Assembly: GCA_051294375.1 (NCBI GenBank)
Contig: CM119267.1
Location: 17,090,606-17,154,605 of the forward strand
DNA length: 64,000 nt
Reading direction: 5' to 3'
Origin: Paraspadella gotoi
Lineage: Eukaryota; Animalia; Chaetognatha
Positions within the stretch are counted from its first letter, which is position 1. Every line of letters starts with the position of its first letter. The position numbers and the translations under genes were made by a program. Shown here in pieces: positions 1 to 64,000 of this stretch. The notes under the pieces were generated by a model. That model was not told where the DNA came from. It made no database searches and was given only the letters and a program-made list of their open reading frames with translations.

Positions 1-841
1 GAAAGTATTTTCCTTGGTCGTCCGTCCAACGAATTTAAATTTCATGGTGCCAAAGTAATCAATATTTTTTAACGTTGGAAGAATTTCATCCTAATGTAAG
101 TTAAGTAATTTAAAGTAACCTCGGTCCTGGCCATTTTCAAAAGTTGCGAGTTTTTCAAAGTTTGATGGAAGCTAAGAAATTAGCCACATATTTTGGTTTA
201 TGAGAGCTGACGATTTTTTTTTGTTCAGATGGGTGAAAATTATATAAACCCTTTGAGCTTGACCCGAGAGTTCCGGTTTTAAAATCCAGGAAGTTGATGG
301 CTTTAACAATTGTATCTGCGGCGTCTCTGCTGCTGTGTGTACTGCCACAAGCAGCAGCGGAATCGGTTTTTAACTGGTCTCCAAATATTTCGGTGTTATG
401 AAAAAACGCACATTAAATTTTGTAATATTGTCATTTCAAAGTCTAAGATTAATCAGTAGTTTTTTTTTCACGCTTGATCTTGAGCAGTTTCAAGGCGTCG
501 AGATTTGAAAATTCTGTTCAATTCTCTGAACGCCCGTACTCTACGATCTATCCCTTTGTATTGAAATTATTATTTTTAATCATAACGTTATCGCTCTTTT
601 TTTCTTTTTCTGTGAGATCGATTTACAGATGCCATATATTGTTTCTTAAAGTATTTTTAAATAGTACTGTTATTGAGTTATTTTTATTAGAATTTATGCA
701 CCGCCACAATACCACCTTTTTATTTACAGTACGGAATTATACGTACTTAATGAGTGCCACGATTTTTTTTTAGCGTCAATCCTTTCGGGGAATTGCAGTT
801 TCAAAATATTTTAACTTTATTGAGCGAACTTCTGCTACAAA

Positions 842-2248
842 ATGACAGAAAACATGTTCGGAGTGTTGGAAACTATCTCGGATCAGGCATCCCAACTTAC
901 TGCTTTTGTTGACAAATTGCGCGGCGATTTCGAGACGGAAACCTCAAGAACAGATGAAGCGAAAGTAAGGAAAACTAATGAAGTTTAATGATATCACTAT
1001 CGTATATATTATATAAAATATATTGTATATGCATCTTATTCTTTTTTTTTTTTCAGAATATCGGATTAAGCTATCTCGACGTGAAGAACCTGCTCTTGTT
1101 AAATTATAATTGTGACATTGCTCATGTAATTCTGTCTAAATGCAAGGGAAGGTATGATATTCCACTGAGGCTTAGTTCATTGTTTGAGGGGACGGTGACT
1201 AATTAATCTGTCATCGTTTCAGGTCCCTCGTCGATAACCCCGCCGTCGATCGATTGACGGAAACTAGGACGGTGATGGAAAAGACTCGCGGCGTTGATCT
1301 CAAACTGAAGTACCAAATCGAAAAGCTCGTTAGAGCCGCCACAGTCGAAACTCAAGGTTAGAAAGCGACCATGACCATTCTTTACTAGTATCGTTTAGTT
1401 GTCTCGAGCGGATCGTGCAAATTCTTGGCAATCGTCAATTCTTCAAGCTTCATAATTGTTTAGATAAAGACAATCAATGCAACTTTAATATAGGCGCGGG
1501 TAACGATCCTCTCAGCTTCCGCCCGAATCTGACCGGTTTTGACGAAGACGATGACGTTGACGGAGATGATGACGATAAAACTAAATCGAAAAAGGACGGC
1601 GTGTATCGACCGCCTAAGTTAGCCGCAGTCAGATACGACGGCGACGATACTGAGGCGGTGAAGAGGGAAAAGCGGGCTAAGATAAGGTCCAGGGCTGTCG
1701 CCAACGCTGCCTTACTCAAGGTATTTTTTTTTCCATTAAAAAAAAAATCACCCAATATTGGCGATGTTATTAGTTATAAGTAAACCTTTATTTCTTATTT
1801 AATGTAACATTGAATGTTTACTTATTTCGTAGGATCTTGATCTGGACCGTGAAGAGCCAGAGGAAATATTCGAGAACAACGTTCACCGGTTCAAGGAAGA
1901 TCGAAGATTAGCGGAAAGAACCAAATATGAAGAGGACAACTTCACTCGCCTTGTACTGACCAAGAAAGACAAAGGTGAGAACTTTTAAGTGATTCTTTGT
2001 GACATCTTTTTCGTTTTTCATTCTTGTTTTGCTTGTTCGCAGCTCGCATGAAACGGCTTTCCACGGCCTCCGCGCTCGGAGACGCGATGACCAACTTTTC
2101 CGGACTTCCCGCTTTGTGGCGGGACGATGAAGACGGCGGAGGCGGTGCGGGCGGAAAGAAGCCGAAAAAAGTTTCTGGTACCAAAAGAAAACTTTCCAAA
2201 GCCACCGCAAAGAAGATGAAAGCCAAAAAGAGAAAACGTTTTGCTTAA
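842..2248 (+). CDS. NGDN: Neuroguidin (Sas10/Utp3/Lcp5 family), multi-exon
   Basis: Joined exons give GLSYLDVKNLLLLNY, RLTETRTVMEKTRGVDLKLKYQIEKLVR, DPLSFRPNL, GVYRPPKLAAVRYD, KYEEDNFTRL and a basic C-terminal tail; GT-AG introns. Confidence 0.92.
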
Positions 2249-2378
2249 AAGTCCACTCTCTGTTACATTCGTTTTGAATCTTATCAGTTATTTCGTTACT
2301 ATGTATTTTTGTTAGCTTTTACAGATTTTGCATTCACTTTTTTGTGGATTAATATGTGGCATTTTGTACGCTCGGCCA

Positions 2379-4190
2379 ATGGAACTTCAAACTCTCAACG
2401 TTCCGGATAATCAACAGCGGTCAAAACGTTGGCAGGTTTGAAACATGAGAGATACAACTAGCCGTTGGTGTCATGTAAGAAATGCTATAGAAATTGTCTC
2501 CGAAATTAGGACCCCAGTGCGACGATTTTTCGGGAGCAATCTCTGACACGCGGCCCGATCAAAGGGTCCACCCCAACATCATTAGGAAAACGCGGTTCTC
2601 GGTCGCAACAACCTCTCGTAGGCGCTTCGCCCACCGCCTCGAGACATAGCGCCTTCACCACAGGTGTCCGAGGTTGACAGTTTAGGACACGATTTTTTCA
2701 TTGACCTCTAGAACTTGTGTACAGAATGGGTCGAACAGTTAAATAATTATTTATAAAAATCATTGCAGGGGGCAGCTCTACTGTAATTCTCCGCAAAACC
2801 TCGGACGCTTCAAGTAAAATGCCGTGTTGTCATTCATGTTGCGAGTGTCTCGGAAGAATTCCGTATGGATCTCTGCTCGCTACTCTCATTACAGGCATAA
2901 AACACAAACGGTTTTTGAATATTGTGAGAAATTTTGGACTAAGTTCGAATTTTCATTAATTAGGGGCGGGTGTTGGAGTAGCTTGCGTTTGCACTTCCAT
3001 CGGTTTACCTCATTTAGTGGCGATGTTGAGGGTAATTTTCTTATTTCTTATCGATGGATTCAGCGATATATATATATATAATATATATACATATATACGA
3101 GTACGGTCTTTTTTTAGGGTTTCAAAATTTCTATCAAAGATGGAGTTGAAGAAGCATTCATGACAGCCGTCGTATCCGTCGGTAATTTGAAATTATTATA
3201 ATAAACGATAATTAATCTGACCAAATGAAATTTATTGTGAAAAACGTTTGTAAAAACATCAGGGGCGGTAATGGCCACCCTTGCCGTCGTCCTTCTTATC
3301 ATCGGGTTTCTAGCTACCGGAGCGACGAGACGCCAAGTATACACTGGTAAATTCGGTCTATTAATGAAATATTGGGAAATTAATGTTACCTAAAAATCTT
3401 TCTCGTTAACTAATATCCTTTGATTTCTTAGGCTCGTGGTCTCGTATCACAGGAAGAATCGCCGCTGGTTTTTTCATCCTTCTTACTTACTTTCTGACCA
3501 TTGTTTGGTTCTTGGCCTGTTGTCTACTACTTATCGTGTCAGTCTTCTTTGTCGTCAGTGTTACAAATTGTCAGGTAATGTAATGTTACTCAAATATTAA
3601 TGCATTAAACTTTCAGGTTTGTAATATTGCTTTTTACTATTATTAAAATTCACTCACTTTTCAGTTGTACGAAAAAGATCAGCAGTGGGAAGGGAATTGT
3701 TTCAACGTGTCGACCATCGTGGAGGGCATTCCCGCCAACATCAACGTCGATCAACTCTCGACGAGGCTTTGTGGGGAAGAGTTCAAAGGTAAATGTTACT
3801 GGAAGAACGGACAACTTTGTCGTTTTTCATATCAGTTGATTTTTTTTGTCTCTTCAGCAAAAAATATTTTTCTGTTTAGTGAGCTAATCAAATTTTTTTA
3901 AACAAATTTCAAATTTTCAGAATACTGCGACGAGGCGACGCAAGGCCACCTCCTCTTCTACGCGGCCAACGGAGGCGTCGCTCTTATCGTCCTCGGTCTC
4001 ATTCACTTTCTCATGTGTCTGTCGGCCAACTATGCCCACATCAAAGGTTTGCTTTTGTTGTTTGAGTTTTGATCGATCCTTCAACAGTGTGTAAACAGTT
4101 TTACTTAATCCATTTTCAGACGGATTAAAGTTGCGGGAATACGAGGAGGCCAAGTATTCCATCGACACCAGAGATTACGCTTCGTTTTGA
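2379..4190 (+). CDS. M6: Myelin proteolipid / neuronal membrane glycoprotein M6 family, multi-exon
   Basis: CCECLGRIPYGSLLATLIT, IIGFLATGATRRQVY and LIHFLMCLSANYAHIKD are PLP/M6 signatures. The N-terminal extension from ATG 2379 is inferred from in-frame splicing; alternative start near 2819. Confidence 0.85.
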
Positions 4191-5597
4191 AGAAAAGCCG
4201 GGTTTTTTTTTCTGGTTAAGCTCTGTGGTGTCGAAATTACTCGCCGTGAAAATTTTAAATTTTTTTGGTGGCTTTTTTAAGTTTGTTCCTGGAAAACATG
4301 TCAAATTAGACGGATGAACTGAAGACTTTCTTATTAAAATTTTTCTCTTTGTTCTTTCATTTTTCGAGAGTTTTTTTGCGACGCATTGCGTTGAAATTGT
4401 ATACACTGAATTTTAAGAAAATATTATATGCTTAGCATTTATTCAATTATCATTATTATAAATGCAAAAAAAATGACACCTGTTCCGCTTTATTTAAAAT
4501 GTTTTGATAATTTTTTTTCCGCTACATTTTGATGTTTCTTATTTCAAATGTTTTGTGATAGATCAATTTTATTTTTTTTAGCATGAAGCTCGTGCTAACT
4601 ATGTGATTATAGCATTGCTCTCATTAACCTATTCAAACTTCCTTCGATTTTTTGTATAAAAGGGTTAGTATATACATTTTATAGTCTTTTTATCTGCTGC
4701 TCTTCTTATATTCCCCACATTATCATTGACAAAAATTACCTTCTTGTCCCGAGATCAATGTTTACTGTAAAGTTTCCGAGTCGTTATTCACATTCCATTT
4801 TTTCGCATTTACCAAAAAAGAGCAGATTTTCCAGAAATGCTTAGCACCCGGGTTAAATATTTTATATTTTGAATGCAAGCTGCTTTATATTTACCAAGAA
4901 CCGAAAAACAAATTACGTTTAAATGTCTTTGTCTTACTAATAAAAATATTTGCGGATGGCTTGCATAAAAAATCTTTAAAACTGGTGCTAAGGAAGGGTG
5001 GCGTACATAGAATTTTCTCAAAAACCCGAAAAGTGGCATCGTTTATCATATCAATGTGATCAACGTATAAAAAATATTCGTTTAGGTTGCTTTGCTGTAC
5101 CAAAAAATATATATATATATAAATTAACTTAGATTTTTCCTTGAGATTTAAACTAACCAATGATTAGGAAAACCTTTAAGCAGGTTTATTTTATTTTATT
5201 TATTGCCGACGATAACGCCTAGTTTCGTTCTCATTGTTAGGTTTTTAACTATTTCATGAAACTGTCGTGGAAAAACCAAAAACGGACTCCGTCAAAGACT
5301 CTTCGTTTTTCTAGATTCCCTTTTGTTTCTCGACGGAAGGGCTTTCCCAGCTGAGCGACGAAAAAATCTGTCACTTTAATTCCATCGCAACTGTGGCCGA
5401 CAGCTAAGATGCCAATGAACAGACGAAGCGTTGTGGCTGTGCTCTTGTTGAATGATGACGAGAATATATATAATAAATTTTGAAGATTAAATGATTTCAA
5501 CCAAACTTACGATATCGAACAATTACCGCAATTTAAAATTACGTTATCAGTATCTAAATTATTAAAGGGAAATAGGACGTCCGAAACAGTCGGGGAT

Positions 5598-8500
5598 ATG
5601 GAGTTGGATGGCGATACCCCGTTCATCCCATCGGAGACCACGACCAAGTCGGACTCGAATTCTCAAAACCCTGAACTGTCGCTGGAAGCCTCGCACGCTT
5701 CCATGCCCTCTTCGTCCGCAGAAAAATTGGAAGATCTCGATGATGACTGCCCCAGCCAAAAATCTTTGGATGTTCCATCGGTCGCTTCGGTGCATGCTCT
5801 TGGAACTGCCTGTGTTACTTCGGCGGAAGCCCCACCACCGTTAAAGACCTCCGAGAAAAACAGCCCGTTGTCTAAATCAGAGACGACGGAAAACTCGAAC
5901 AAAATAGCCAGATTGGAGTATGGGTTATCGCTTGGAGACAGGTCGGTTGCGTGGAAGGGTCTATAATTTACATTTTGTTGTCGCTTGACTCCTTGTGTCT
6001 CAAGTATTCCTAATATTTTTTACCTCCCAAAGGGTAATGGTCTCCAAAACTCGAGTTGGTTATATCCGCTACTTGGGCCCCACCGAATTCGCTTCCGGTT
6101 TTTGGGTTGGCATCGAACTCGACGAGCCTCGCGGGAAGAACAACGGCGTCGTCAATGGTAAAAAGTACTTCAACTGTCGGGGTCCTTTTTTCGGCCTTTT
6201 CTCACCCGTGGAAAAAGCCGTCAAGGTGGACGCCGCCGGTCGACGAGCCGCGCGAGGAGCGACTAAACCCGTAACCCGTGCTACTCCCGCCCACCATTCT
6301 CGTCTTTGCCGATCTTCATCTCGAGACTCTGTCAACTCGTTTCGTTCCTTCTCCTCCATGTCTTCCATCTGTTCCAACGTTTCCACCGCCTCCCTCTTTA
6401 CGGATTCGACGTCGCCTCTCGCAGCTTCCACGCCCGTCCCTCCCTCGCGTCCTCTTCGCCATGCCGTGTCTTATTCCAATGTGCATTCCTGTCATCATAG
6501 CACCGATACTACTCGAGAAAAGAGAAAGATCAGTCGCCATGGTGACGGAAACGAGGAAGAAAACAACAAGAGAAAACAGACGCCGGGTCTCGCCAAGACT
6601 CCACCGAAGCGAGGCTCGGCCGCCGTGGTTAAACCCTCGACCCCCACACCTTCTCGTCATGCCGTCAAACGGCCGTCCTGCGCCGGCGCGGGGTCATTCG
6701 CTGAAGTTCTGTCCCGATCGAATGTTAAATCGCGCGCCATCGCTTCACCGAAAGACCCCGGCGTCGTTCCGCTCTCACGTTCGTGTTCCTTCGTTCAACC
6801 GCCATCTCCTCGGTCCAAGGGCGGCTTCGATTATCCGCCCGAAGATTACGCCGACGACGCCACCCTTCGGGCGCTGCGAGCGGCGGTTTCCGAAAAAACG
6901 CAGCACATTGATCAACTGTTAATGGAACGTGATCTAGAGCGTAGCGAGGTAGCTAAGGCCGTGGCTGAAGCGGAGGAAAACGGAGTTAAATACGACGCCT
7001 TGAAGGTGGATTGGGAGGAATTCAGGATAGCGAAGCTGGAAGAACTTGAAGTATGGAGGGAAAGGACGGCAGAGTTAATAGAATCGTTAGCGAGTTGTAA
7101 GGAGAAGCTTTCTGACAAGGAACGAGAGTTCGAGGACGCCAGATTCCGGGCCGATGAACTCGAATTGAACATTCAAGAAATTCAAGACGCTTTGAGGTTA
7201 AAAAATGTGGAATCTCTGAGGTTAAACAACGAATTGGAAGAGCAAAGAGCATCCGCAATCGATTCTCAGGAAGAATTAAATTCTCTTAATAAGAAGCTTA
7301 ATATTTTAGAAAAAGAAAACGTCGATCTTAAGAATGAGCTGGAAAGCATATACTCGAATCAGAGGATTTCGGAAGAAAACGAGTGTCTGAAACGCCAACT
7401 TGCCGTAGAAGATACAAAAATTAGAGGGTTCCTTACGGAAAGCGAGGAATGTCAGAAGAAATTAAAAGACCAAACTGATGCAATTTATCGTTTGCAAGCA
7501 GCCCTAAATGAAAAAGATCTGAAAAATATAGAATTGCTGAAAAATTTGGAGGCAGAGGCCAATAATGCTTTGACCCTCCAGAAAGCTTTAGAAAATGAGA
7601 AGATCGTACATAGAGAAGTTCTTACGAAATTAAACGAAGAGACTAAAAAAAACTACTCCTTACAAAAAAATTTTGATATAAACGAGATTAAACTTAATGA
7701 CACTCTTAACTCATTTGATCAACAAACTAAAACAATTTTGACCTTAGAAAAATCTTTGCATGAAAAGGGCTTAAAACTTTCGAATTTGTCCTTAGAACGC
7801 GAGGAGTACGTAAAAAAGTTAAAAAGTCAAACGCAAATTTTACTTCATTTACAAAGCGAATTTGATAGCAAAGACGTGCAATATAATGAGTGCCAAAACA
7901 ATTTAGAAGAACAAATTAAAAAAACTTCCATTCTCCAGACAGCGCTTGATGTTAAAATTGTGGAACATACGGAATACTTAAAGAATACTGAAGTTCTCAA
8001 TGAAAAAATTTCGGAGTTGAAAAAGACTTTAAATGAGAAAGAGTTCGAGTATAACGAGTGCATGAAACGTTTGATGGAACAGACCAAAGTTTTTTCCTCC
8101 ATTCAAACGGCTTTGGATGAAAAAACTAGTGAATTGACCCGCTCTCTAGAAAAAAAAAAAGAAGACGAAGCTGAGTTTAGTCATCAACTAATTCAACTTT
8201 TTTCCCAAAACACACACATTCAGAATTCTCTCGAGGAAAAAGAGAGAACAATCGATGTTCAACTTCGAAAATTACAAGAACAGGATGTTACCCTAATAGC
8301 TCTTAAGAAAAATTTACATGAGCGTAATCATCAGGCGGAGTCATGGCGACTGAAAAATGAAGAGATGAATAAAGATTATGCCACTTTGGAAAATAGATAT
8401 GAATGCTTGGAAAGAAAAATTGAAGATTCAAACAACAACAGAAATTTGCCACAAAAACAAAGAACGACTATTCCTTGGGAAATGGCGGAAAGGAATCAGT

Positions 8501-9336
8501 TACCATGTTCTGATCCGAAATTGGAACCAAATAAAGAAGAAATAGAAAGAAAATATTTTACTGTGAATGAAGAAAAACTGGATTGTGTTAATGGGAGCTT
8601 AATTGAAAAAGACCGACGGTTAGAAACCAGAATGGATTTTTCAAAGGAAGATGAAAACCTTCCTAAGACACCTCAGCTAAACACGAAAAATTGTCAAATA
8701 AATTACTTTGATTCCATGTTTAAACCATATCCTGAAGAGCAAAAGAGCATGAGAGAAAATGTACAAAAATTTGAAATACACGGCGAAACGAGTGGCGATG
8801 CAAAATCGATTCAGATAGAGGATCTCAAACTAGCACCTATGAAATTGATTGAGAGAGTTAACGTGAACGAGCAAGACCAAATAATGGAACTTAAGCGGCG
8901 AATCGCTGAGTTTATCACTCTAGTCAGTTCTGAAAAAAAAATGAAAATAGACTGTGATAATAGCACAAACAGTGATCTATTAAATTTGTTTAAAGATTTT
9001 GAAATACTTCGTCGCTTAAATAAAAATAATTTCAATGAAAATTTTAAAAGCCTCTACCATGAGTTCGAGGCTGTAACCTGCAACCCGCCGTCCTTCAATC
9101 TAGTCAAACACAGCAATCTAGTCGAATCAAATCAAACGGATCCGTTTAATTTTGATATTAACAATTGCAATCCTCTTGAAAATATTAAAAAAGATTACCA
9201 GCTGATTATTCGTAGTGTTGAGTGTCAGCTTGACCGAGGAAAGCAACTTGGATTGCAAATGTCTTCATCGAAAAACAGTTTGGATAATCTACGCGTAAAA
9301 ATCTCAAAAATAAGGCAGCAACTTAATTGTCGCTGA
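5598..9336 (+). CDS. CAP-Gly domain coiled-coil protein, CLIP-170/CLIP-190-like (2 coding exons)
   Basis: CAP-Gly motif GYIRYLGPTEFASGFWVGIELDEPRGKNNG; CLIP-type SEKTQHIDQLLMERDLERSEVAKA; long coiled coil. One intron of about 90 bp at ~5942-6031. Confidence 0.85.
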
Positions 9337-9701
9337 GAAAGCCTTTTTTTCGAAGTGAATTTTTTTTAAAGCAGTATTGTTTTACGTACTTAAACTGCAA
9401 TAAATTAATGTTTTAAAATCGTTCTCGTTAATTTTTTTTCTAATTTAAATGCTTTTTCTGTTTTTTTTTTCAGCGTAATTTTGAGAATTCCATTTGACGT
9501 TTCATTCTTGAATTTTTTTTGGTTTTTCGCTAAGAGATTGCCTCCTCATCTCCTATCAATACATGAATATCGTGTGAACAAAAACTCACTTTTGTGGGGC
9601 GCGCAAAAATTGGTACAATCAGCAAGGCTCAGTTGGAGCCGTCTTGTCAGAAAAACTTGGTCAAAAGAAATCGCTAAAACGTGGTATTATTTCTGTCAAA
9701 A

Positions 9702-12700
9702 ATGGCGTCCAACGTTGTAATGAAGAGCCCTCATGAATCTGAGGACGAAGAGAACATGTCCGTACAGGAATCAGACGACGACGATGATAACGACTATCAG
9801 GTACATGCGTATCTTTGTAAATATTGAACAAAATCTTTTAAACGCATATAATTTTTTTTTCTTTTTGCAGGACTATTACAACCAAACTGATGATATTGGA
9901 GACGAAAACATCTTCGAAAAAGACCCAGAATTCTTTGAATATCGGGTAAGCTCATTTTTGAATCATTACTAAATTGTTTTTGAGAATTCATTTGGCGTGC
10001 CTAATTCATTTCATTACGCAATCAGTGTTTAACGGTTGAAGAGGTGGAGCGTCTCTTAAATGAACACGTCGCCGAACTCAGTCAAGAACTAAAAATTTCC
10101 CCCTCATTGGCCAAAATGCTTCTTCACGCTCATCAGTGGAACAGAGAAGCAATTGTATCTAGGTATCATATGAAAAGTTGTTGTAAGCTTATTTGACACA
10201 ATGAAAAATAACGTGGCGTTTCTGTCTCGTGCTGTTTTTGTCCTTTTAAAATTATTTCTGAGCCAAATTAATTGATTATTACTTTTGATAATATGTGCGA
10301 TATACACTACTGGACATTACTGTGTCTGACCATAACCCTTGACCATCAACAAAAAAGCTAACTAGATCAAAAATAGTAAAAAAGATGAAGCAATATAGCT
10401 CGAAACGCTTACAAAATTTTAGACCATTGCTTTTATAAATGCAAAAAAAAATATTAATATTATTAAAACAAAATTTTAACGATAACTTAATAGTTAACCG
10501 AAACCAAGATGAATATTTTTTACCCATCATTTCTTCAATTTATATGAATCATATGTTTGTAATTAGTCAATTAATCTAAATAACAATATGACAAATTCAT
10601 TTTCAATTTTTTTTATGAATGGGAAGTTTTTACTGCTTACTCCCCTTGTGTTTAATTATCTAATATTTTAGAGGTATTTCCAAAAACCTTATATAATTAC
10701 TATATTTTTCACTTTTTTTCAATTCTTTCAAACAAAAACAACATCATAAAAACATTTTAAATTAATAAAAAAAAATTGATTGAATGATTTTGGAAAAAAT
10801 ATTTTAAAACTTGAGAATAATGGATTTCGAGTTAGGAAAAAAATTTTGCAATTCAAAAAAATCAGCCTCTAGCCTTTCGATTTTTCTAGAGGCTGATTTT
10901 TTTATTTTTTGATATTTTGATTTTCTATGCAAAACCATTATTCTCAATGAGTATAGGTCGGAGGAAATTTTTTTCCAACAATTTGAAAAAATTTCAGCTT
11001 TTTTAATTAGGGCTTTTTGGGGAAATAAATAAATCAATTATTATACGATGGGTACATCTGAAAGTGATATGTCTCTAAATGACAAAAAATTTTCTTCAAG
11101 TTTTATTTTAAAATTTAAGTATTGTAGCAATAGAAATAAGTGAGATACTCCCGCTTTGCCAAAATTTTTATTTTAACAAAGATTTGTACTGCGTAGTTTA
11201 AAAAAAGTTATTTCATTAAATAACTTTTGAAAGAAAAGAGCTAGCAAGATGGGTGTGGTATCAAATTAAAGCCCTAATCATGGGACACCTTTCTAAAAAA
11301 GTTTTATTAAATTAAATCCATAAATCTTTACACAGCTTTTGTTTTAAATCAGAGTTAAAATTATAACAGTTTTTTGCTTTAAAAATTTTAATGAAGGCAT
11401 ATGAAATTTTTTATTTTTCTTTTGTAATTTAAAAAGGAAAGACTGAATTACATTTTGATTATTATTAAATTTTCTTTATTCCATAAAACTGCTTATATTT
11501 TTAAGTTAAAGTAAAAAACAAGCAAAAATTTATATTGTAGTTTGATAAAATGTCTTTTTAAATATCAAAAATGATAAATACAAAAATGTTTTCAGCTTGA
11601 TATAAACAGTCTGGACATCTACCTTCTTGTCTGTGAAAAAAAAATCGGCATTTTTATTATCTTTAACTGCAAACTAAAAGCTTGACACACTGCTTGTTTA
11701 TCATAATAAAGTTTTAAAAAATTATATAGCTGGCAATATATTTGACAAAGCAAGACATCATTGTGTTAAATTGTATTGATAATTTTCTTTTAAATATAGC
11801 AAGGAATTTAATTCTATTATTTATCATCCATTTTAATTAAGAAAATATTTCTCGTAATAGCCCATTAGAAAGGGTTCATTGACTGACTTAATGATCGAAT
11901 TTTTAGATATCTTTACTGCCCCCATTTCACAAGATATAAAAAGGTCATGGTTATCATGTCAGTAAGTCCAGATTATCTGTACCCTTTATACAACCTGCAT
12001 TCTGAATTTTCTTTTTTTCCCTTTCAAATGTATTAAAAAAAATTATTTGAGAGAACAATCGGCGTGGAGGATGCAATTGGTAAGCCTTAGTTACCCCACT
12101 TCCCGATCGAATTTTTAAATGAGGTTTTTTTTCCATCTATTTGAGACATAACACTAACTATTGGTACTATTATTTTTTAAATTTTTTTTTATTACAATTC
12201 TAGGAATAAATATGAATAAGTAACTTTTTAAAAAAATTTATCATCTTTCACCCTATATTCGGTCATATCTAAAAAACAAAAAAAGATTTTGCATTGATAT
12301 TTTGGATATGGACATATGAAACTATAACGTTTCAAAAATAAAAAGAAATATAATAATATTGAACAGTGAATTTTTTTTATGCACGGAACAGTAACGTTAC
12401 GCCATTTTTCATTGTGTCATTTAAGGCCGTGAAGACGTCATTTCTTCTTTTCACTGTTAACGTTTTATTTTTTTCAAGTAAACAATTAATTTTAAATGTT
12501 TTTAGTTACCGGCTCAACAAGGATAAACTTTTGGTAGAAACCGGAATTACCCCCTTTGCTTTTCCACGGCTAGAACATCTGGGATCCTCGCTAGTTTGTC
12601 AGGCTAGTATTTGATTCATGTGCCGTGCTTTATTAATGTGATAGGTAATATTTTGTTTTTTTCCAGGTCTGTCTCACACCAGTTCATCTAGAGGATGTTC

Positions 12701-14905
12701 GAAAATTATCCTGCGGTCACATGTTCTGCATCGATTGCTGGGATCAGCATTTTGAAGTGCAGGTAGGCATTGCCGCAATTTTCTTTTCGACAGCTGTTAG
12801 AATAAAATAAAATAAGTATTCCCCGATCTAATACTTAAGGGAGTGGTCTTTTCATACAATTGAAACATTCTTTGAAATATTATACCACTTCATTGATAGG
12901 GAAGCCAGGTACTCTGGGAGTGAATAAACGAGACTGTGAGAGAGTCTTGATTGAAAGCTTGCAGTGACCTGCTATGTCATTATCTTGTAAGAGTGATGGA
13001 GGCCTTAAACCACCAAAGCCTGTCCAAAGTCAGGGGCAAGATAGCTTATTTATTAAATGAATGGATAATTTTTATATTGGTTGTACCAATTTCATAAAAT
13101 AAAAGTCCGATAATGAATCTTCATGAAAGTTTCTTCCCGACACAGCTTTGACATAAATTATATTGACAGTAAATCATCTAATTATTATTGAATTCAGATT
13201 CAACAAGGCGTTTCCTCAACGGTTCAGTGCATGGGACGCGAGTGCCAAATTCTCGCCCCTGAAGGTAAAAACGTGATTCTTAAAAATGTTACATTGTTCG
13301 TTTGGTAATTCTAAAAAAAAAAAAAATTGTTCAACTTCTACTTAGATTTTATACTCGATCTCCTCTCAAAACCGGAACTTCGGGAAAAATATCAAAAATT
13401 CGCATTTCGAGATCACGTGGACAGCCACCCTCATTTACGTTGTTGTCCAGGTGTAGCAAATTATCCAGTATCGATTAATACTTTAAAATGATTAAGTTTG
13501 CGATCAACCTTACATTCTCTTTGAAATTTTAAGGTCCGAACTGCCAAATGATTGCGCACGCCAAGCCTCCCCGCGCCAAAAGAGTTCAATGTAAAGTTTG
13601 CCTCACCTCCTTCTGTTTTCAGGCAAGTCGCGCGACAGTTCGTCTTAAAGCGCTAGTTATATTCATGCCCCAAATTCTATCTTTTACTTTCGTTAGTGTG
13701 GAAACGACTACCACGCCCCAACCGACTGCGACACCATTAAGAAATGGCTCACGAAATGCGCCGACGATTCTGAGACGGCCAATTACATTAGCGCACACAC
13801 AAAGGACTGCCCGAAATGTAATATTTGCATCGAGAAGAACGGAGGGTGTAATCATATGCAGTGTTGGAAATGCAAACACGATTTTTGCTGGATGTGCGCG
13901 GGCGATTGGAAAACTCATGGAAGGTTAATATTTGAAATAATGATTAATTACAAGATAAAATGTAATTGAATTTTTCGACACAGTGAATATTATGAATGCT
14001 CGCGCTACAAGGAAAACCCTAACATCGCAAATGAGAGCGCCCACGCAAAAGCTAGGGAAGCACTGAAGAAGTATTTGTTTTACTTCGAGCGTTGGGAAAA
14101 TCATGCTAAGGTAAGCTGTTTTAAATTTTAATCGTTGATCCCATTTAACAAATGACGACGTTGTATGTATGTATGTATGTAATCGACTAATCATTTTGTC
14201 AACCTCAGTCGCTGAATCTGGAGTCTCTATTCAAATCGAAAATCAGCGAGCGCATCAACGAGAAAGTATTGGCTTCTGACGGAACTTGGATCGATTGGCA
14301 GTATCTCATCGACGTCGTCAACGTCCTTACCAAATGCAGGTAAAACATCCCGGATTTTAATTTGATTTAAGTCCCTCGCGAGTGCATTACCGACATTTTT
14401 GTCTCAGATATACCCTTCAATACACCTACCCGTATGCCTACTATATGGAGACTGGCCCGAGGAAAAACCTCTTCGAATACCAACAAGCTCAGGTGAAAAA
14501 AAAATGGTTTGAATAATGTATGACTTCTCGTTTTTTTTTATATTGTTCAAGTTTCGTGGTTCATACGAATGTTTTTCCCCCCTTTTAGTTGGAAGCTGAA
14601 ATTGAAAGCCTCTCGTGGAAAGTGGAGCGAGCAGAGTCTCACGATCGAGGAGATATCGAAAACCAGACCGACGTCACAGAGAGGTTAGATTGCTTCAACC
14701 CTGTTTCGATTACTCTGGAGGGCGTCGTATTGGTGTTTTTTCCTTTTTAGCATCATGTTGTCTGGTTTTTTTAATTAATGAGATGAAAAGGTTAATCTGA
14801 ATGACCTTCCTTTGGTGATTTTTTGATCATTCATTCAGACGACGGATAACGCTGTTAAAAGACTTTAACGACGGATTTCAATGCGCGCCTCCAATGTCTG
14901 CGTGA
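9702..14905 (+). CDS. ARIH2: Ariadne-2 RBR E3 ubiquitin ligase, multi-exon
   Basis: Acidic N-terminus, [11 protein letters not shown]1 CQVC...[13 protein letters not shown] and RING2 ([48 protein letters not shown]), Ariadne domain. Confidence 0.96.
10195..12418. mobile_element. Non-autonomous TIR DNA transposon, copy 1 (in an ARIH2 intron)
   Basis: Ends GACACAATGAAAAAT...ATTTTTCATTGTGTC with ~38-bp imperfect TIRs; flanked by the 4-bp direct repeat ATTT (10191-10194 and 12419-12422); AT-rich with no long ORF; near-identical to 21091-23328. Confidence 0.93.
13012..13143. repeat. Short dispersed two-module repeat, copy in an ARIH2 intron
   Basis: 13012-13095 is the reverse complement of 46467-46551; 13098-13143 matches 46418-46463 directly. 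Confidence 0.85.
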
Positions 14906-14906
14906 G

Positions 14907-14933
14907 TATTATTATTATTATTATTATTATTAT
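14907..14933. repeat. (ATT)n microsatellite just after the ARIH2 stop codon
   Basis: Run of tattattatt... seen directly. Confidence 0.9.
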
Positions 14934-17047
14934 ACTGGGAATGATATGTCCTTTGCGTCCTGAACTAAAATTCGTCTTCTCTCTTCCCTACCTTGCCTTT
15001 ACCTGTCATCCTCATACCTGTTACTACTTTTATTCTTCCTCTTTCTAACTTTTTTCCTTTCTGTCGACTTTGTTATCTATTCTCCCTTGACGCTGTTCTC
15101 TCCAAGTAGCAGCGCCTCTTTCTTGACGTCCGCACAACTGGGTCACTCCCTCCCTGCATCATCTTCGCCTCAACCATCGACGTCAAAAAACTTTATTTGA
15201 TTTATTTTTGCTTTTGTTCGTTCAAAACAATCGCTTTTTTCCATTTTTGTGGTGATTTTAAATAGAAATGGTTACTCGAAAATTAAAAGTGAAATACTGC
15301 GGTTTCTATTGTCTTCTCCACCCCAGTTAAAATTATTGATTACGCGCTCCCTTTGATGATTTGTGAATGTTTTAACAATTCTTTGCGTTATTTTAAACGT
15401 TTGTAGTCCAGGCCTTTTACCAGAACTACTGTGTGACGTTTCGATTTGTTATTATCGATTGATGTTATTATTCTTTACTGTTTACTACGAAATGGAAATG
15501 TGTTCTTACAGGAAAAAGTTTTGTTTAAAAAGTCATTTTAAATGTTGTTAGGCAGGGGTGCTTTATTGCTTGAATCTGGACTGCATAGTGCTCAGTCCAC
15601 ACACTTAGACGATTTTTTTTGGTGTTTATTTAATTTCTTATTTATTAAATACAACAAGACTTGAGTGATATTTTAATTTATGAAGATTAACACCTGGTTT
15701 CATCAGCTAGTATTTGAACTAAGATTTTATACTTTCACTGGATTTCATCTTGCAGACATAGATTTTACTTGCTACGCCGCGTCTAGTACCCATTTGGAAT
15801 ATTCTGCGAAATCTTCTATGTAGCTTGCTATTGAGGTAAAATTATTATTATTATTAATACAGTTCTGTCCAGATTTTTTTGACACGAGGTGTCAATTTCT
15901 AGAATCAGTGGTTTCCCTTTTAACGATCTCAAAACTGATTTTGATTTTGTCGCCTAACAATTTTGGATAGCTGTAGAAGTAATTTATCCGCTCGTTGTTT
16001 AGCCGTAAATTTTCAAGTGGCCATTTCTATCGCTAAATCACACTTCTCCTTAGTTTATTTGCCGCTTTCAATTTACTTGTCAAGAAGTAGCCGTAGTTGT
16101 GAAGCACCTTTATTTAAGCAACTGTTTTTATATGTATAATTTGAAGTCACGTTGTTTTTATCATTTATTTGCACGGAATGTTTTGGCATGAAAATGTCCA
16201 AAGTTAATGTTAACCCGGAAATTCATTCATAAGCCAACTTCAAGATAGCCACCTGAGTTTTTCGCAGTTATTTAAAAAAACTTGGCATATTTTTTAAAAC
16301 AAACAGATTTTCCTTAGAACTATTGCTGTAGAAATATGCTTTTGTGAATTTATTACTAGAAAAACAAACCGTTTACTACGTCTTGGTTCATTGTTTTGAT
16401 TACATTAAAAACTTTTTTATTCGACTTTTGATTTTTTTGGTGTTATATAACTAAATCAGCAATATACTATTATCCGTTAAATAATTTTTCTTCAAAGAAA
16501 CTGGTGCTCATATGACTCTTGCGCCCTTTAAAATATTAATATAATTAAATCTTACTTTGTTTCAGATTTCGATAAATTATATTCGTTCTGTAATGATGTC
16601 TTCTTCGACCGCGGGTCGGTATTCGTCGAATATGACGAATTTCATCATATTGCAAATTGATCATCGAGCATAGATAATAAGCGAATCGAAGAAGCTCACG
16701 CTCAGCATTGTTTCTTGAGCGGCGAGGTTAAAAACGGATATTGTCAGGACAGCGTTAACGGTGCAAATGCAATCAGCTCCATAAGCGAGGTTCATCATCG
16801 GGAAGGTCCTTGCTTTAAATTTGGTAACAGATTTTGCGGCTTTAGGATATGTATTATATCTTGACATATCATTTTCTAATATGAAGCCATCTAGAAGAAA
16901 AAATTATATTGAAAATTTAATTCGGCTTCGATGTATGAAAATATTTTTTGTTAGAAGAAAAACCTATACATAGTATACTGTAATAATTCTTAAAATATGA
17001 ATAAGATTATATTTAAAAATCATAAAAAGTTCGTTAACAATTATCAG

Positions 17048-18183
17048 AATGACGCAGGAAATTTAGAAGGTATTGATCAAGGACTGTCCGACTCGTACTT
17101 CTTCCATATGATTGAAAAACTACGTATTTATGTATATTATAATATTTGGATTAAATTTGAAACCCCGCTAAATTTCCTACGCCCGAGATAACGAAAGTCC
17201 CAATACGTCCGAGGATGAATTTCATACGCCGCCGTCTTCTCCGATTTCACCGAAAGATGATAATCCTGAATATCCCGATTCTACCTTTGCCCGGAATCCT
17301 CGTTTTAGATTGTCTTTTACTCCTCTGTTGGCATCGAACTGGAATCCTTTTATTCCACTGCTTTCTATGAAGAAGGAACCCTGCTGCGTTAACTCGGATC
17401 CACGTTCGCTTGAGTCGAAACGAGCATCAAGATTCTTTTACAAATCTTCGCGAGATTGACTCGGGTTGTCTTCTAAGGGAGTCAACATTTTCCAAGAGGC
17501 GCTCGACTGTGAATATGCGATCCGAGATTCCGTGCGAAAACTTGGTTAGCTCGTTTATCAAAAAGCCTTCTGGTAGTACAAAATTAAAATTGAGTTCTTT
17601 TGTCGGGCCAAAATCTGTTTTTTTTTTCGTGGCGAATCCCGTTGCTCCTATGAGCAGCCCCCCCAGTTCGAAATATAAAAATGATAGGTCCAAGACCCTG
17701 GTTTCGTAACTCCCTTCTCTGCGATCGTGTTCCGTGGTTCTGGAAAGAATCGACGACGTCGAACCGACTTCGTTAATCGTCTCTGATAAGACTACGATCG
17801 TCGAGTTCACTTGGGGACGTCAGGTTTTGTTTCTTTGGGAAAGCCAAGAGGCGGAGACCATAACTGATTCTCGCAAAGCTTGCTACGTCAAATTTTTGCC
17901 CGGCTCTCATTTTCATCGACGCGACGACAACGTTGTCGTTGCGCCCAAAAAATGGGACTACCTTTTCTTGGCCGATTGGAAACGACTATCCCATGAAGAC
18001 AAAATAGACCTCTACTACAACATGACCAGCACTCCCGTCGAGATGGCATTTTCGTGGGGAAGAGAGTACTTTTCAGGATGGCGAAAGGGAAAGTCCTTCT
18101 TCTTTAGGTTCTCTCGATCAACGCCCTGGCTGGAGTTTAAGTACATAAATAGTGAAAATTATTCGCTAGTTGATTTGTTTTAA
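17048..18183 (+). other. Unresolved coding-like locus (orphan gene or pseudogene)
   Basis: Exon-like GC content; one spliceable intron joins MIEKLH to NESPNTSEDEFHTPPSSP; a 149-codon Trp-rich ORF at 17734-18183; frames are broken by stops and no family is recognised. Confidence 0.35.
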
Positions 18184-18229
18184 AAATTATGAATGAAAAC
18201 TACGTACGGTATTTTATTTTTCTACAATT

Positions 18230-18261
18230 TATTTTTCTCGTTTTTCGGTGTTTGTTTTTAG
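18230..18261 (+). promoter_or_regulatory. Candidate trans-splice acceptor directly abutting the MRRF ATG
   Basis: tttttcggtgtttgtttttag|ATG, only 78 bp after the upstream ORF stop. Confidence 0.5.
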
Positions 18262-19387
18262 ATGGCCTCGGTTTTTCCATTGACTTTTTCCCGCACGATC
18301 GCGCGTCGCCTCTCGGGTACCACGTCAATCGTCTTACCCATACGCGCAAACTTTTCTCAATCCGTACTTTTCAACAATTTTAATTCGAGATTCGACGTCT
18401 CATCTCTGCTCGTTTCCGATGTCCGATGGTGGGCCTTCTCTTCGGTACGGCTCAAGAGTAAAGACAGGGGCGGTAAAGGTACATAACCGTCTATCGCTTT
18501 TATCTTGCGAGAGATAAGGAAATTTGTTCCCTGATCGTCATCGTCAGAAATAAATAAATTAGAGCAAATTAATAATATTTGAAACGTTTAATAAAAAGGA
18601 AAAGGCAAAGGAAAAGTGGGTCGCGTGTTCTTTGATGCCGACCTTTTCGCACAAGTCGTCGACCACGAAGGGTTCAAGACGGAGATCGACCAAGTGGTGG
18701 AGAATCTCCGATGTGACTTTGCGTCGCAGTTCACCCTGCGAACTAACGCTGGCGTTTTCGACCAGCTCGAGGTGTGAATAGAGCAACAAAAGTTGACAAG
18801 GTTGTGTCCAGTAACAGATTTCAGACACCAGGTTCTAGAGATTATTTGGATGACCCCGACTGCATCGATGATTTCGTTCGTAGGTGAAAACTGAAGACGG
18901 AGACTTCGCACTGAACGAACTGGGCACGATTGCCCAGAAAAACCCGGGACTCGTCGTGGTCAACATGGCGTCGTTGCCGAATTATATTCCAGACGTTATG
19001 AAGGCGATCCAAGAGTCGAACCTTAACGTAAATCCCCAGCATCAAAACCTTGAGATATTGCTCCCATTGCCTAAAGTCACCAAGGTACTCGTTTATCATG
19101 TTAATTATTTAAAAAAAAAACACTTTACTGACGACATTTCAAAGGATCACCGCCAGCGTCTATCCGATGGCGCTAAGAAACGGACCGAGTCTTTCAAAGC
19201 CGACCTTCGCAAAATCGCCGCCAAGTTTACCCGCCTGGCGAAAAAGAGCAAGGACGACAGGGTCTCGGAAGACGCCATCTTCGCCGTAGAGACTTGGATC
19301 AGACAGGAAACGGACAACGCCGTCGCTGTCGGGGAAGAATCGCTTAAAAAGAAGCAGGAAGATTTGTTGGACACTGGATTAAAATAG
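18262..19387 (+). CDS. MRRF: Mitochondrial ribosome recycling factor
   Basis: Basic transit-like N-terminus, RLKSKDRGGKG, ALNELGTIAQK, KAIQESNLNVNPQ, LPLPKVTKDHRQRL. Confidence 0.9.
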
Positions 19388-19635
19388 GCACATAGGAAGT
19401 TGGAGAAAAACATTTTTTTTATTTCGAGTTGAAAAATTATTAAAGATATAATCAATAATCAATAGGTGAAATGTTTTTTTTGCTTTTTGCCTCGTTCTGA
19501 AATTTTTTTTATTATATTTTGTTTACTTAGACTCAGTCTTAAAAGTTAAACGGAAAATTCTAAATTTAAAATCGAAGTCGCAAAGGAAACCTTGAATTAG
19601 ATTTTAAATATAAAATCGAAAGGGTAAAACTGGCC

Positions 19636-22600
19636 ATGGCTTCAAACTACGGTCCGCGTTCATTGAATCCGGCGCTACGAGCCTCGGCGGAACCCCTAAG
19701 TCTCGAATCGAGGACACGGACGGCGTCGCGCGGAAGCGCTTCCAGCGGCGTTGCTTCCACGCCATCGCGTGTGAGCGGCACGTTGCCAATCCGTATCCCG
19801 GTGGTCTCGCTAACCTCGGATAAAGGAAAGCTAAATGTCGTTGTCTCCAATATCGAACAAGACGGAATCCTACATTTGCAGAATTTAAAGGTTTGTGAGG
19901 AATAAAATTTATAATTGAGTTTATATACATCACGTAATCGCGTTTGCTACTGCCGTCCTTAGTGGGCTCAAGGTTTTAACAACCTCATGGTCAAGCTGAA
20001 TATGGAAATGAAAAAGCGGACAGACAACACAAAGAACGAGAAAAACGGAACGAGTTGGTTGCCGGATAAAGGGTTGTATTGCGTTGCCAAAAGTATCGTG
20101 GACGGTTGTTGGTATCGCGCAGTCGTCTTGGAAGTTCTCGAAACTGGTACTAATATTGGTAAATATGAAACAATGAATTATCATTTAGGCGGAGAGGGTT
20201 ATTGACCAATGACGAAATTTTAAGGGATCATCGTCAAGTACATCGACTTTGGCAACGACGAGATTCTTTCTGCTTCCGACGTTTACCCCATGACGCCATA
20301 TTTTTTCAAATTTCCCGCTCAAGCCATAAGCGTTCGATTACACGGAAGCCAAACAGCCCTTCCAGAAGGCGTAGCCGACTCTATGCTCTTGGAGCTGACG
20401 GATCAAATAATAAATAATCATTTTAAATGTCAAGTCGTCAACAAACGAGATATGGAAAACCGAGTCTTTGTGGAGTTGTTTACGGTTCAAAATGGTTAGT
20501 GAGTTGAAAAAAAAAAAGCTTTAAAATTTTTAAAGTGAAGAATACAAAGTCGACTCTTCACCCCTCTCCTTTCCTGCAGGTAAAGCTTCTCAAAATCTTA
20601 TGGACATCCTCATCGAGAGATACCGCCCTGGATCCTCACGCCCCGGGGGCCGCTCGTCCTCGCACTCGCTCGTCACCCCATCGTCTTCTCAATTGTCCAA
20701 CCGTGTCGCCAGCGAACTTCCTTTTAAGCGAATGCGCTTGGAGGATGGTAAAAAGTATGACGTTCTCCTTGTTTACTGCCTGAGCCCCGGTGCGTTTTGG
20801 TGCCAACTAGAGCAAGAGCGGGATCGTCTGGAGCAGTTGATGGATTATCTGCAGCGATTATACCGCTCTAACCGATTGCGCCCGCTGGGTTGTTGGCCGC
20901 CCGATGCGAGGCAAGCCATTGCTGCTCAGTTTACCCACGACAACGCTTGGTATCGAGGGGTGGTGCTTGGATTCGCTGACAACAAAGCAGAAGTAGGTTG
21001 AATCAGTTAATCAGTTAATTTTGCTTTGGCTGAGATTGAAAGAGAGAAGTTAATTTTTCCCTCGTTCGTTTTGTTATTTTTGTTTTTTAGGACACAATGA
21101 AAAATAACGTGGCGTTACTGTCTCGTGCTGATTTTGTCCCTTTAAAATTGTTTCTGAGCCAAATTAATTGATTATTACTTTTGGTAATATGTGCGATATA
21201 CACTACTGGACATTACTGTGTCTGACCATAACCGATGACCATCAACAAAAAAGCTAACTAGATCAAAAATAGTAAAAAAGATGAAGCAATATAGCTCGAA
21301 ACGCTTACAAAATTTTAGACCATTGCTTTTATAAATGCAAAAAAAATATTATTAATATTAAAACAAAATTTTAACGATAACTTAATAGTTAACCGAAACC
21401 AAGATGAATATTTTTTACCCATCATTTCTTTAATTTATATGAATCATATGTTTGTAATTAGTCAATTAATCTAAATAACAATATGACAAATTCATTTTTA
21501 ATTTTTTTATTAATGGGAAGTTTTTACTGCTTACTCCCCTTGTGTTTAATTATCTAATATTTTAGAAGTATTTCCAAAAACCTTATATAATTACTATATT
21601 TTCACTTTTTTTTCAATTCTTTCAAACAAAAACAACATCATAAAAACATTTTAAATTAATAAAAAAAAATTGATTGAATGATTTTGGAAAAAAAATATTT
21701 TGAAACTTGAGAATAATGGATTTTGAGTTAGGAAAAAAACTTTGCAATTCTAAAAAATCAGCCTCTAGCCTTTCGATTTTTCTAGAGGCTGATTTTTTTA
21801 TTTTTTTTATATTTTGATTTTCTATGCAAAACCATTATTCTCAATGAGCATAGGTCGGAGGAAATTTTTTTCCAAACAATTTGAAAAAATTTCAGCTTTT
21901 TTAATTAGGCTTTTTTTGGGGAAATAAATAAATCAATTATTATTACGATGGGTACATCTGAAAGTGATATGTCTCTAAATGACAAAAAAATTTTTTTCAA
22001 GTTTTATTTTAAAATTTAAGTATTGTATCAATAGAAATAAGTGAGATACTCCCGCTTTGCCAAAATTTTTATTTAACAAAGATTTGTACTGCGTAGTTTG
22101 AAAAAGTTATTTTTTTAAATAACTTTTGAAAGAAAAGAGCTAGCAAGATGGATGTGGTATCAAATTAAAGCCCTAATCATGGGACACCTTTTCTAAAAAA
22201 GTTTTATTAAATTAAATCCATAAATCTTTACACAGCTTTTGTTTAAATCAGAGTTAAAAGTATAACAGTTTTTTGCTTTAAAAATTTTAATGAAGGCATA
22301 TGAATTTTTTTTATTTTTCTTTTGTAATTTGAAAAGGAAAGACTGAATTACATTTTGATTATTATTAAATTTTCTTTATTCCATAAAACTGCTTATTATT
22401 TTTAAGTTAAAGTAAAAAATAAGCAAAAATTTATATTGTAGCTTGATAAAATGGTCTTTTTAAATATCAAAAATGATAAATACAAAAATGTTTTCAGCTT
22501 GATATAAACAGTCTGGACATCTACCTTCTTGTCTGTGGAAAAAAAATCGGCATTTTTTATTATCTTTAACTGCAAACTAAAAGCTTGATACACTGCTTGT

Positions 22601-25600
22601 TTATCATAATAAAGTTTTAAAAAATTATATAGCTGGCAATATATTTGACAAAGCAAGACATCATTGTGTTAAATTGTATTGATAATTTTTTTTAAATATA
22701 GCAAGGAATTTAATTCTATTATTTATCATCCATTTTAATTAAGAAAAAATATTTCTCGTAATTGCCCATTAGAAAGGGTTCATTGACCGACTTAATGATC
22801 GAATTTTTTAGATATCTTTACTGCCCCCATTTTACAAGATATAAAAGGTCATGGTTGTCATGTCAGTAAGTCCAGATTATCTGTACCCTTTATACAACCT
22901 GCATTCTGAATTTTCTTTTTTTCCTTTTCAAATGTATTAAATAAAAAAAATTATTTGAGAGAACAATCGGCGTGGAGGATGCCATTGGTAAGCCTTAGTT
23001 ACCCCACTTCCCGATCGAATTTTTAAATGAGGTTTTTTTTCCATCTATTTGAGACATAACACTAACTATTGGTACTATTATTTTTTTTTATTTTTTTTTA
23101 TTACAATTCTAGGAATAAATATAAATAAGTAACTTTTTAAAAAAATTTATCATCTTTCACCCTATATTCGGTCATATCTAAAAAACAAAAAAAGATTTTG
23201 CATTGATATTTTGGATATCGACATATGAAACTATAACGTTTCAAAAAATAAAAAGAAATATAGTAATATTGAACAGTGAATTTTTTTTATGCACGGAACA
23301 GTAACGTTACGCCATTTTTCATTGTGTCTTAGGTTCTTTTTGTCGATTATGGCAATACGGAGTTGTTGGGAGAAGAGAGATGTGCCGAACTTCCTCATGA
23401 CCTCCTCAACATGGAAGCCTTCGCATTTCCCTGTTCGCTCGACAAAATTGAGCCTATTTTCGAGGATGATTGGGGCAGCGAAGCTACCCTTGTTCTTGAC
23501 ACTCTTTCGCAACAGAAGGGTGAGCTTATTTCCGTCTTATAAATATTATATACCTACCATTATCTACGTAATAATATATAATAATAATTACGAAATAAAT
23601 TTTATTTATTTTAGTCTAACTTTTCAGGACTTTCTGCAATCGTGGTCGGTACCAATTCCGCCAATCATTTAAAAGTAGATCTCATCGACACGAATTCTCC
23701 TTCTCGGGAACGAAATATCGCCAGAGAGTTAGTCCTCTCCAAGATGGTGAAAGGCTCCTTCGACGATGCTCTCCAGGATGGTCCCCAAATTGCCCGCCCC
23801 GCAAAATCAAATTCTTCCCCGGAAATCGTTGAACCACTGGCTGAGGTCCCAACCGATGCTTCTTTCCCGCCCGCTAAGGATGTTTCCGGCCAGACAGCCG
23901 AAGTGAGTTTGGCCTGGGCAGTCAACCCCGGCGAATTCTACTTACATTTAACTGATCAAAACGAAGAATTGGAGAGGATCGAAGACCGCCTGGCAAACGA
24001 GTACGCCGATCTGGGACCCCGAGATCGCCTGCTTCCCTCCGCTTCCGCGGGCACCGTCTGCGTTGCGCGGTTCACCGAGGATGATGCATATTACAGGGCT
24101 TGTGTGATCGAGGTCTTGAATGAAAAATGCCTCGATCCACTCGATCTCAAGACGAGCATCCGTTTCGTTGACTTCGGCAACGGAGATGTCGTTCCTCGCT
24201 CTCAACTTAAGTCGGTTCGTCTTAGAGCGAAGAATTGATTAGAAATACGTAATTACTTATAGGCAGTCGAATACTAATGTTTACGTATTTTCCTCGTTTC
24301 AGCTCCATCCCGCTTTGTTGGAACAACCTCCCATGGCGCTGAGGTGTCATTTAAAAGGAATCCGACCCAGCGGCCTCAACGAAGACTGGAATTCGGCGGC
24401 GACGACCTTCATGGATCGTCTCTGCGAGAATGAAAAAGTCACGTGCATTTTCGGAAAAAAAGGAGAAGCTGCCGACTACGAAGTCGAACTTTGCGTCAAC
24501 GGAAAAAACGTCGCTTGGGAATTGTGCAACGCCGGCTACGGATTCGAAGATAAGCCTAAGAACGCAGGGGCTTTGGCGGCGCCGGTTCCAACGCCGGTTC
24601 CGGCGCCAGCGGAAAGAGTCGCCATTTCGACGGAAGAGCCCTCGACATTCCCGGCGCTGAAGGAATCTTCACCGTTGGACGTCAATCACAATCCATCGCT
24701 TGTGATTCCTTTCCTCCGTCCATTCGAGGGCTTGAAGAAGGGATTCGTCACCTTTTACAACTCCCCCGATTCTTTTTACCTCCAATTGTGCGAGATGGAG
24801 AATGAGATGTTTTACCTGACGCGCGATCTGAAGAACTTTTATTCGCAGTCGACCGGAAGAATCTCGAAGGTCCAAGGAGGCGGCTACGTCTGCGCCAAGT
24901 GGAACAAGGATGGCTCTTGGTACCGCGCGATCGTCGAAAGCGAAGACGAAGACTATGTCCGTGCATTTTTTCTCGACTATGGAAATTCCGATAAGATACA
25001 CAAAGATGACGTTCGACCTTTAGCCCCTCAATTCTTTGGGCGCGCGCAGGCTTATCACTGCCGCTTGTTTAAACCAGACGGCGCCATGTGGACTCTTGGC
25101 AACGATACATCGAGTCTCTTCGAGTATTGTGAATTTCAAGTTACTTTCAAAGACCCGTCATGTCTCACCACGCCGTTTACCGTCAGTCTTTACCGAAAGG
25201 GTGAGGACTTGTCCTCCCTGTTGTCTTCCACACCAGAAAACAAATCGACGCCGATCAAAGAAGGACTCAGCTCGTCTAAACTCAACGCGGAGGCTCAAAT
25301 TTTTTCGCCGAGTCGATCGCGCGAGTCCAAACACGTTATTGCCTTGGACGACGAATCGAGCGTGGCAGGATCTCAATCCGTCGAAATCTTGACTCCCGCT
25401 CTGGTCTTAGAATCACAGTCATCAGCAGCTAAATCTCAATCGTCATCCCTGAAATTTCACCTTGTACCTTTGGACTCTCGGCCTCCGGAATCTCGATTGA
25501 TTTCTGACGTCCCTCCGCCCAAAAAGCTGAATCAATATCCCGACGGTCCCGATCTAACGGGGACTTCGACTATTGTCGAATTGGTTTGGCCGGAATCTCC

Positions 25601-28600
25601 TTTAGAGTTTTACGTCCAGCTGAAATCGCGCCAAGAAGAGCTCCAGGAATTGGGGCAAAGAATCGGTTCGTTGTATTCCTCGTTCGGTCCCGACGATCAC
25701 AAGTTCGCTTCCGCCCGCGTTCGTTCACTCTGCGTAGCCAAGTACGCAGTCGACGGAGGTTGGTACCGCGCCGAAGTCCTTGAGCCGCCTGCCGATATGA
25801 ACTGGGAGCGGCTACTCGTTCAATTCGTCGATTACGGCAACTCAGCGGAAGTTGATAAGGCTGACCTCAAGCGCGTACACCCTTCTTTCAGAGGAGTTGT
25901 TCCGGGGGTCGTTAGGTGCACTTTGAAGGGCATTCGGCCACTCAGCGGCCAAGACAATTGGGATAAGAGAGTTGTTGGCGAAATGGAAAGAATTTGTAGC
26001 GATAATTCGCTCGAATGTCGATTCGTATCCTGGTCAGATAGTCCTGGCTTTCGTGGAACGTACTTGGTTGAAATTGACGTTGGCGGAAAGGATTTGGTGA
26101 CGGAAATCTGCAAAAGTGGACTTGGGGTTTCGGTCGACAACGATAAGAGAAACGAACCTGCTTTGGTGTCAGCAGGCGTTGCAGTGAATCCTCCCAAGTC
26201 AGCATCGCCTCATATGGAATCGTTCTCCGAATCTCCCCCAGTGTCTGTCCCTTGTCATCCTATTCCCCAAGATCCGCGACCCAGCCTCATAACCCACTTT
26301 AATTCCATCGACTCTTTCTTCATTCAACTCAACGATATGGAGGACGTCGTGGTGAATCTGACTAATAACATATTCGAATTATATTCTTCTTGCGGTGATG
26401 CTTACAAACTTAGTCGTACTTGCCCCGGTGCTTTTGTCTGCGCCAAGTGGTCCGATGATGGTTGGTACCGATCCTTAGTCAAATCGGTCGATGGCGATCG
26501 TTGTCACGTCCTCTTCGTCGACTACGGCAACGATGACGATGTTGCTGTCACAGACATACGTCGGCTGGACGAAAGATGGGCATTGACCCCCGCCCTGGCG
26601 TATCACTGCTGCCTCGGAAAACCCGATTCGACTTCCTGGCTGCCGGAAGTGGATCGAGCGGCAAAGAGAATGTTGCTCGAGAAGGTGGTAACTGTGCAAT
26701 TTTCTGGTGGCGAAGATGCTAATAAAGTGGAATCGCCCGTGACAGTTGCCTTGGCTCTTGATGGCAAAGATGTCGCAACACTTCTAGTTCGACCAGCTTC
26801 TCCGGTCGACGACTTGCCTCCTCCCGATCCGGCGCGTATCTCTCCCCAGGCGCCTCCCAATGCAGCACACATTAACGAATCCTCGATAATAGATAGCGCC
26901 TCTAATTCGCTGACCGCAGGTAAAACTTCTTTGTCATCGAGCAAAGACTACGCATACGGAAAATCGTCTACGCCTGCAAAGGGAACTTGTGACGAGATTA
27001 TTTCGGGCCCAACGCCGTCGATGCTTCCCCCTACACTCCCCGTCGTGGACATTGAACCTCCATGCGGTTTTTCCGACTCTTATCCATCTCGGGGATCATC
27101 TAGGCGCGGGTCCGTCTCCTCGCGCCCCGGATCGCCGGAGAGAATGAGCCGGCAACCGGAGCGACCAAGAACGCCTTTACATCTAAAAAGTTCTGCGAAG
27201 ACTGGCTCAATGATCGAGTTGGTAATGCATGTGAACGCGATATCCCAAGCCAATGCCGCTGCGGCTGCCGCGGTCGCTCGACCACTCTTCACCGCCTCGC
27301 CGATTCCCAAGCAACGTTCTCGGGTCTTGATTATGCATCAAGAAGGCATCGAAAAAGTATGGTTTCAACTAGTTGAAAACGATTCTGTCGGCCTAAAGCT
27401 CATGGAAAAGTTGAATTCAGTGTAAGATAATAAAAATCATAGTATAACCTAATTGTGCTGAGATTACTTATTAATAAATAATATTTAGTTACTCTGACTG
27501 CGAATCGGGCACAGGACCTGCAGTTTTGACTAACCCAAAATCAGAAGATTGCTGCATTGCCAAGTCTTCTTCAGATAGTTGCTGGTACCGAGCAATCGTC
27601 GAGGGTGTGCTTGTTGAAATTGGAGCAGTCCAAGTTCGTTACGTGGATTTTGGGAACAAAGGTAAGTTAAGAATTCGTTGAAAAATAAAAAGATCAATAA
27701 GCCTTATGATTTTTCAAAATTTTATTAATACCATAATTACTCATTTTTCTGCGGTTCTTCAGACACGATTCCCCTTTCTCATCTACGAATCGTCCTTCCC
27801 GAGCTCACGACTGAACCTTGCCTTGTCTTCGGTCCATTGTCCGTCTTTACTCCAGGGACGAAACCCGCGCTGAATTGTGATTTGAAATTCAAGGCGATTT
27901 TGGAGCAAGAGCGTCCCTTCGATATCGAAGTTACGGAAGACGGACGAGGCGTTCGTCTCTTTACCGTTCCCGAAGGAAAAGAAGTCGCTTTGGAAGAAGG
28001 CTTGGTGGAATCACGGCTGGAAGGCCAGTGTTATAAAACGTTGTTTTATCTTTCTGTCTGATATTTTTCTTTGTTATAATAAAGAACAATTTTTAAAATA
28101 GAGTGCAAACAAAGAAAAGCGTACACTGTGCAATATTTAACGGTAAACACTGAATTCGTTTGTTACTATTCTGCTGGACCGTCTCCCAACACTTTTTACG
28201 TTCAAGCTTCAGGTACAATGAGCCAATGGGACTAAACTCTGAATGTCAGTGAAATTTTTTTAAAAATTTATCAGTCACAGTAATTTGAATTCTTTTTTTA
28301 AAGGTTGCGAGAACGATTTGAATCAAATCATGAAAACCATCAGCCAAGCTGTTTCTCAGTTCCCCAAGTTACTAAACGTAGAGGAAGGTTTTCCCTGCGT
28401 CGCTAAATTTTCGGAAGACAATAACTGGTATAGTATTATTAAGTTTTTGTATTTGTGTTGCGAGAAAAGATACGGATATGAAATCATTTTCTATGGCTAT
28501 ATGCTTTAAAGGTATCGCGCTGAAGTCCTTCGGTGCCTGCCCAACGGTCTCATCCGAGTCCGTTTTGTCGACTACGGAAACTCTGAAGACGTCCCGAATG

Positions 28601-29002
28601 ACTTCACGAGGTTACGAGACATACCCGAATCAATTCTCAAGCCCCCAGTTAACAGCACGCTTTGCCGTGCAGCGGGATTGAGAAGCAAAGAAGATGTAGG
28701 CTGGTCAGAGGAGGTAAAGAAGAAAAATATTCCGAATAGGAAGGTTTTGATATATCGATTTAGGATATATTTGGTAAACGCAATTCTTATCCTGTCAGGC
28801 GAAGAAAGACTTTTCGAACCTCATTAATAATGTAGAGCTTCACCTCTTCGTTGAGAACTCAACACCAGTGACGCGTCGCAGTACGGCGCACCCGTTCATG
28901 TACGACGTATATATCGGCGACTGCAAGGGATCCATCAATATGTCACAGAAGTTTTTAGATAAGGGTCACGCCATTAAGGACCCCAATACAAAACTCGCTT
29001 AA
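19636..29002 (+). CDS. Multi-Tudor domain protein (Tudor/TDRD6/TDRD15-like, about 8 extended Tudor domains)
   Basis: Eight repeats of the pattern CxAK...DxxWYRA...V.(F/Y)VD(Y/F)GN with SN-like flanks (SPxxFYxQ). A role in the piRNA/germ-granule pathway is inferred from the family. Confidence 0.92.
21091..23328. mobile_element. Non-autonomous TIR DNA transposon, copy 2 (at the 3' splice site of a Tudor intron)
   Basis: Same TIRs and orientation as copy 1; flanked by the 4-bp direct repeat TTAG (21087-21090 and 23329-23332). Confidence 0.93.
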
Positions 29003-29189
29003 AAGCAGATGTCTTTTAGCCAATTTTCGTCTTTGAAACATTTTCGTCTTTTAGCCAATTTTTGTTGACTTTCTTGTGGTATTATTTCTTTCATTGTTGG
29101 CATATGTATCGTCTAATTCTAAAAATTGGTCAAGATTGACTTGATTTCGCTGATGTTTTTCTCTGTTCGTCCTACCTTAATATTATTTA

Positions 29190-29236
29190 AAATTGGTACA
29201 ACCAATATAAAAATTATCCATTAATTTAATAAATAA
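29190..29236. repeat. Partial copy of the short dispersed hairpin repeat
   Basis: aaattggtacaaccaatataaaaattatccatt matches 46471 onward. Confidence 0.8.
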
Positions 29237-29538
29237 TTAATATTTAATTTAAACGAATAAGAATTTTTGATTGACAATCAAGTTAGTATTATTTAACTTA
29301 TTTAAAATATATTTAGGTTGGCATTTAACGCCTCTTCCTGGTTCAATTTTTTTTTGTTTCTACAATTGCATCTTTTTTTTGCCAGCTAGGAAAATATGAT
29401 GATTGAGTTTCGCTTTCTAAAAAAATTGAAACTTCAATTTGAATGAACGCGTTGGAACCAACTTTGGAAATTTTGGATGCGCACAAAAGCGCATAATTCA
29501 TTAGTAGGCGCGAGAGAAAGAAACGCATCAGTCATGTA

Positions 29539-30590
29539 ATGAATTCCTCGGCAGTGGACTTCTTCCCTTCTCTACAAACTATGAGTCTGTCTTGCGTGGA
29601 GCAAGAACAAATATGCGTCCGAAGTTGGTTCCTCAACTGGTCATCATGGCAACGCAGGTAAATGTCATTTCGAAAAGGATGGAGAAATATATCTAGTTTA
29701 TTCAATAGTCACACAGTATAGATATCTCGTATTAATTCCTCTTAACCATACTTTTTATCGGTTTAGCAAATTTATGGAGGAGTTGTTGTGCAAGGCGGTT
29801 CCCGCTGATTCCGCGGATTTGTTACTCGATTCAATCGGCGGACTCACGCTACAAGGGTGAGTTGATTGGTGTCGGTTGGGAAACCTTTGGCCTACATTAC
29901 GTGAAATGGACTTCTAGTGAAAGGCAGTGGAAGTTAACGCGCTTGATTATATTTTATTGTCATCATTTACGTATTTAGTGTGGTTTTTTCTATAACTTAT
30001 TCGTTAGTAACAGTACGAAAATTGGTTGTATTTTTATTTCAGAAACGATCGCGGGCCCTCCCTGTTTCAATGTCAGTTGAAACTCTTTCGTCAATGGTTT
30101 GATAACTGGCAAGATAAAGAGCGAAGTCAATTTCTCGGGAGACTTCAAGTGAGTTATTCTTAAGTATTTGCCAGAACTCTTCACTTAAATACATATATAA
30201 AGGAAAAAAATTATTGATTTCTTCGAAGGGATTGTTTTTTTGGAACTTTTGCCTCGTCATCAAAGAGGAGTACCTCACCTTTCGCTTTCATTTCCTTTTT
30301 TTCCCAAAATCCCGCGGTGATAAAACGGGTTTTTATCAACGGGCTGAGAGTAAAACTGATTACCGAAATTGACTCACGGCATTCGATTTTAACTCGAGAC
30401 CTTCGGTTTCGAATGATTGTAACGGGTTTTTAATTTGAACCCGTTACAAGCCGAGATCTTAAGATGACTTTTACGTCTTCATTATCTCCGATATTTTTTA
30501 CCGTTTTTTGTTTTTTTTTTTCAGGAGATTGATTCCGAATTTGTGTCCCAGTTCCAACGAGCCGTCGACAGCCGAACGTCAACGACCTGA
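29539..30590 (+). CDS. C14orf119: C14orf119 homolog (DUF4508), 4 exons
   Basis: Spliced: CVRSWFLNWSSWQRSKFMEELLCKAVP...GPSLFQCQLKLFRQWFDNWQDKERSQFLGRLQEIDSEFV. Missed by the ORF track because the exons are short. Confidence 0.88.
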
Positions 30591-30811
30591 TTTCGATTAC
30601 AACGTCCGTTAGTGATTCTCACCCGTGACTAAAGACCGAAATTCTCATTAAACGAAAGATACTCGTGCTGACGTCGACGTAATTTTTGCACTCGATTCAA
30701 TACGGCGATTTTATTTATGACTCGTCAACAACTTTTATTCCTCCCATGCATGATCTCAATCTTAAATGAGAAAAAAAAAGAAGAAGGAAACTCGGAAATA
30801 AGTAATGAATT

Positions 30812-32256
30812 ATGAAAAGATGTTCGATGTCGGAAAAGGGAAAATCAAATTCTGGTGGCGTTGTTGAAGCGAAACGAGAGGCGATCGGTTTCTCAGTCGG
30901 CGTTTTGCTGACCTCTGCGATTCTGATCATCAATAAATACGTTCTGACGTCGCTCGGGTTTCAGGTAATTCGGGGATTAACATTAGGGAACGCGCGGAGA
31001 TGTTAATTCGTTTTGCGACACGAAATTGATTTAAAGCGACTCGTGTTTTTTTTTAAATTTATTCGATGTTTTTTCGACAACATACATTCGCTCATTATTT
31101 TTGAGAGTTCGACCGATTGAATCATTTTGAACTTCCTTCCTTCATTTCCCAAAACCCCCTCCCGTTCCCTCCTATCAGTTTCCAACTATTTTTCTGGGAT
31201 GGCAGACGTTTGCGCAATTTTTTATCCTAAAAATCGATGGAGCTATTTTAAACGGAGCAAAAACGAACCTCGCGAAAAAATGGCGTCAGGTAAAAAGTGA
31301 TACTGAATTGTAAGTTGTATGTTGATATTAGCATTGATATTTCTCTTGTTCCTTTCTCCAACTTCCCTACGCATTTTTCTCAGCTCCTTCACTTTTCTCC
31401 CTCTATCTTCCTCCACCTCGTCGCCATCTACGCCGGGTCCCGCGCCCTCTCCCGTCTCGACCTTCATTTATTCCTCGTCCTGCAGAACTTTCGACTCGTC
31501 CTGCGCTCGTCACTTCTCATCCTTGCGGCCCCGCTTCTCAACGCAGAACAACGTTGGCGCTATTGGCCGGAGTTGGGTAGCGCTCTACTTCTATTTGTCA
31601 TCGCGGCAGCCGGTTACTCCGTTGGAGAATTGGACGCCGACTCCTACGACGGAGAAGCTTACCAATGGTGCGGCTTGCACGCGGCAGCCCTCGCCGCCGG
31701 CGACGCCTTCTCGACTCTTTTCGTGGATGAACGACAGGAAGCGGCGCTTACCGGCGCGGAACGCGCCCTCCTCCTCAACGGCGTCGGATTTTTATTCCTC
31801 AGCTTCGGCGCTTTCATCACGGGCCAAGTTTACGCCGCCAACTTGTTTCCTCACTGGCGTTTGTACCGATTCTACCTTGCCTGTTTTCTCAGCGGCTGCT
31901 TGAGCGGATTGTCCAACTCTTTAGAGTTTCGACTCAACGACGGCAAATCCACTGATAGCGACGCGATGTCTCCGCTTGGGGATAAACCAACGCAGGAGAC
32001 GAAGAGGTCGTGGAATGATCCCGTCTATCCCGATTGGCAAGTCATGGCGAAGCCTATCGTCTCAATGTTCTCATTTGTTTTCTTGTGCTCGTCCGCGTCG
32101 CGGTCTTCGCCGCGGTTTCTTCTGCTTTGTTTCGTCTCCTTTTCCGCCGAGTGTTTTTACCTCAAAACCTATTTTGGCTTTCTCAAATATTTTCCCAAAA
32201 TCCTGCGGAGTTTGGAACAAGCGTGGGCGCGAAAAAAAGGGTTGATTCTCGCCTGA
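30812..32256 (+). CDS. TMEM241: TMEM241 (nucleotide-sugar transporter family)
   Basis: INKYVLTSLGFQ|FPTIFLGWQT and AIYAGSRALSRL motifs; multiple transmembrane segments. Start could be 30827. Confidence 0.85.
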
Positions 32257-32385
32257 AAATCATCGGGAGTTGAGGACCAATAATGATAAATTAGTTTTTT
32301 TTTTTTTCGATCTGGTCTATTGGCTAAAAAAAACCTTTTCTTCTCGCTTAAATTTTTTTTTTTCCTCAGTCTTTTTAAAGAGAAA

Positions 32386-33303
32386 ATGAAAAAACATTCA
32401 ACGACCACATCGCTCCCCAACGGAAAATCCCGAGAAGCGAAGGAAAAACGAAAAAACTCGGTTTTGCTCGGCTACGATTGGGCGGCGGCCATCGTTGACG
32501 ATTCCCGGGACGTCGGGTCGCGCGCCTATTTGGACGAGCGGGACGAAGACTTGGGGTGAGGTGGAAGGTTATAAAAAACTAAGTAAACTAATTTGGTCTC
32601 ACCGGTCGCTTTAACCTTTCGTCTCAGCGAAATTCGCGCCTTTCGTCAAAGCCACGCCTCCTCCTGCGTCGGCGCATCGACCGTCGATGGCATCGATCGC
32701 GAAATGCGCGACTTGGGTCCAGTGGCCGATTTCAAAACAACGGACGTTGAACCTCGTCCCCGTCCTACTCCCGTTGACAATCACATCTGCGTCTTTCCTT
32801 TCGAAATCTCGGAGAGGCTTTTCGCTCGGCCATTGCAGACTCTTGGAAAAAAGGTTGGTGGAATTTAAGAGAGTCTGTGGTGTAATCTCGTATTTGTTTT
32901 CGCTGTTTTTAAAACAGAAATTTTGATTTGGGTTAATTTTTTAAATTTTTATTGAGAGATTTTTTTTTCCACCTAGGATTCTTCATCCGCCTGCGCCGTG
33001 TGCTCCCGTCCCCGCCCGACTCCTTCCATCGAACCCTCCTTCGTGAAAGTGAGTCTTTCCCGCGGAAGAGCCGCTCCACCTTACATTCCACGACCCCATC
33101 GCCGAAACTCTTTCGATCCTTCCGACTCTCTCTCCCTCGCCGCACACCTTCTTCAAGGATGGCGCCCGCGGGGATGCGCCGACGCCATGCCCGTCACAAA
33201 GAGTCTGGCTTTGAGGAGGAACTTGAGAAAGCGAGAGGAGGAGCAAGAGAATAATGACGGTAGAAAAGTGAGGAGCTCGAAGAGAAGAGCGGAAAACTTT
33301 TAA
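32386..33303 (+). CDS. MIIP: Migration and invasion inhibitory protein homolog
   Basis: LLGYDWAAAIVD, HICVFPFEISERLFARPL and PHRRNSFDPSDSLSLAAHLLQGW match the conserved MIIP blocks; 3 exons. Confidence 0.82.
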
Positions 33304-33473
33304 GTCGACAGATTCTATTTGTATGCAATTGTTCGCGTTATCGTTTCATTTTCAACTTCGAATCGTTGACTGTTAATTGTTTTTCTCCCGATTTACTTTT
33401 TCATCATACGTTTTTACACCATCTTTAGCGCGATTCGCTTTCGAAAATCGCTCAACTTTATATCTAAATTAAT

Positions 33474-36400
33474 ATGGACGCTTTGGCCAATTATTCCGGC
33501 GAAAGCGACGATGGAGAGGATTTGGAAAGAAGTTCCAAACATTCGGATTCGAAATCGACCGCTGGAGGTTAGTTTGCGCAGTGGGGAAGGCGAATGAAGA
33601 AAATTGCGAAATTTACAAGACATTTTATTGTATAGGTCGTTCGAGTAACAACAAATCCCCCCCGAAGGCAGAGTCGAAACGAAGGTCGTCGTCTTCATCG
33701 TCGGAATCGAACAGGTAGAAGTTATTCCTCTTTTATCGGGGTTTTTTTTTCGTCGAATCTTACTTTTTTAGTTTTTATATTGTGCATATTTTTAGCCTTT
33801 CGTGTGTGTTCTCGATAAAATTTGCATCTTTTCTTGGGTAAAACCAACGATCGTAAGCTTAATCAAATTATAATCAAGTCAAAACCAAATACGAAATTTC
33901 ATTATTAAACAAGTTTACTTATGTACAAAGACTCACATTCTGCTATGATTTCCCCTTTCTTCGAAATTCGCATTTGTAAAAAAAACCACACATCCCTTGT
34001 AACTCGGTCTCCCGCTGGCCTCGCCACTTCCGCCATCCGACACAAAATAGAGAAAAAAGAAAATATAGGTGACGGCGGAGCCACGATCTCTCTCGCCCTC
34101 GACATCGACGAAAGAAGAGTTGGCGTTAAGGAGAACGCGCCCCCCTTCGAAACGAAGCCGACCGGAGATCCCGGCGCCGACGCGTGCCACGCCCCTTCCG
34201 CGTGGCACCGCACTGCCAAGAGTCAGGCCGTCAGAGCCTATTTGGTTTTTTTCTTTCTTTCGTAAAGCGAACCCTTATTTAAAAAAAAAAACTATTATCC
34301 CGTTTTATATATATATGTACAGTTATAAAATTTCACGGTATATGAAATTACGTCTTTTATACTGAGAACATTTGTCGGGTGGGTGACTCGATATAGTTTT
34401 TTCCCACGATTCTTTGCTACGACCGTTTTTTTCTTTCTCGTTTCTAAAAGAGAATTCGACCGATGTCCCTCCCCCTTTCCCCCCCCCATCCACCCCCCTT
34501 TGTAGTGGCAGCAGCGATGAATCCGACGAACCGGACGACGAGGAAACCGCCGACGTCAAAGCCGGAGGGAAACCCCAAGTCCCCGACGAGAGCGGAGGCG
34601 ACAGATCCGATATGGAGCTCGACGAAGAAAACGACGACGACGAACTCGACGGGATGAGAAATCCCGCGGATGTCTCCTCCGAAGGGATGAAGAGCGGAGA
34701 GAGAACGAGGGAGAAAAGGAGAGAAGGTTAGATAAGCACTGGACATTGGACAAGGAAAGGCCGAGACCATCTCGGAAAATTCAATATTTTTTGTCGTTGT
34801 TTTAGGACATTCGAGACACCAAAGTTCTAGAGATTCGGAGAGAAAGCGGCTTTCCAGTAGCGGACAGGACAGTAAAGAGCCTCGACGACGTGAGAGGTAA
34901 GCTTTGGACCGGAATAATTTTTATACCCGTTCTTGCCAAAAACCGTTTCATGAAGTGATTAAACTTTTTTTTTTTGGGGGGGGGGAGAGTCAAGCAGAAA
35001 AAAACTTTGATTTAACAATCCTGCGAATTGTGACATATTTGTTTTTCAAGTGAACTAATCGAGCTTCTGTTTTCTCCCACTGAAACACAAAGTAACCTCC
35101 TATAGGCGCGACGCTAACGACGACGGCCACGACGCCGATCGCGACTCTGGGCGCCGATCTGGGAGCCACCGACGACACAAACGTAGCGATCACGGAAGGC
35201 GGCGTGATCACGGCCGATCTCATCGCAGTAAACATGGACACCGCCGATCGAGGTGAGAGAACGCGAAATGAATAATAATTTCTAAACTTGGTTTCTACTT
35301 TCTGAAAGAAAAAAATATTTAAGTGGAAGTTCATATATTCAATATTTGTCTTACACTATAATTTAACTGTGCATTTCTAACTTTTTAAAATTAAATGCGG
35401 AGAATAATTAGTTATAAAAATTCGCAAAATTACTTAAATTCAATTCAATTATTCATTCGTCAATGCATTGACGGACCTTTTCTTAAAAAATAAATTAACT
35501 CGTGCTAATGTTTAAAAAAAAAAACACGTTTTAGGTCTCGGTCTCGTTCGCGCGACCGACGACACGGAAGTCACCGCCGTCACGACGACGACGGTCGGAG
35601 ACGCGACGAACGACGACATAGAAGCGACAGAAAAAGGAGGCGGTCGAGAGAGAGGAGGAGGAGGTCGTATTCCAGGTGGGAGGGGAAGTATTCTTTCCTT
35701 TTTAAGTACGGTCGAATTTGTCCCGAGATTTGTTAACAACTGCTAAAGAATTTCTTATCGTTCGCTGAAAGGTATTTGAGGGTAAGTAGCCGAGTGACCG
35801 GTAGTCGGAATGAATAGAAAATGGCCAATCTTGTTTGTAGTGGTCTAAGTTTTTTTTTCGAGTCTTCAATTTCGACGTCTGAGTCAAATTAAAACCTCTG
35901 AAATTTTTATAGTCTCGACAGTCGTTCGTTTATACACGAGAACTAACTCGCTTTATTAAAATAAAATGTCAAAATCTTCCAACCTGATGAAAAAATATTC
36001 TTCAACGAAAATGAGCGATTTTAATCCTCCTCGTCGATTGTCGACGCGGCTTTCGACAAAGGGTCCTTTTGCCGTTCCTAATCATCTAGTCGATCACAAC
36101 TACGCCAAGAGACCGCCATTTCCGAGTTGTGCACGGATTTTGGCCAAATTTCGTGTTGCTCTTTCGACCGCCAGAGTTAAACTTTGGTCTTTGCATGAGC
36201 GGAGACGGAACGAAAAGAAATCCTCGTCGGCGTCCGGGCTTTTACGCTTCAGCTCTCGTCCCAGCCTCCGGTATCGCCGGAGGGACGAGGACACTCTTAA
36301 ATACAACGTTAGCCGCCGGACAATCTACGACGGTCGCGACAAGTTTGTCTGCCGCACCATGAACGAAACTCAAATCCGTCTCAGTCGTCGCATGATCCAT

Positions 36401-39400
36401 GAAAATCGTCTCTACTCGTCTCAGTCGCGAATTCGTCCCGTTCCTTCCCGAGTCGCCAAACTTTCGCGTCCCGTTTCTTGCGCGTCGCTTTCCTCTCGTC
36501 CCCAAATCCAGTCTTCTTTGAAGTCCGCCTCTCGTCCTCTGAGTTTACCGCCTTTGGCGACGGTCGCTCCGCCCCCGCGCCCTTCAAACGATTACGCCGA
36601 CGACGACTACTACGGATTTTGCTTTTTTTGTGGGTTAACCTTCTGCGACGAGGCGGCCTTCGACCGCCATGTCGATAGCCGATGTTTCCAATTTCGGCCA
36701 GAGGAGCTGAACAAAACGACGGAGATGTCGGGCATTTCGTGGGACGAAGCCTCGAGCTACGACGGAATAGTCGAACGACGTTCCCACCGAAGCCAGAATT
36801 CAAATGCCGACGTCGTCGGCGAGCTCCTCAGCAGCGGGTCTTCGACGGAAGTCGTCACTATCAACTCTGGAAAGTGGCGTCGAATTTCCGAAGGTAGCAT
36901 CTCAACGGATTCCGACTACCAAACGGCAACTCCTTCGCCTGTTTCTGCCCCCTCCGATCCGGTCGAAGCTCGTTTCAATTTCGAACCAATTCTTAAAACT
37001 GCAAGTGGTTTCACTGCAATCGACAAAACCTCGGAGTCAGAAGCTTTTGTCCCTGTTGAATGCGCGAATTTTTGAAGTTTTGTACCCTATCAGCATAAAT
37101 CTGGTTGATTGTAGTTTTAGTGACGATTTGAAACAGATGAAATTGTTTTTAGCGTTTTTATGAATATTTTGAAATATATTTTAAAGTAAAAAGTTTGTTT
37201 TTGTAATTTCATAGTTAAATTTTGGAAGACTGAGTCAGAGTTTGTTGACTGAGATTACCCAGTAGTCGTTTTTTCCGCGCGGTTTGGAAGAAAAATTGTT
37301 TAGGCTCATTCTAAGATATAACAGTTTAAAATATTTTTGGAAGTACTTATTTGTAGTATAATAATGCTTCTGGCAAGGTGTACATTGCTTTTTTTGTTTA
37401 AACTGTTTTGAAGTAAGCAGGTAAAGTTAGGGGAAGTTATTGTTAGTTTAGTTTTTATAAAAACTTATTTTTATCAAAAAATTTAACGATATTGTTAGAT
37501 AAGTTAATCATGTAAGATTTTTGAATTCATAGTAAAAGGGTCAAAATGGTAAAAAATACCTAAATTATAAACATAAAATTCTTTTAAAATTATGTCTTAT
37601 TAAATAGGTTTAATGAAAGATGAAAAGCTTAAAATTAGGTCAATTGAACCAAACTTTGTCAATAGGGTGGGTCAGAAGTTTGATTTGGGAACCTTCCCAA
37701 ATGAAACTTCATACATTTCTGAGAAAGCTAATTAATTTTTTAATATTTATAGATAGGAAATGTCAAAAAAAAAATTTTAAATTTTTTTTTAAAAGCAGAT
37801 TCAGATAGCTTATTAAAAGTTGTCTACACAAAGTATAATTCTTTTTTCAATATTTTGATGATAAGTGGGTCAAAATTGGGAAAAACTGAAAAAATCATCA
37901 TCATCATCCGATGATTTTAATAGTTTTTACTAATTTTTAATAATAAAACATCAAAATTTTAAAAAGTTGTAATTACATTTTTTGTTTAACATTTTGAGCT
38001 CTATCAGAATCAATTAAAAAAACTTACAATATCTAAAAAATATTTTTGACATTATATAGCAATATAATAATTTTAATTAACGAATTACTCATGGTTCGGA
38101 ACATTTTTGCAAAAAAATATTTTAACACAATAACTAATACTAATAATGGATTCGTTTAATGCTGTTCCCATTAAAATTGTCAGAATTGTCATTTTCAGAA
38201 ACGATCACGGAAAAATATTAATAAGTATGGCTTTTATCGTATGCAATACAATGCGCGCGCATAAAAACGACTAAATGTTTTGAAAACGCCTTTTAGTTGC
38301 TTAAGAATTCGTTTCATTTTATATAAAAGTAAAATGTCAGAAAAAACTTTTACCACTCATTTTATTATTGTATCTCAAATCGTTCAGACAGAGTAGGACG
38401 TTAAGTTTTGTCTTGATAAAGGGTCCCACCCCTGTAATTTTGTTCACTCGATATTTCTCGCTTTAAACAGGTCCGGTTCATCGTCGTACTCCAGATCGCG
38501 TTCTCGAGATAGAGACCACATCTACAAGACTGGGGTGGAAAAGAGAGAAGCTAAAGTCAAGAAGCTAGGAATGGTCGTTGCGGATCCCGTTACTGGGGAA
38601 GGTGCGTTCTAAATTTATTGTCATAAGTTATTAATTAATATTGATAATCTTTTCGTTCGGTTTGTTTTTTAGGTGGCGAGGTTTCGGCTAATAATTCGGC
38701 CGGTAAGGTTCGAGCGTTTTAGCTTTTTTAAATACAGTTTCTCCGTCAATTTTTTAAATATTTTTGAAACATAAGTATTGGCGAAAAAACTTGTCATTAA
38801 AGTGTGATGAATTTCTTTATAACCCAGTTAGCAAAGTGCTTTTATTAATATCTAGGAGTCGGACCTATTGCAGCGGCTAAAGCGGCCGCGGCAGCCGCTG
38901 CCGCTGCCCGGGTAAATCTCGCTTTAAAACAAAACCAAGCTGCTGCCGCAGCTGCTGCTGTTTCACCCCCACCAGCTGCGCCTTCGGCTCAGGGGCCTGT
39001 TGTTCCTCTCATGTCTCTAGACACCTCCTCTGATGGCGGTGAGACATACCTTTTGTCTAATCTCACTTGGTTAATCTGTACCAATCCCGAATTACATCAA
39101 ACCCAGGTAACAAGGACGGGACGCCCATGTGCGAAGATATTGCTTCCGCTGTTGCGGCGGCGACGGCTAAAGCAGCTTCTTTGGCGCAGCAGGCGGCTGC
39201 GCTTAATCCTCAAGCGGCGATGGAAGCTGCGATGAAGGAGATGCACGAGAAAGTCCAAGCGGAAACTGGGATCGCCGTTCCGAAGTTTTATAACCCCACC
39301 GCCGTTAATCCCATGAAATACGCCGAGCAGGTACGCCTGGCGGGCCTTTTTCATATTCAGTTATGCAGTCTTTTTTTATAGCTCTAGTTCAACATTTTTC

Positions 39401-39805
39401 TCAATTCAATTTAAAAGGTTCAAAAGCGAAAGTTACTCTGGAGCAAAAAGGACAAGGAGGAGCCTAAAACAACGTGCCTGGGTACATGGAAAGGCGCGCA
39501 GTTCGACGACACGAAGCAATCGGAGAAGTTCCGCAAATTGATGGGCATGGGAAACCTGGCGGATGACAAGAGCGCGGAGGGTGGGGCCTCTTCGTCTGGC
39601 GAGGAAGTCAAGAAGAAGCAGGAAGAGCTGTATAAGAATTTAGAGCGGCAGGTAGCTCTCGTTTTATTTTCTTTAAAATTTTCAATCTTTTCATCTTTAA
39701 ATTTATAATTTTTAAAAAAAAATTTAGTATGAACTCTCGCGGATGCAGACACACACGGGCAAAGGCATCGGACTTGGATTCAATTCAGCTTTTCCTCCAC
39801 CGTAG
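33474..39805 (+). CDS. RSRC2: Arginine/serine-rich coiled-coil protein 2 (RS region plus SMAP domain)
   Basis: RS/RD-rich exons, then ETGIAVPKFYNPTAVNPMKYAEQVQKRKLLW, KFRKLMG, LERQYELSRMQTHTGKGIGLGF. Phase-compatible splice 35675/38471 across a 2.8-kb intron. Confidence 0.9.
35966..37075 (+). CDS. Intronless 369-aa ORF with one C-x2-C-x12-H-x4-C zinc finger, nested in an RSRC2 intron
   Basis: ATG in aaaATG context, exon-like GC content, CFFCGLTFCDEAAFDRHVDSRC and a DHNY motif. Confidence 0.7.
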   Translation: MSKSSNLMKKYSSTKMSDFNPPRRLSTRLSTKGPFAVPNHLVDHNYAKRPPFPSCARILAKFRVALSTARVKLWSLHERRRNEKKSSSASGLLRFSSRPSLRYRRRDEDTLKYNVSRRTIYDGRDKFVCRTMNETQIRLSRRMIHENRLYSSQSRIRPVPSRVAKLSRPVSCASLSSRPQIQSSLKSASRPLSLPPLATVAPPPRPSNDYADDDYYGFCFFCGLTFCDEAAFDRHVDSRCFQFRPEELNKTTEMSGISWDEASSYDGIVERRSHRSQNSNADVVGELLSSGSSTEVVTINSGKWRRISEGSISTDSDYQTATPSPVSAPSDPVEARFNFEPILKTASGFTAIDKTSESEAFVPVECANF

Positions 39806-40177
39806 TGAGCTTGATATTTATCTCGCCACTTCGCCCTTCCCCGTCCCTTTCCCAGTCTTCATTACTTTCCGCCCTCATTTGGTCTCTCCCGTCCCATCAA
39901 CGAGCATTCTGTTCTTTCAATCCCTCTATAACCCTCTTAAACGTTTTGTGTTACGTATCTTTTAGTTTTTAGTTATGACTCGTTTATTTTCTCTGTAAAT
40001 ACACTTTGCAATGACAATGTTGTAAATTTTCTGTTTTGAAAATTAGATTCATTCTGAGTTTTTCCGTTTTCTTTTAGATTCAATTTAAATCGAAAATGTA
40101 GACAGATTTTTATGGAAATGAAACCGAGCAAACACCGAATCTTGCATTAACAAAAATAGACCAAGTCCTTGATCAAG

Positions 40178-44609
<4,432 letters not shown>

Positions 44610-45272
44610 ACGTCTTTCCCTCGACACACATCCAACACACTTTTCAATTTACCGTACATGGATTCGTCAACTTGTTTTCTCTAGTCATTATTTCGTTTTT
44701 CCATTTTATTTTTCGACTACTGAATGCGTTATTATTACTTGTCATTGTTCATGTCTTATTTTCCAGCGAAAGAAAATGAGCGAGCTTCGACCCATTCCGT
44801 CACCCCCATCGAAAATAACAAGAATTAACCAAATGTCGAAACACTAACTACAATATGCATCGTGCAAAAGTCTTCCATTCCAAGAGCTGGGTGTACGGCT
44901 AACTAAGCATTCCGCGCATTTTTCCAAATTCAATAACTGTGTGATCGAAACCCTCTTTTTGCTCACGATATTTACTCGCCTTGCCTCAACCACGCTTTAC
45001 TCACCGCAAGTAGAACAAGATTCTTGGAACAGGACAGTTAACAAAACCATATTGTAATTATAACGATACAACGATTTAAAGCTACAACATAAAAAGAAGC
45101 AAAAAAAATTTAACAAGCGACTACAAAACAAGGAAAAAAGGAAGAAATTTGCCATACCCTCAATATTGTGCCTTCCCACCCTATATTTTGATTCTACTTT
45201 CAACACGCATAAAAGAAAGCTTCGCTCAAATAATAAGCAGAGAGCAATAAAATACAAAATCAATCTTGAAGA

Positions 45273-48200
45273 ATGACGCGATTTCCATGGAAAAGCAGTT
45301 TTTCTTTTTCGCCCGTGGCGATTCTTGTGTTCTTGTGTTCGACCCTGTCTTCCGTGAGATGCGATCCAATTTTCGTTGGGGAGGCGGGGGAGATCTCGCT
45401 CCCGTGCGATTATGAAGGTACTACAGAAATGAAAATTGCATGGAAGACGTTTGATATCTTGCCGAATGTAATGAATGATGAATATTTCTTCTCCCGATAA
45501 ATAGGGGAACTAAGCGAACGAATTTCTGGGGCCGTCAACTGGATATTTGAGCCGACGACCGGCTCGTCGGAAGAGCTCGTCAAGGCCTGGCCTCCCTCCA
45601 AAAATCCAGAGCCGCAAATTTTAGAAAAATTCAAGGGTAATTGTTACTTATTTGAAAGTAACACTCGGTTTTATTTAATATTTATTCCATCAGGAATGAA
45701 CTGTCAAATGTATTTTCATCCCGGTAGCCTTTTAATCTTCCCGGTTCTTTGGCAGATAATGTCACTCTATCTCAGCAAGCAGGATCCGCAGCGATATTTT
45801 TGAGCGGATTTTCATCTCAAATGGAAGGCATTTACAAATGCAACCTGATTTTGGCCGACGGTAGCGATGTCAAGGTTTGTTGTATTTTTTATTTTTTTTT
45901 TGTTATATAGATTTATTATTTCATCCACTATTTCCATTCGTCACTTTTCTTTTTTTTTTCAGATCAATCATGACGTGAAATTATCTTTCTTGAATCAACC
46001 CATACTTTTTTCGGGGGAATCAAGGATAACTATATTGGAAGGGCAGGTAAATAAATAATAAATTATGTTATGTTGACAAACTACCTCAAGTAATCTGGAA
46101 AAGGTTTAGAACGTTAGACGCGATGATGATTTTTTTTTCCCTACCTTTAGGTTTCTGAAATCCACTGCGATATTTTTGCCCTGCCAGCGCCGACCGTGTC
46201 GTGGCGACTCAACGGCTTGGCTGTCGATCAGAAGTCAATTAAAATGTTGACCAGCGACAGTAAACCCAACTTACACATTTCTGTGTACAAGTTGAATCCC
46301 AGAAAAAGTCAGCAGGACGAGGTCGTCGAGTGCATCGCCAACGGTGAGAGATTTTTGGCGTCACGTGGATTGTGACTTTTTTTATTTATTTATTATTTTT
46401 TTATAAGTATTCAAATGAATAAAAGTCCAATGATGAATCTTCACGAACATTTCTTCCCGACACTCATATGAAATTGGTACAACCAATATAAAAATTATCC
46501 ATTCATTTAATAAATAAGCTATCTTGCCCCTGACTTTGGACAGGCTTTGGTAGCTTTGGTGGTTATTTTATTCTTATTTCCAATTTCTTGTGGCTTTTTT
46601 TAACTAATCGTCTAAATCAATGCGGGGTTTTGTTTCAGGTCCGGCGGTTGAGACGGTCCCGTCCCGCAAGGCACAGTGGCCGAGCGGTATCGTCTCGGCG
46701 GCCCCCCTTAATGTTAACTACCCCCCCGACGCCCCTTACATCACTCTGGAAGAAGATCTTTGGTTTTACGAGAGCACCTTGTTGGCCCTGGGATGCACCG
46801 TTTCGGATCGAGGTTGGGCTATGATTCTTCCCTTTTTTTTTTGTAGATATTTTAACGCTGTGTGATGTGACACTTTGGTAGAAATAGTGATGATTGAACT
46901 AAATGTATTTAGTTTTCCTTACTACTGCTACTGTCGTATCTAGCCGATCCCGTTAAGTATAAGCGAAATCTCATTTCTCACGTCTCCGTAGTTTTGTGTA
47001 TCATAGCATTGTGGTATGTAAATAGCGATGTCAATAGAGCTGTTAACGAACATAGCTACACGGTCAATGTCGAATCTCTTTTGAGATCATGTACATTATA
47101 TTGTACATTATATTTTCCTTCTTCAACCCCCTACCCCTTTCCCATTTTCCTTAACGACAGGCAATCCTCCCGCCAAGATCTCGATGGTCTTCCCCGACTT
47201 CCAAATGACCGAAACTGAAACCAACTCCTTCGTGCAGAAGACCTTTCGACTGTTGCCCTCCTACAATGGAGAGAAGATCGCCTGTACGGCAAAAAGCCCA
47301 ATATCGCGTCTCACCAAAGTCACCACGAAAACTCTCAAGGTCGCCTATGGGCCGTTCGACGTCAAGATCGAGGGGAATCGTGAGTCATCCGCGTCAAATG
47401 ACGATTTTTTTAAGGTTAATAATAATTTATTCATCATGTTATATTTCTCTCAGGCAAATTCAAGGAAGACTCTCCCGATTTTTTACGTCTTCGCTGCACC
47501 GCGTCGCAAGCGAACCCGCGCGCAACGATCACGTGGTCCGGCTTCCGGCCGGAAATCGCGAAGATCGTCAACGAAACACAACTTCTTCTCAACCCAACTT
47601 GGAGAGACCATGGCACTAAGGTTTTTCGACGTTTATAATACAGGTGAAATGAATTTAAATATTATACGTGACGTGATTATACTCAACTGCAGATCACCTG
47701 TACTGGGAGCAATCCATACAACGACGATCGATCGAAAGATGTTGAGCAATCAATCCGGCTCAACGTCTTGCACCCACCTAGGTGGAATGGAACCAAAGAG
47801 AGCAAGGTGAGTCAAAGAACAAAAGCTCAACGTTTCCATTTTGCTAAATTCTTTTATTTTCCGCTTAGACTGTCGCTAAAGCGAGCGGACAAGAGGCTTT
47901 ACTCCCGTGCAATGTGGTCGCAAATCCCGGGAAAGACCTCAAGTACGATTGGTATTATAATGGCCAGAAAGTCGGTGCAGGGGACGCCAGGGAGATAAAG
48001 GTGAGGTAGTTGTTATTATGGCGCTAATTTTGAATAATATTATAAAAAGAAAAGACAAAGATCATTTAAACATGTAATGCTAACTTAACATTTTTGTTTT
48101 ATTTAAGTACATGGAAGCATTAAAAAAAATAATACCTAGCTTTTCTAAAATAAACTCAATTCTAAAAAACATAATTTTTATATTGGTTGTACCAATTTCA

Positions 48201-49088
48201 TGCAATGCCGCAGATTCGCGCAGAACCATCGCGGTTCGGGTCGTACTTGTGTCGTGCTCACAACACTGTGGGCTCCACCGATTTCATTGTTCAACTCATA
48301 GACGCCGACCTCATCGCTAAAGAAGGCGCCAAATATCAAACGGCGCTCATCGGAGGCATCATAGCCGCCATCCTCATCGTTATCATCATTTGTTTGTTAC
48401 GTGAGTTTCCTAATCTTCCGCTGTCGCCTCCTTGATCGTTTAAGATTATCGAGATAGTTATCAAGATTGTTTTCATGGAACCAGCGTTAAAAAAAATCAT
48501 TAGCGTTTCCACTTTCCGCCCAGTGACCTACTTTTTACGAAATCGAGAATCCAAGTCTTCTCCTCAATCGCCAAAGCGCCGGTCGCCTTCAATCGAAGAG
48601 GAGGAGAAGAACCTCCAAGTCAATCACGACGACACTCCTTCCAACGAAAAACCGGTGAGGGGGGGGAAAGGGGGGGCGGATGTTTAGCAAAAGTCTTCTG
48701 CTCAATTTATAATCCTTGTTAAACTACGATGCAGCCGAACGATCGTTTGATCTACGCCGACGTCACTCCCACGAAGGAACCCAACGCGAACAATCCGCTC
48801 ATTCGAAACAAGGCCCTACCCACGGTTTGGATGCTTTGTTTTAAAACTTTTTCTTCCTTTAACTCGTTTCGTTGAGACTTGAGAGCTTGAAGTTGAACCT
48901 ACGTTTTAGAAATTTTTTTTTCAATTCTACAATTCGACCTTATATTTTTTTTAATCCCCCAGGACTATGCTGTGATCGACTACACGCGAAATGGCGGTAC
49001 GCCGGCGCATCGACGCCCTGTCGGCGGCGTCCCCGTCTTCGCGGGGCTCGAGGGAGGCTTCCGCCCGATGAAGTCCACTCCCATTTGA
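45273..49088 (+). CDS. Ig-superfamily single-pass adhesion/receptor protein (nephrin/sidestep/echinoid-like architecture)
   Basis: Signal peptide; Ig motifs (LPCDY, GIYKC, GNPPAKISM, CTASQANPRATITW, GSYLCRAHNTVGS); transmembrane helix LIGGIIAAILIVIIICLL; cytoplasmic LIYADV and DYAVI; ends STPI. Confidence 0.82.
46418..46551. repeat. Short dispersed two-module repeat, copy in an Ig-gene intron
   Basis: Matches 13012-13143 with one module inverted. Confidence 0.85.
48171..48201. repeat. Partial copy of the short dispersed hairpin repeat
   Basis: ataatttttatattggttgtaccaatttcat is identical to ~13065-13095. Confidence 0.8.
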
Positions 49089-50905
49089 ATAATGATTTAC
49101 ATTGATTTTAAAGCATACGAAATTGTGGAGCCAAAAACTTCAAGCTTTGGCGGAAAGATATAAACAATTAAACATACCACCGTCGTCTCACCTTAACAGG
49201 AGGTTCTTTTCATCCCCGAGAGTTAGCGATTTATTATCAGTTTTGATGATAAATCCTTGACTTTATTTTAGTTATACTTATCTTAATTCATTAGAAGGGA
49301 GGCGGGGAGCTTGTGATACTGTGATTGTGCCGTTAAACCTATTGCGCGCCGGCTTCTCCCAACCCAAGTTTCGTGACCCGTCTAGTGTTACGTCTGCAAT
49401 GTTAGCTTGCCTGCATGATGACATCGACTTTATTTTATCATAGACACTTGTTTTCTCTTTCAATGTTATATTTTTCTCCAAAGCCAAGTATTCGCTAATC
49501 GAAAACGTACATATATATCTATATACAAACGGATTTTCTATCGCCGAATCATTTAATTTTCCTGATCTACTATGTGATAGATTTTACTATGTTGTATTCA
49601 CTGCGTAGCCTCTACTTTTCTGCTAAGAATCCGTGTGATTCCGACTTTTGCCAAAAATACATATCGTCTGTTAAAAGGATTTATCCGCACAAATAGATTA
49701 TGGATGGCACAGTTCGTTGGGTTTCAGATAATGAATTTTGATTCCTATATTTTTTTTTCTTATTAGATATTAAATGCATATTATAGAGCACAGAGTTCCT
49801 TTCATGTGAGCTCTGTGAAAAATTAAACATATTTTTCAGAAAAAGTCCTAAATTATACAATATACATGGCCTTTATAAATCGTTTACAACCATTCTGCTG
49901 ATACATTCTACAATCTACATTCCATGAACTTGTTATTTAATTACTGTATATGTAAATTGGGTCTATTTTTATAACTTCGTGTCTGGGGAGGGTCAAAATT
50001 TTTATTTTCAAACAGCTCAATTCAAAAGACCCTCCTTCAGAAATAATTTTTTTCATTGTTGGGGCAAGTTACCTCATCAATTATTTTATCGTTATTGTTA
50101 ATTAGTCAAACGTTACATGTTAAACGTTAATCACGTAAGTTATGATGCAAAGTGAGTTATTAAATCATAAATCATGTCCTCTTTTGGGTAATTTATAGTT
50201 TCTTAGTCTCCTCACTTACATGTTTTCTTAATGTTCTCACTTTTTTCACCTTAATTAATTTAAGGTAATATATGACAATCATTTTACAGTTTAACTTTAA
50301 TATGTTAGGTTTATAAGGTCTTAAAAATGTGTTTTTTGGATTTAAGAGAAAAGAGTAAAGTGATGTTTCTGTTTCACAATGTCTAAAGTAAAGTTAAATT
50401 TTTAAACACCCCGGTTAATCGTAGATCACTGCCGTTTTTGAATATTAGAATATTAAGTGTTTCGCACATATTGCTTGTTCGTTTTATATAAAGAATATAT
50501 TCCTACTAGATTCATTTAGATATACTGAGATACTGTAATTTTGTATAAAACCAATTGATTCATTGCCTCTATTACACTAGTCAAAAAACTAGCCTTTGAA
50601 ACCTGTCCTCTTAAGAAAATGTAAACTATGCAGCCAAAGTATATTTTAGGTTTTCATTCTTGCACGCAATTAATAATAGGCCTTTTTGCGCGCTTGGTGG
50701 TGATATATAATAATTCAATGTTACAGATTTAAAACTGTAGTTGTCATTATAATAAAACAATACTTCAAAACTTGAGTAATTATTCTCGTAAATGTTCATC
50801 GACATTCATTCTTAAAAGCTGCATTTCTTCCTCTATAGATCTTATTGTGAAAGAAAATAACAAGATTAACACCGTTTGGAGAGTACCCTCTACCCAATCA
50901 TCCAA

Positions 50906-51211
50906 ATGCCTTCGGTAGAAAAAAGAGCTTTCAAGGATTTTTCATTCAAAGACGACTCTCCGCCGTTAAAAGCACTCAAAACAAACGATTTAAAAAAGTG
51001 CCAAACAAAAACCGTCAATTCTTCTCAATTCGCCAATGATATTCACATTGAAAAAGACAAAAAGACCATTATGCTTCCGATTTCTGCATTCTGCTTTACT
51101 TCCAAGTACCATTCGTCTCGTTCATTTCAAAATCAGGAAAGCTCTAGCATTTGTCAGCGATGCTTGTCGGGAGAGCCCGGACATTTTCGTCATATTATTA
51201 GTCACCTATAA
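50906..51211 (+). CDS. Small intronless protein with a C-terminal CxxCxxGExGHxxH motif (C10orf143-like)
   Basis: CQRCLSGEPGHFRHI resembles the remembered C10orf143 tail CPRCIAGESGHFSH; acceptor-like ctctatag at 50838. Confidence 0.6.
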   Translation: MPSVEKRAFKDFSFKDDSPPLKALKTNDLKKCQTKTVNSSQFANDIHIEKDKKTIMLPISAFCFTSKYHSSRSFQNQESSSICQRCLSGEPGHFRHIISHL

Positions 51212-52428
51212 ATTTATAAAGTATACGTAAACTTTGGAAACACTATGTATAACCTTATCATATTCTCTTCACGAATTTCATTTTCGTTACATATTTTTGT
51301 GTTTAACAAAATGTTCCAATTTTCGTTTAAAAATACACAGTATGGAATAGTTTTTTGTTTGTTTTCGTCATATAAAATTCGCAAATGATTCAGAGGAGAT
51401 TACTTTGCCTTCTAATTTTGAGAGAACAGTCACGAAATGCTGATATTAGTTCTTTTATGGCTTATAAGCTCGAAAAGAAATATTTTATCTCGCTAGTAGT
51501 AGGATTAAAATATGTTTAGATCATTTATTCATTAACAATATATATTTTTTTTCATATGAAAAAAGTCAAATCTCATTTTTGTCTTTAAATTTTTTGATTG
51601 AATAGTCATGAATTTTGACGAAGAACACAACTTGTGGCTAGTGGAACAAGCATCTTTATAAAATAAATTGTGAAAATTAAATGGCAAGTTTTCTAGAACA
51701 GTATTAGAAGCTAAAGCCAAAGCACTTCCTCCGTTGGCCCAAAAATTACTATATATATTATTGTATACAGAAGACTGTATCGGAGATGCCGCGATTTTCC
51801 TAATTAAGTTTACCTTTTGTTTCCATATCAATAGCATCGTTTGACAATGACCGTCGGTTTTTGAAGGGTACTACTCCTTGGCATGTGGCTAAGCATCACA
51901 TGACATCAGTTACTTTCAATCCAGTTTGATCAGTGTTTTGTAAAATGCTTTGAATAAAAATCTAGCTAAAAATATAGCTCTATAAAATGGTAACGAAATA
52001 ATGAGGCTATCCAGAGGGCCCGAGACTTGGAGAGCGAGAATCTGGCCTGAAAGAAACGAATGCATATTTTGTTTCACGAAAGAAACGCTCGACGTCATCG
52101 CTGGGTGACTCTCGCGTAGCTGGCAAATCCCTCTGGCTTCTCTCTTCCTCTCTTCCTCCTCCTCTCGCCAAATGCCATCTACAGCGTGTGAATGGGAGTA
52201 TTCGGCCTGGGATTCTATATATACTTACATACAGTACTACGTAATAAGATTGGTGTTTTTACAGCTCTTCAGTTATTGCGAAATTATTACCGTTAGTTTG
52301 GCAGCAGGGCGTGTCCAGCGTTAAAAAAAAAAAAATTGTTTACTACAAAGTCATGATTTTTAATGATTTTTGTGCTTTTCATTTCTAATCGATATTTCCT
52401 TAAGACCTTGACCAAAAATGAGAAGGAA

Positions 52429-55099
52429 ATGGAACTGGCACGAAGACGCCCCTTGAAGAAGCGAACGGAATCGAGTCCGATCCGTTTCGACGTCAAACTC
52501 GATGACTCCGTCATCAATTCCCCCAAAAGAACGAAAAGGGATCATGGCGCCGTCATCTCGGAAAACTTGGATCTCTCTTCCGTCAATTGGGGTTCGCAGG
52601 TTAGTCCATGGTTAGCTTCGGTTCGTACAGGTTCCGTTCGGTTCCGTCCTCGATACAATGGGAAGGGGAAATTTTGCCGGGAGCATCATTAGAGATATAT
52701 GTTGTGTGAAATTAGATCTAAAAGTCCCATCTTCCCGTTATAACGATTGTGTTGGTCCCGCTACCTAGGGCCCCAAATCGCCCGGCGTCACGTGGGATTT
52801 TTCCTCGCCGTCTCCGTCTCAGTACAAACGATTCACGCAGAAGAGTTTCGCGCGGAGAGAAGAGGAATCGAAACGAATCGCCGATCAGGTCCGATTGAGT
52901 TTGATGCTCACAGTTCCACCTTACGGATCAGACTTGGTCATTACAATTCTCAACGGCTTCCATTCTCAGATGAAAACGGATGGAATCAAAAGCAAATTCC
53001 TCGGAACGAAATGTTTCGACAGAAAGAAAGACGTCGGCGACTCGGAGAGAATTTCCATCGCCGAATTGGCTCGACTTAGCAAAAAGTCGCACTTTGGTAT
53101 TATAATTATAAATGGGGTAAAATTGCTTTTAAATTTTCTTTTATTCGGTTTTTATCTTAATGCATTGAGTTTTCCTTTTGGTTTGGATTCTATTTTATAT
53201 TTCTCTTCATTGCAGAACCCGTGCTCGCGGCATCGGTAGTGAGCATCGATGAACAACGGGCTTCGATATTCGAGGAAGTGCAAAAGCTTTGTTCGGAATT
53301 GCAAGCGGTAAGACTTCTGTTTTTTTTTTTTTAGGAAACTGTCTATGTTTGGACTCTTGACGTTCCTGCTTCATTTCCATCCTCAATTCTTTCTTCACCC
53401 TTTTCAGGAGAAGCGCTCGAGACTGGAGACGAATCGCGTCGCTTCCCTCGACGCCGGTCGCGCGTCTCCCAATTTACCTCTTCTTCTTCCTCAACGGTTG
53501 GATCTCGACGGCGAGCTTGATTCCGAGGATGAAAATAACAACGAGGACGAGACCCTCGAGGCGAATCGATCTTTTCCCCGACCCGAAAAGTCCGTCAGTC
53601 CCGAGTTTCCTGAATCACCGTCCGACGACAACTGTGAGTATTATTTGAAAAACAAATTTCCACTTTCTCCTTAAATTTTAGATGAAATTTATTGGTCGCT
53701 GTATGGAATGTCTTATACAACCGGTTTCTTTTAAGATCGCGAGTCGACGACAATCGCAAACGACTGGTCCGAATCGGATTTGGACGATTCTCTTTTCCTG
53801 AAAACTGCAACTCAAGCCGAACAAGCATTCATGGTCGAGCAGAATAAAGTAAGTTACTTCATTATGAATTTTATTTTATGATTTTATATTTGTGTGTCCC
53901 CTCAGGTCGATTCTCCCATCACCCCGGCTGCATTGGGGTCTTCCTCGGTCAAAAAACGTCTCTCGCTCGGAACGCCAAGAAGCGTGCGTCGCGTCGTAGT
54001 TGACTTGACGAGGGACGAGGGTGGCGCCGGTGGTGAAGACGCAGGGGACGCCGTCAAGGAGTCGAGTAAACACCAGTCGGCCGTCGACGGGATCGCGCTG
54101 CGCGTCTTCGCCGATGTTACCGAGGACCGCGAAAAGCCCGTCAAACAAACTGGAGCGATAGAACATCTCAATTCTTCTTCGATTTTGATGAGCGATTTTG
54201 ACGACGACGTTGACCTCTCGGTCATTGAGGCTGCGTCTCAGGAAATGAGCAAATCGGGGGCCGCGTCCCGTGCCGAGTCCAACGCCGCGTCGAGATTTTC
54301 CAGTAACAGTGCGTTACACGGATCACGATCCATGACATCGAAATCTTTATCCTTCGGTTCGGCGACGACTTCGCTAAAATCTAGAGAAGCTGATTTTGGT
54401 GTGGGGAAGATGTTTGAGAAACCGTCCGGTGGGCTTAGAACCATGGAGGACTCAATTTCGGGGCGGAAGTTGGTTCCGGACAAAATCGGCGCTTCCTCGA
54501 GACAAGGAAAGACCGAATATAGCTCTGGAATGGCGGGCTGGAGCGACGACGACATCGACGACGAAACACTGGCCACACTGATCGAGGAGATCGAAAGTCC
54601 TGGAAAGTCGGAAGCCGTGTTCACCTCTTTAGCCTCCGCTTCTGGCGGTCCTACGGCCAATCTTCCTCTCTCGAAGAAATCCTTACCGCATTCCTCTTCG
54701 TTTCCACAGTCTTTCAGCAGCAACGTCTCTGCCCATTCAGGGGCTTCAAATTGTTTCAAGCCGAAATATAACCCTATCGTCCGCTGGGGATCGAAGTCCA
54801 AGTCTTCCAACTTTGGTCGCGCTTACAAACCGGTGGCCTCTCTGGGTGCCTCTACCGTCGGCGCTTCGTCCGTTTTCAAGCGGCACCAGTCGGCGACGCA
54901 ACTTTCCTCGCCGAAGCTTAACCCTTCGGTGCCCAATCGTTCCAAGACGCCGGAACCGATGAAGAACGACTCCTTCTTCGACGACGACGACCTGGACGGT
55001 ATTGACGACGACGGAGAATTGGTGAACCTTTTTAAAAAAGCCGACGAAATTTGTGAGGCCTTCAACGCTACGCAGAGGAGCCAATCCTCGCTCAAATGA
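52429..55099 (+). CDS. Disordered Ser-rich protein with acidic-hydrophobic motifs, possibly ETAA1-like
   Basis: Multi-exon frame; VTWDFSSP near the N-terminus; repeated motifs DLDDSLFLKTATQ, FDDDVDLSVIEAASQ, WSDDDIDDETLATL and FFDDDDLDGIDDDGEL. The gene is well supported; the identity is tentative. Confidence 0.6.
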
Positions 55100-55399
55100 T
55101 TACCATATTCTGCCTTAGTTTTAATTGTAACTAATTCATTACCGTGTTATTTCGATCGTTATGTACTCAATTTGCCTTATTAAAAGAGCTTGAATCGCTC
55201 TTTCAGCGCCGAACACAATCCAATTTGATGGTTTTTCGAAGTCCAATTTTTCTACTGAATGATTGTTTCCAGCCAGTACAATATTTTTTCTAGCCTCGTC
55301 TTTGTTTTTAGGTGGATTCTTGAGAGGCCGTGTTTGAATGACCATTTTTTTTTGGCGTTAACAATCCCCCATTTAACTGATTTCTCAAACAAGTTGAAT

Positions 55400-57138
<1,739 letters not shown>

Positions 57139-57481
57139 CCACACATTGGTTGCATTTTACGTATTTATTTTCGTTTTTTTTTTTGTTCAGTATTTATCTT
57201 TCGGTTGTGATTTCTGTTTTACTAATTTTCAGCTTTTGTGTATATTGATCTTAACAAAGTTTCAAAGTATTTATTGTTGATATTTTCATAATTTTGAAAA
57301 TGTTTTATTTTTACATGTATATATATACACTATAAGAATTCTTTATTTTTATTAAGATGATTTGGAATTTGTGGGTCACTAGGTGACCTCACAAAGAAAT
57401 AGTCTTGATTCTCACATTATGATCAACGGATAGGAAAAATCTGCAAACTTTAGCTATGATTTAGCTTAAACCTATTTCAAA

Positions 57482-59531
57482 ATGAGCCGAAATCGCCATC
57501 ACGACATGGCTCATCACTCATACGCGGGAAATCATCCAACCTTTCATTCAAACTATGCTTATCACCAACCTCACAATTATCACCAAGAAGTTCCTCATCC
57601 CGGTGAGCAAACCTCTTAGACGATGAGGTCTTTTGTGACAATGAATTGTAAAAAAATAATGATATTTCTATTAATCATACGAGCAGCAATCGGACGAATC
57701 GGATAAAAGTCCACCAATATGTAGTACTTGTCAAAAAAATTGATCCCATTTAACTTAGGACATCACGCCAATCATTCCATTAGTTGCTACACTCCTACCA
57801 CTCGATCATCCGACATATCCTCCAGATCTTCTAAATATCCCAGACAGCCGAGAGGTATGTACCTTTACTTTCTGGTTTCCGTTTTTGACTCTTTTGAGAT
57901 GAAATTCATTATTTTAGGTTGGGGATACAAGTGCCTTCGTGGATTATTTTCGTCGTGCAATTTTGTATTCTGGCTTTTGGGATGTGCCGTCCTTGGCGCG
58001 GGCGTCTGGTTGCATTTTTCAAAGGTTTTGCATATTTGCATATTTACTTAACCTATCATGGTAACTATTTAAGGGTGTTTTTCCCTTATCAGTCGGAATA
58101 CCACGCCGTTCTGCCCATATCCACAAATGATTATTTATGCAGTGCCACCATTGCTATTGCCATCGGTAATCGATCGTTGTTTGATTGCGATGTTAATGAA
58201 TTCTTGGCGATGATATCATTTTTTTCACCTTAGGTGCTACAGTTTTGGTCGTGGGCTTTTTGGGCTGCTGCGGTTCGTTGATGCAGGTGAGTTTTTTAGA
58301 GCCTCCGCACTTTAACCCTACTTGCCATCTTTGCCTCTCACCCGCTTGTCCCGCTTCCGCCAGATTCGTTGCATGCTGCTCGCCTACTTCATTGTCGTCA
58401 TGATGATCGTTTTGATTCAGTGCGGAATCGGCTTGATGGGCTTCGCTTACAAAGGTTCTCTTCTTTTTGTTGATCATAAATAAAAATGAATTGGATTAAT
58501 CTTTATTCCGTTCCCCTGGGCAGACGAGATCGATCTTTCCGTGCGAACTGAACTCATGAAAACGATCGATATTGCCAAGAAAAGCGGCGGAGTCGCTGGC
58601 GATCGCGTCGACGACGACGGCGAAAGAATTCGTAAAGCTTGGGACTCTCTGCAGAGGTAATGCATTATTCAATCCTCTGACATTAAAAATACAGAGGTGA
58701 TGAAAATTTTTATTCACAAGAAAAACTTGTTTTCATCAACTCGCAAAAAATGTTTTTTTCCCGATCTCTTCAGGGATTGGAGCTGTTGCGGCGTAGACGA
58801 TTACAGCGATTGGACGGATTCTCCGAAATCAACTTTCGGCGACAAAATCATCATGGCCTACTCTGCCTTTTCCAGTTCCCGGGTTAGATCATTCGGCGGT
58901 GTAATACATCGGGGACCATTTAATACCAGTTTTCCTGATTCTCTTTAAGGATCACCACCGCGGATCTAAGAAGCACGGGACACGGCACGGAATTCGGCCC
59001 AAGAAGGAGGACGTGCTGTTTGTTCCAGAGTCTTGCTGCCCCGCTGAGGCTTTTGCCAAATCTCAGAGGAAGAAAAAGAAGAAAGACCATATTTTTTCTT
59101 GTAACACTGGTATTCCAGTGTCTCACTTGAAGAAAATAGTCGCTGGTTAGGAAAATAATGATGGAGAATATACAAATACCGTTTAATTAAATTAAAATTA
59201 AGTTACATAAGATAAAATTTTCATTTTAATATCAATATTTTTTTTGGTCAGATTCTACCGTCTCCACTCATATTCCGGTTCATATCAAAGGCTGTTATTC
59301 CGGATTGAAGCAGTGGTTTTCAGCTCATCAGTCCTCCTTCTCCTACTCCGTCTTGGGATTGGCCATTCTACAATTTCTCGCCCTACTCGCTGCCATGATG
59401 CTTTTTTGCATTTTAGGAGAATATGGCAGGTTTTGGTAATTTGTTTTTTCCACGAAAAGTTACTGAGAAAATTTAGAAATCTCCCGAAAAGCCAAGTACA
59501 GCCTTGCATTTATCAGTTTTCTTTTTATTAA
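57482..59531 (+). CDS. Tetraspanin
   Basis: NFVFWLLG, GFLGCCG, large loop WDSLQRDWSCCG...VPESCC...KGC, four transmembrane helices. The stop is at 59439 if unspliced or 59531 if a 47-bp last intron is removed. Confidence 0.88.
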
Positions 59532-60465
59532 AATATTTTGCGAAACGTACCAATGCCAGTTTTTAATTCGTCACCCGATGAGAATTCGACTTTCAAACTT
59601 ATCGACTGAATTAGCTAATTTTTAATATTGTTACGTACTTCGATTTTCAAAAATTATTTAGCTCAGGAAACGTAATTTAATTATAACAGAATAAGATCAT
59701 GTATCTGGTGAGATGGTTTTAGTTTACTGTGTTAATATATACGGGCAATGCAATTTATCTATTTGTATCACTGTCTCTTAAAATATGGCAGCATTTACTT
59801 TATAAGAGAATAAATTTATTCGCGATGCATATGGCAATTTTAAACACTCCAAAACCTAGTCTGATTTCTATTCGAATAATACGATTGGTATTATATGAAT
59901 AGTTTTTTTATTAATATTCAATAATCATGCATGTAATTATTAATGTTTCATTAACTTCATTGCACAATAAGATTTAAATGTGCCTTTTTATAATTAACTG
60001 CGGTAAGCACCTAATTATAATTAATTAGTTAGAAATATAGCTGAATGAAGTGACTGCATGCACAGTTTTATATTTTTGAAGACCGCACTTCTTTTTATAT
60101 GACTCAGTCTCAGCTCATTCTTTTCAGTGCCGTTTTTTAAATATTTTTTCTACGTATTTGAACCATAATATATTCCTCAATCCTCATAATGATTTGTTGT
60201 ACCAAAGTCCGGATGAATTTGATTTAATTTTCGCTTCTGAAGTGCCTAAATAAACAAATGTTTATTTACATCAAATGGTTCTAATTGTCAATTTGTTGAC
60301 TTTGTTATGTTAATGTTTACCAGTTTTAAATTTCTATCATGTGTATGTTTCTTAAAAGTCTATCATTATGTTTCTATTTTTCTTCGTAGTGAATAAAATC
60401 GTATTGAAGTGACCATATTGTGGTCATGGAACAAAATAAATAGCCGAAAAAAGAAAAAGAATAAA

Positions 60466-63400
60466 ATGAGCGAGTTGCGATGGGAGGATACTAACAACCT
60501 GCTGCGTCATCGCGGCCTTAATCCTATTCCTGTGGCGAACGAGGATTACAAGGCGAGTTAGCCGGCAAATATCTGATGCGAACCATTGGCAGAATCAACG
60601 AATCCGCGCGAGTCTCTCGCCATTCTTAAAAGCGAACGCCATGTCGTTGATCTAGTTTCCCTCGCATTTCGCAGGACCCGATACAATCCTCTGATGATGA
60701 CGACGGCCGAAATCCCAAAAATGTCGTCATTTTCGAAAAGAAATCTTTGTCCGCCATTCAGGACACTTTACATCGGCTCATTGACGACTGCGACCGACGC
60801 CAGGTTTTCTTTTAGCTAAATTTTGCATTTTCTACCGGCTCACTCTCTCACCCACCCTCTCCTATCATTATAACTCTTTCATCTTCCTTGCGCCTAAGGA
60901 TATTAAGAGCGAATTATAATTTTAATCTTCATTAGGGTCTTATCACGGATTTGATAAAAACCAACAACAATTTGCGAGAAGAATTAAAAGTCGCGAAAGA
61001 GCGTTCGCCGTCGTCGTTCGCACCTCCGGTTGAAGCCCCAACTGCCGTGGTTTCTGGAAATGTGAACAATAACAACAATAACGACGCGTCGACCCATGGT
61101 ATTGCTTAAATGGGAAATTTTGTAGACTTTTTTCCCTTCAACTTGATATTTTGAATACAGCTAAAGACTCGGAAGGACGAGCGACGAGAGCTTTTCCCCT
61201 CCTGCGGCAAGAACGACCAGGCCACTCGCAAGGAAATGCAACGATTAAAGCTGAGAACGCGGCGAAAGAATTAAAGGTATCGGACCATTGGTACGAGCAC
61301 GAAAGGATCATTAAGCAATAAGTAGTTTCGTTTAGAAAATTAATTCGATCAGGAAATCAAGCGACGATTATTGGAAATGGAGGCGGAGGAGGAGCGACGT
61401 CGCCGACGCCAGGACGTCATTTTCCGACAATTAAAGAAAAGATCGGCCCGGGGCTCCAGCTCGAACGATGCTAAGATGCTCGACGTTATCGATATGTACG
61501 AGAGGGAGTTGGAGAGGATCGAAAAGGATCGAGGATTAGGTACCGAGTTATTTAATACTAAGACTATAGCAAATGACTCATTAAAATTACAATCCAAATC
61601 AGAAACGCCGTCTTCCCCCGCGTCCCGCCTTTCTTCTTCCCCCGCTTCTGTCGTGGCTTTTCCGCCGAGCGCTCGGACGAAAATCATGGAGAAACTTCCG
61701 AGCGCTCACGGGAATAATCCTCACTCGACCTCTCCGGTCGTTTCGATGAGGAATTACGACAAGGAGCTGCGGGAGGCTGAGGAAGCGATGAGGGGATGGA
61801 AGTTGGAGATGGGGAGACTCAAAGAGGACATCGAGTCGAGACCCACGGTCGATGACCTCGTCTCTGGTGAGTAATAAGTTTTGAAAGTAATTTGCTGCAT
61901 TTCGTCGTCGCAAATTTATACATTTATTGGCACTATTTTACTTTCGCCGACTGGAACCGAACCAGTCAGTTATTTTTCTATGCGCATATATCATTACCGT
62001 GGTTCAATAGTACAAGAAAAAAAGTAAAGTTTGGGTAAGGTTAGTGGTATTTACGGTTAAGGGTTTTTTTTTTTTTTGCGCAAAATCTTTTTTTACGAAA
62101 AAAAATCCCCGACCGAGAAGTTCCTAAACAGTGGACAATTTTACCGATTTATTTTTTATATAATAATTTAGTTATTATTATAATTATTATTATTTAATAG
62201 CGCAAAACAGAATCTTGGAACTGGAAAAGAAACTGGAAGCGGAGAAAAATTCTGGCCTCGGTCACCGAGATTTAAACTATTCACCTCGATCAGGTGGTTA
62301 TAAAGGATTAATAAAGGAAATTTATAAAGGATTGTTAGGCTCAATCTTTATGAACATATTCGTCTTTTTCTAACGGTCGTAGCAGGCGTCGACGAGGCGG
62401 TGCTATGCTTGGATAAGTTAAAGGAAAAGCTCGGGGTCTCGTCGTCGTTAGATGTCGTCGGAAAAGTTGAACACCTCGCGCAGACGCAGAGCGACGCTAA
62501 AAAAGCCGAGAAGGTTCTTAGGAGAATCGCCGACATCGTCGACGGCGACGAGGTATCATTTCAAGTAATAATATTAATTAGTTTTTTCAACTAAGAAGCA
62601 TCTTTATCATTCGTTCTAGACATCGAAACACAAAACGTGGTGCAATTCGTCCAACCCGAAATTAATAGAAACCTTGAAAAGATGGCGAGTGGAAGTGACT
62701 CAAATCGACGCGGCTCAGAAGACGGCCGAACAGCTTCATCTCAAGCTGTTGGGGGAACCGTTTCAGTCCACCGGAAAGACCACAACTAAAAGCGTCGTTC
62801 GGATTTTGGGTTAGGCTTCCCCCCAAAAAAAAACCCTAATACGGATTAGTTGACGAGATTTACAAATGATTGAATATTGAGCACTTGTGCAAATTATTCG
62901 CAGAAAATCTGACAAAGAACAACTCTCTCCCATCGTTCGAAAACGCGAAAACGGTGAAAGAAGCTAATTCGCGGACGTTGACTGTCATCGTCTCTCATTT
63001 TCAGAATCTTTTCGACGTGAAAGAGGTTGAGGCCATGATCTTCATGTCCGTCATTTATGATAAATACGTATATACATAATCTTTTATTACCCTTATATTC
63101 TTTCTCAGCTGCCTAACGTCGTCACTCGCATAAATGACGTATACAACAAAATAAACGAAATGCAAAACATCATGAAGGCTCTTCGCGAGATTTTGGGTTT
63201 GACCGAGAAAAGTCCGGGAGGATGGGCCGTCGTCGATGCGGGTTAGACGTTTTCGTGTTAATTACTTTATTCCTAGGCGAATGTAATTGGGCGGTGTAGT
63301 TTTTTTATCGGGTTAACTTGTCTCAAAATAAATTAATTTAGCTTGTTGACCATCGATGTTTTTTTCTTTCAGTGGCCCAACTCTCAAATGCCGTCAATGC

Positions 63401-63623
63401 GACGGCGACTCGTCAATTGCAGGAGGTTTTGGGCGTCAAAGACCTGGAGACCGTCGTACAACAAATCGGAGAGCATCAAGAGTTCTGCCCAGTCTTTACT
63501 ATCATTCTACAGAAAGTCATGGAAACGCTTGTTGTTGACAGTCCCGACAAAGTTCTACCTGCTATCCAGTCGTTAAAACTGTTAGCCACTCCGGCACCTG
63601 TACACGACATCGTTGAAGTTTGA
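60466..63623 (+). CDS. CEP70: Centrosomal protein of 70 kDa homolog
   Basis: WEDTNNLLRHRGLNPI, KMLDVIDMYE, IVSHFQNLFDVKELPNVVTRINDVY, HQEFCPVF...VLPAIQSL match remembered CEP70 blocks. Confidence 0.82.
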
Positions 63624-63866
63624 TTCCCTCGCCTCTCTGTTGATAGTTTTAGTATATTAGTAGTCTCAAGATTGTTTTTAAACGCTCGGTGTAATATTTT
63701 TTTTACCCGTTTGTATTTATTTTTTGAATGCTTAAATTTTTTAACTTCTCTCTCTCCAAAACTGCCTTTTATTCGACAATCTACTCAGTTTCCCCTTTCC
63801 ACGAATCGCCTGCGGATTTCCCCCTTCTTTCGCCAAAATTTTCGCCCGCCCAACGGACATTTGCAT

Positions 63867-64000
63867 ATGAGTCAAAAAGTGGAAAAACCTGTCCTTCAAG
63901 GTCAACGCATCAAGACCAGGAAAAGGGATGAAAAAGAGAAATACGACCGAACTTCGTTCAGGGATGCAATTTTCCAAGGATTCTCCGAAGCCAAGGATCT
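63867..64000 (+). CDS. BZW: eIF5-mimic protein (BZW1/BZW2, krasavietz), N-terminus only; runs off the window
   Basis: [35 protein letters not shown]. Confidence 0.9.

Follow-up and report, generated by a model that had tools for sequence, protein, structure and literature searches.

A one-way array of seventeen unrelated genes across 63 kb of a very likely chaetognath genome, probably a chain of operons resolved by spliced-leader trans-splicing

Whether a long run of unrelated genes on a single strand is transcribed as one unit, as several operons or gene by gene is the question raised by the locus described here, a 64,000-bp window (the whole stretch of DNA that was analysed) from a genome which, judging by its sequence matches, is very likely a chaetognath's. 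The plus strand carries, across 63 kb, seventeen unrelated genes in head-to-tail order with no strand switch, and the array is open at both ends. The first-pass annotation had counted 19 genes, all on this strand; the orientation and the lack of relatedness stand, but the count is revised here to 17 solid genes and three doubtful open reading frames (ORFs). The features are as follows.

842..2248, +, NGDN-like gene, 308 aa; open spliced frame, within a 7292-nt RNA contig by exact length match
2379..5222, +, M6/proteolipid gene, 338 aa; Pfam Myelin_PLP, ATG 2379 in frame, 1-kb 3' UTR
5241..9470, +, CAP-Gly/coiled-coil (CLIP-like) gene, stop 9336; Pfam CAP_GLY
9702..15200, +, ARIH2 gene; Pfam IBR, 12 RNA joints, contig continuing to 16424
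16566..18183, +, doubtful ORF region in several frames; no Pfam match, Atlas 0.86, unspliced contig 17138-18140
18262..19387, +, MRRF gene; Pfam RRF, 3 RNA joints
19636..29002, +, multi-Tudor gene; Pfam TUDOR in 5 pieces
29539..30590, +, C14orf119-like gene; 3 RNA joints
30812..32256, +, TMEM241-like gene; 2 RNA joints
32386..33428, +, MIIP gene, stop 33303; Pfam MIIP
33429..39805, +, RSRC2 gene, ATG 33474; Pfam SMAP
35966..37075, +, doubtful single-exon ORF, 369 aa, inside an RSRC2 intron; Atlas C2H2 leads <0.9
40178..44609, +, TBCK gene; tblastn with relatives, every segment on the plus strand
45273..49088, +, Ig-domain membrane protein gene; Ig-domain relatives, sequence read directly
50906..51211, +, short ORF of doubtful status, downstream of AG 50838; no Pfam match, low codon score
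52003..52215, no strand assigned, GC-rich island within a gap of 1.2 kb, perhaps an internal promoter or else a short exon; codon scores similar on both strands
52429..55099, +, ETAA1-like gene; 396-aa last exon, start frame
55400..57138, +, Cathepsin F-like gene; Pfam I29 and Peptidase_C1
57482..59439, +, tetraspanin gene, 3' end approximate; weak Pfam Tetraspanin matches
60466..63623, +, CEP70-like coiled-coil gene; ORFs, weak Pfam PF23620
63867..64000, +, BZW/5MP gene, start of the coding region (44 codons), with AG 63788 as candidate acceptor; Pfam HEAT_5MP1_2

Pfam matches at E <= 0.01 were obtained for 18 of 37 plus-strand ORF pieces (14 above the curated cut-off). The names NGDN, C14orf119, TMEM241, ETAA1-like and CEP70 stem from the initial sequence reading and are presumptive; no matching Pfam family was returned for their tested exons. 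Minus-strand ORFs of at least 90 aa numbered 58; six overlie plus-strand coding exons, and the 52 that were scanned against Pfam gave none above the cut-off and a single borderline match (E 0.01), overlying TBCK, which bears out the earlier view that no minus-strand gene is credible. The RNA joints that were read (28, with one more deduced) are on the plus strand, 27 being GT..AG and two GC..AG; the RNA contigs have 58 joints within 1-20000 and another 13 within 29300-37150. A codon model, which is mostly a GC measure and does not tell the strands apart, pointed to no overlooked multi-exon gene across 17 gaps and marked two GC-rich islands, 33993-34238, an RNA-confirmed plus-strand exon, and 52003-52215. 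Neither an SL RNA gene nor a tRNA nor any curated Rfam match was found in the 64-kb window. The output of a promoter scan was disregarded, since the scan was of bacterial type. It should be added that genes of neural or signalling type, namely M6, the Ig protein and the tetraspanin, are among the array members, and that the ATG of the Ig gene lies 506 nt from AG 44766.

The chance of such a run under random orientation, earlier put at 4e-6, was recomputed as 1.5e-5 for 17 genes, for a window that was picked out. From published operon counts alone, about 0.7-1.1 runs of at least 17 genes, and 0.1-0.2 runs of at least 20, are expected per genome. Spliced-leader trans-splicing and operons have been published for the chaetognaths Spadella cephaloptera (PMC2481426) and Paraspadella gotoi (PMC12460157). 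In the latter, the longest operon comprises nine genes at a 250-bp cut-off, about half of the genes are trans-spliced, and operons tend not to include genes for signalling and the nervous system (PMC12460157); no operon-specific leader has been reported in either work (PMC12460157, PMC2481426). The main text of PMC12460157 contains no passage on strand or orientation, and its operon spreadsheet may list some of these operons or their strands. The 2008 table of Spadella BAC 35A21 has 24 rows, 19 plus, four minus and one blank; three of the minus rows are labelled transposon and the fourth shares that gene number. All 14 named cellular genes are on one strand over 120 kb, in a BAC that was chosen for holding an operon and for which only SwissProt-matched genes are listed. 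The 2008 text says no more than that several BAC genes share orientation (PMC2481426), and in the literature we found no genome-wide statement of long one-way runs in chaetognaths. Taken with the window, the BAC suggests that such runs may be typical of the phylum. To this extent, the earlier impression of a long, kinetoplastid-like cluster is independently supported by the BAC.

The ten stop-to-ATG spacers given in the first-pass annotation were reproduced exactly (129-372 bp). Longer gaps separate M6 from CLIP (1065 bp), Tudor from C14orf119 (536 bp), TBCK from the Ig gene (663 bp) and the tetraspanin from CEP70 (1026 bp), and the longest, ARIH2-MRRF (3061 bp) and Ig-ETAA1-like (3340 bp), hold one doubtful ORF each. 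All 12 proposed acceptors indeed end in YAG, but their motif scores are weakly above background. Against dinucleotide shuffles, two of 19 spacers reached p<0.05 (combined p 0.039); the median best score was 7.8 in spacers vs 6.9 in 14 control UTR or intergenic pieces, and scores were higher on the plus than on the minus strand in 16 of 19 spacers, the ATG positions of three genes being off by 1, 1 and 11 nt in this scoring. Motifs so near background (2/19) make the argument for acceptors from sequence a weak one. The C14orf119-TMEM241 spacer has no acceptor-like site (best score 0.2), and this pair may therefore stay dicistronic. By raw count, AATAAA/ATTAAA is absent from seven of 11 spacers shorter than 400 bp.

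Further evidence comes from a relative of the last gene. Among 80 loci, the best match for the window BZW, L001, has 93% amino acid identity over 42 residues and 87.7% nucleotide identity over 146 nt including the 5' UTR (bit score 183 vs 119 for the next); no other window gene was matched among the 80. The 5' end of its transcript is identical in 19 of 19 bases to the 3' end of the leader SL2.0 (Table 3, PMC2481426), it is the only one of the 80 to start with this 19-mer, and the 19-mer is absent from the window. AAA forms the 3' end of each of the 26 chaetognath leaders listed (PMC2481426). L001 comes from a mixed sample, with the leader joined 10 nt 5' of the AG aligned to 63788. For TBCK, relatives reached 88% on one exon, vs 45-51% for named animals in the best 120 matches; a metagenome scan with this gene gave 77 pattern matches, none of them confirmed. 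A tunicate origin was weighed and set aside, since the named animals among the best TBCK matches include no tunicate and the leader on L001 is a chaetognath one. Linkage in relatives was uninformative: the TBCK contigs (8582 and 6727 nt) were matched neither by the RSRC2 contigs (2312, 1779, 1282, 935 and 2414 nt) nor by the Ig-gene contigs (1984, 1812, 513, 816 and 1433 nt).

The RNA evidence consists of assembled contigs from one run of one study and covers 27,851 of the 64,000 bases. The RNA nature of this contig set (X1) was recognised by its spliced joints alone, and two further sets, X2 and X3, gave three and one short matches to the window, respectively. Regions outside contig cover (29300-29452, 18141-18419 and most of 35966-37075) were excluded as evidence, and contig depth was not used for gene ranking. 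Spliced contigs bridge four gene boundaries, the longest bridged paths comprising three genes, where a contig does not equal a single molecule. The 7292-nt contig is unbroken over 1-964, has 1878 letters as predicted for spliced NGDN, an intact spacer and spliced M6, and extends 3315 letters past position 1; a 2809-nt contig contains C14orf119, TMEM241 and MIIP with both spacers. At M6, a contig ends on AG 5222 and carries 30 further letters, unmatched here and of unseen identity, and the CLIP contig, as judged from record length, would start at 5241, directly after AG 5240. The three-gene contig ends on AG 33428 of MIIP with seven unmatched letters, likewise of unseen identity, and depth arithmetic suggests that the RSRC2 contig starts directly after this AG, at 33429. 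Between AG-ending contig and next contig start, the gaps are thus zero and 18 nt. Three of the 10 located contig ends fall on an AG (p 0.011) and seven do not. Contigs that begin at exactly AG+1 are what a leader with a last base other than G would give. The M6 3' UTR stops 18 nt short of the following acceptor and so fills even a gap of 1 kb. None of the 17 loose contig ends listed, none of them at a gene start, showed leader or poly(A) letters, 302 further ends being outside this listing; short side branches, such as leader joints, are discarded by contig assembly. With no second contig at AG 32369 and an unbroken path at 773, there is no direct sign of trans-splicing at these two sites.

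We consider it probable that the array is a chain of several head-to-tail operons, together with some genes having their own promoters, resolved by spliced-leader trans-splicing. The operons and trans-splicing proposed earlier are supported by the published chaetognath operons, the leader on the BZW relative, the four bridged boundaries and the breaks at AG; their extension to one unit of about 20 genes is not. Transcription by RNA polymerase II would continue across gene boundaries, every unpaired AG would receive a 36-nt leader whose last base is A, and the message upstream would stop no more than about 20 nt from this AG. With message ends at or near the acceptor, the true gap would be near zero, and the 130-370 bp "spacers" would be mostly UTR. 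Promoterless genes would survive only behind a same-strand neighbour, and long one-way runs would result. On this reading, the window genes' own messages would carry the leader.

This reading has to be weighed against transcription mostly from own promoters located inside upstream 3' ends, with the leader placed on single-gene transcripts, the bridging contigs representing read-through or overlapping UTRs, and the window being the tail of a run-length distribution. We regard it as unlikely. The 0.7-1.1 long runs expected by chance, the near-background acceptor motifs, the capacity of contigs to merge overlapping messages and the fact that most trans-spliced P. gotoi genes were not called operonic (PMC12460157) all speak for it, but contig gaps of zero and 18 nt leave no room for a separate promoter, and on the same model the probability of the Spadella BAC would be about 0.001, even if that BAC was selected for its operon and lists SwissProt-matched genes. 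At the other extreme, a kinetoplastid-like arrangement in which the array forms a single very long polycistronic unit, or two, of 10-20 or more genes and message levels are adjusted post-transcriptionally would account for 63 kb with no strand switch and two open ends, the continuation of the 7292-nt contig beyond position 1, the M6 3' UTR reaching close to the next acceptor, and the 14 of 14 BAC genes on the plus strand. This we hold to be distinctly improbable: the longest bridged paths have three genes, the gaps of 0.5-3.3 kb, one with a GC-rich island, could hold promoters, about half of P. gotoi genes are trans-spliced and the longest operon has nine (PMC12460157), and the array includes M6, the Ig protein and the tetraspanin, of a type that tends to lie outside operons.

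Finally, the multi-gene RNAs might be stable, uncut mature messages, with downstream frames translated by reinitiation or leaky scanning. The spliced contigs bridging four spacers, the single contig at AG 32369 and the C14orf119-TMEM241 spacer would be in line with this; yet assembly removes the side branches that leader joints would form, two boundaries break at AG and the BZW relative bears a leader. It is plausible for one pair and highly improbable for the whole array.

With the published chaetognath operons the window shares the phylum (very likely), the leader family on the BZW relative, unrelated housekeeping genes placed head to tail and, probably, messages that stop almost at the acceptor of the following gene; in Spadella the distance from the poly(A) site to that acceptor is three bases (PMC2481426). 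The published maximum is nine genes, whereas the window run has at least 17 genes over at least 63 kb and includes neural and signalling-type ones. In Ciona intestinalis (PMC1488885), upstream messages stop at the acceptor AG of the gene that follows, as suggested at two sites in the window, AATAAA is mostly absent and one leader pool serves all genes; however, its operons mostly have two genes, with a mean of 2.08 (PMC1488885), and up to seven were predicted (PMC7986045). Operons of Oikopleura dioica and Caenorhabditis also string together, in head-to-tail order, housekeeping and germline genes with only a loose relation to one another, whose messages are separated by leader splicing, but have intercistronic DNA of 23-30 nt or about 100 nt (PMC11067885, PMC7986045), and nematodes use a dedicated SL2 for downstream genes, of which chaetognaths have no reported counterpart. 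Trypanosomatid units share long co-oriented runs of unrelated genes and leader splicing, and with a mean of about 30 genes (bioRxiv 10.64898/2026.07.29.740908) they are approached by the run of at least 17, a length well beyond the mean of about 2 for animals. They differ in that the window genes are intron-rich and not largely intronless, and in that in chaetognaths about half the genes are expressed without trans-splicing.

Since leader splicing and operons are already known in arrow worms, any novelty may lie in the scale and not in the mechanism, the one-way run being longer than any we found described in the literature. We tentatively raise a broader and rather doubtful idea, that chaetognath chromosomes are organised in kinetoplastid-like directional clusters of tens of intron-rich genes with few promoters, cut by the leader at near-zero gaps. 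Published operon calls would then undercount such clusters, because long UTRs exceed the 250-bp cut-off; among animals, a genome laid out in this way would be without precedent. If genome-wide, the layout would place an animal part-way to trypanosome gene organisation, with a bearing on how trans-splicing reshapes genomes and on why trans-splicing lineages lose ancestral gene order. In a survey of 525 animal genomes the mean same-strand run was about two genes, vs 17 genes in the window and 14 in the 2008 BAC, the two chaetognath samples at hand.

All 17 solid genes in the window lie on the plus strand and the array is real. It very likely belongs to the spliced-leader (SL) operon system of chaetognaths and would work like it. 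In order, the genes are:

Genes 1-6, plus strand: NGDN-like, M6, CLIP-like, ARIH2, MRRF, multi-Tudor
Genes 7-12, plus strand: C14orf119-like, TMEM241-like, MIIP, RSRC2, TBCK, Ig-domain gene
Genes 13-17, plus strand: ETAA1-like, cathepsin F-like, tetraspanin, CEP70-like, BZW

Three further ORFs, all doubtful, are likewise on the plus strand. The first-pass annotation had called 19 genes; that number is replaced here by 17 solid genes and three doubtful ORFs, while the single orientation holds, and its ten quoted spacers and 12 listed YAG sites were all exact. It had also seen no credible minus-strand gene, in agreement with the Pfam searches: 18 of 37 plus-strand pieces had matches, and none above the cut-off was obtained for the 52 minus-strand ORFs scanned (of 58 long ones). 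All 29 splice junctions examined were GT..AG or GC..AG on the plus strand. The names NGDN, C14orf119, TMEM241, ETAA1-like and CEP70, for which Pfam gave no confirmation, are those of the first-pass annotation or presumed by us. It should be added that three introns were of the GC-AG type, at 12603 and 13623 in ARIH2 (RNA joints) and at 2895 (read from the M6 model).

Transcription was assessed with one RNA run of the window's organism, X1, whose assembled contigs were recognised as RNA by spliced joints and whose comparison spans 27,851 of the 64,000 window bases. X1 reproduces the window as spliced contigs, with long pieces free of deviating letters, and bridges four gene boundaries, a contig across genes not being equivalent to a transcript. 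A 7292-nt contig extends 3315 letters past the window start, runs continuously through the AG at 773 and includes 1878 letters, the very number expected for NGDN and M6, both spliced, with the spacer between them intact. Another, of 2809 nt, comprises C14orf119, TMEM241 and MIIP with both spacers.

At two boundaries the contigs break at an AG. The 7292-nt contig terminates on AG 5222 with 30 further letters beyond; the next one, of CLIP, begins at 5241, immediately after AG 5240 (by record length). Similarly, seven further letters follow AG 33428 at the end of the 2809-nt contig, and 33429 is the first base of the RSRC2 contig (depth arithmetic), the 30-base overlap of a continuous path being absent. 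Beyond 5222 and 33428 the letters are, we infer, poly(A) and leader. Contigs that begin precisely at AG+1 are compatible with a leader that has a final base other than G; the 26 chaetognath leaders listed in PMC2481426 all end in AAA. Three of ten located contig end sites fell on an AG (p 0.011) and seven elsewhere. Loose-end letters cover 17 ends, none at a gene start, with 302 more present in X1. The C14orf119 contig starts at 29453, where there is no AG.

A metagenome scan was queried with the BZW start, and the best 80 of 151 relatives were kept. The top locus among these (L001; 93% identity over 42 residues) matches the window over 146 bases reaching into the 5' UTR (87.7%), well above the next locus. 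At its 5' end, the first 19 bases agree fully with the 3' terminus of SL2.0, a leader reported from Spadella cephaloptera and Flaccisagitta enflata (PMC2481426); the window is thus very likely of chaetognath origin, and BZW is trans-spliced in a relative. The same 19-mer began none of the other loci among the best 80 of 151 and was absent from the 64-kb window. For one TBCK exon, unnamed relatives reached 88% and named animals 45-51% (among the best 120 matches), a pattern suggestive of a bilaterian lineage with poor sampling. TBCK of two relatives (P0009 and P0012) sits on contigs of 8582 nt and 6727 nt; being two to three times as long as the coding sequence, these may be multi-gene too.

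Polymerase II would most likely read through adjacent genes, introns would be removed by cis-splicing, the leader would be joined at unpaired AG sites, and each upstream message would terminate at or near the acceptor AG of the next gene, as described for Ciona operons (PMC1488885). Spacers would then be mostly UTR and the 1065-bp M6-CLIP gap would shrink to 18 nt, a near-zero gap resembling the three bases from message end to acceptor in the Spadella RPS14-PCNA operon (PMC2481426). A canonical poly(A) signal was absent from seven of 11 short spacers. The C14orf119-TMEM241 spacer (30591-30811) is the sole short one that is A-rich instead of T-rich, yet it is RNA-bridged; the acceptor model scan found no acceptor-like site in it, and this pair may form a stable dicistronic message.

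A single polycistronic unit of about 20 genes seems unlikely. Since the longest bridged paths span three genes, intergenic gaps of 0.5-3.3 kb occur, one of these contains a GC-rich island and the start at 29453 is off any AG, we think that several operon-like units follow in a row. The T-rich YAG tracts, earlier read as trans-splice signals, are correctly placed but are weak evidence for trans-splicing. When spacers were scored against shuffles by a model for which 29 acceptors served as training set, two of 19 exceeded the shuffles, and the median best score was 7.8 in spacers versus 6.9 in 14 control pieces; such motifs arise readily in T-rich UTRs.

Random orientation would give 17 same-strand genes with p 1.5e-5, a value to be read with the caveat that the window was selected. 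In Paraspadella gotoi, 10,197 of 21,072 genes are reported as trans-spliced and 18% as lying in operons, the longest of nine genes at a 250-bp cut-off (PMC12460157). From these operon counts alone about 0.7-1.1 runs of at least 17 genes are expected per genome; the window being selected as well, it is by itself no proof of an unusual genome. The main text of that paper contains neither 'strand' nor 'orientation', and three of its supplements hold no relevant mention. Same-strand runs reportedly average about two genes in animals versus about 30 in trypanosomatids (bioRxiv 10.64898/2026.07.29.740908). In layout the array resembles the suggested kinetoplastid-like cluster, but its intron-rich genes set it apart from a true kinetoplastid unit, and a single promoter would be hypothetical here.

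Several genes of a Spadella BAC are described as clustered in common orientation (PMC2481426). Its Table S5 gives 24 rows over 158 kb (19 plus, four minus, one blank); three minus rows are labelled transposon and one carries that same gene number, and the named cellular genes are all on the plus strand (14/14 over 120 kb). The chance of this 14/14 pattern is about 0.001 under published operon counts, for a BAC chosen for holding an operon, a table confined to SwissProt-matched predictions and columns taken from the PDF layout. What is new is how long the one-way run is, and that a second chaetognath sample echoes it; no description of long directional clusters in chaetognaths was found in the literature searched, most subscription papers lying outside it. 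That the layout extends genome-wide seems to us rather unlikely.

Several minor features were also recorded. Inside an RSRC2 intron, and on the strand of that gene, lies a 369-aa single-exon ORF (35966-37075) with one C2H2-like motif, no Pfam match and Atlas leads all below 0.9. At 33715-34505, RSRC2 has an alternative acceptor (34050) and a contig retaining intron sequence, a pattern which we take to resemble regulatory extra exons of splicing-factor genes. Several short frames at 16566-18183, under an unspliced 1003-nt contig and with no family match, may represent a decayed gene or element that is transcribed together with the adjacent genes. Repeats were as follows:

12811-13096: repeat of about 290 bp, ARIH2 intron
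12992-13034, plus strand: Twister-P5-like ribozyme motif within it
46467-46556 and 29181-29236: partial inverted copies
48171-48201: shorter piece
10195-12418 (ARIH2 intron) and 21091-23328 (Tudor gene intron): two copies of a 2.2-kb AT-rich non-coding element

The Twister-P5-like motif scored 25.8 bits against a cut-off of 37.6; its E value, for the local stretch, was 0.0017, and its folding energy was no better than that of shuffles. Very many X1 contigs match the repeat of about 290 bp, a lead towards a ribozyme-bearing short retroelement. The 2.2-kb copies are mostly 94-97% alike and in the same orientation, and their terminal inverted repeats measure about 38-45 bp.

Follow-up and report, generated by a model that had tools for sequence, protein, structure and literature searches.

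A complete, intronless gene of 369 codons lies on the host strand, wholly inside a spliced intron of RSRC2, a placement on which the ORF call and an RNA joint agree, and we consider there to be about an even chance that the RSRC2 transcription unit also drives its expression, competing with that of full-length RSRC2. The proposal in an earlier note on this DNA that a separate gene is nested here is borne out, RNA cover in one public run (X1) showing it to be transcribed and three homologs showing it to be conserved. While same-strand intronless nested genes and promoter-sharing gene pairs are already well known, the unnamed protein family to which the product belongs represents the newer part of the finding.

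The RSRC2 host gene and its large intron

The features of the host gene are as follows.

33474..39805, plus strand: RSRC2 host gene, CDS of 550 codons
35535..35675, plus strand: RSRC2 exon directly upstream of the nested gene
35676..38470, plus strand: RSRC2 intron carrying the nested gene (2,795 nt, GT-AG, RNA contig joint)
35734..35736, plus strand: TAA closing the RSRC2 read-through into the intron
37649..38437, no strand assigned: repeat DNA of high copy number toward the 3' end of the RSRC2 intron, outside the ORF (contig depth in the thousands, many loose ends)

The host gene was named from exon 39109-39330, for which 7 of the 14 matches are proteins designated RSRC2 (E values of 1e-7 to 9e-6), and a Pfam SMAP domain (E 1.2e-8) is encoded by the exon that follows. 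The large intron divides the CDS into an upstream part of 257 codons, which specifies the acidic and RS-rich portion of the protein, and a downstream part containing the SMAP domain. The first intron (33568-33635) is a sequence prediction and the remaining ten are RNA-confirmed, the usual intron size at this locus being 68 to 282 nt. The boundaries of the large intron were correctly placed by the earlier note, as a joint between GT 35676 and AG 38470 is present in an X1 contig. Its deduction that the host donor, if spliced to the AG at 35912, would be followed by 11 further codons and a stop also holds, and the nested ORF is, therefore, not an in-frame alternative exon. Read-through of the unspliced donor to the TAA at 35734-35736 would instead yield a short RSRC2 of 277 aa.

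The nested ORF represents a genuine and conserved gene

35966..37075, plus strand: nested intronless ORF (ATG 35966, TGA 37075, 369 aa)

None of 1,000 composition-matched Markov sequences contained an ORF of this length (longest, 329 aa). Three homologs of the encoded protein, P0001 to P0003, each an unnamed, single-member cluster, were identified (E 3e-20 and 1e-18, and 4e-39 by profile), and these align to the nested ORF in a single frame with no break. A search of 1.84 billion sequences returned two homologs, a profile search of 7,991 candidates yielded no relatives beyond two proteins already known, and two scans of JGI metagenome contigs, with 547 and 598 pattern matches, respectively, produced no relatives; the top ESM Atlas scores (0.88 and 0.87), which point to small zinc-finger clusters, serve as leads only. 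An RSRC2-like N terminus is absent from the homologs, fused longer forms of more than 893 aa being covered by the 1.84-billion-sequence search alone, and the N-terminal block of P0001 and P0002 was not found elsewhere in the window (the whole 64-kb stretch of DNA analyzed). The window contains no Rfam matches.

It appears barely credible that the ORF belongs to a transposon or arose as a frame by chance. High-copy repeat DNA does occupy the 3' portion of this intron, and codon preference failed to single out the ORF frame (0.086 bits/codon, other frames reaching 0.067, 0.084, and up to 0.086, an uninformative result). Against this, the three homologs share conserved blocks, and the ORF is covered by one contig, with no paralogous transcripts. 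The earlier note had named a transposon as a possible refutation, and the checks performed here revealed no transposase or reverse transcriptase domain, no significant Pfam or PHROGs family in the nested protein, no finger with gag-knuckle spacing (C-x2-C-x4-H-x4-C), no tandem repeats, no long terminal repeats flanking the ORF, and no second copy of it within the window.

RNA evidence for the nested gene and its apparent connection to the host exon

The RNA evidence is derived from contigs of a single public run, X1, of one study, the RNA status of which is the tool's guess. This was the only one of three listed runs, none of them recorded as RNA, to contain the stretch; runs X2 and X3, at 85% identity, gave only a 24-nt match to the ORF, which is uninformative given the divergence.

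35648..37352, plus strand (contigs show no strand): ungapped X1 contig, 1,705 nt, 0 mismatches
35905..35912, plus strand: candidate acceptor, T-rich, ending in AG, read from the sequence
35782..35787, plus strand: strong donor-like site G/GTAAGT, not seen spliced
35809..35814, plus strand: AATGAA, a potential poly(A) signal some 100 nt upstream of AG 35912 (chance level, 2,524 of 10,000 resamples)

The ungapped contig spans 28 nt of host exon, the unspliced donor, AG 35912, the entire ORF, and 277 nt of 3' sequence. AG 35912 is bridged in unspliced form with 265 and 1,440 letters on either side, whereas the exon side of the donor is covered by 28 letters, fewer than the 31 set as the bar for bridging; because the contig starts inside the host exon, words spanning the unspliced donor are nevertheless presumed to be present in the reads, given a 31-letter assembly. 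Spliced X1 contigs bridge 35253-35534 and 35676-38470, exon alone accounts for the bin at 35477-35553, depth falls to 0 at 37479-37632, and there is no locus-specific cover past about 37400. As far as the contigs show, the nested RNA is not general pre-mRNA or DNA. Depth across 35708-37247 is accounted for by the single contig and a 20-nt stray match, and the RNA itself does not necessarily stop at 37352, where the contig ends in sequence that is repeated in other transcripts. The contig depths add up, albeit weakly, like a branch of the host transcript (230.9 spliced plus 22.2 nested, or 253, versus 261.2 upstream, with one figure per contig).

The competition with full-length RSRC2 that the earlier note had suggested is in keeping with an RNA that appears to pass from the end of the host exon into the intron, and with the lack of locus-specific cover past about 37400. 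The second route offered in that note, in which trans-splicing and 3' end formation cut the mRNA from the excised RSRC2 intron and a single transcript gives both products, is disfavored and appears very improbable. The gene is wholly intronic and has a candidate acceptor, and a minor route of this kind would be compatible with the contig data; however, the nested contig starts in the upstream exon and retains the unspliced donor, which is impossible in an excised intron, and splicing of an intron is normally in competition with 3' cleavage within it.

The main rival, which we regard as unlikely, holds that the nested gene is an ordinary one, transcribed from a promoter of its own that lies within exon 35535-35675 or upstream of it; the overlap with the host exon and donor would then be due to its unspliced 5' region, be it a UTR or an outron. 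Contigs show no transcript start, and the 1,705-nt contig therefore fits this explanation equally well; nor does a contig over two genes prove a single transcript. Internal promoters occur in Caenorhabditis elegans operons, according to a passage of PMC3687364, and same-strand single-exon nested genes are described in part of PMC3814207 as common in Drosophila, with coexpression of nested gene and host no higher than that of random gene pairs. Transcription would, however, have to start at or before 35648, within transcribed host coding sequence or a short upstream host intron, and the depth sums given above, weak as they are, resemble a branch of the host transcript.

The candidate acceptor and the proposed expression route

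In the preferred reading, that of expression from the RSRC2 transcription unit, transcription would start at the RSRC2 promoter, and a minor share of the transcripts would bypass the 35676 donor, extend over the ORF, and finish within the intron, with a 3' end probably near 37350-37480. Each transcript would give either full-length RSRC2 or short RSRC2 and the nested gene, whose ORF would be released as its own mRNA by leader trans-splicing at or near AG 35912. Given the host-promoter model, such a release is probable, as the neighboring genes are packed like an operon; otherwise, the RNA would be dicistronic.

The location of the nested gene in an operon-like cluster is supported by four neighboring plus-strand gene pairs, in which 113 to 272 nt separate the stop codon from the next candidate acceptor or ATG, one spliced contig bridging two such intergenic gaps. 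Comparable intercistronic spacings (74 to 213 nt) are reported for Trichinella spiralis in a passage of PMC7668243, where they were measured from the poly(A) site; the corresponding distance here, 176 nt, runs from the read-through TAA to AG 35912. The same-strand orientation, which the earlier note considered unusual, is less surprising than claimed, as all Pfam matches in the window are on the plus strand (18 of 125 plus-strand ORFs versus 0 of 108 minus-strand ORFs).

The AG at 35911-35912, which the earlier note took for the nested gene's own acceptor, is present but is no more than a candidate acceptor and does not stand out by score. It ranks second of the 17 AGs in 35700-35965 and, of the 136 intronic AGs, at least 12 outscore it, according to a matrix built from 13 RNA-confirmed acceptors that is too weak for ranking, the held-out true sites having scored between -4.5 and 6.7. 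Neither a leader nor a joint or loose end at 35912/35913 is among those listed for the X1 contigs, which drop short tips. Leader-resolved operons have a poly(A) site some 50 to 200 nt ahead of the acceptor, together with a U-rich (Ur) element; here, no Ur-like TAYYTT was found before AG 35912, and no AATAAA was found after the ORF. There is no ATG in 35913-35965, and two ATGs lie upstream of AG 35912. As no pyrimidine-rich AG is obvious ahead of the ATG of the gene at 30827, leaders may not be general at this locus.

The strong, unused donor located 131 nt upstream also means that AG 35912 is not strictly unpaired. It is conceivable, if improbable, that this AG is an ordinary cis acceptor for donor 35782, in which case a 131-nt intron would be spliced in some transcripts and the ORF would be expressed, with no leader, from a UTR-spliced or dicistronic message. 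The donor GGTAAGT scores 7.8, within the range of held-out true donors (6.3 to 12.8), the window carries GGTRAGT at nine plus-strand sites, no unused copy being present in the 1,351 nt of 11 confirmed short introns, and the resulting intron would be of a size usual among local introns. The contig is, however, unspliced over 35782-35912, and no cis joint to 35913 is among the X1 joints listed, such that this splicing event is at most minor in X1.

Predicted architecture and role of the nested protein

The protein features encoded by the nested ORF are as follows.

36092..36103, plus strand: DHNY, which fits the HCF-1-binding consensus (D/E)HxY (aa 43-46)
36128..36232, plus strand: predicted helix (aa 55-89)
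36293..36331, plus strand: conserved block, unexplained (aa 110-122)
36620..36685, plus strand: zinc finger C-x2-C-x12-H-x4-C (aa 219-240)
36716..36742, plus strand: conserved block after the finger, unexplained (aa 251-259)

Both the DHNY motif and the finger noticed previously are present. The protein is mostly predicted to be disordered, its N-terminal half being basic, and the AlphaFold model has a mean pLDDT of 48.9 and a pTM of 0.21; a Foldseek search with the predicted model gave nothing at E 0.001 or better (best E, 3.2), and the best VIA match (Z 4.3) corresponds to generic helices. The finger ligands are invariant in all four sequences, each of which displays the classical spacing C-x2-C-x12-H-x3/4-(H/C). 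The Pfam family zf-C2H2_jaz matches P0003 weakly and below the cut-off (E 8e-4), and the six best of 11 PDB sequence matches are zinc-finger proteins, the best with a weak E value of 0.002. From these matches, all of them weak but in agreement with one another, the finger is predicted to be a C2HC variant with a classical fold.

Helix 55-89 has a hydrophobic 3-4 spacing which is common to P0001 and P0002, and DHNY is retained in P0001 and lost in P0002 (i.e., present in one of the two full-length homologs); a (D/E)HxY motif arises by chance in 383 of 20,000 shuffles. The prediction for the nested protein is a nuclear adaptor, disordered for the most part, in which DHNY and then a coiled-coil-like helix are accompanied by one C2HC finger, and its motif content suggests that it likely recruits HCF-1-type chromatin cofactors, although a (D/E)HxY motif does not always predict HCF-1 binding, as noted in a passage of PMC13631171. 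The position of DHNY in a disordered linker right before a long helix resembles the HCF-1-binding motif and coiled-coil module of THAP1, as described in parts of PMC11811203 and PMC13631171. A THAP domain is, in contrast, absent from the nested protein (no Pfam match in the ORF or in P0001 to P0003), and its single C2HC finger comes after the helix.

Significance and comparison with known systems

If the locus is ordinary, one unnamed zinc-finger family is added, along with a gene that could be overlooked, or fused to RSRC2, in automated annotation. If expression from the host unit is correct, the locus would offer a compact natural test of cis-splicing versus intronic 3' end formation versus trans-splicing on one pre-mRNA, a choice which would also truncate an RS-domain protein. 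Beyond this, we can only tentatively entertain, as a rather improbable extension, a clade-conserved gene-within-intron operon in which use of one RSRC2 donor determines whether full-length RSRC2 or a leader-spliced mRNA is made, the latter encoding a zinc-finger protein that recruits HCF-1; the splicing machinery would thereby control, through its state, how much of a chromatin regulator is produced, and a truncated RSRC2 containing only the RS part would arise as a by-product. Conservation of the nesting across the clade would make the coupling look selected rather than incidental.

A literature search for RSRC2 with a gene nested in an intron returned nothing relevant. The "alternative operons" of C. 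elegans, reportedly described by Morton and Blumenthal in 2011, are said to form a 3' end and to receive a trans-spliced leader within an intron, such that one pre-mRNA gives one or two genes, and to split a single gene into two parts; at the RSRC2 locus, the intron encloses an ORF that is complete and unrelated, after which the host resumes, and the leader is only proposed.

The intronless CDS of RBM12 is contained within an intron of CPNE1. For this and more than 20 similar pairs, a passage of PMC2568002 describes two unrelated proteins specified from one promoter, with the choice made by polyadenylation and alternative splicing. The exons shared in CPNE1/RBM12 are, however, noncoding, whereas 257 host codons precede the branch here, and the downstream ORF consequently needs release or reinitiation while the host is truncated. 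Noncoding shared 5' exons cis-spliced to the inner gene, which characterize promoter-sharing pairs, are not seen at RSRC2.

The C. elegans gene unc-17 lies inside the first cha-1 intron, and the two have a noncoding first exon in common that is joined by cis-splicing. This pair, described in part of PMC11488851 as being "in an operon together" and as one that "shares exons," is a same-strand pair like that proposed here; at RSRC2, in contrast, the host donor cis-spliced to 35912 would meet a stop before the ORF, and such a product is not seen in the contigs. Passages of PMC3814207 and PMC4528330 place about 29% of Drosophila nested genes on the host strand, 72.5% of those being single-exon genes, and indicate that FlyBase does not flag same-strand nested genes as exceptional. 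These Drosophila genes mostly have their own expression pattern, whereas the nested RNA at RSRC2 appears to be continuous with the host exon.

An intronless gene within an intron of RSRC2

The gene hosting the nested frame is, on the basis of protein matches, RSRC2: its exon 39109-39330 drew 14 such matches, 7 of which are named RSRC2 by their source, and the exon that follows encodes a SMAP domain (Pfam search). The RNA status of X1, a public sequencing run available as assembled contigs, is a guess; because its contigs carry GT-AG joints, the run does contain spliced RNA. Ten RSRC2 introns are joined in this way, the large intron 35676-38470 among them. The coding sequence comprises 550 codons, 257 of them upstream of the large intron, with the first intron being predicted from sequence. 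The features under discussion are:

35966-37075, plus strand: nested open reading frame, ATG to TGA, 369 amino acids
35648-37352: 1,705-nt contig of run X1, aligned ungapped with 0 mismatches

An in-frame stop lies two codons 5' of the nested ATG, and the GC content of the frame is 0.52, versus 0.25-0.38 elsewhere in the intron. Joining of the host donor 35676 to the AG at 35912 adds 11 codons before a stop, while unspliced read-through adds 20, ending at 35734. The factual basis of the earlier note is therefore correct as regards a 369-aa frame on the host strand of this intron, the identity of the host, and the AG at 35912 not opening an in-frame alternative exon.

Elsewhere in RSRC2, intron 33715-34505 displays a contig depth of 57.9 in bin 33736-34202, where no exon is confirmed, is rich in GC near 33990-34240, and contains an ATG frame of 114 codons; it may possibly harbor an alternative or poison exon. 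The 3' part of the large intron (37649-38437) consists of high-copy repeat DNA that recurs across many transcripts (depth 2,000-5,800), with common boundaries near 37649, 38178, and 38436, possibly representing non-autonomous transposons.

The nested protein belongs to an unnamed family

The homology search proposed in the earlier note was run and returned three homologs with conserved blocks. P0001 (E 3e-20) and P0002 (E 1e-18) were the two matches among 5,061 candidates from 5.8 billion proteins searched, and P0003 (E 4e-39) was the one new sequence of two matches when a profile of the nested frame, P0001, and P0002 was compared with 1.84 billion representatives. All three are unnamed ENA proteins, each a single-member cluster, and align in a single frame without interruption. 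Identity reaches 22 of 37 aligned pairs at residues 101-120, 42 of 60 across the finger block (221-240), 37 of 56 at 241-260, and 26 of 54 at 281-300. The single CCHC-type finger anticipated previously is present, its C-x2-C-x12-H-x4-C arrangement being invariant in all four sequences, but this spacing is not that of a gag knuckle, an assignment which was rejected; its weak matches all lean towards classical zinc fingers, with none reaching a curated cut-off.

The sequence DHNY (residues 43-46) does fit the HCF-1-binding consensus (D/E)HxY, a type of motif that also occurred in 383 of 20,000 shuffles; it is retained in P0001 and lost in P0002, while the region is absent from P0003. A helix is confidently predicted downstream (residues 55-89), the remainder of the protein being predicted to be disordered (mean pLDDT 48.9). 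This motif-then-helix order is also that of THAP1 (PMC11811203), although the nested protein lacks a THAP domain.

That the frame represents a transposon or a chance opening is scarcely credible, as none of 1,000 composition-matched Markov sequences held a frame of this length, conserved blocks are shared with the homologs, and family searches found no transposon or viral match. Its RNA forms one contig without paralogues in X1. The nested gene is thus real, conserved, and transcribed.

RNA across the nested gene

The evidence for RNA at the nested locus derives from one run, X1. The 1,705-nt contig begins 28 nt within the host exon and ends 277 nt beyond the nested stop, thereby containing the unspliced donor 35676, AG 35912, and the entire frame. 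It amply bridges AG 35912; at the donor, the 28 nt on the exon side fall short of the 31-letter bridging bar, and reads presumably crossed the unspliced site, given assembly with 31-letter words. With one 20-nt stray match, this contig explains the depth over 35708-37247. Neither the neighboring intron end (35477-35532) nor 37479-37632 has any cover, each being crossed by joints of spliced contigs, a pattern that speaks against DNA or general pre-mRNA as the source. The contig end at 37352 need not be the true 3' end of the nested RNA, since other transcripts also carry the sequence in which it falls. Depths of 261.2 upstream, 230.9 spliced onward, and 22.2 nested (one figure per contig) sum like a branch of approximately 9%, a weak hint.

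The earlier note had proposed that trans-splicing frees the nested mRNA either from the excised intron or in competition with full-length RSRC2. Because the contig retains the unspliced donor, release from the excised intron is disfavored and must be considered very improbable. A promoter belonging to the nested gene, situated at or upstream of the host exon, is a more serious, if still unlikely, explanation, as the contigs are compatible with such a start.

The candidate acceptor

Among the listed X1 contigs, no joints or loose ends occur at 35912/35913, and short tips such as a leader are dropped by contigs. The own acceptor claimed for the nested gene is present as an AG, scoring 2.5 (second of 17 upstream candidates) on a weak matrix built from 13 RNA-confirmed acceptors (held-out scores -4.5 to 6.7), but it is outscored on that matrix by at least 12 of the intron's 136 AGs. 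Nor is it strictly unpaired, because 35782 offers a donor-like GGTAAGT whose score is in the range obtained for true donors; the window holds nine copies of this motif on its plus strand, and 1,351 nt of short introns contain no unused copy. A cis intron 35782-35912 could be drawn from this pair, yet the contig retains these 131 nt, and we regard such an intron as improbable. Site 35782 could also pair with 38471, creating a premature stop and a poison-type RSRC2 isoform, a joint not found among those listed. AATGAA at 35809 occupies the position expected of an intercistronic poly(A) signal but is at chance level, AATAAA or AATGAA having arisen in 2,524 of 10,000 resamples, and the Ur-like motif TAYYTT was not found 5' of AG 35912.

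Gene neighborhood

The host genome is compact. Pfam matches were obtained for 18 of 125 plus-strand and 0 of 108 minus-strand frames of at least 75 aa in the window, a scan which minus-strand genes with short exons could escape; several 4-kb bins lack a plus bias in splice-motif counts. About ten genes were recognized across 1-64000, all on the plus strand, so that the window would represent a long co-directional cluster if no such minus-strand genes were overlooked. They include a CAP-Gly and coiled-coil protein (5989-9336; a single frame of 1,115 codons) and a large multi-Tudor gene (19570-28830) with very long exons, one frame reaching 1,060 codons.

The series runs from a DUF4508 gene through a membrane-protein gene (which we take to be TMEM241-like), MIIP, and RSRC2 to a TBC-domain gene, presumably TBCK, with gaps from stop to next ATG or candidate acceptor of 214, 113, 125, and 272 nt. 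One cis-spliced 2,809-nt contig bridges the first two gaps, an assembly which overlapping UTRs would yield as readily as dicistronic RNA. In a Brugia operon, dicistronic intermediates that have undergone cis-splicing are on record (PMC1657053). Several ATGs lie upstream of the gene at 30827, and unlike its neighbors it has no obvious pyrimidine-rich AG in the preceding 214 nt (30613-30826). The alignment of the 2,809-nt contig, which spans three consecutive genes (30525-33428), stops exactly at AG 33427-33428 before RSRC2, leaving 7 letters unaligned. In SL1-type operons, a poly(A) tail is located at the trans-splice acceptor, and one possibility is that these letters represent such a tail.

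Proposed mechanism and comparison with known systems

We propose, at about even confidence, that some transcripts from the RSRC2 unit skip donor 35676, cross the nested frame, and end within the intron. Such a molecule could no longer give full-length RSRC2, and its by-product would be an RS-rich RSRC2 of 277 aa that lacks the SMAP domain. The nested frame would then need a separate 5' end, or else be served by a dicistronic message. Leader trans-splicing near 35912 appears the likeliest route, since the genes are closely packed, AG 35912 follows the read-through stop by 176 nt, and the 53 nt beyond this AG hold no ATG. That the locus constitutes a conserved splice-choice operon linking RSRC2 to a putative HCF-1-recruiting protein is doubtful.

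Morton and Blumenthal (2011) reportedly described 3' end formation and SL2 trans-splicing inside an intron. Their work is cited for long-spaced operons in PMC4138322. According to PMC3814207, 71.27% of Drosophila nested genes are antisense to the host; approximately 29% are same-strand, the class to which the RSRC2 locus belongs, and 72.53% of these are single-exon. Same-strand nesting is not exceptional for FlyBase either, where dicistronic pairs number 159 (PMC4528330). A literature search, whose coverage omitted most subscription papers, did not turn up any publication describing a nested gene in RSRC2; same-strand nesting is already known, and the family of the nested gene is unnamed. CPNE1/RBM12 and more than 20 other human pairs have common promoters, choice by polyadenylation and splicing being proposed (PMC2568002), and unc-17 and cha-1 have exons in common (PMC11488851). 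The RSRC2 locus falls outside the shared non-coding-exon type of these pairs, and the leader that would define it as an operon is putative. In its working, the locus would nonetheless resemble CPNE1/RBM12, unc-17/cha-1, and the intronic 3'-end/SL2 cases.
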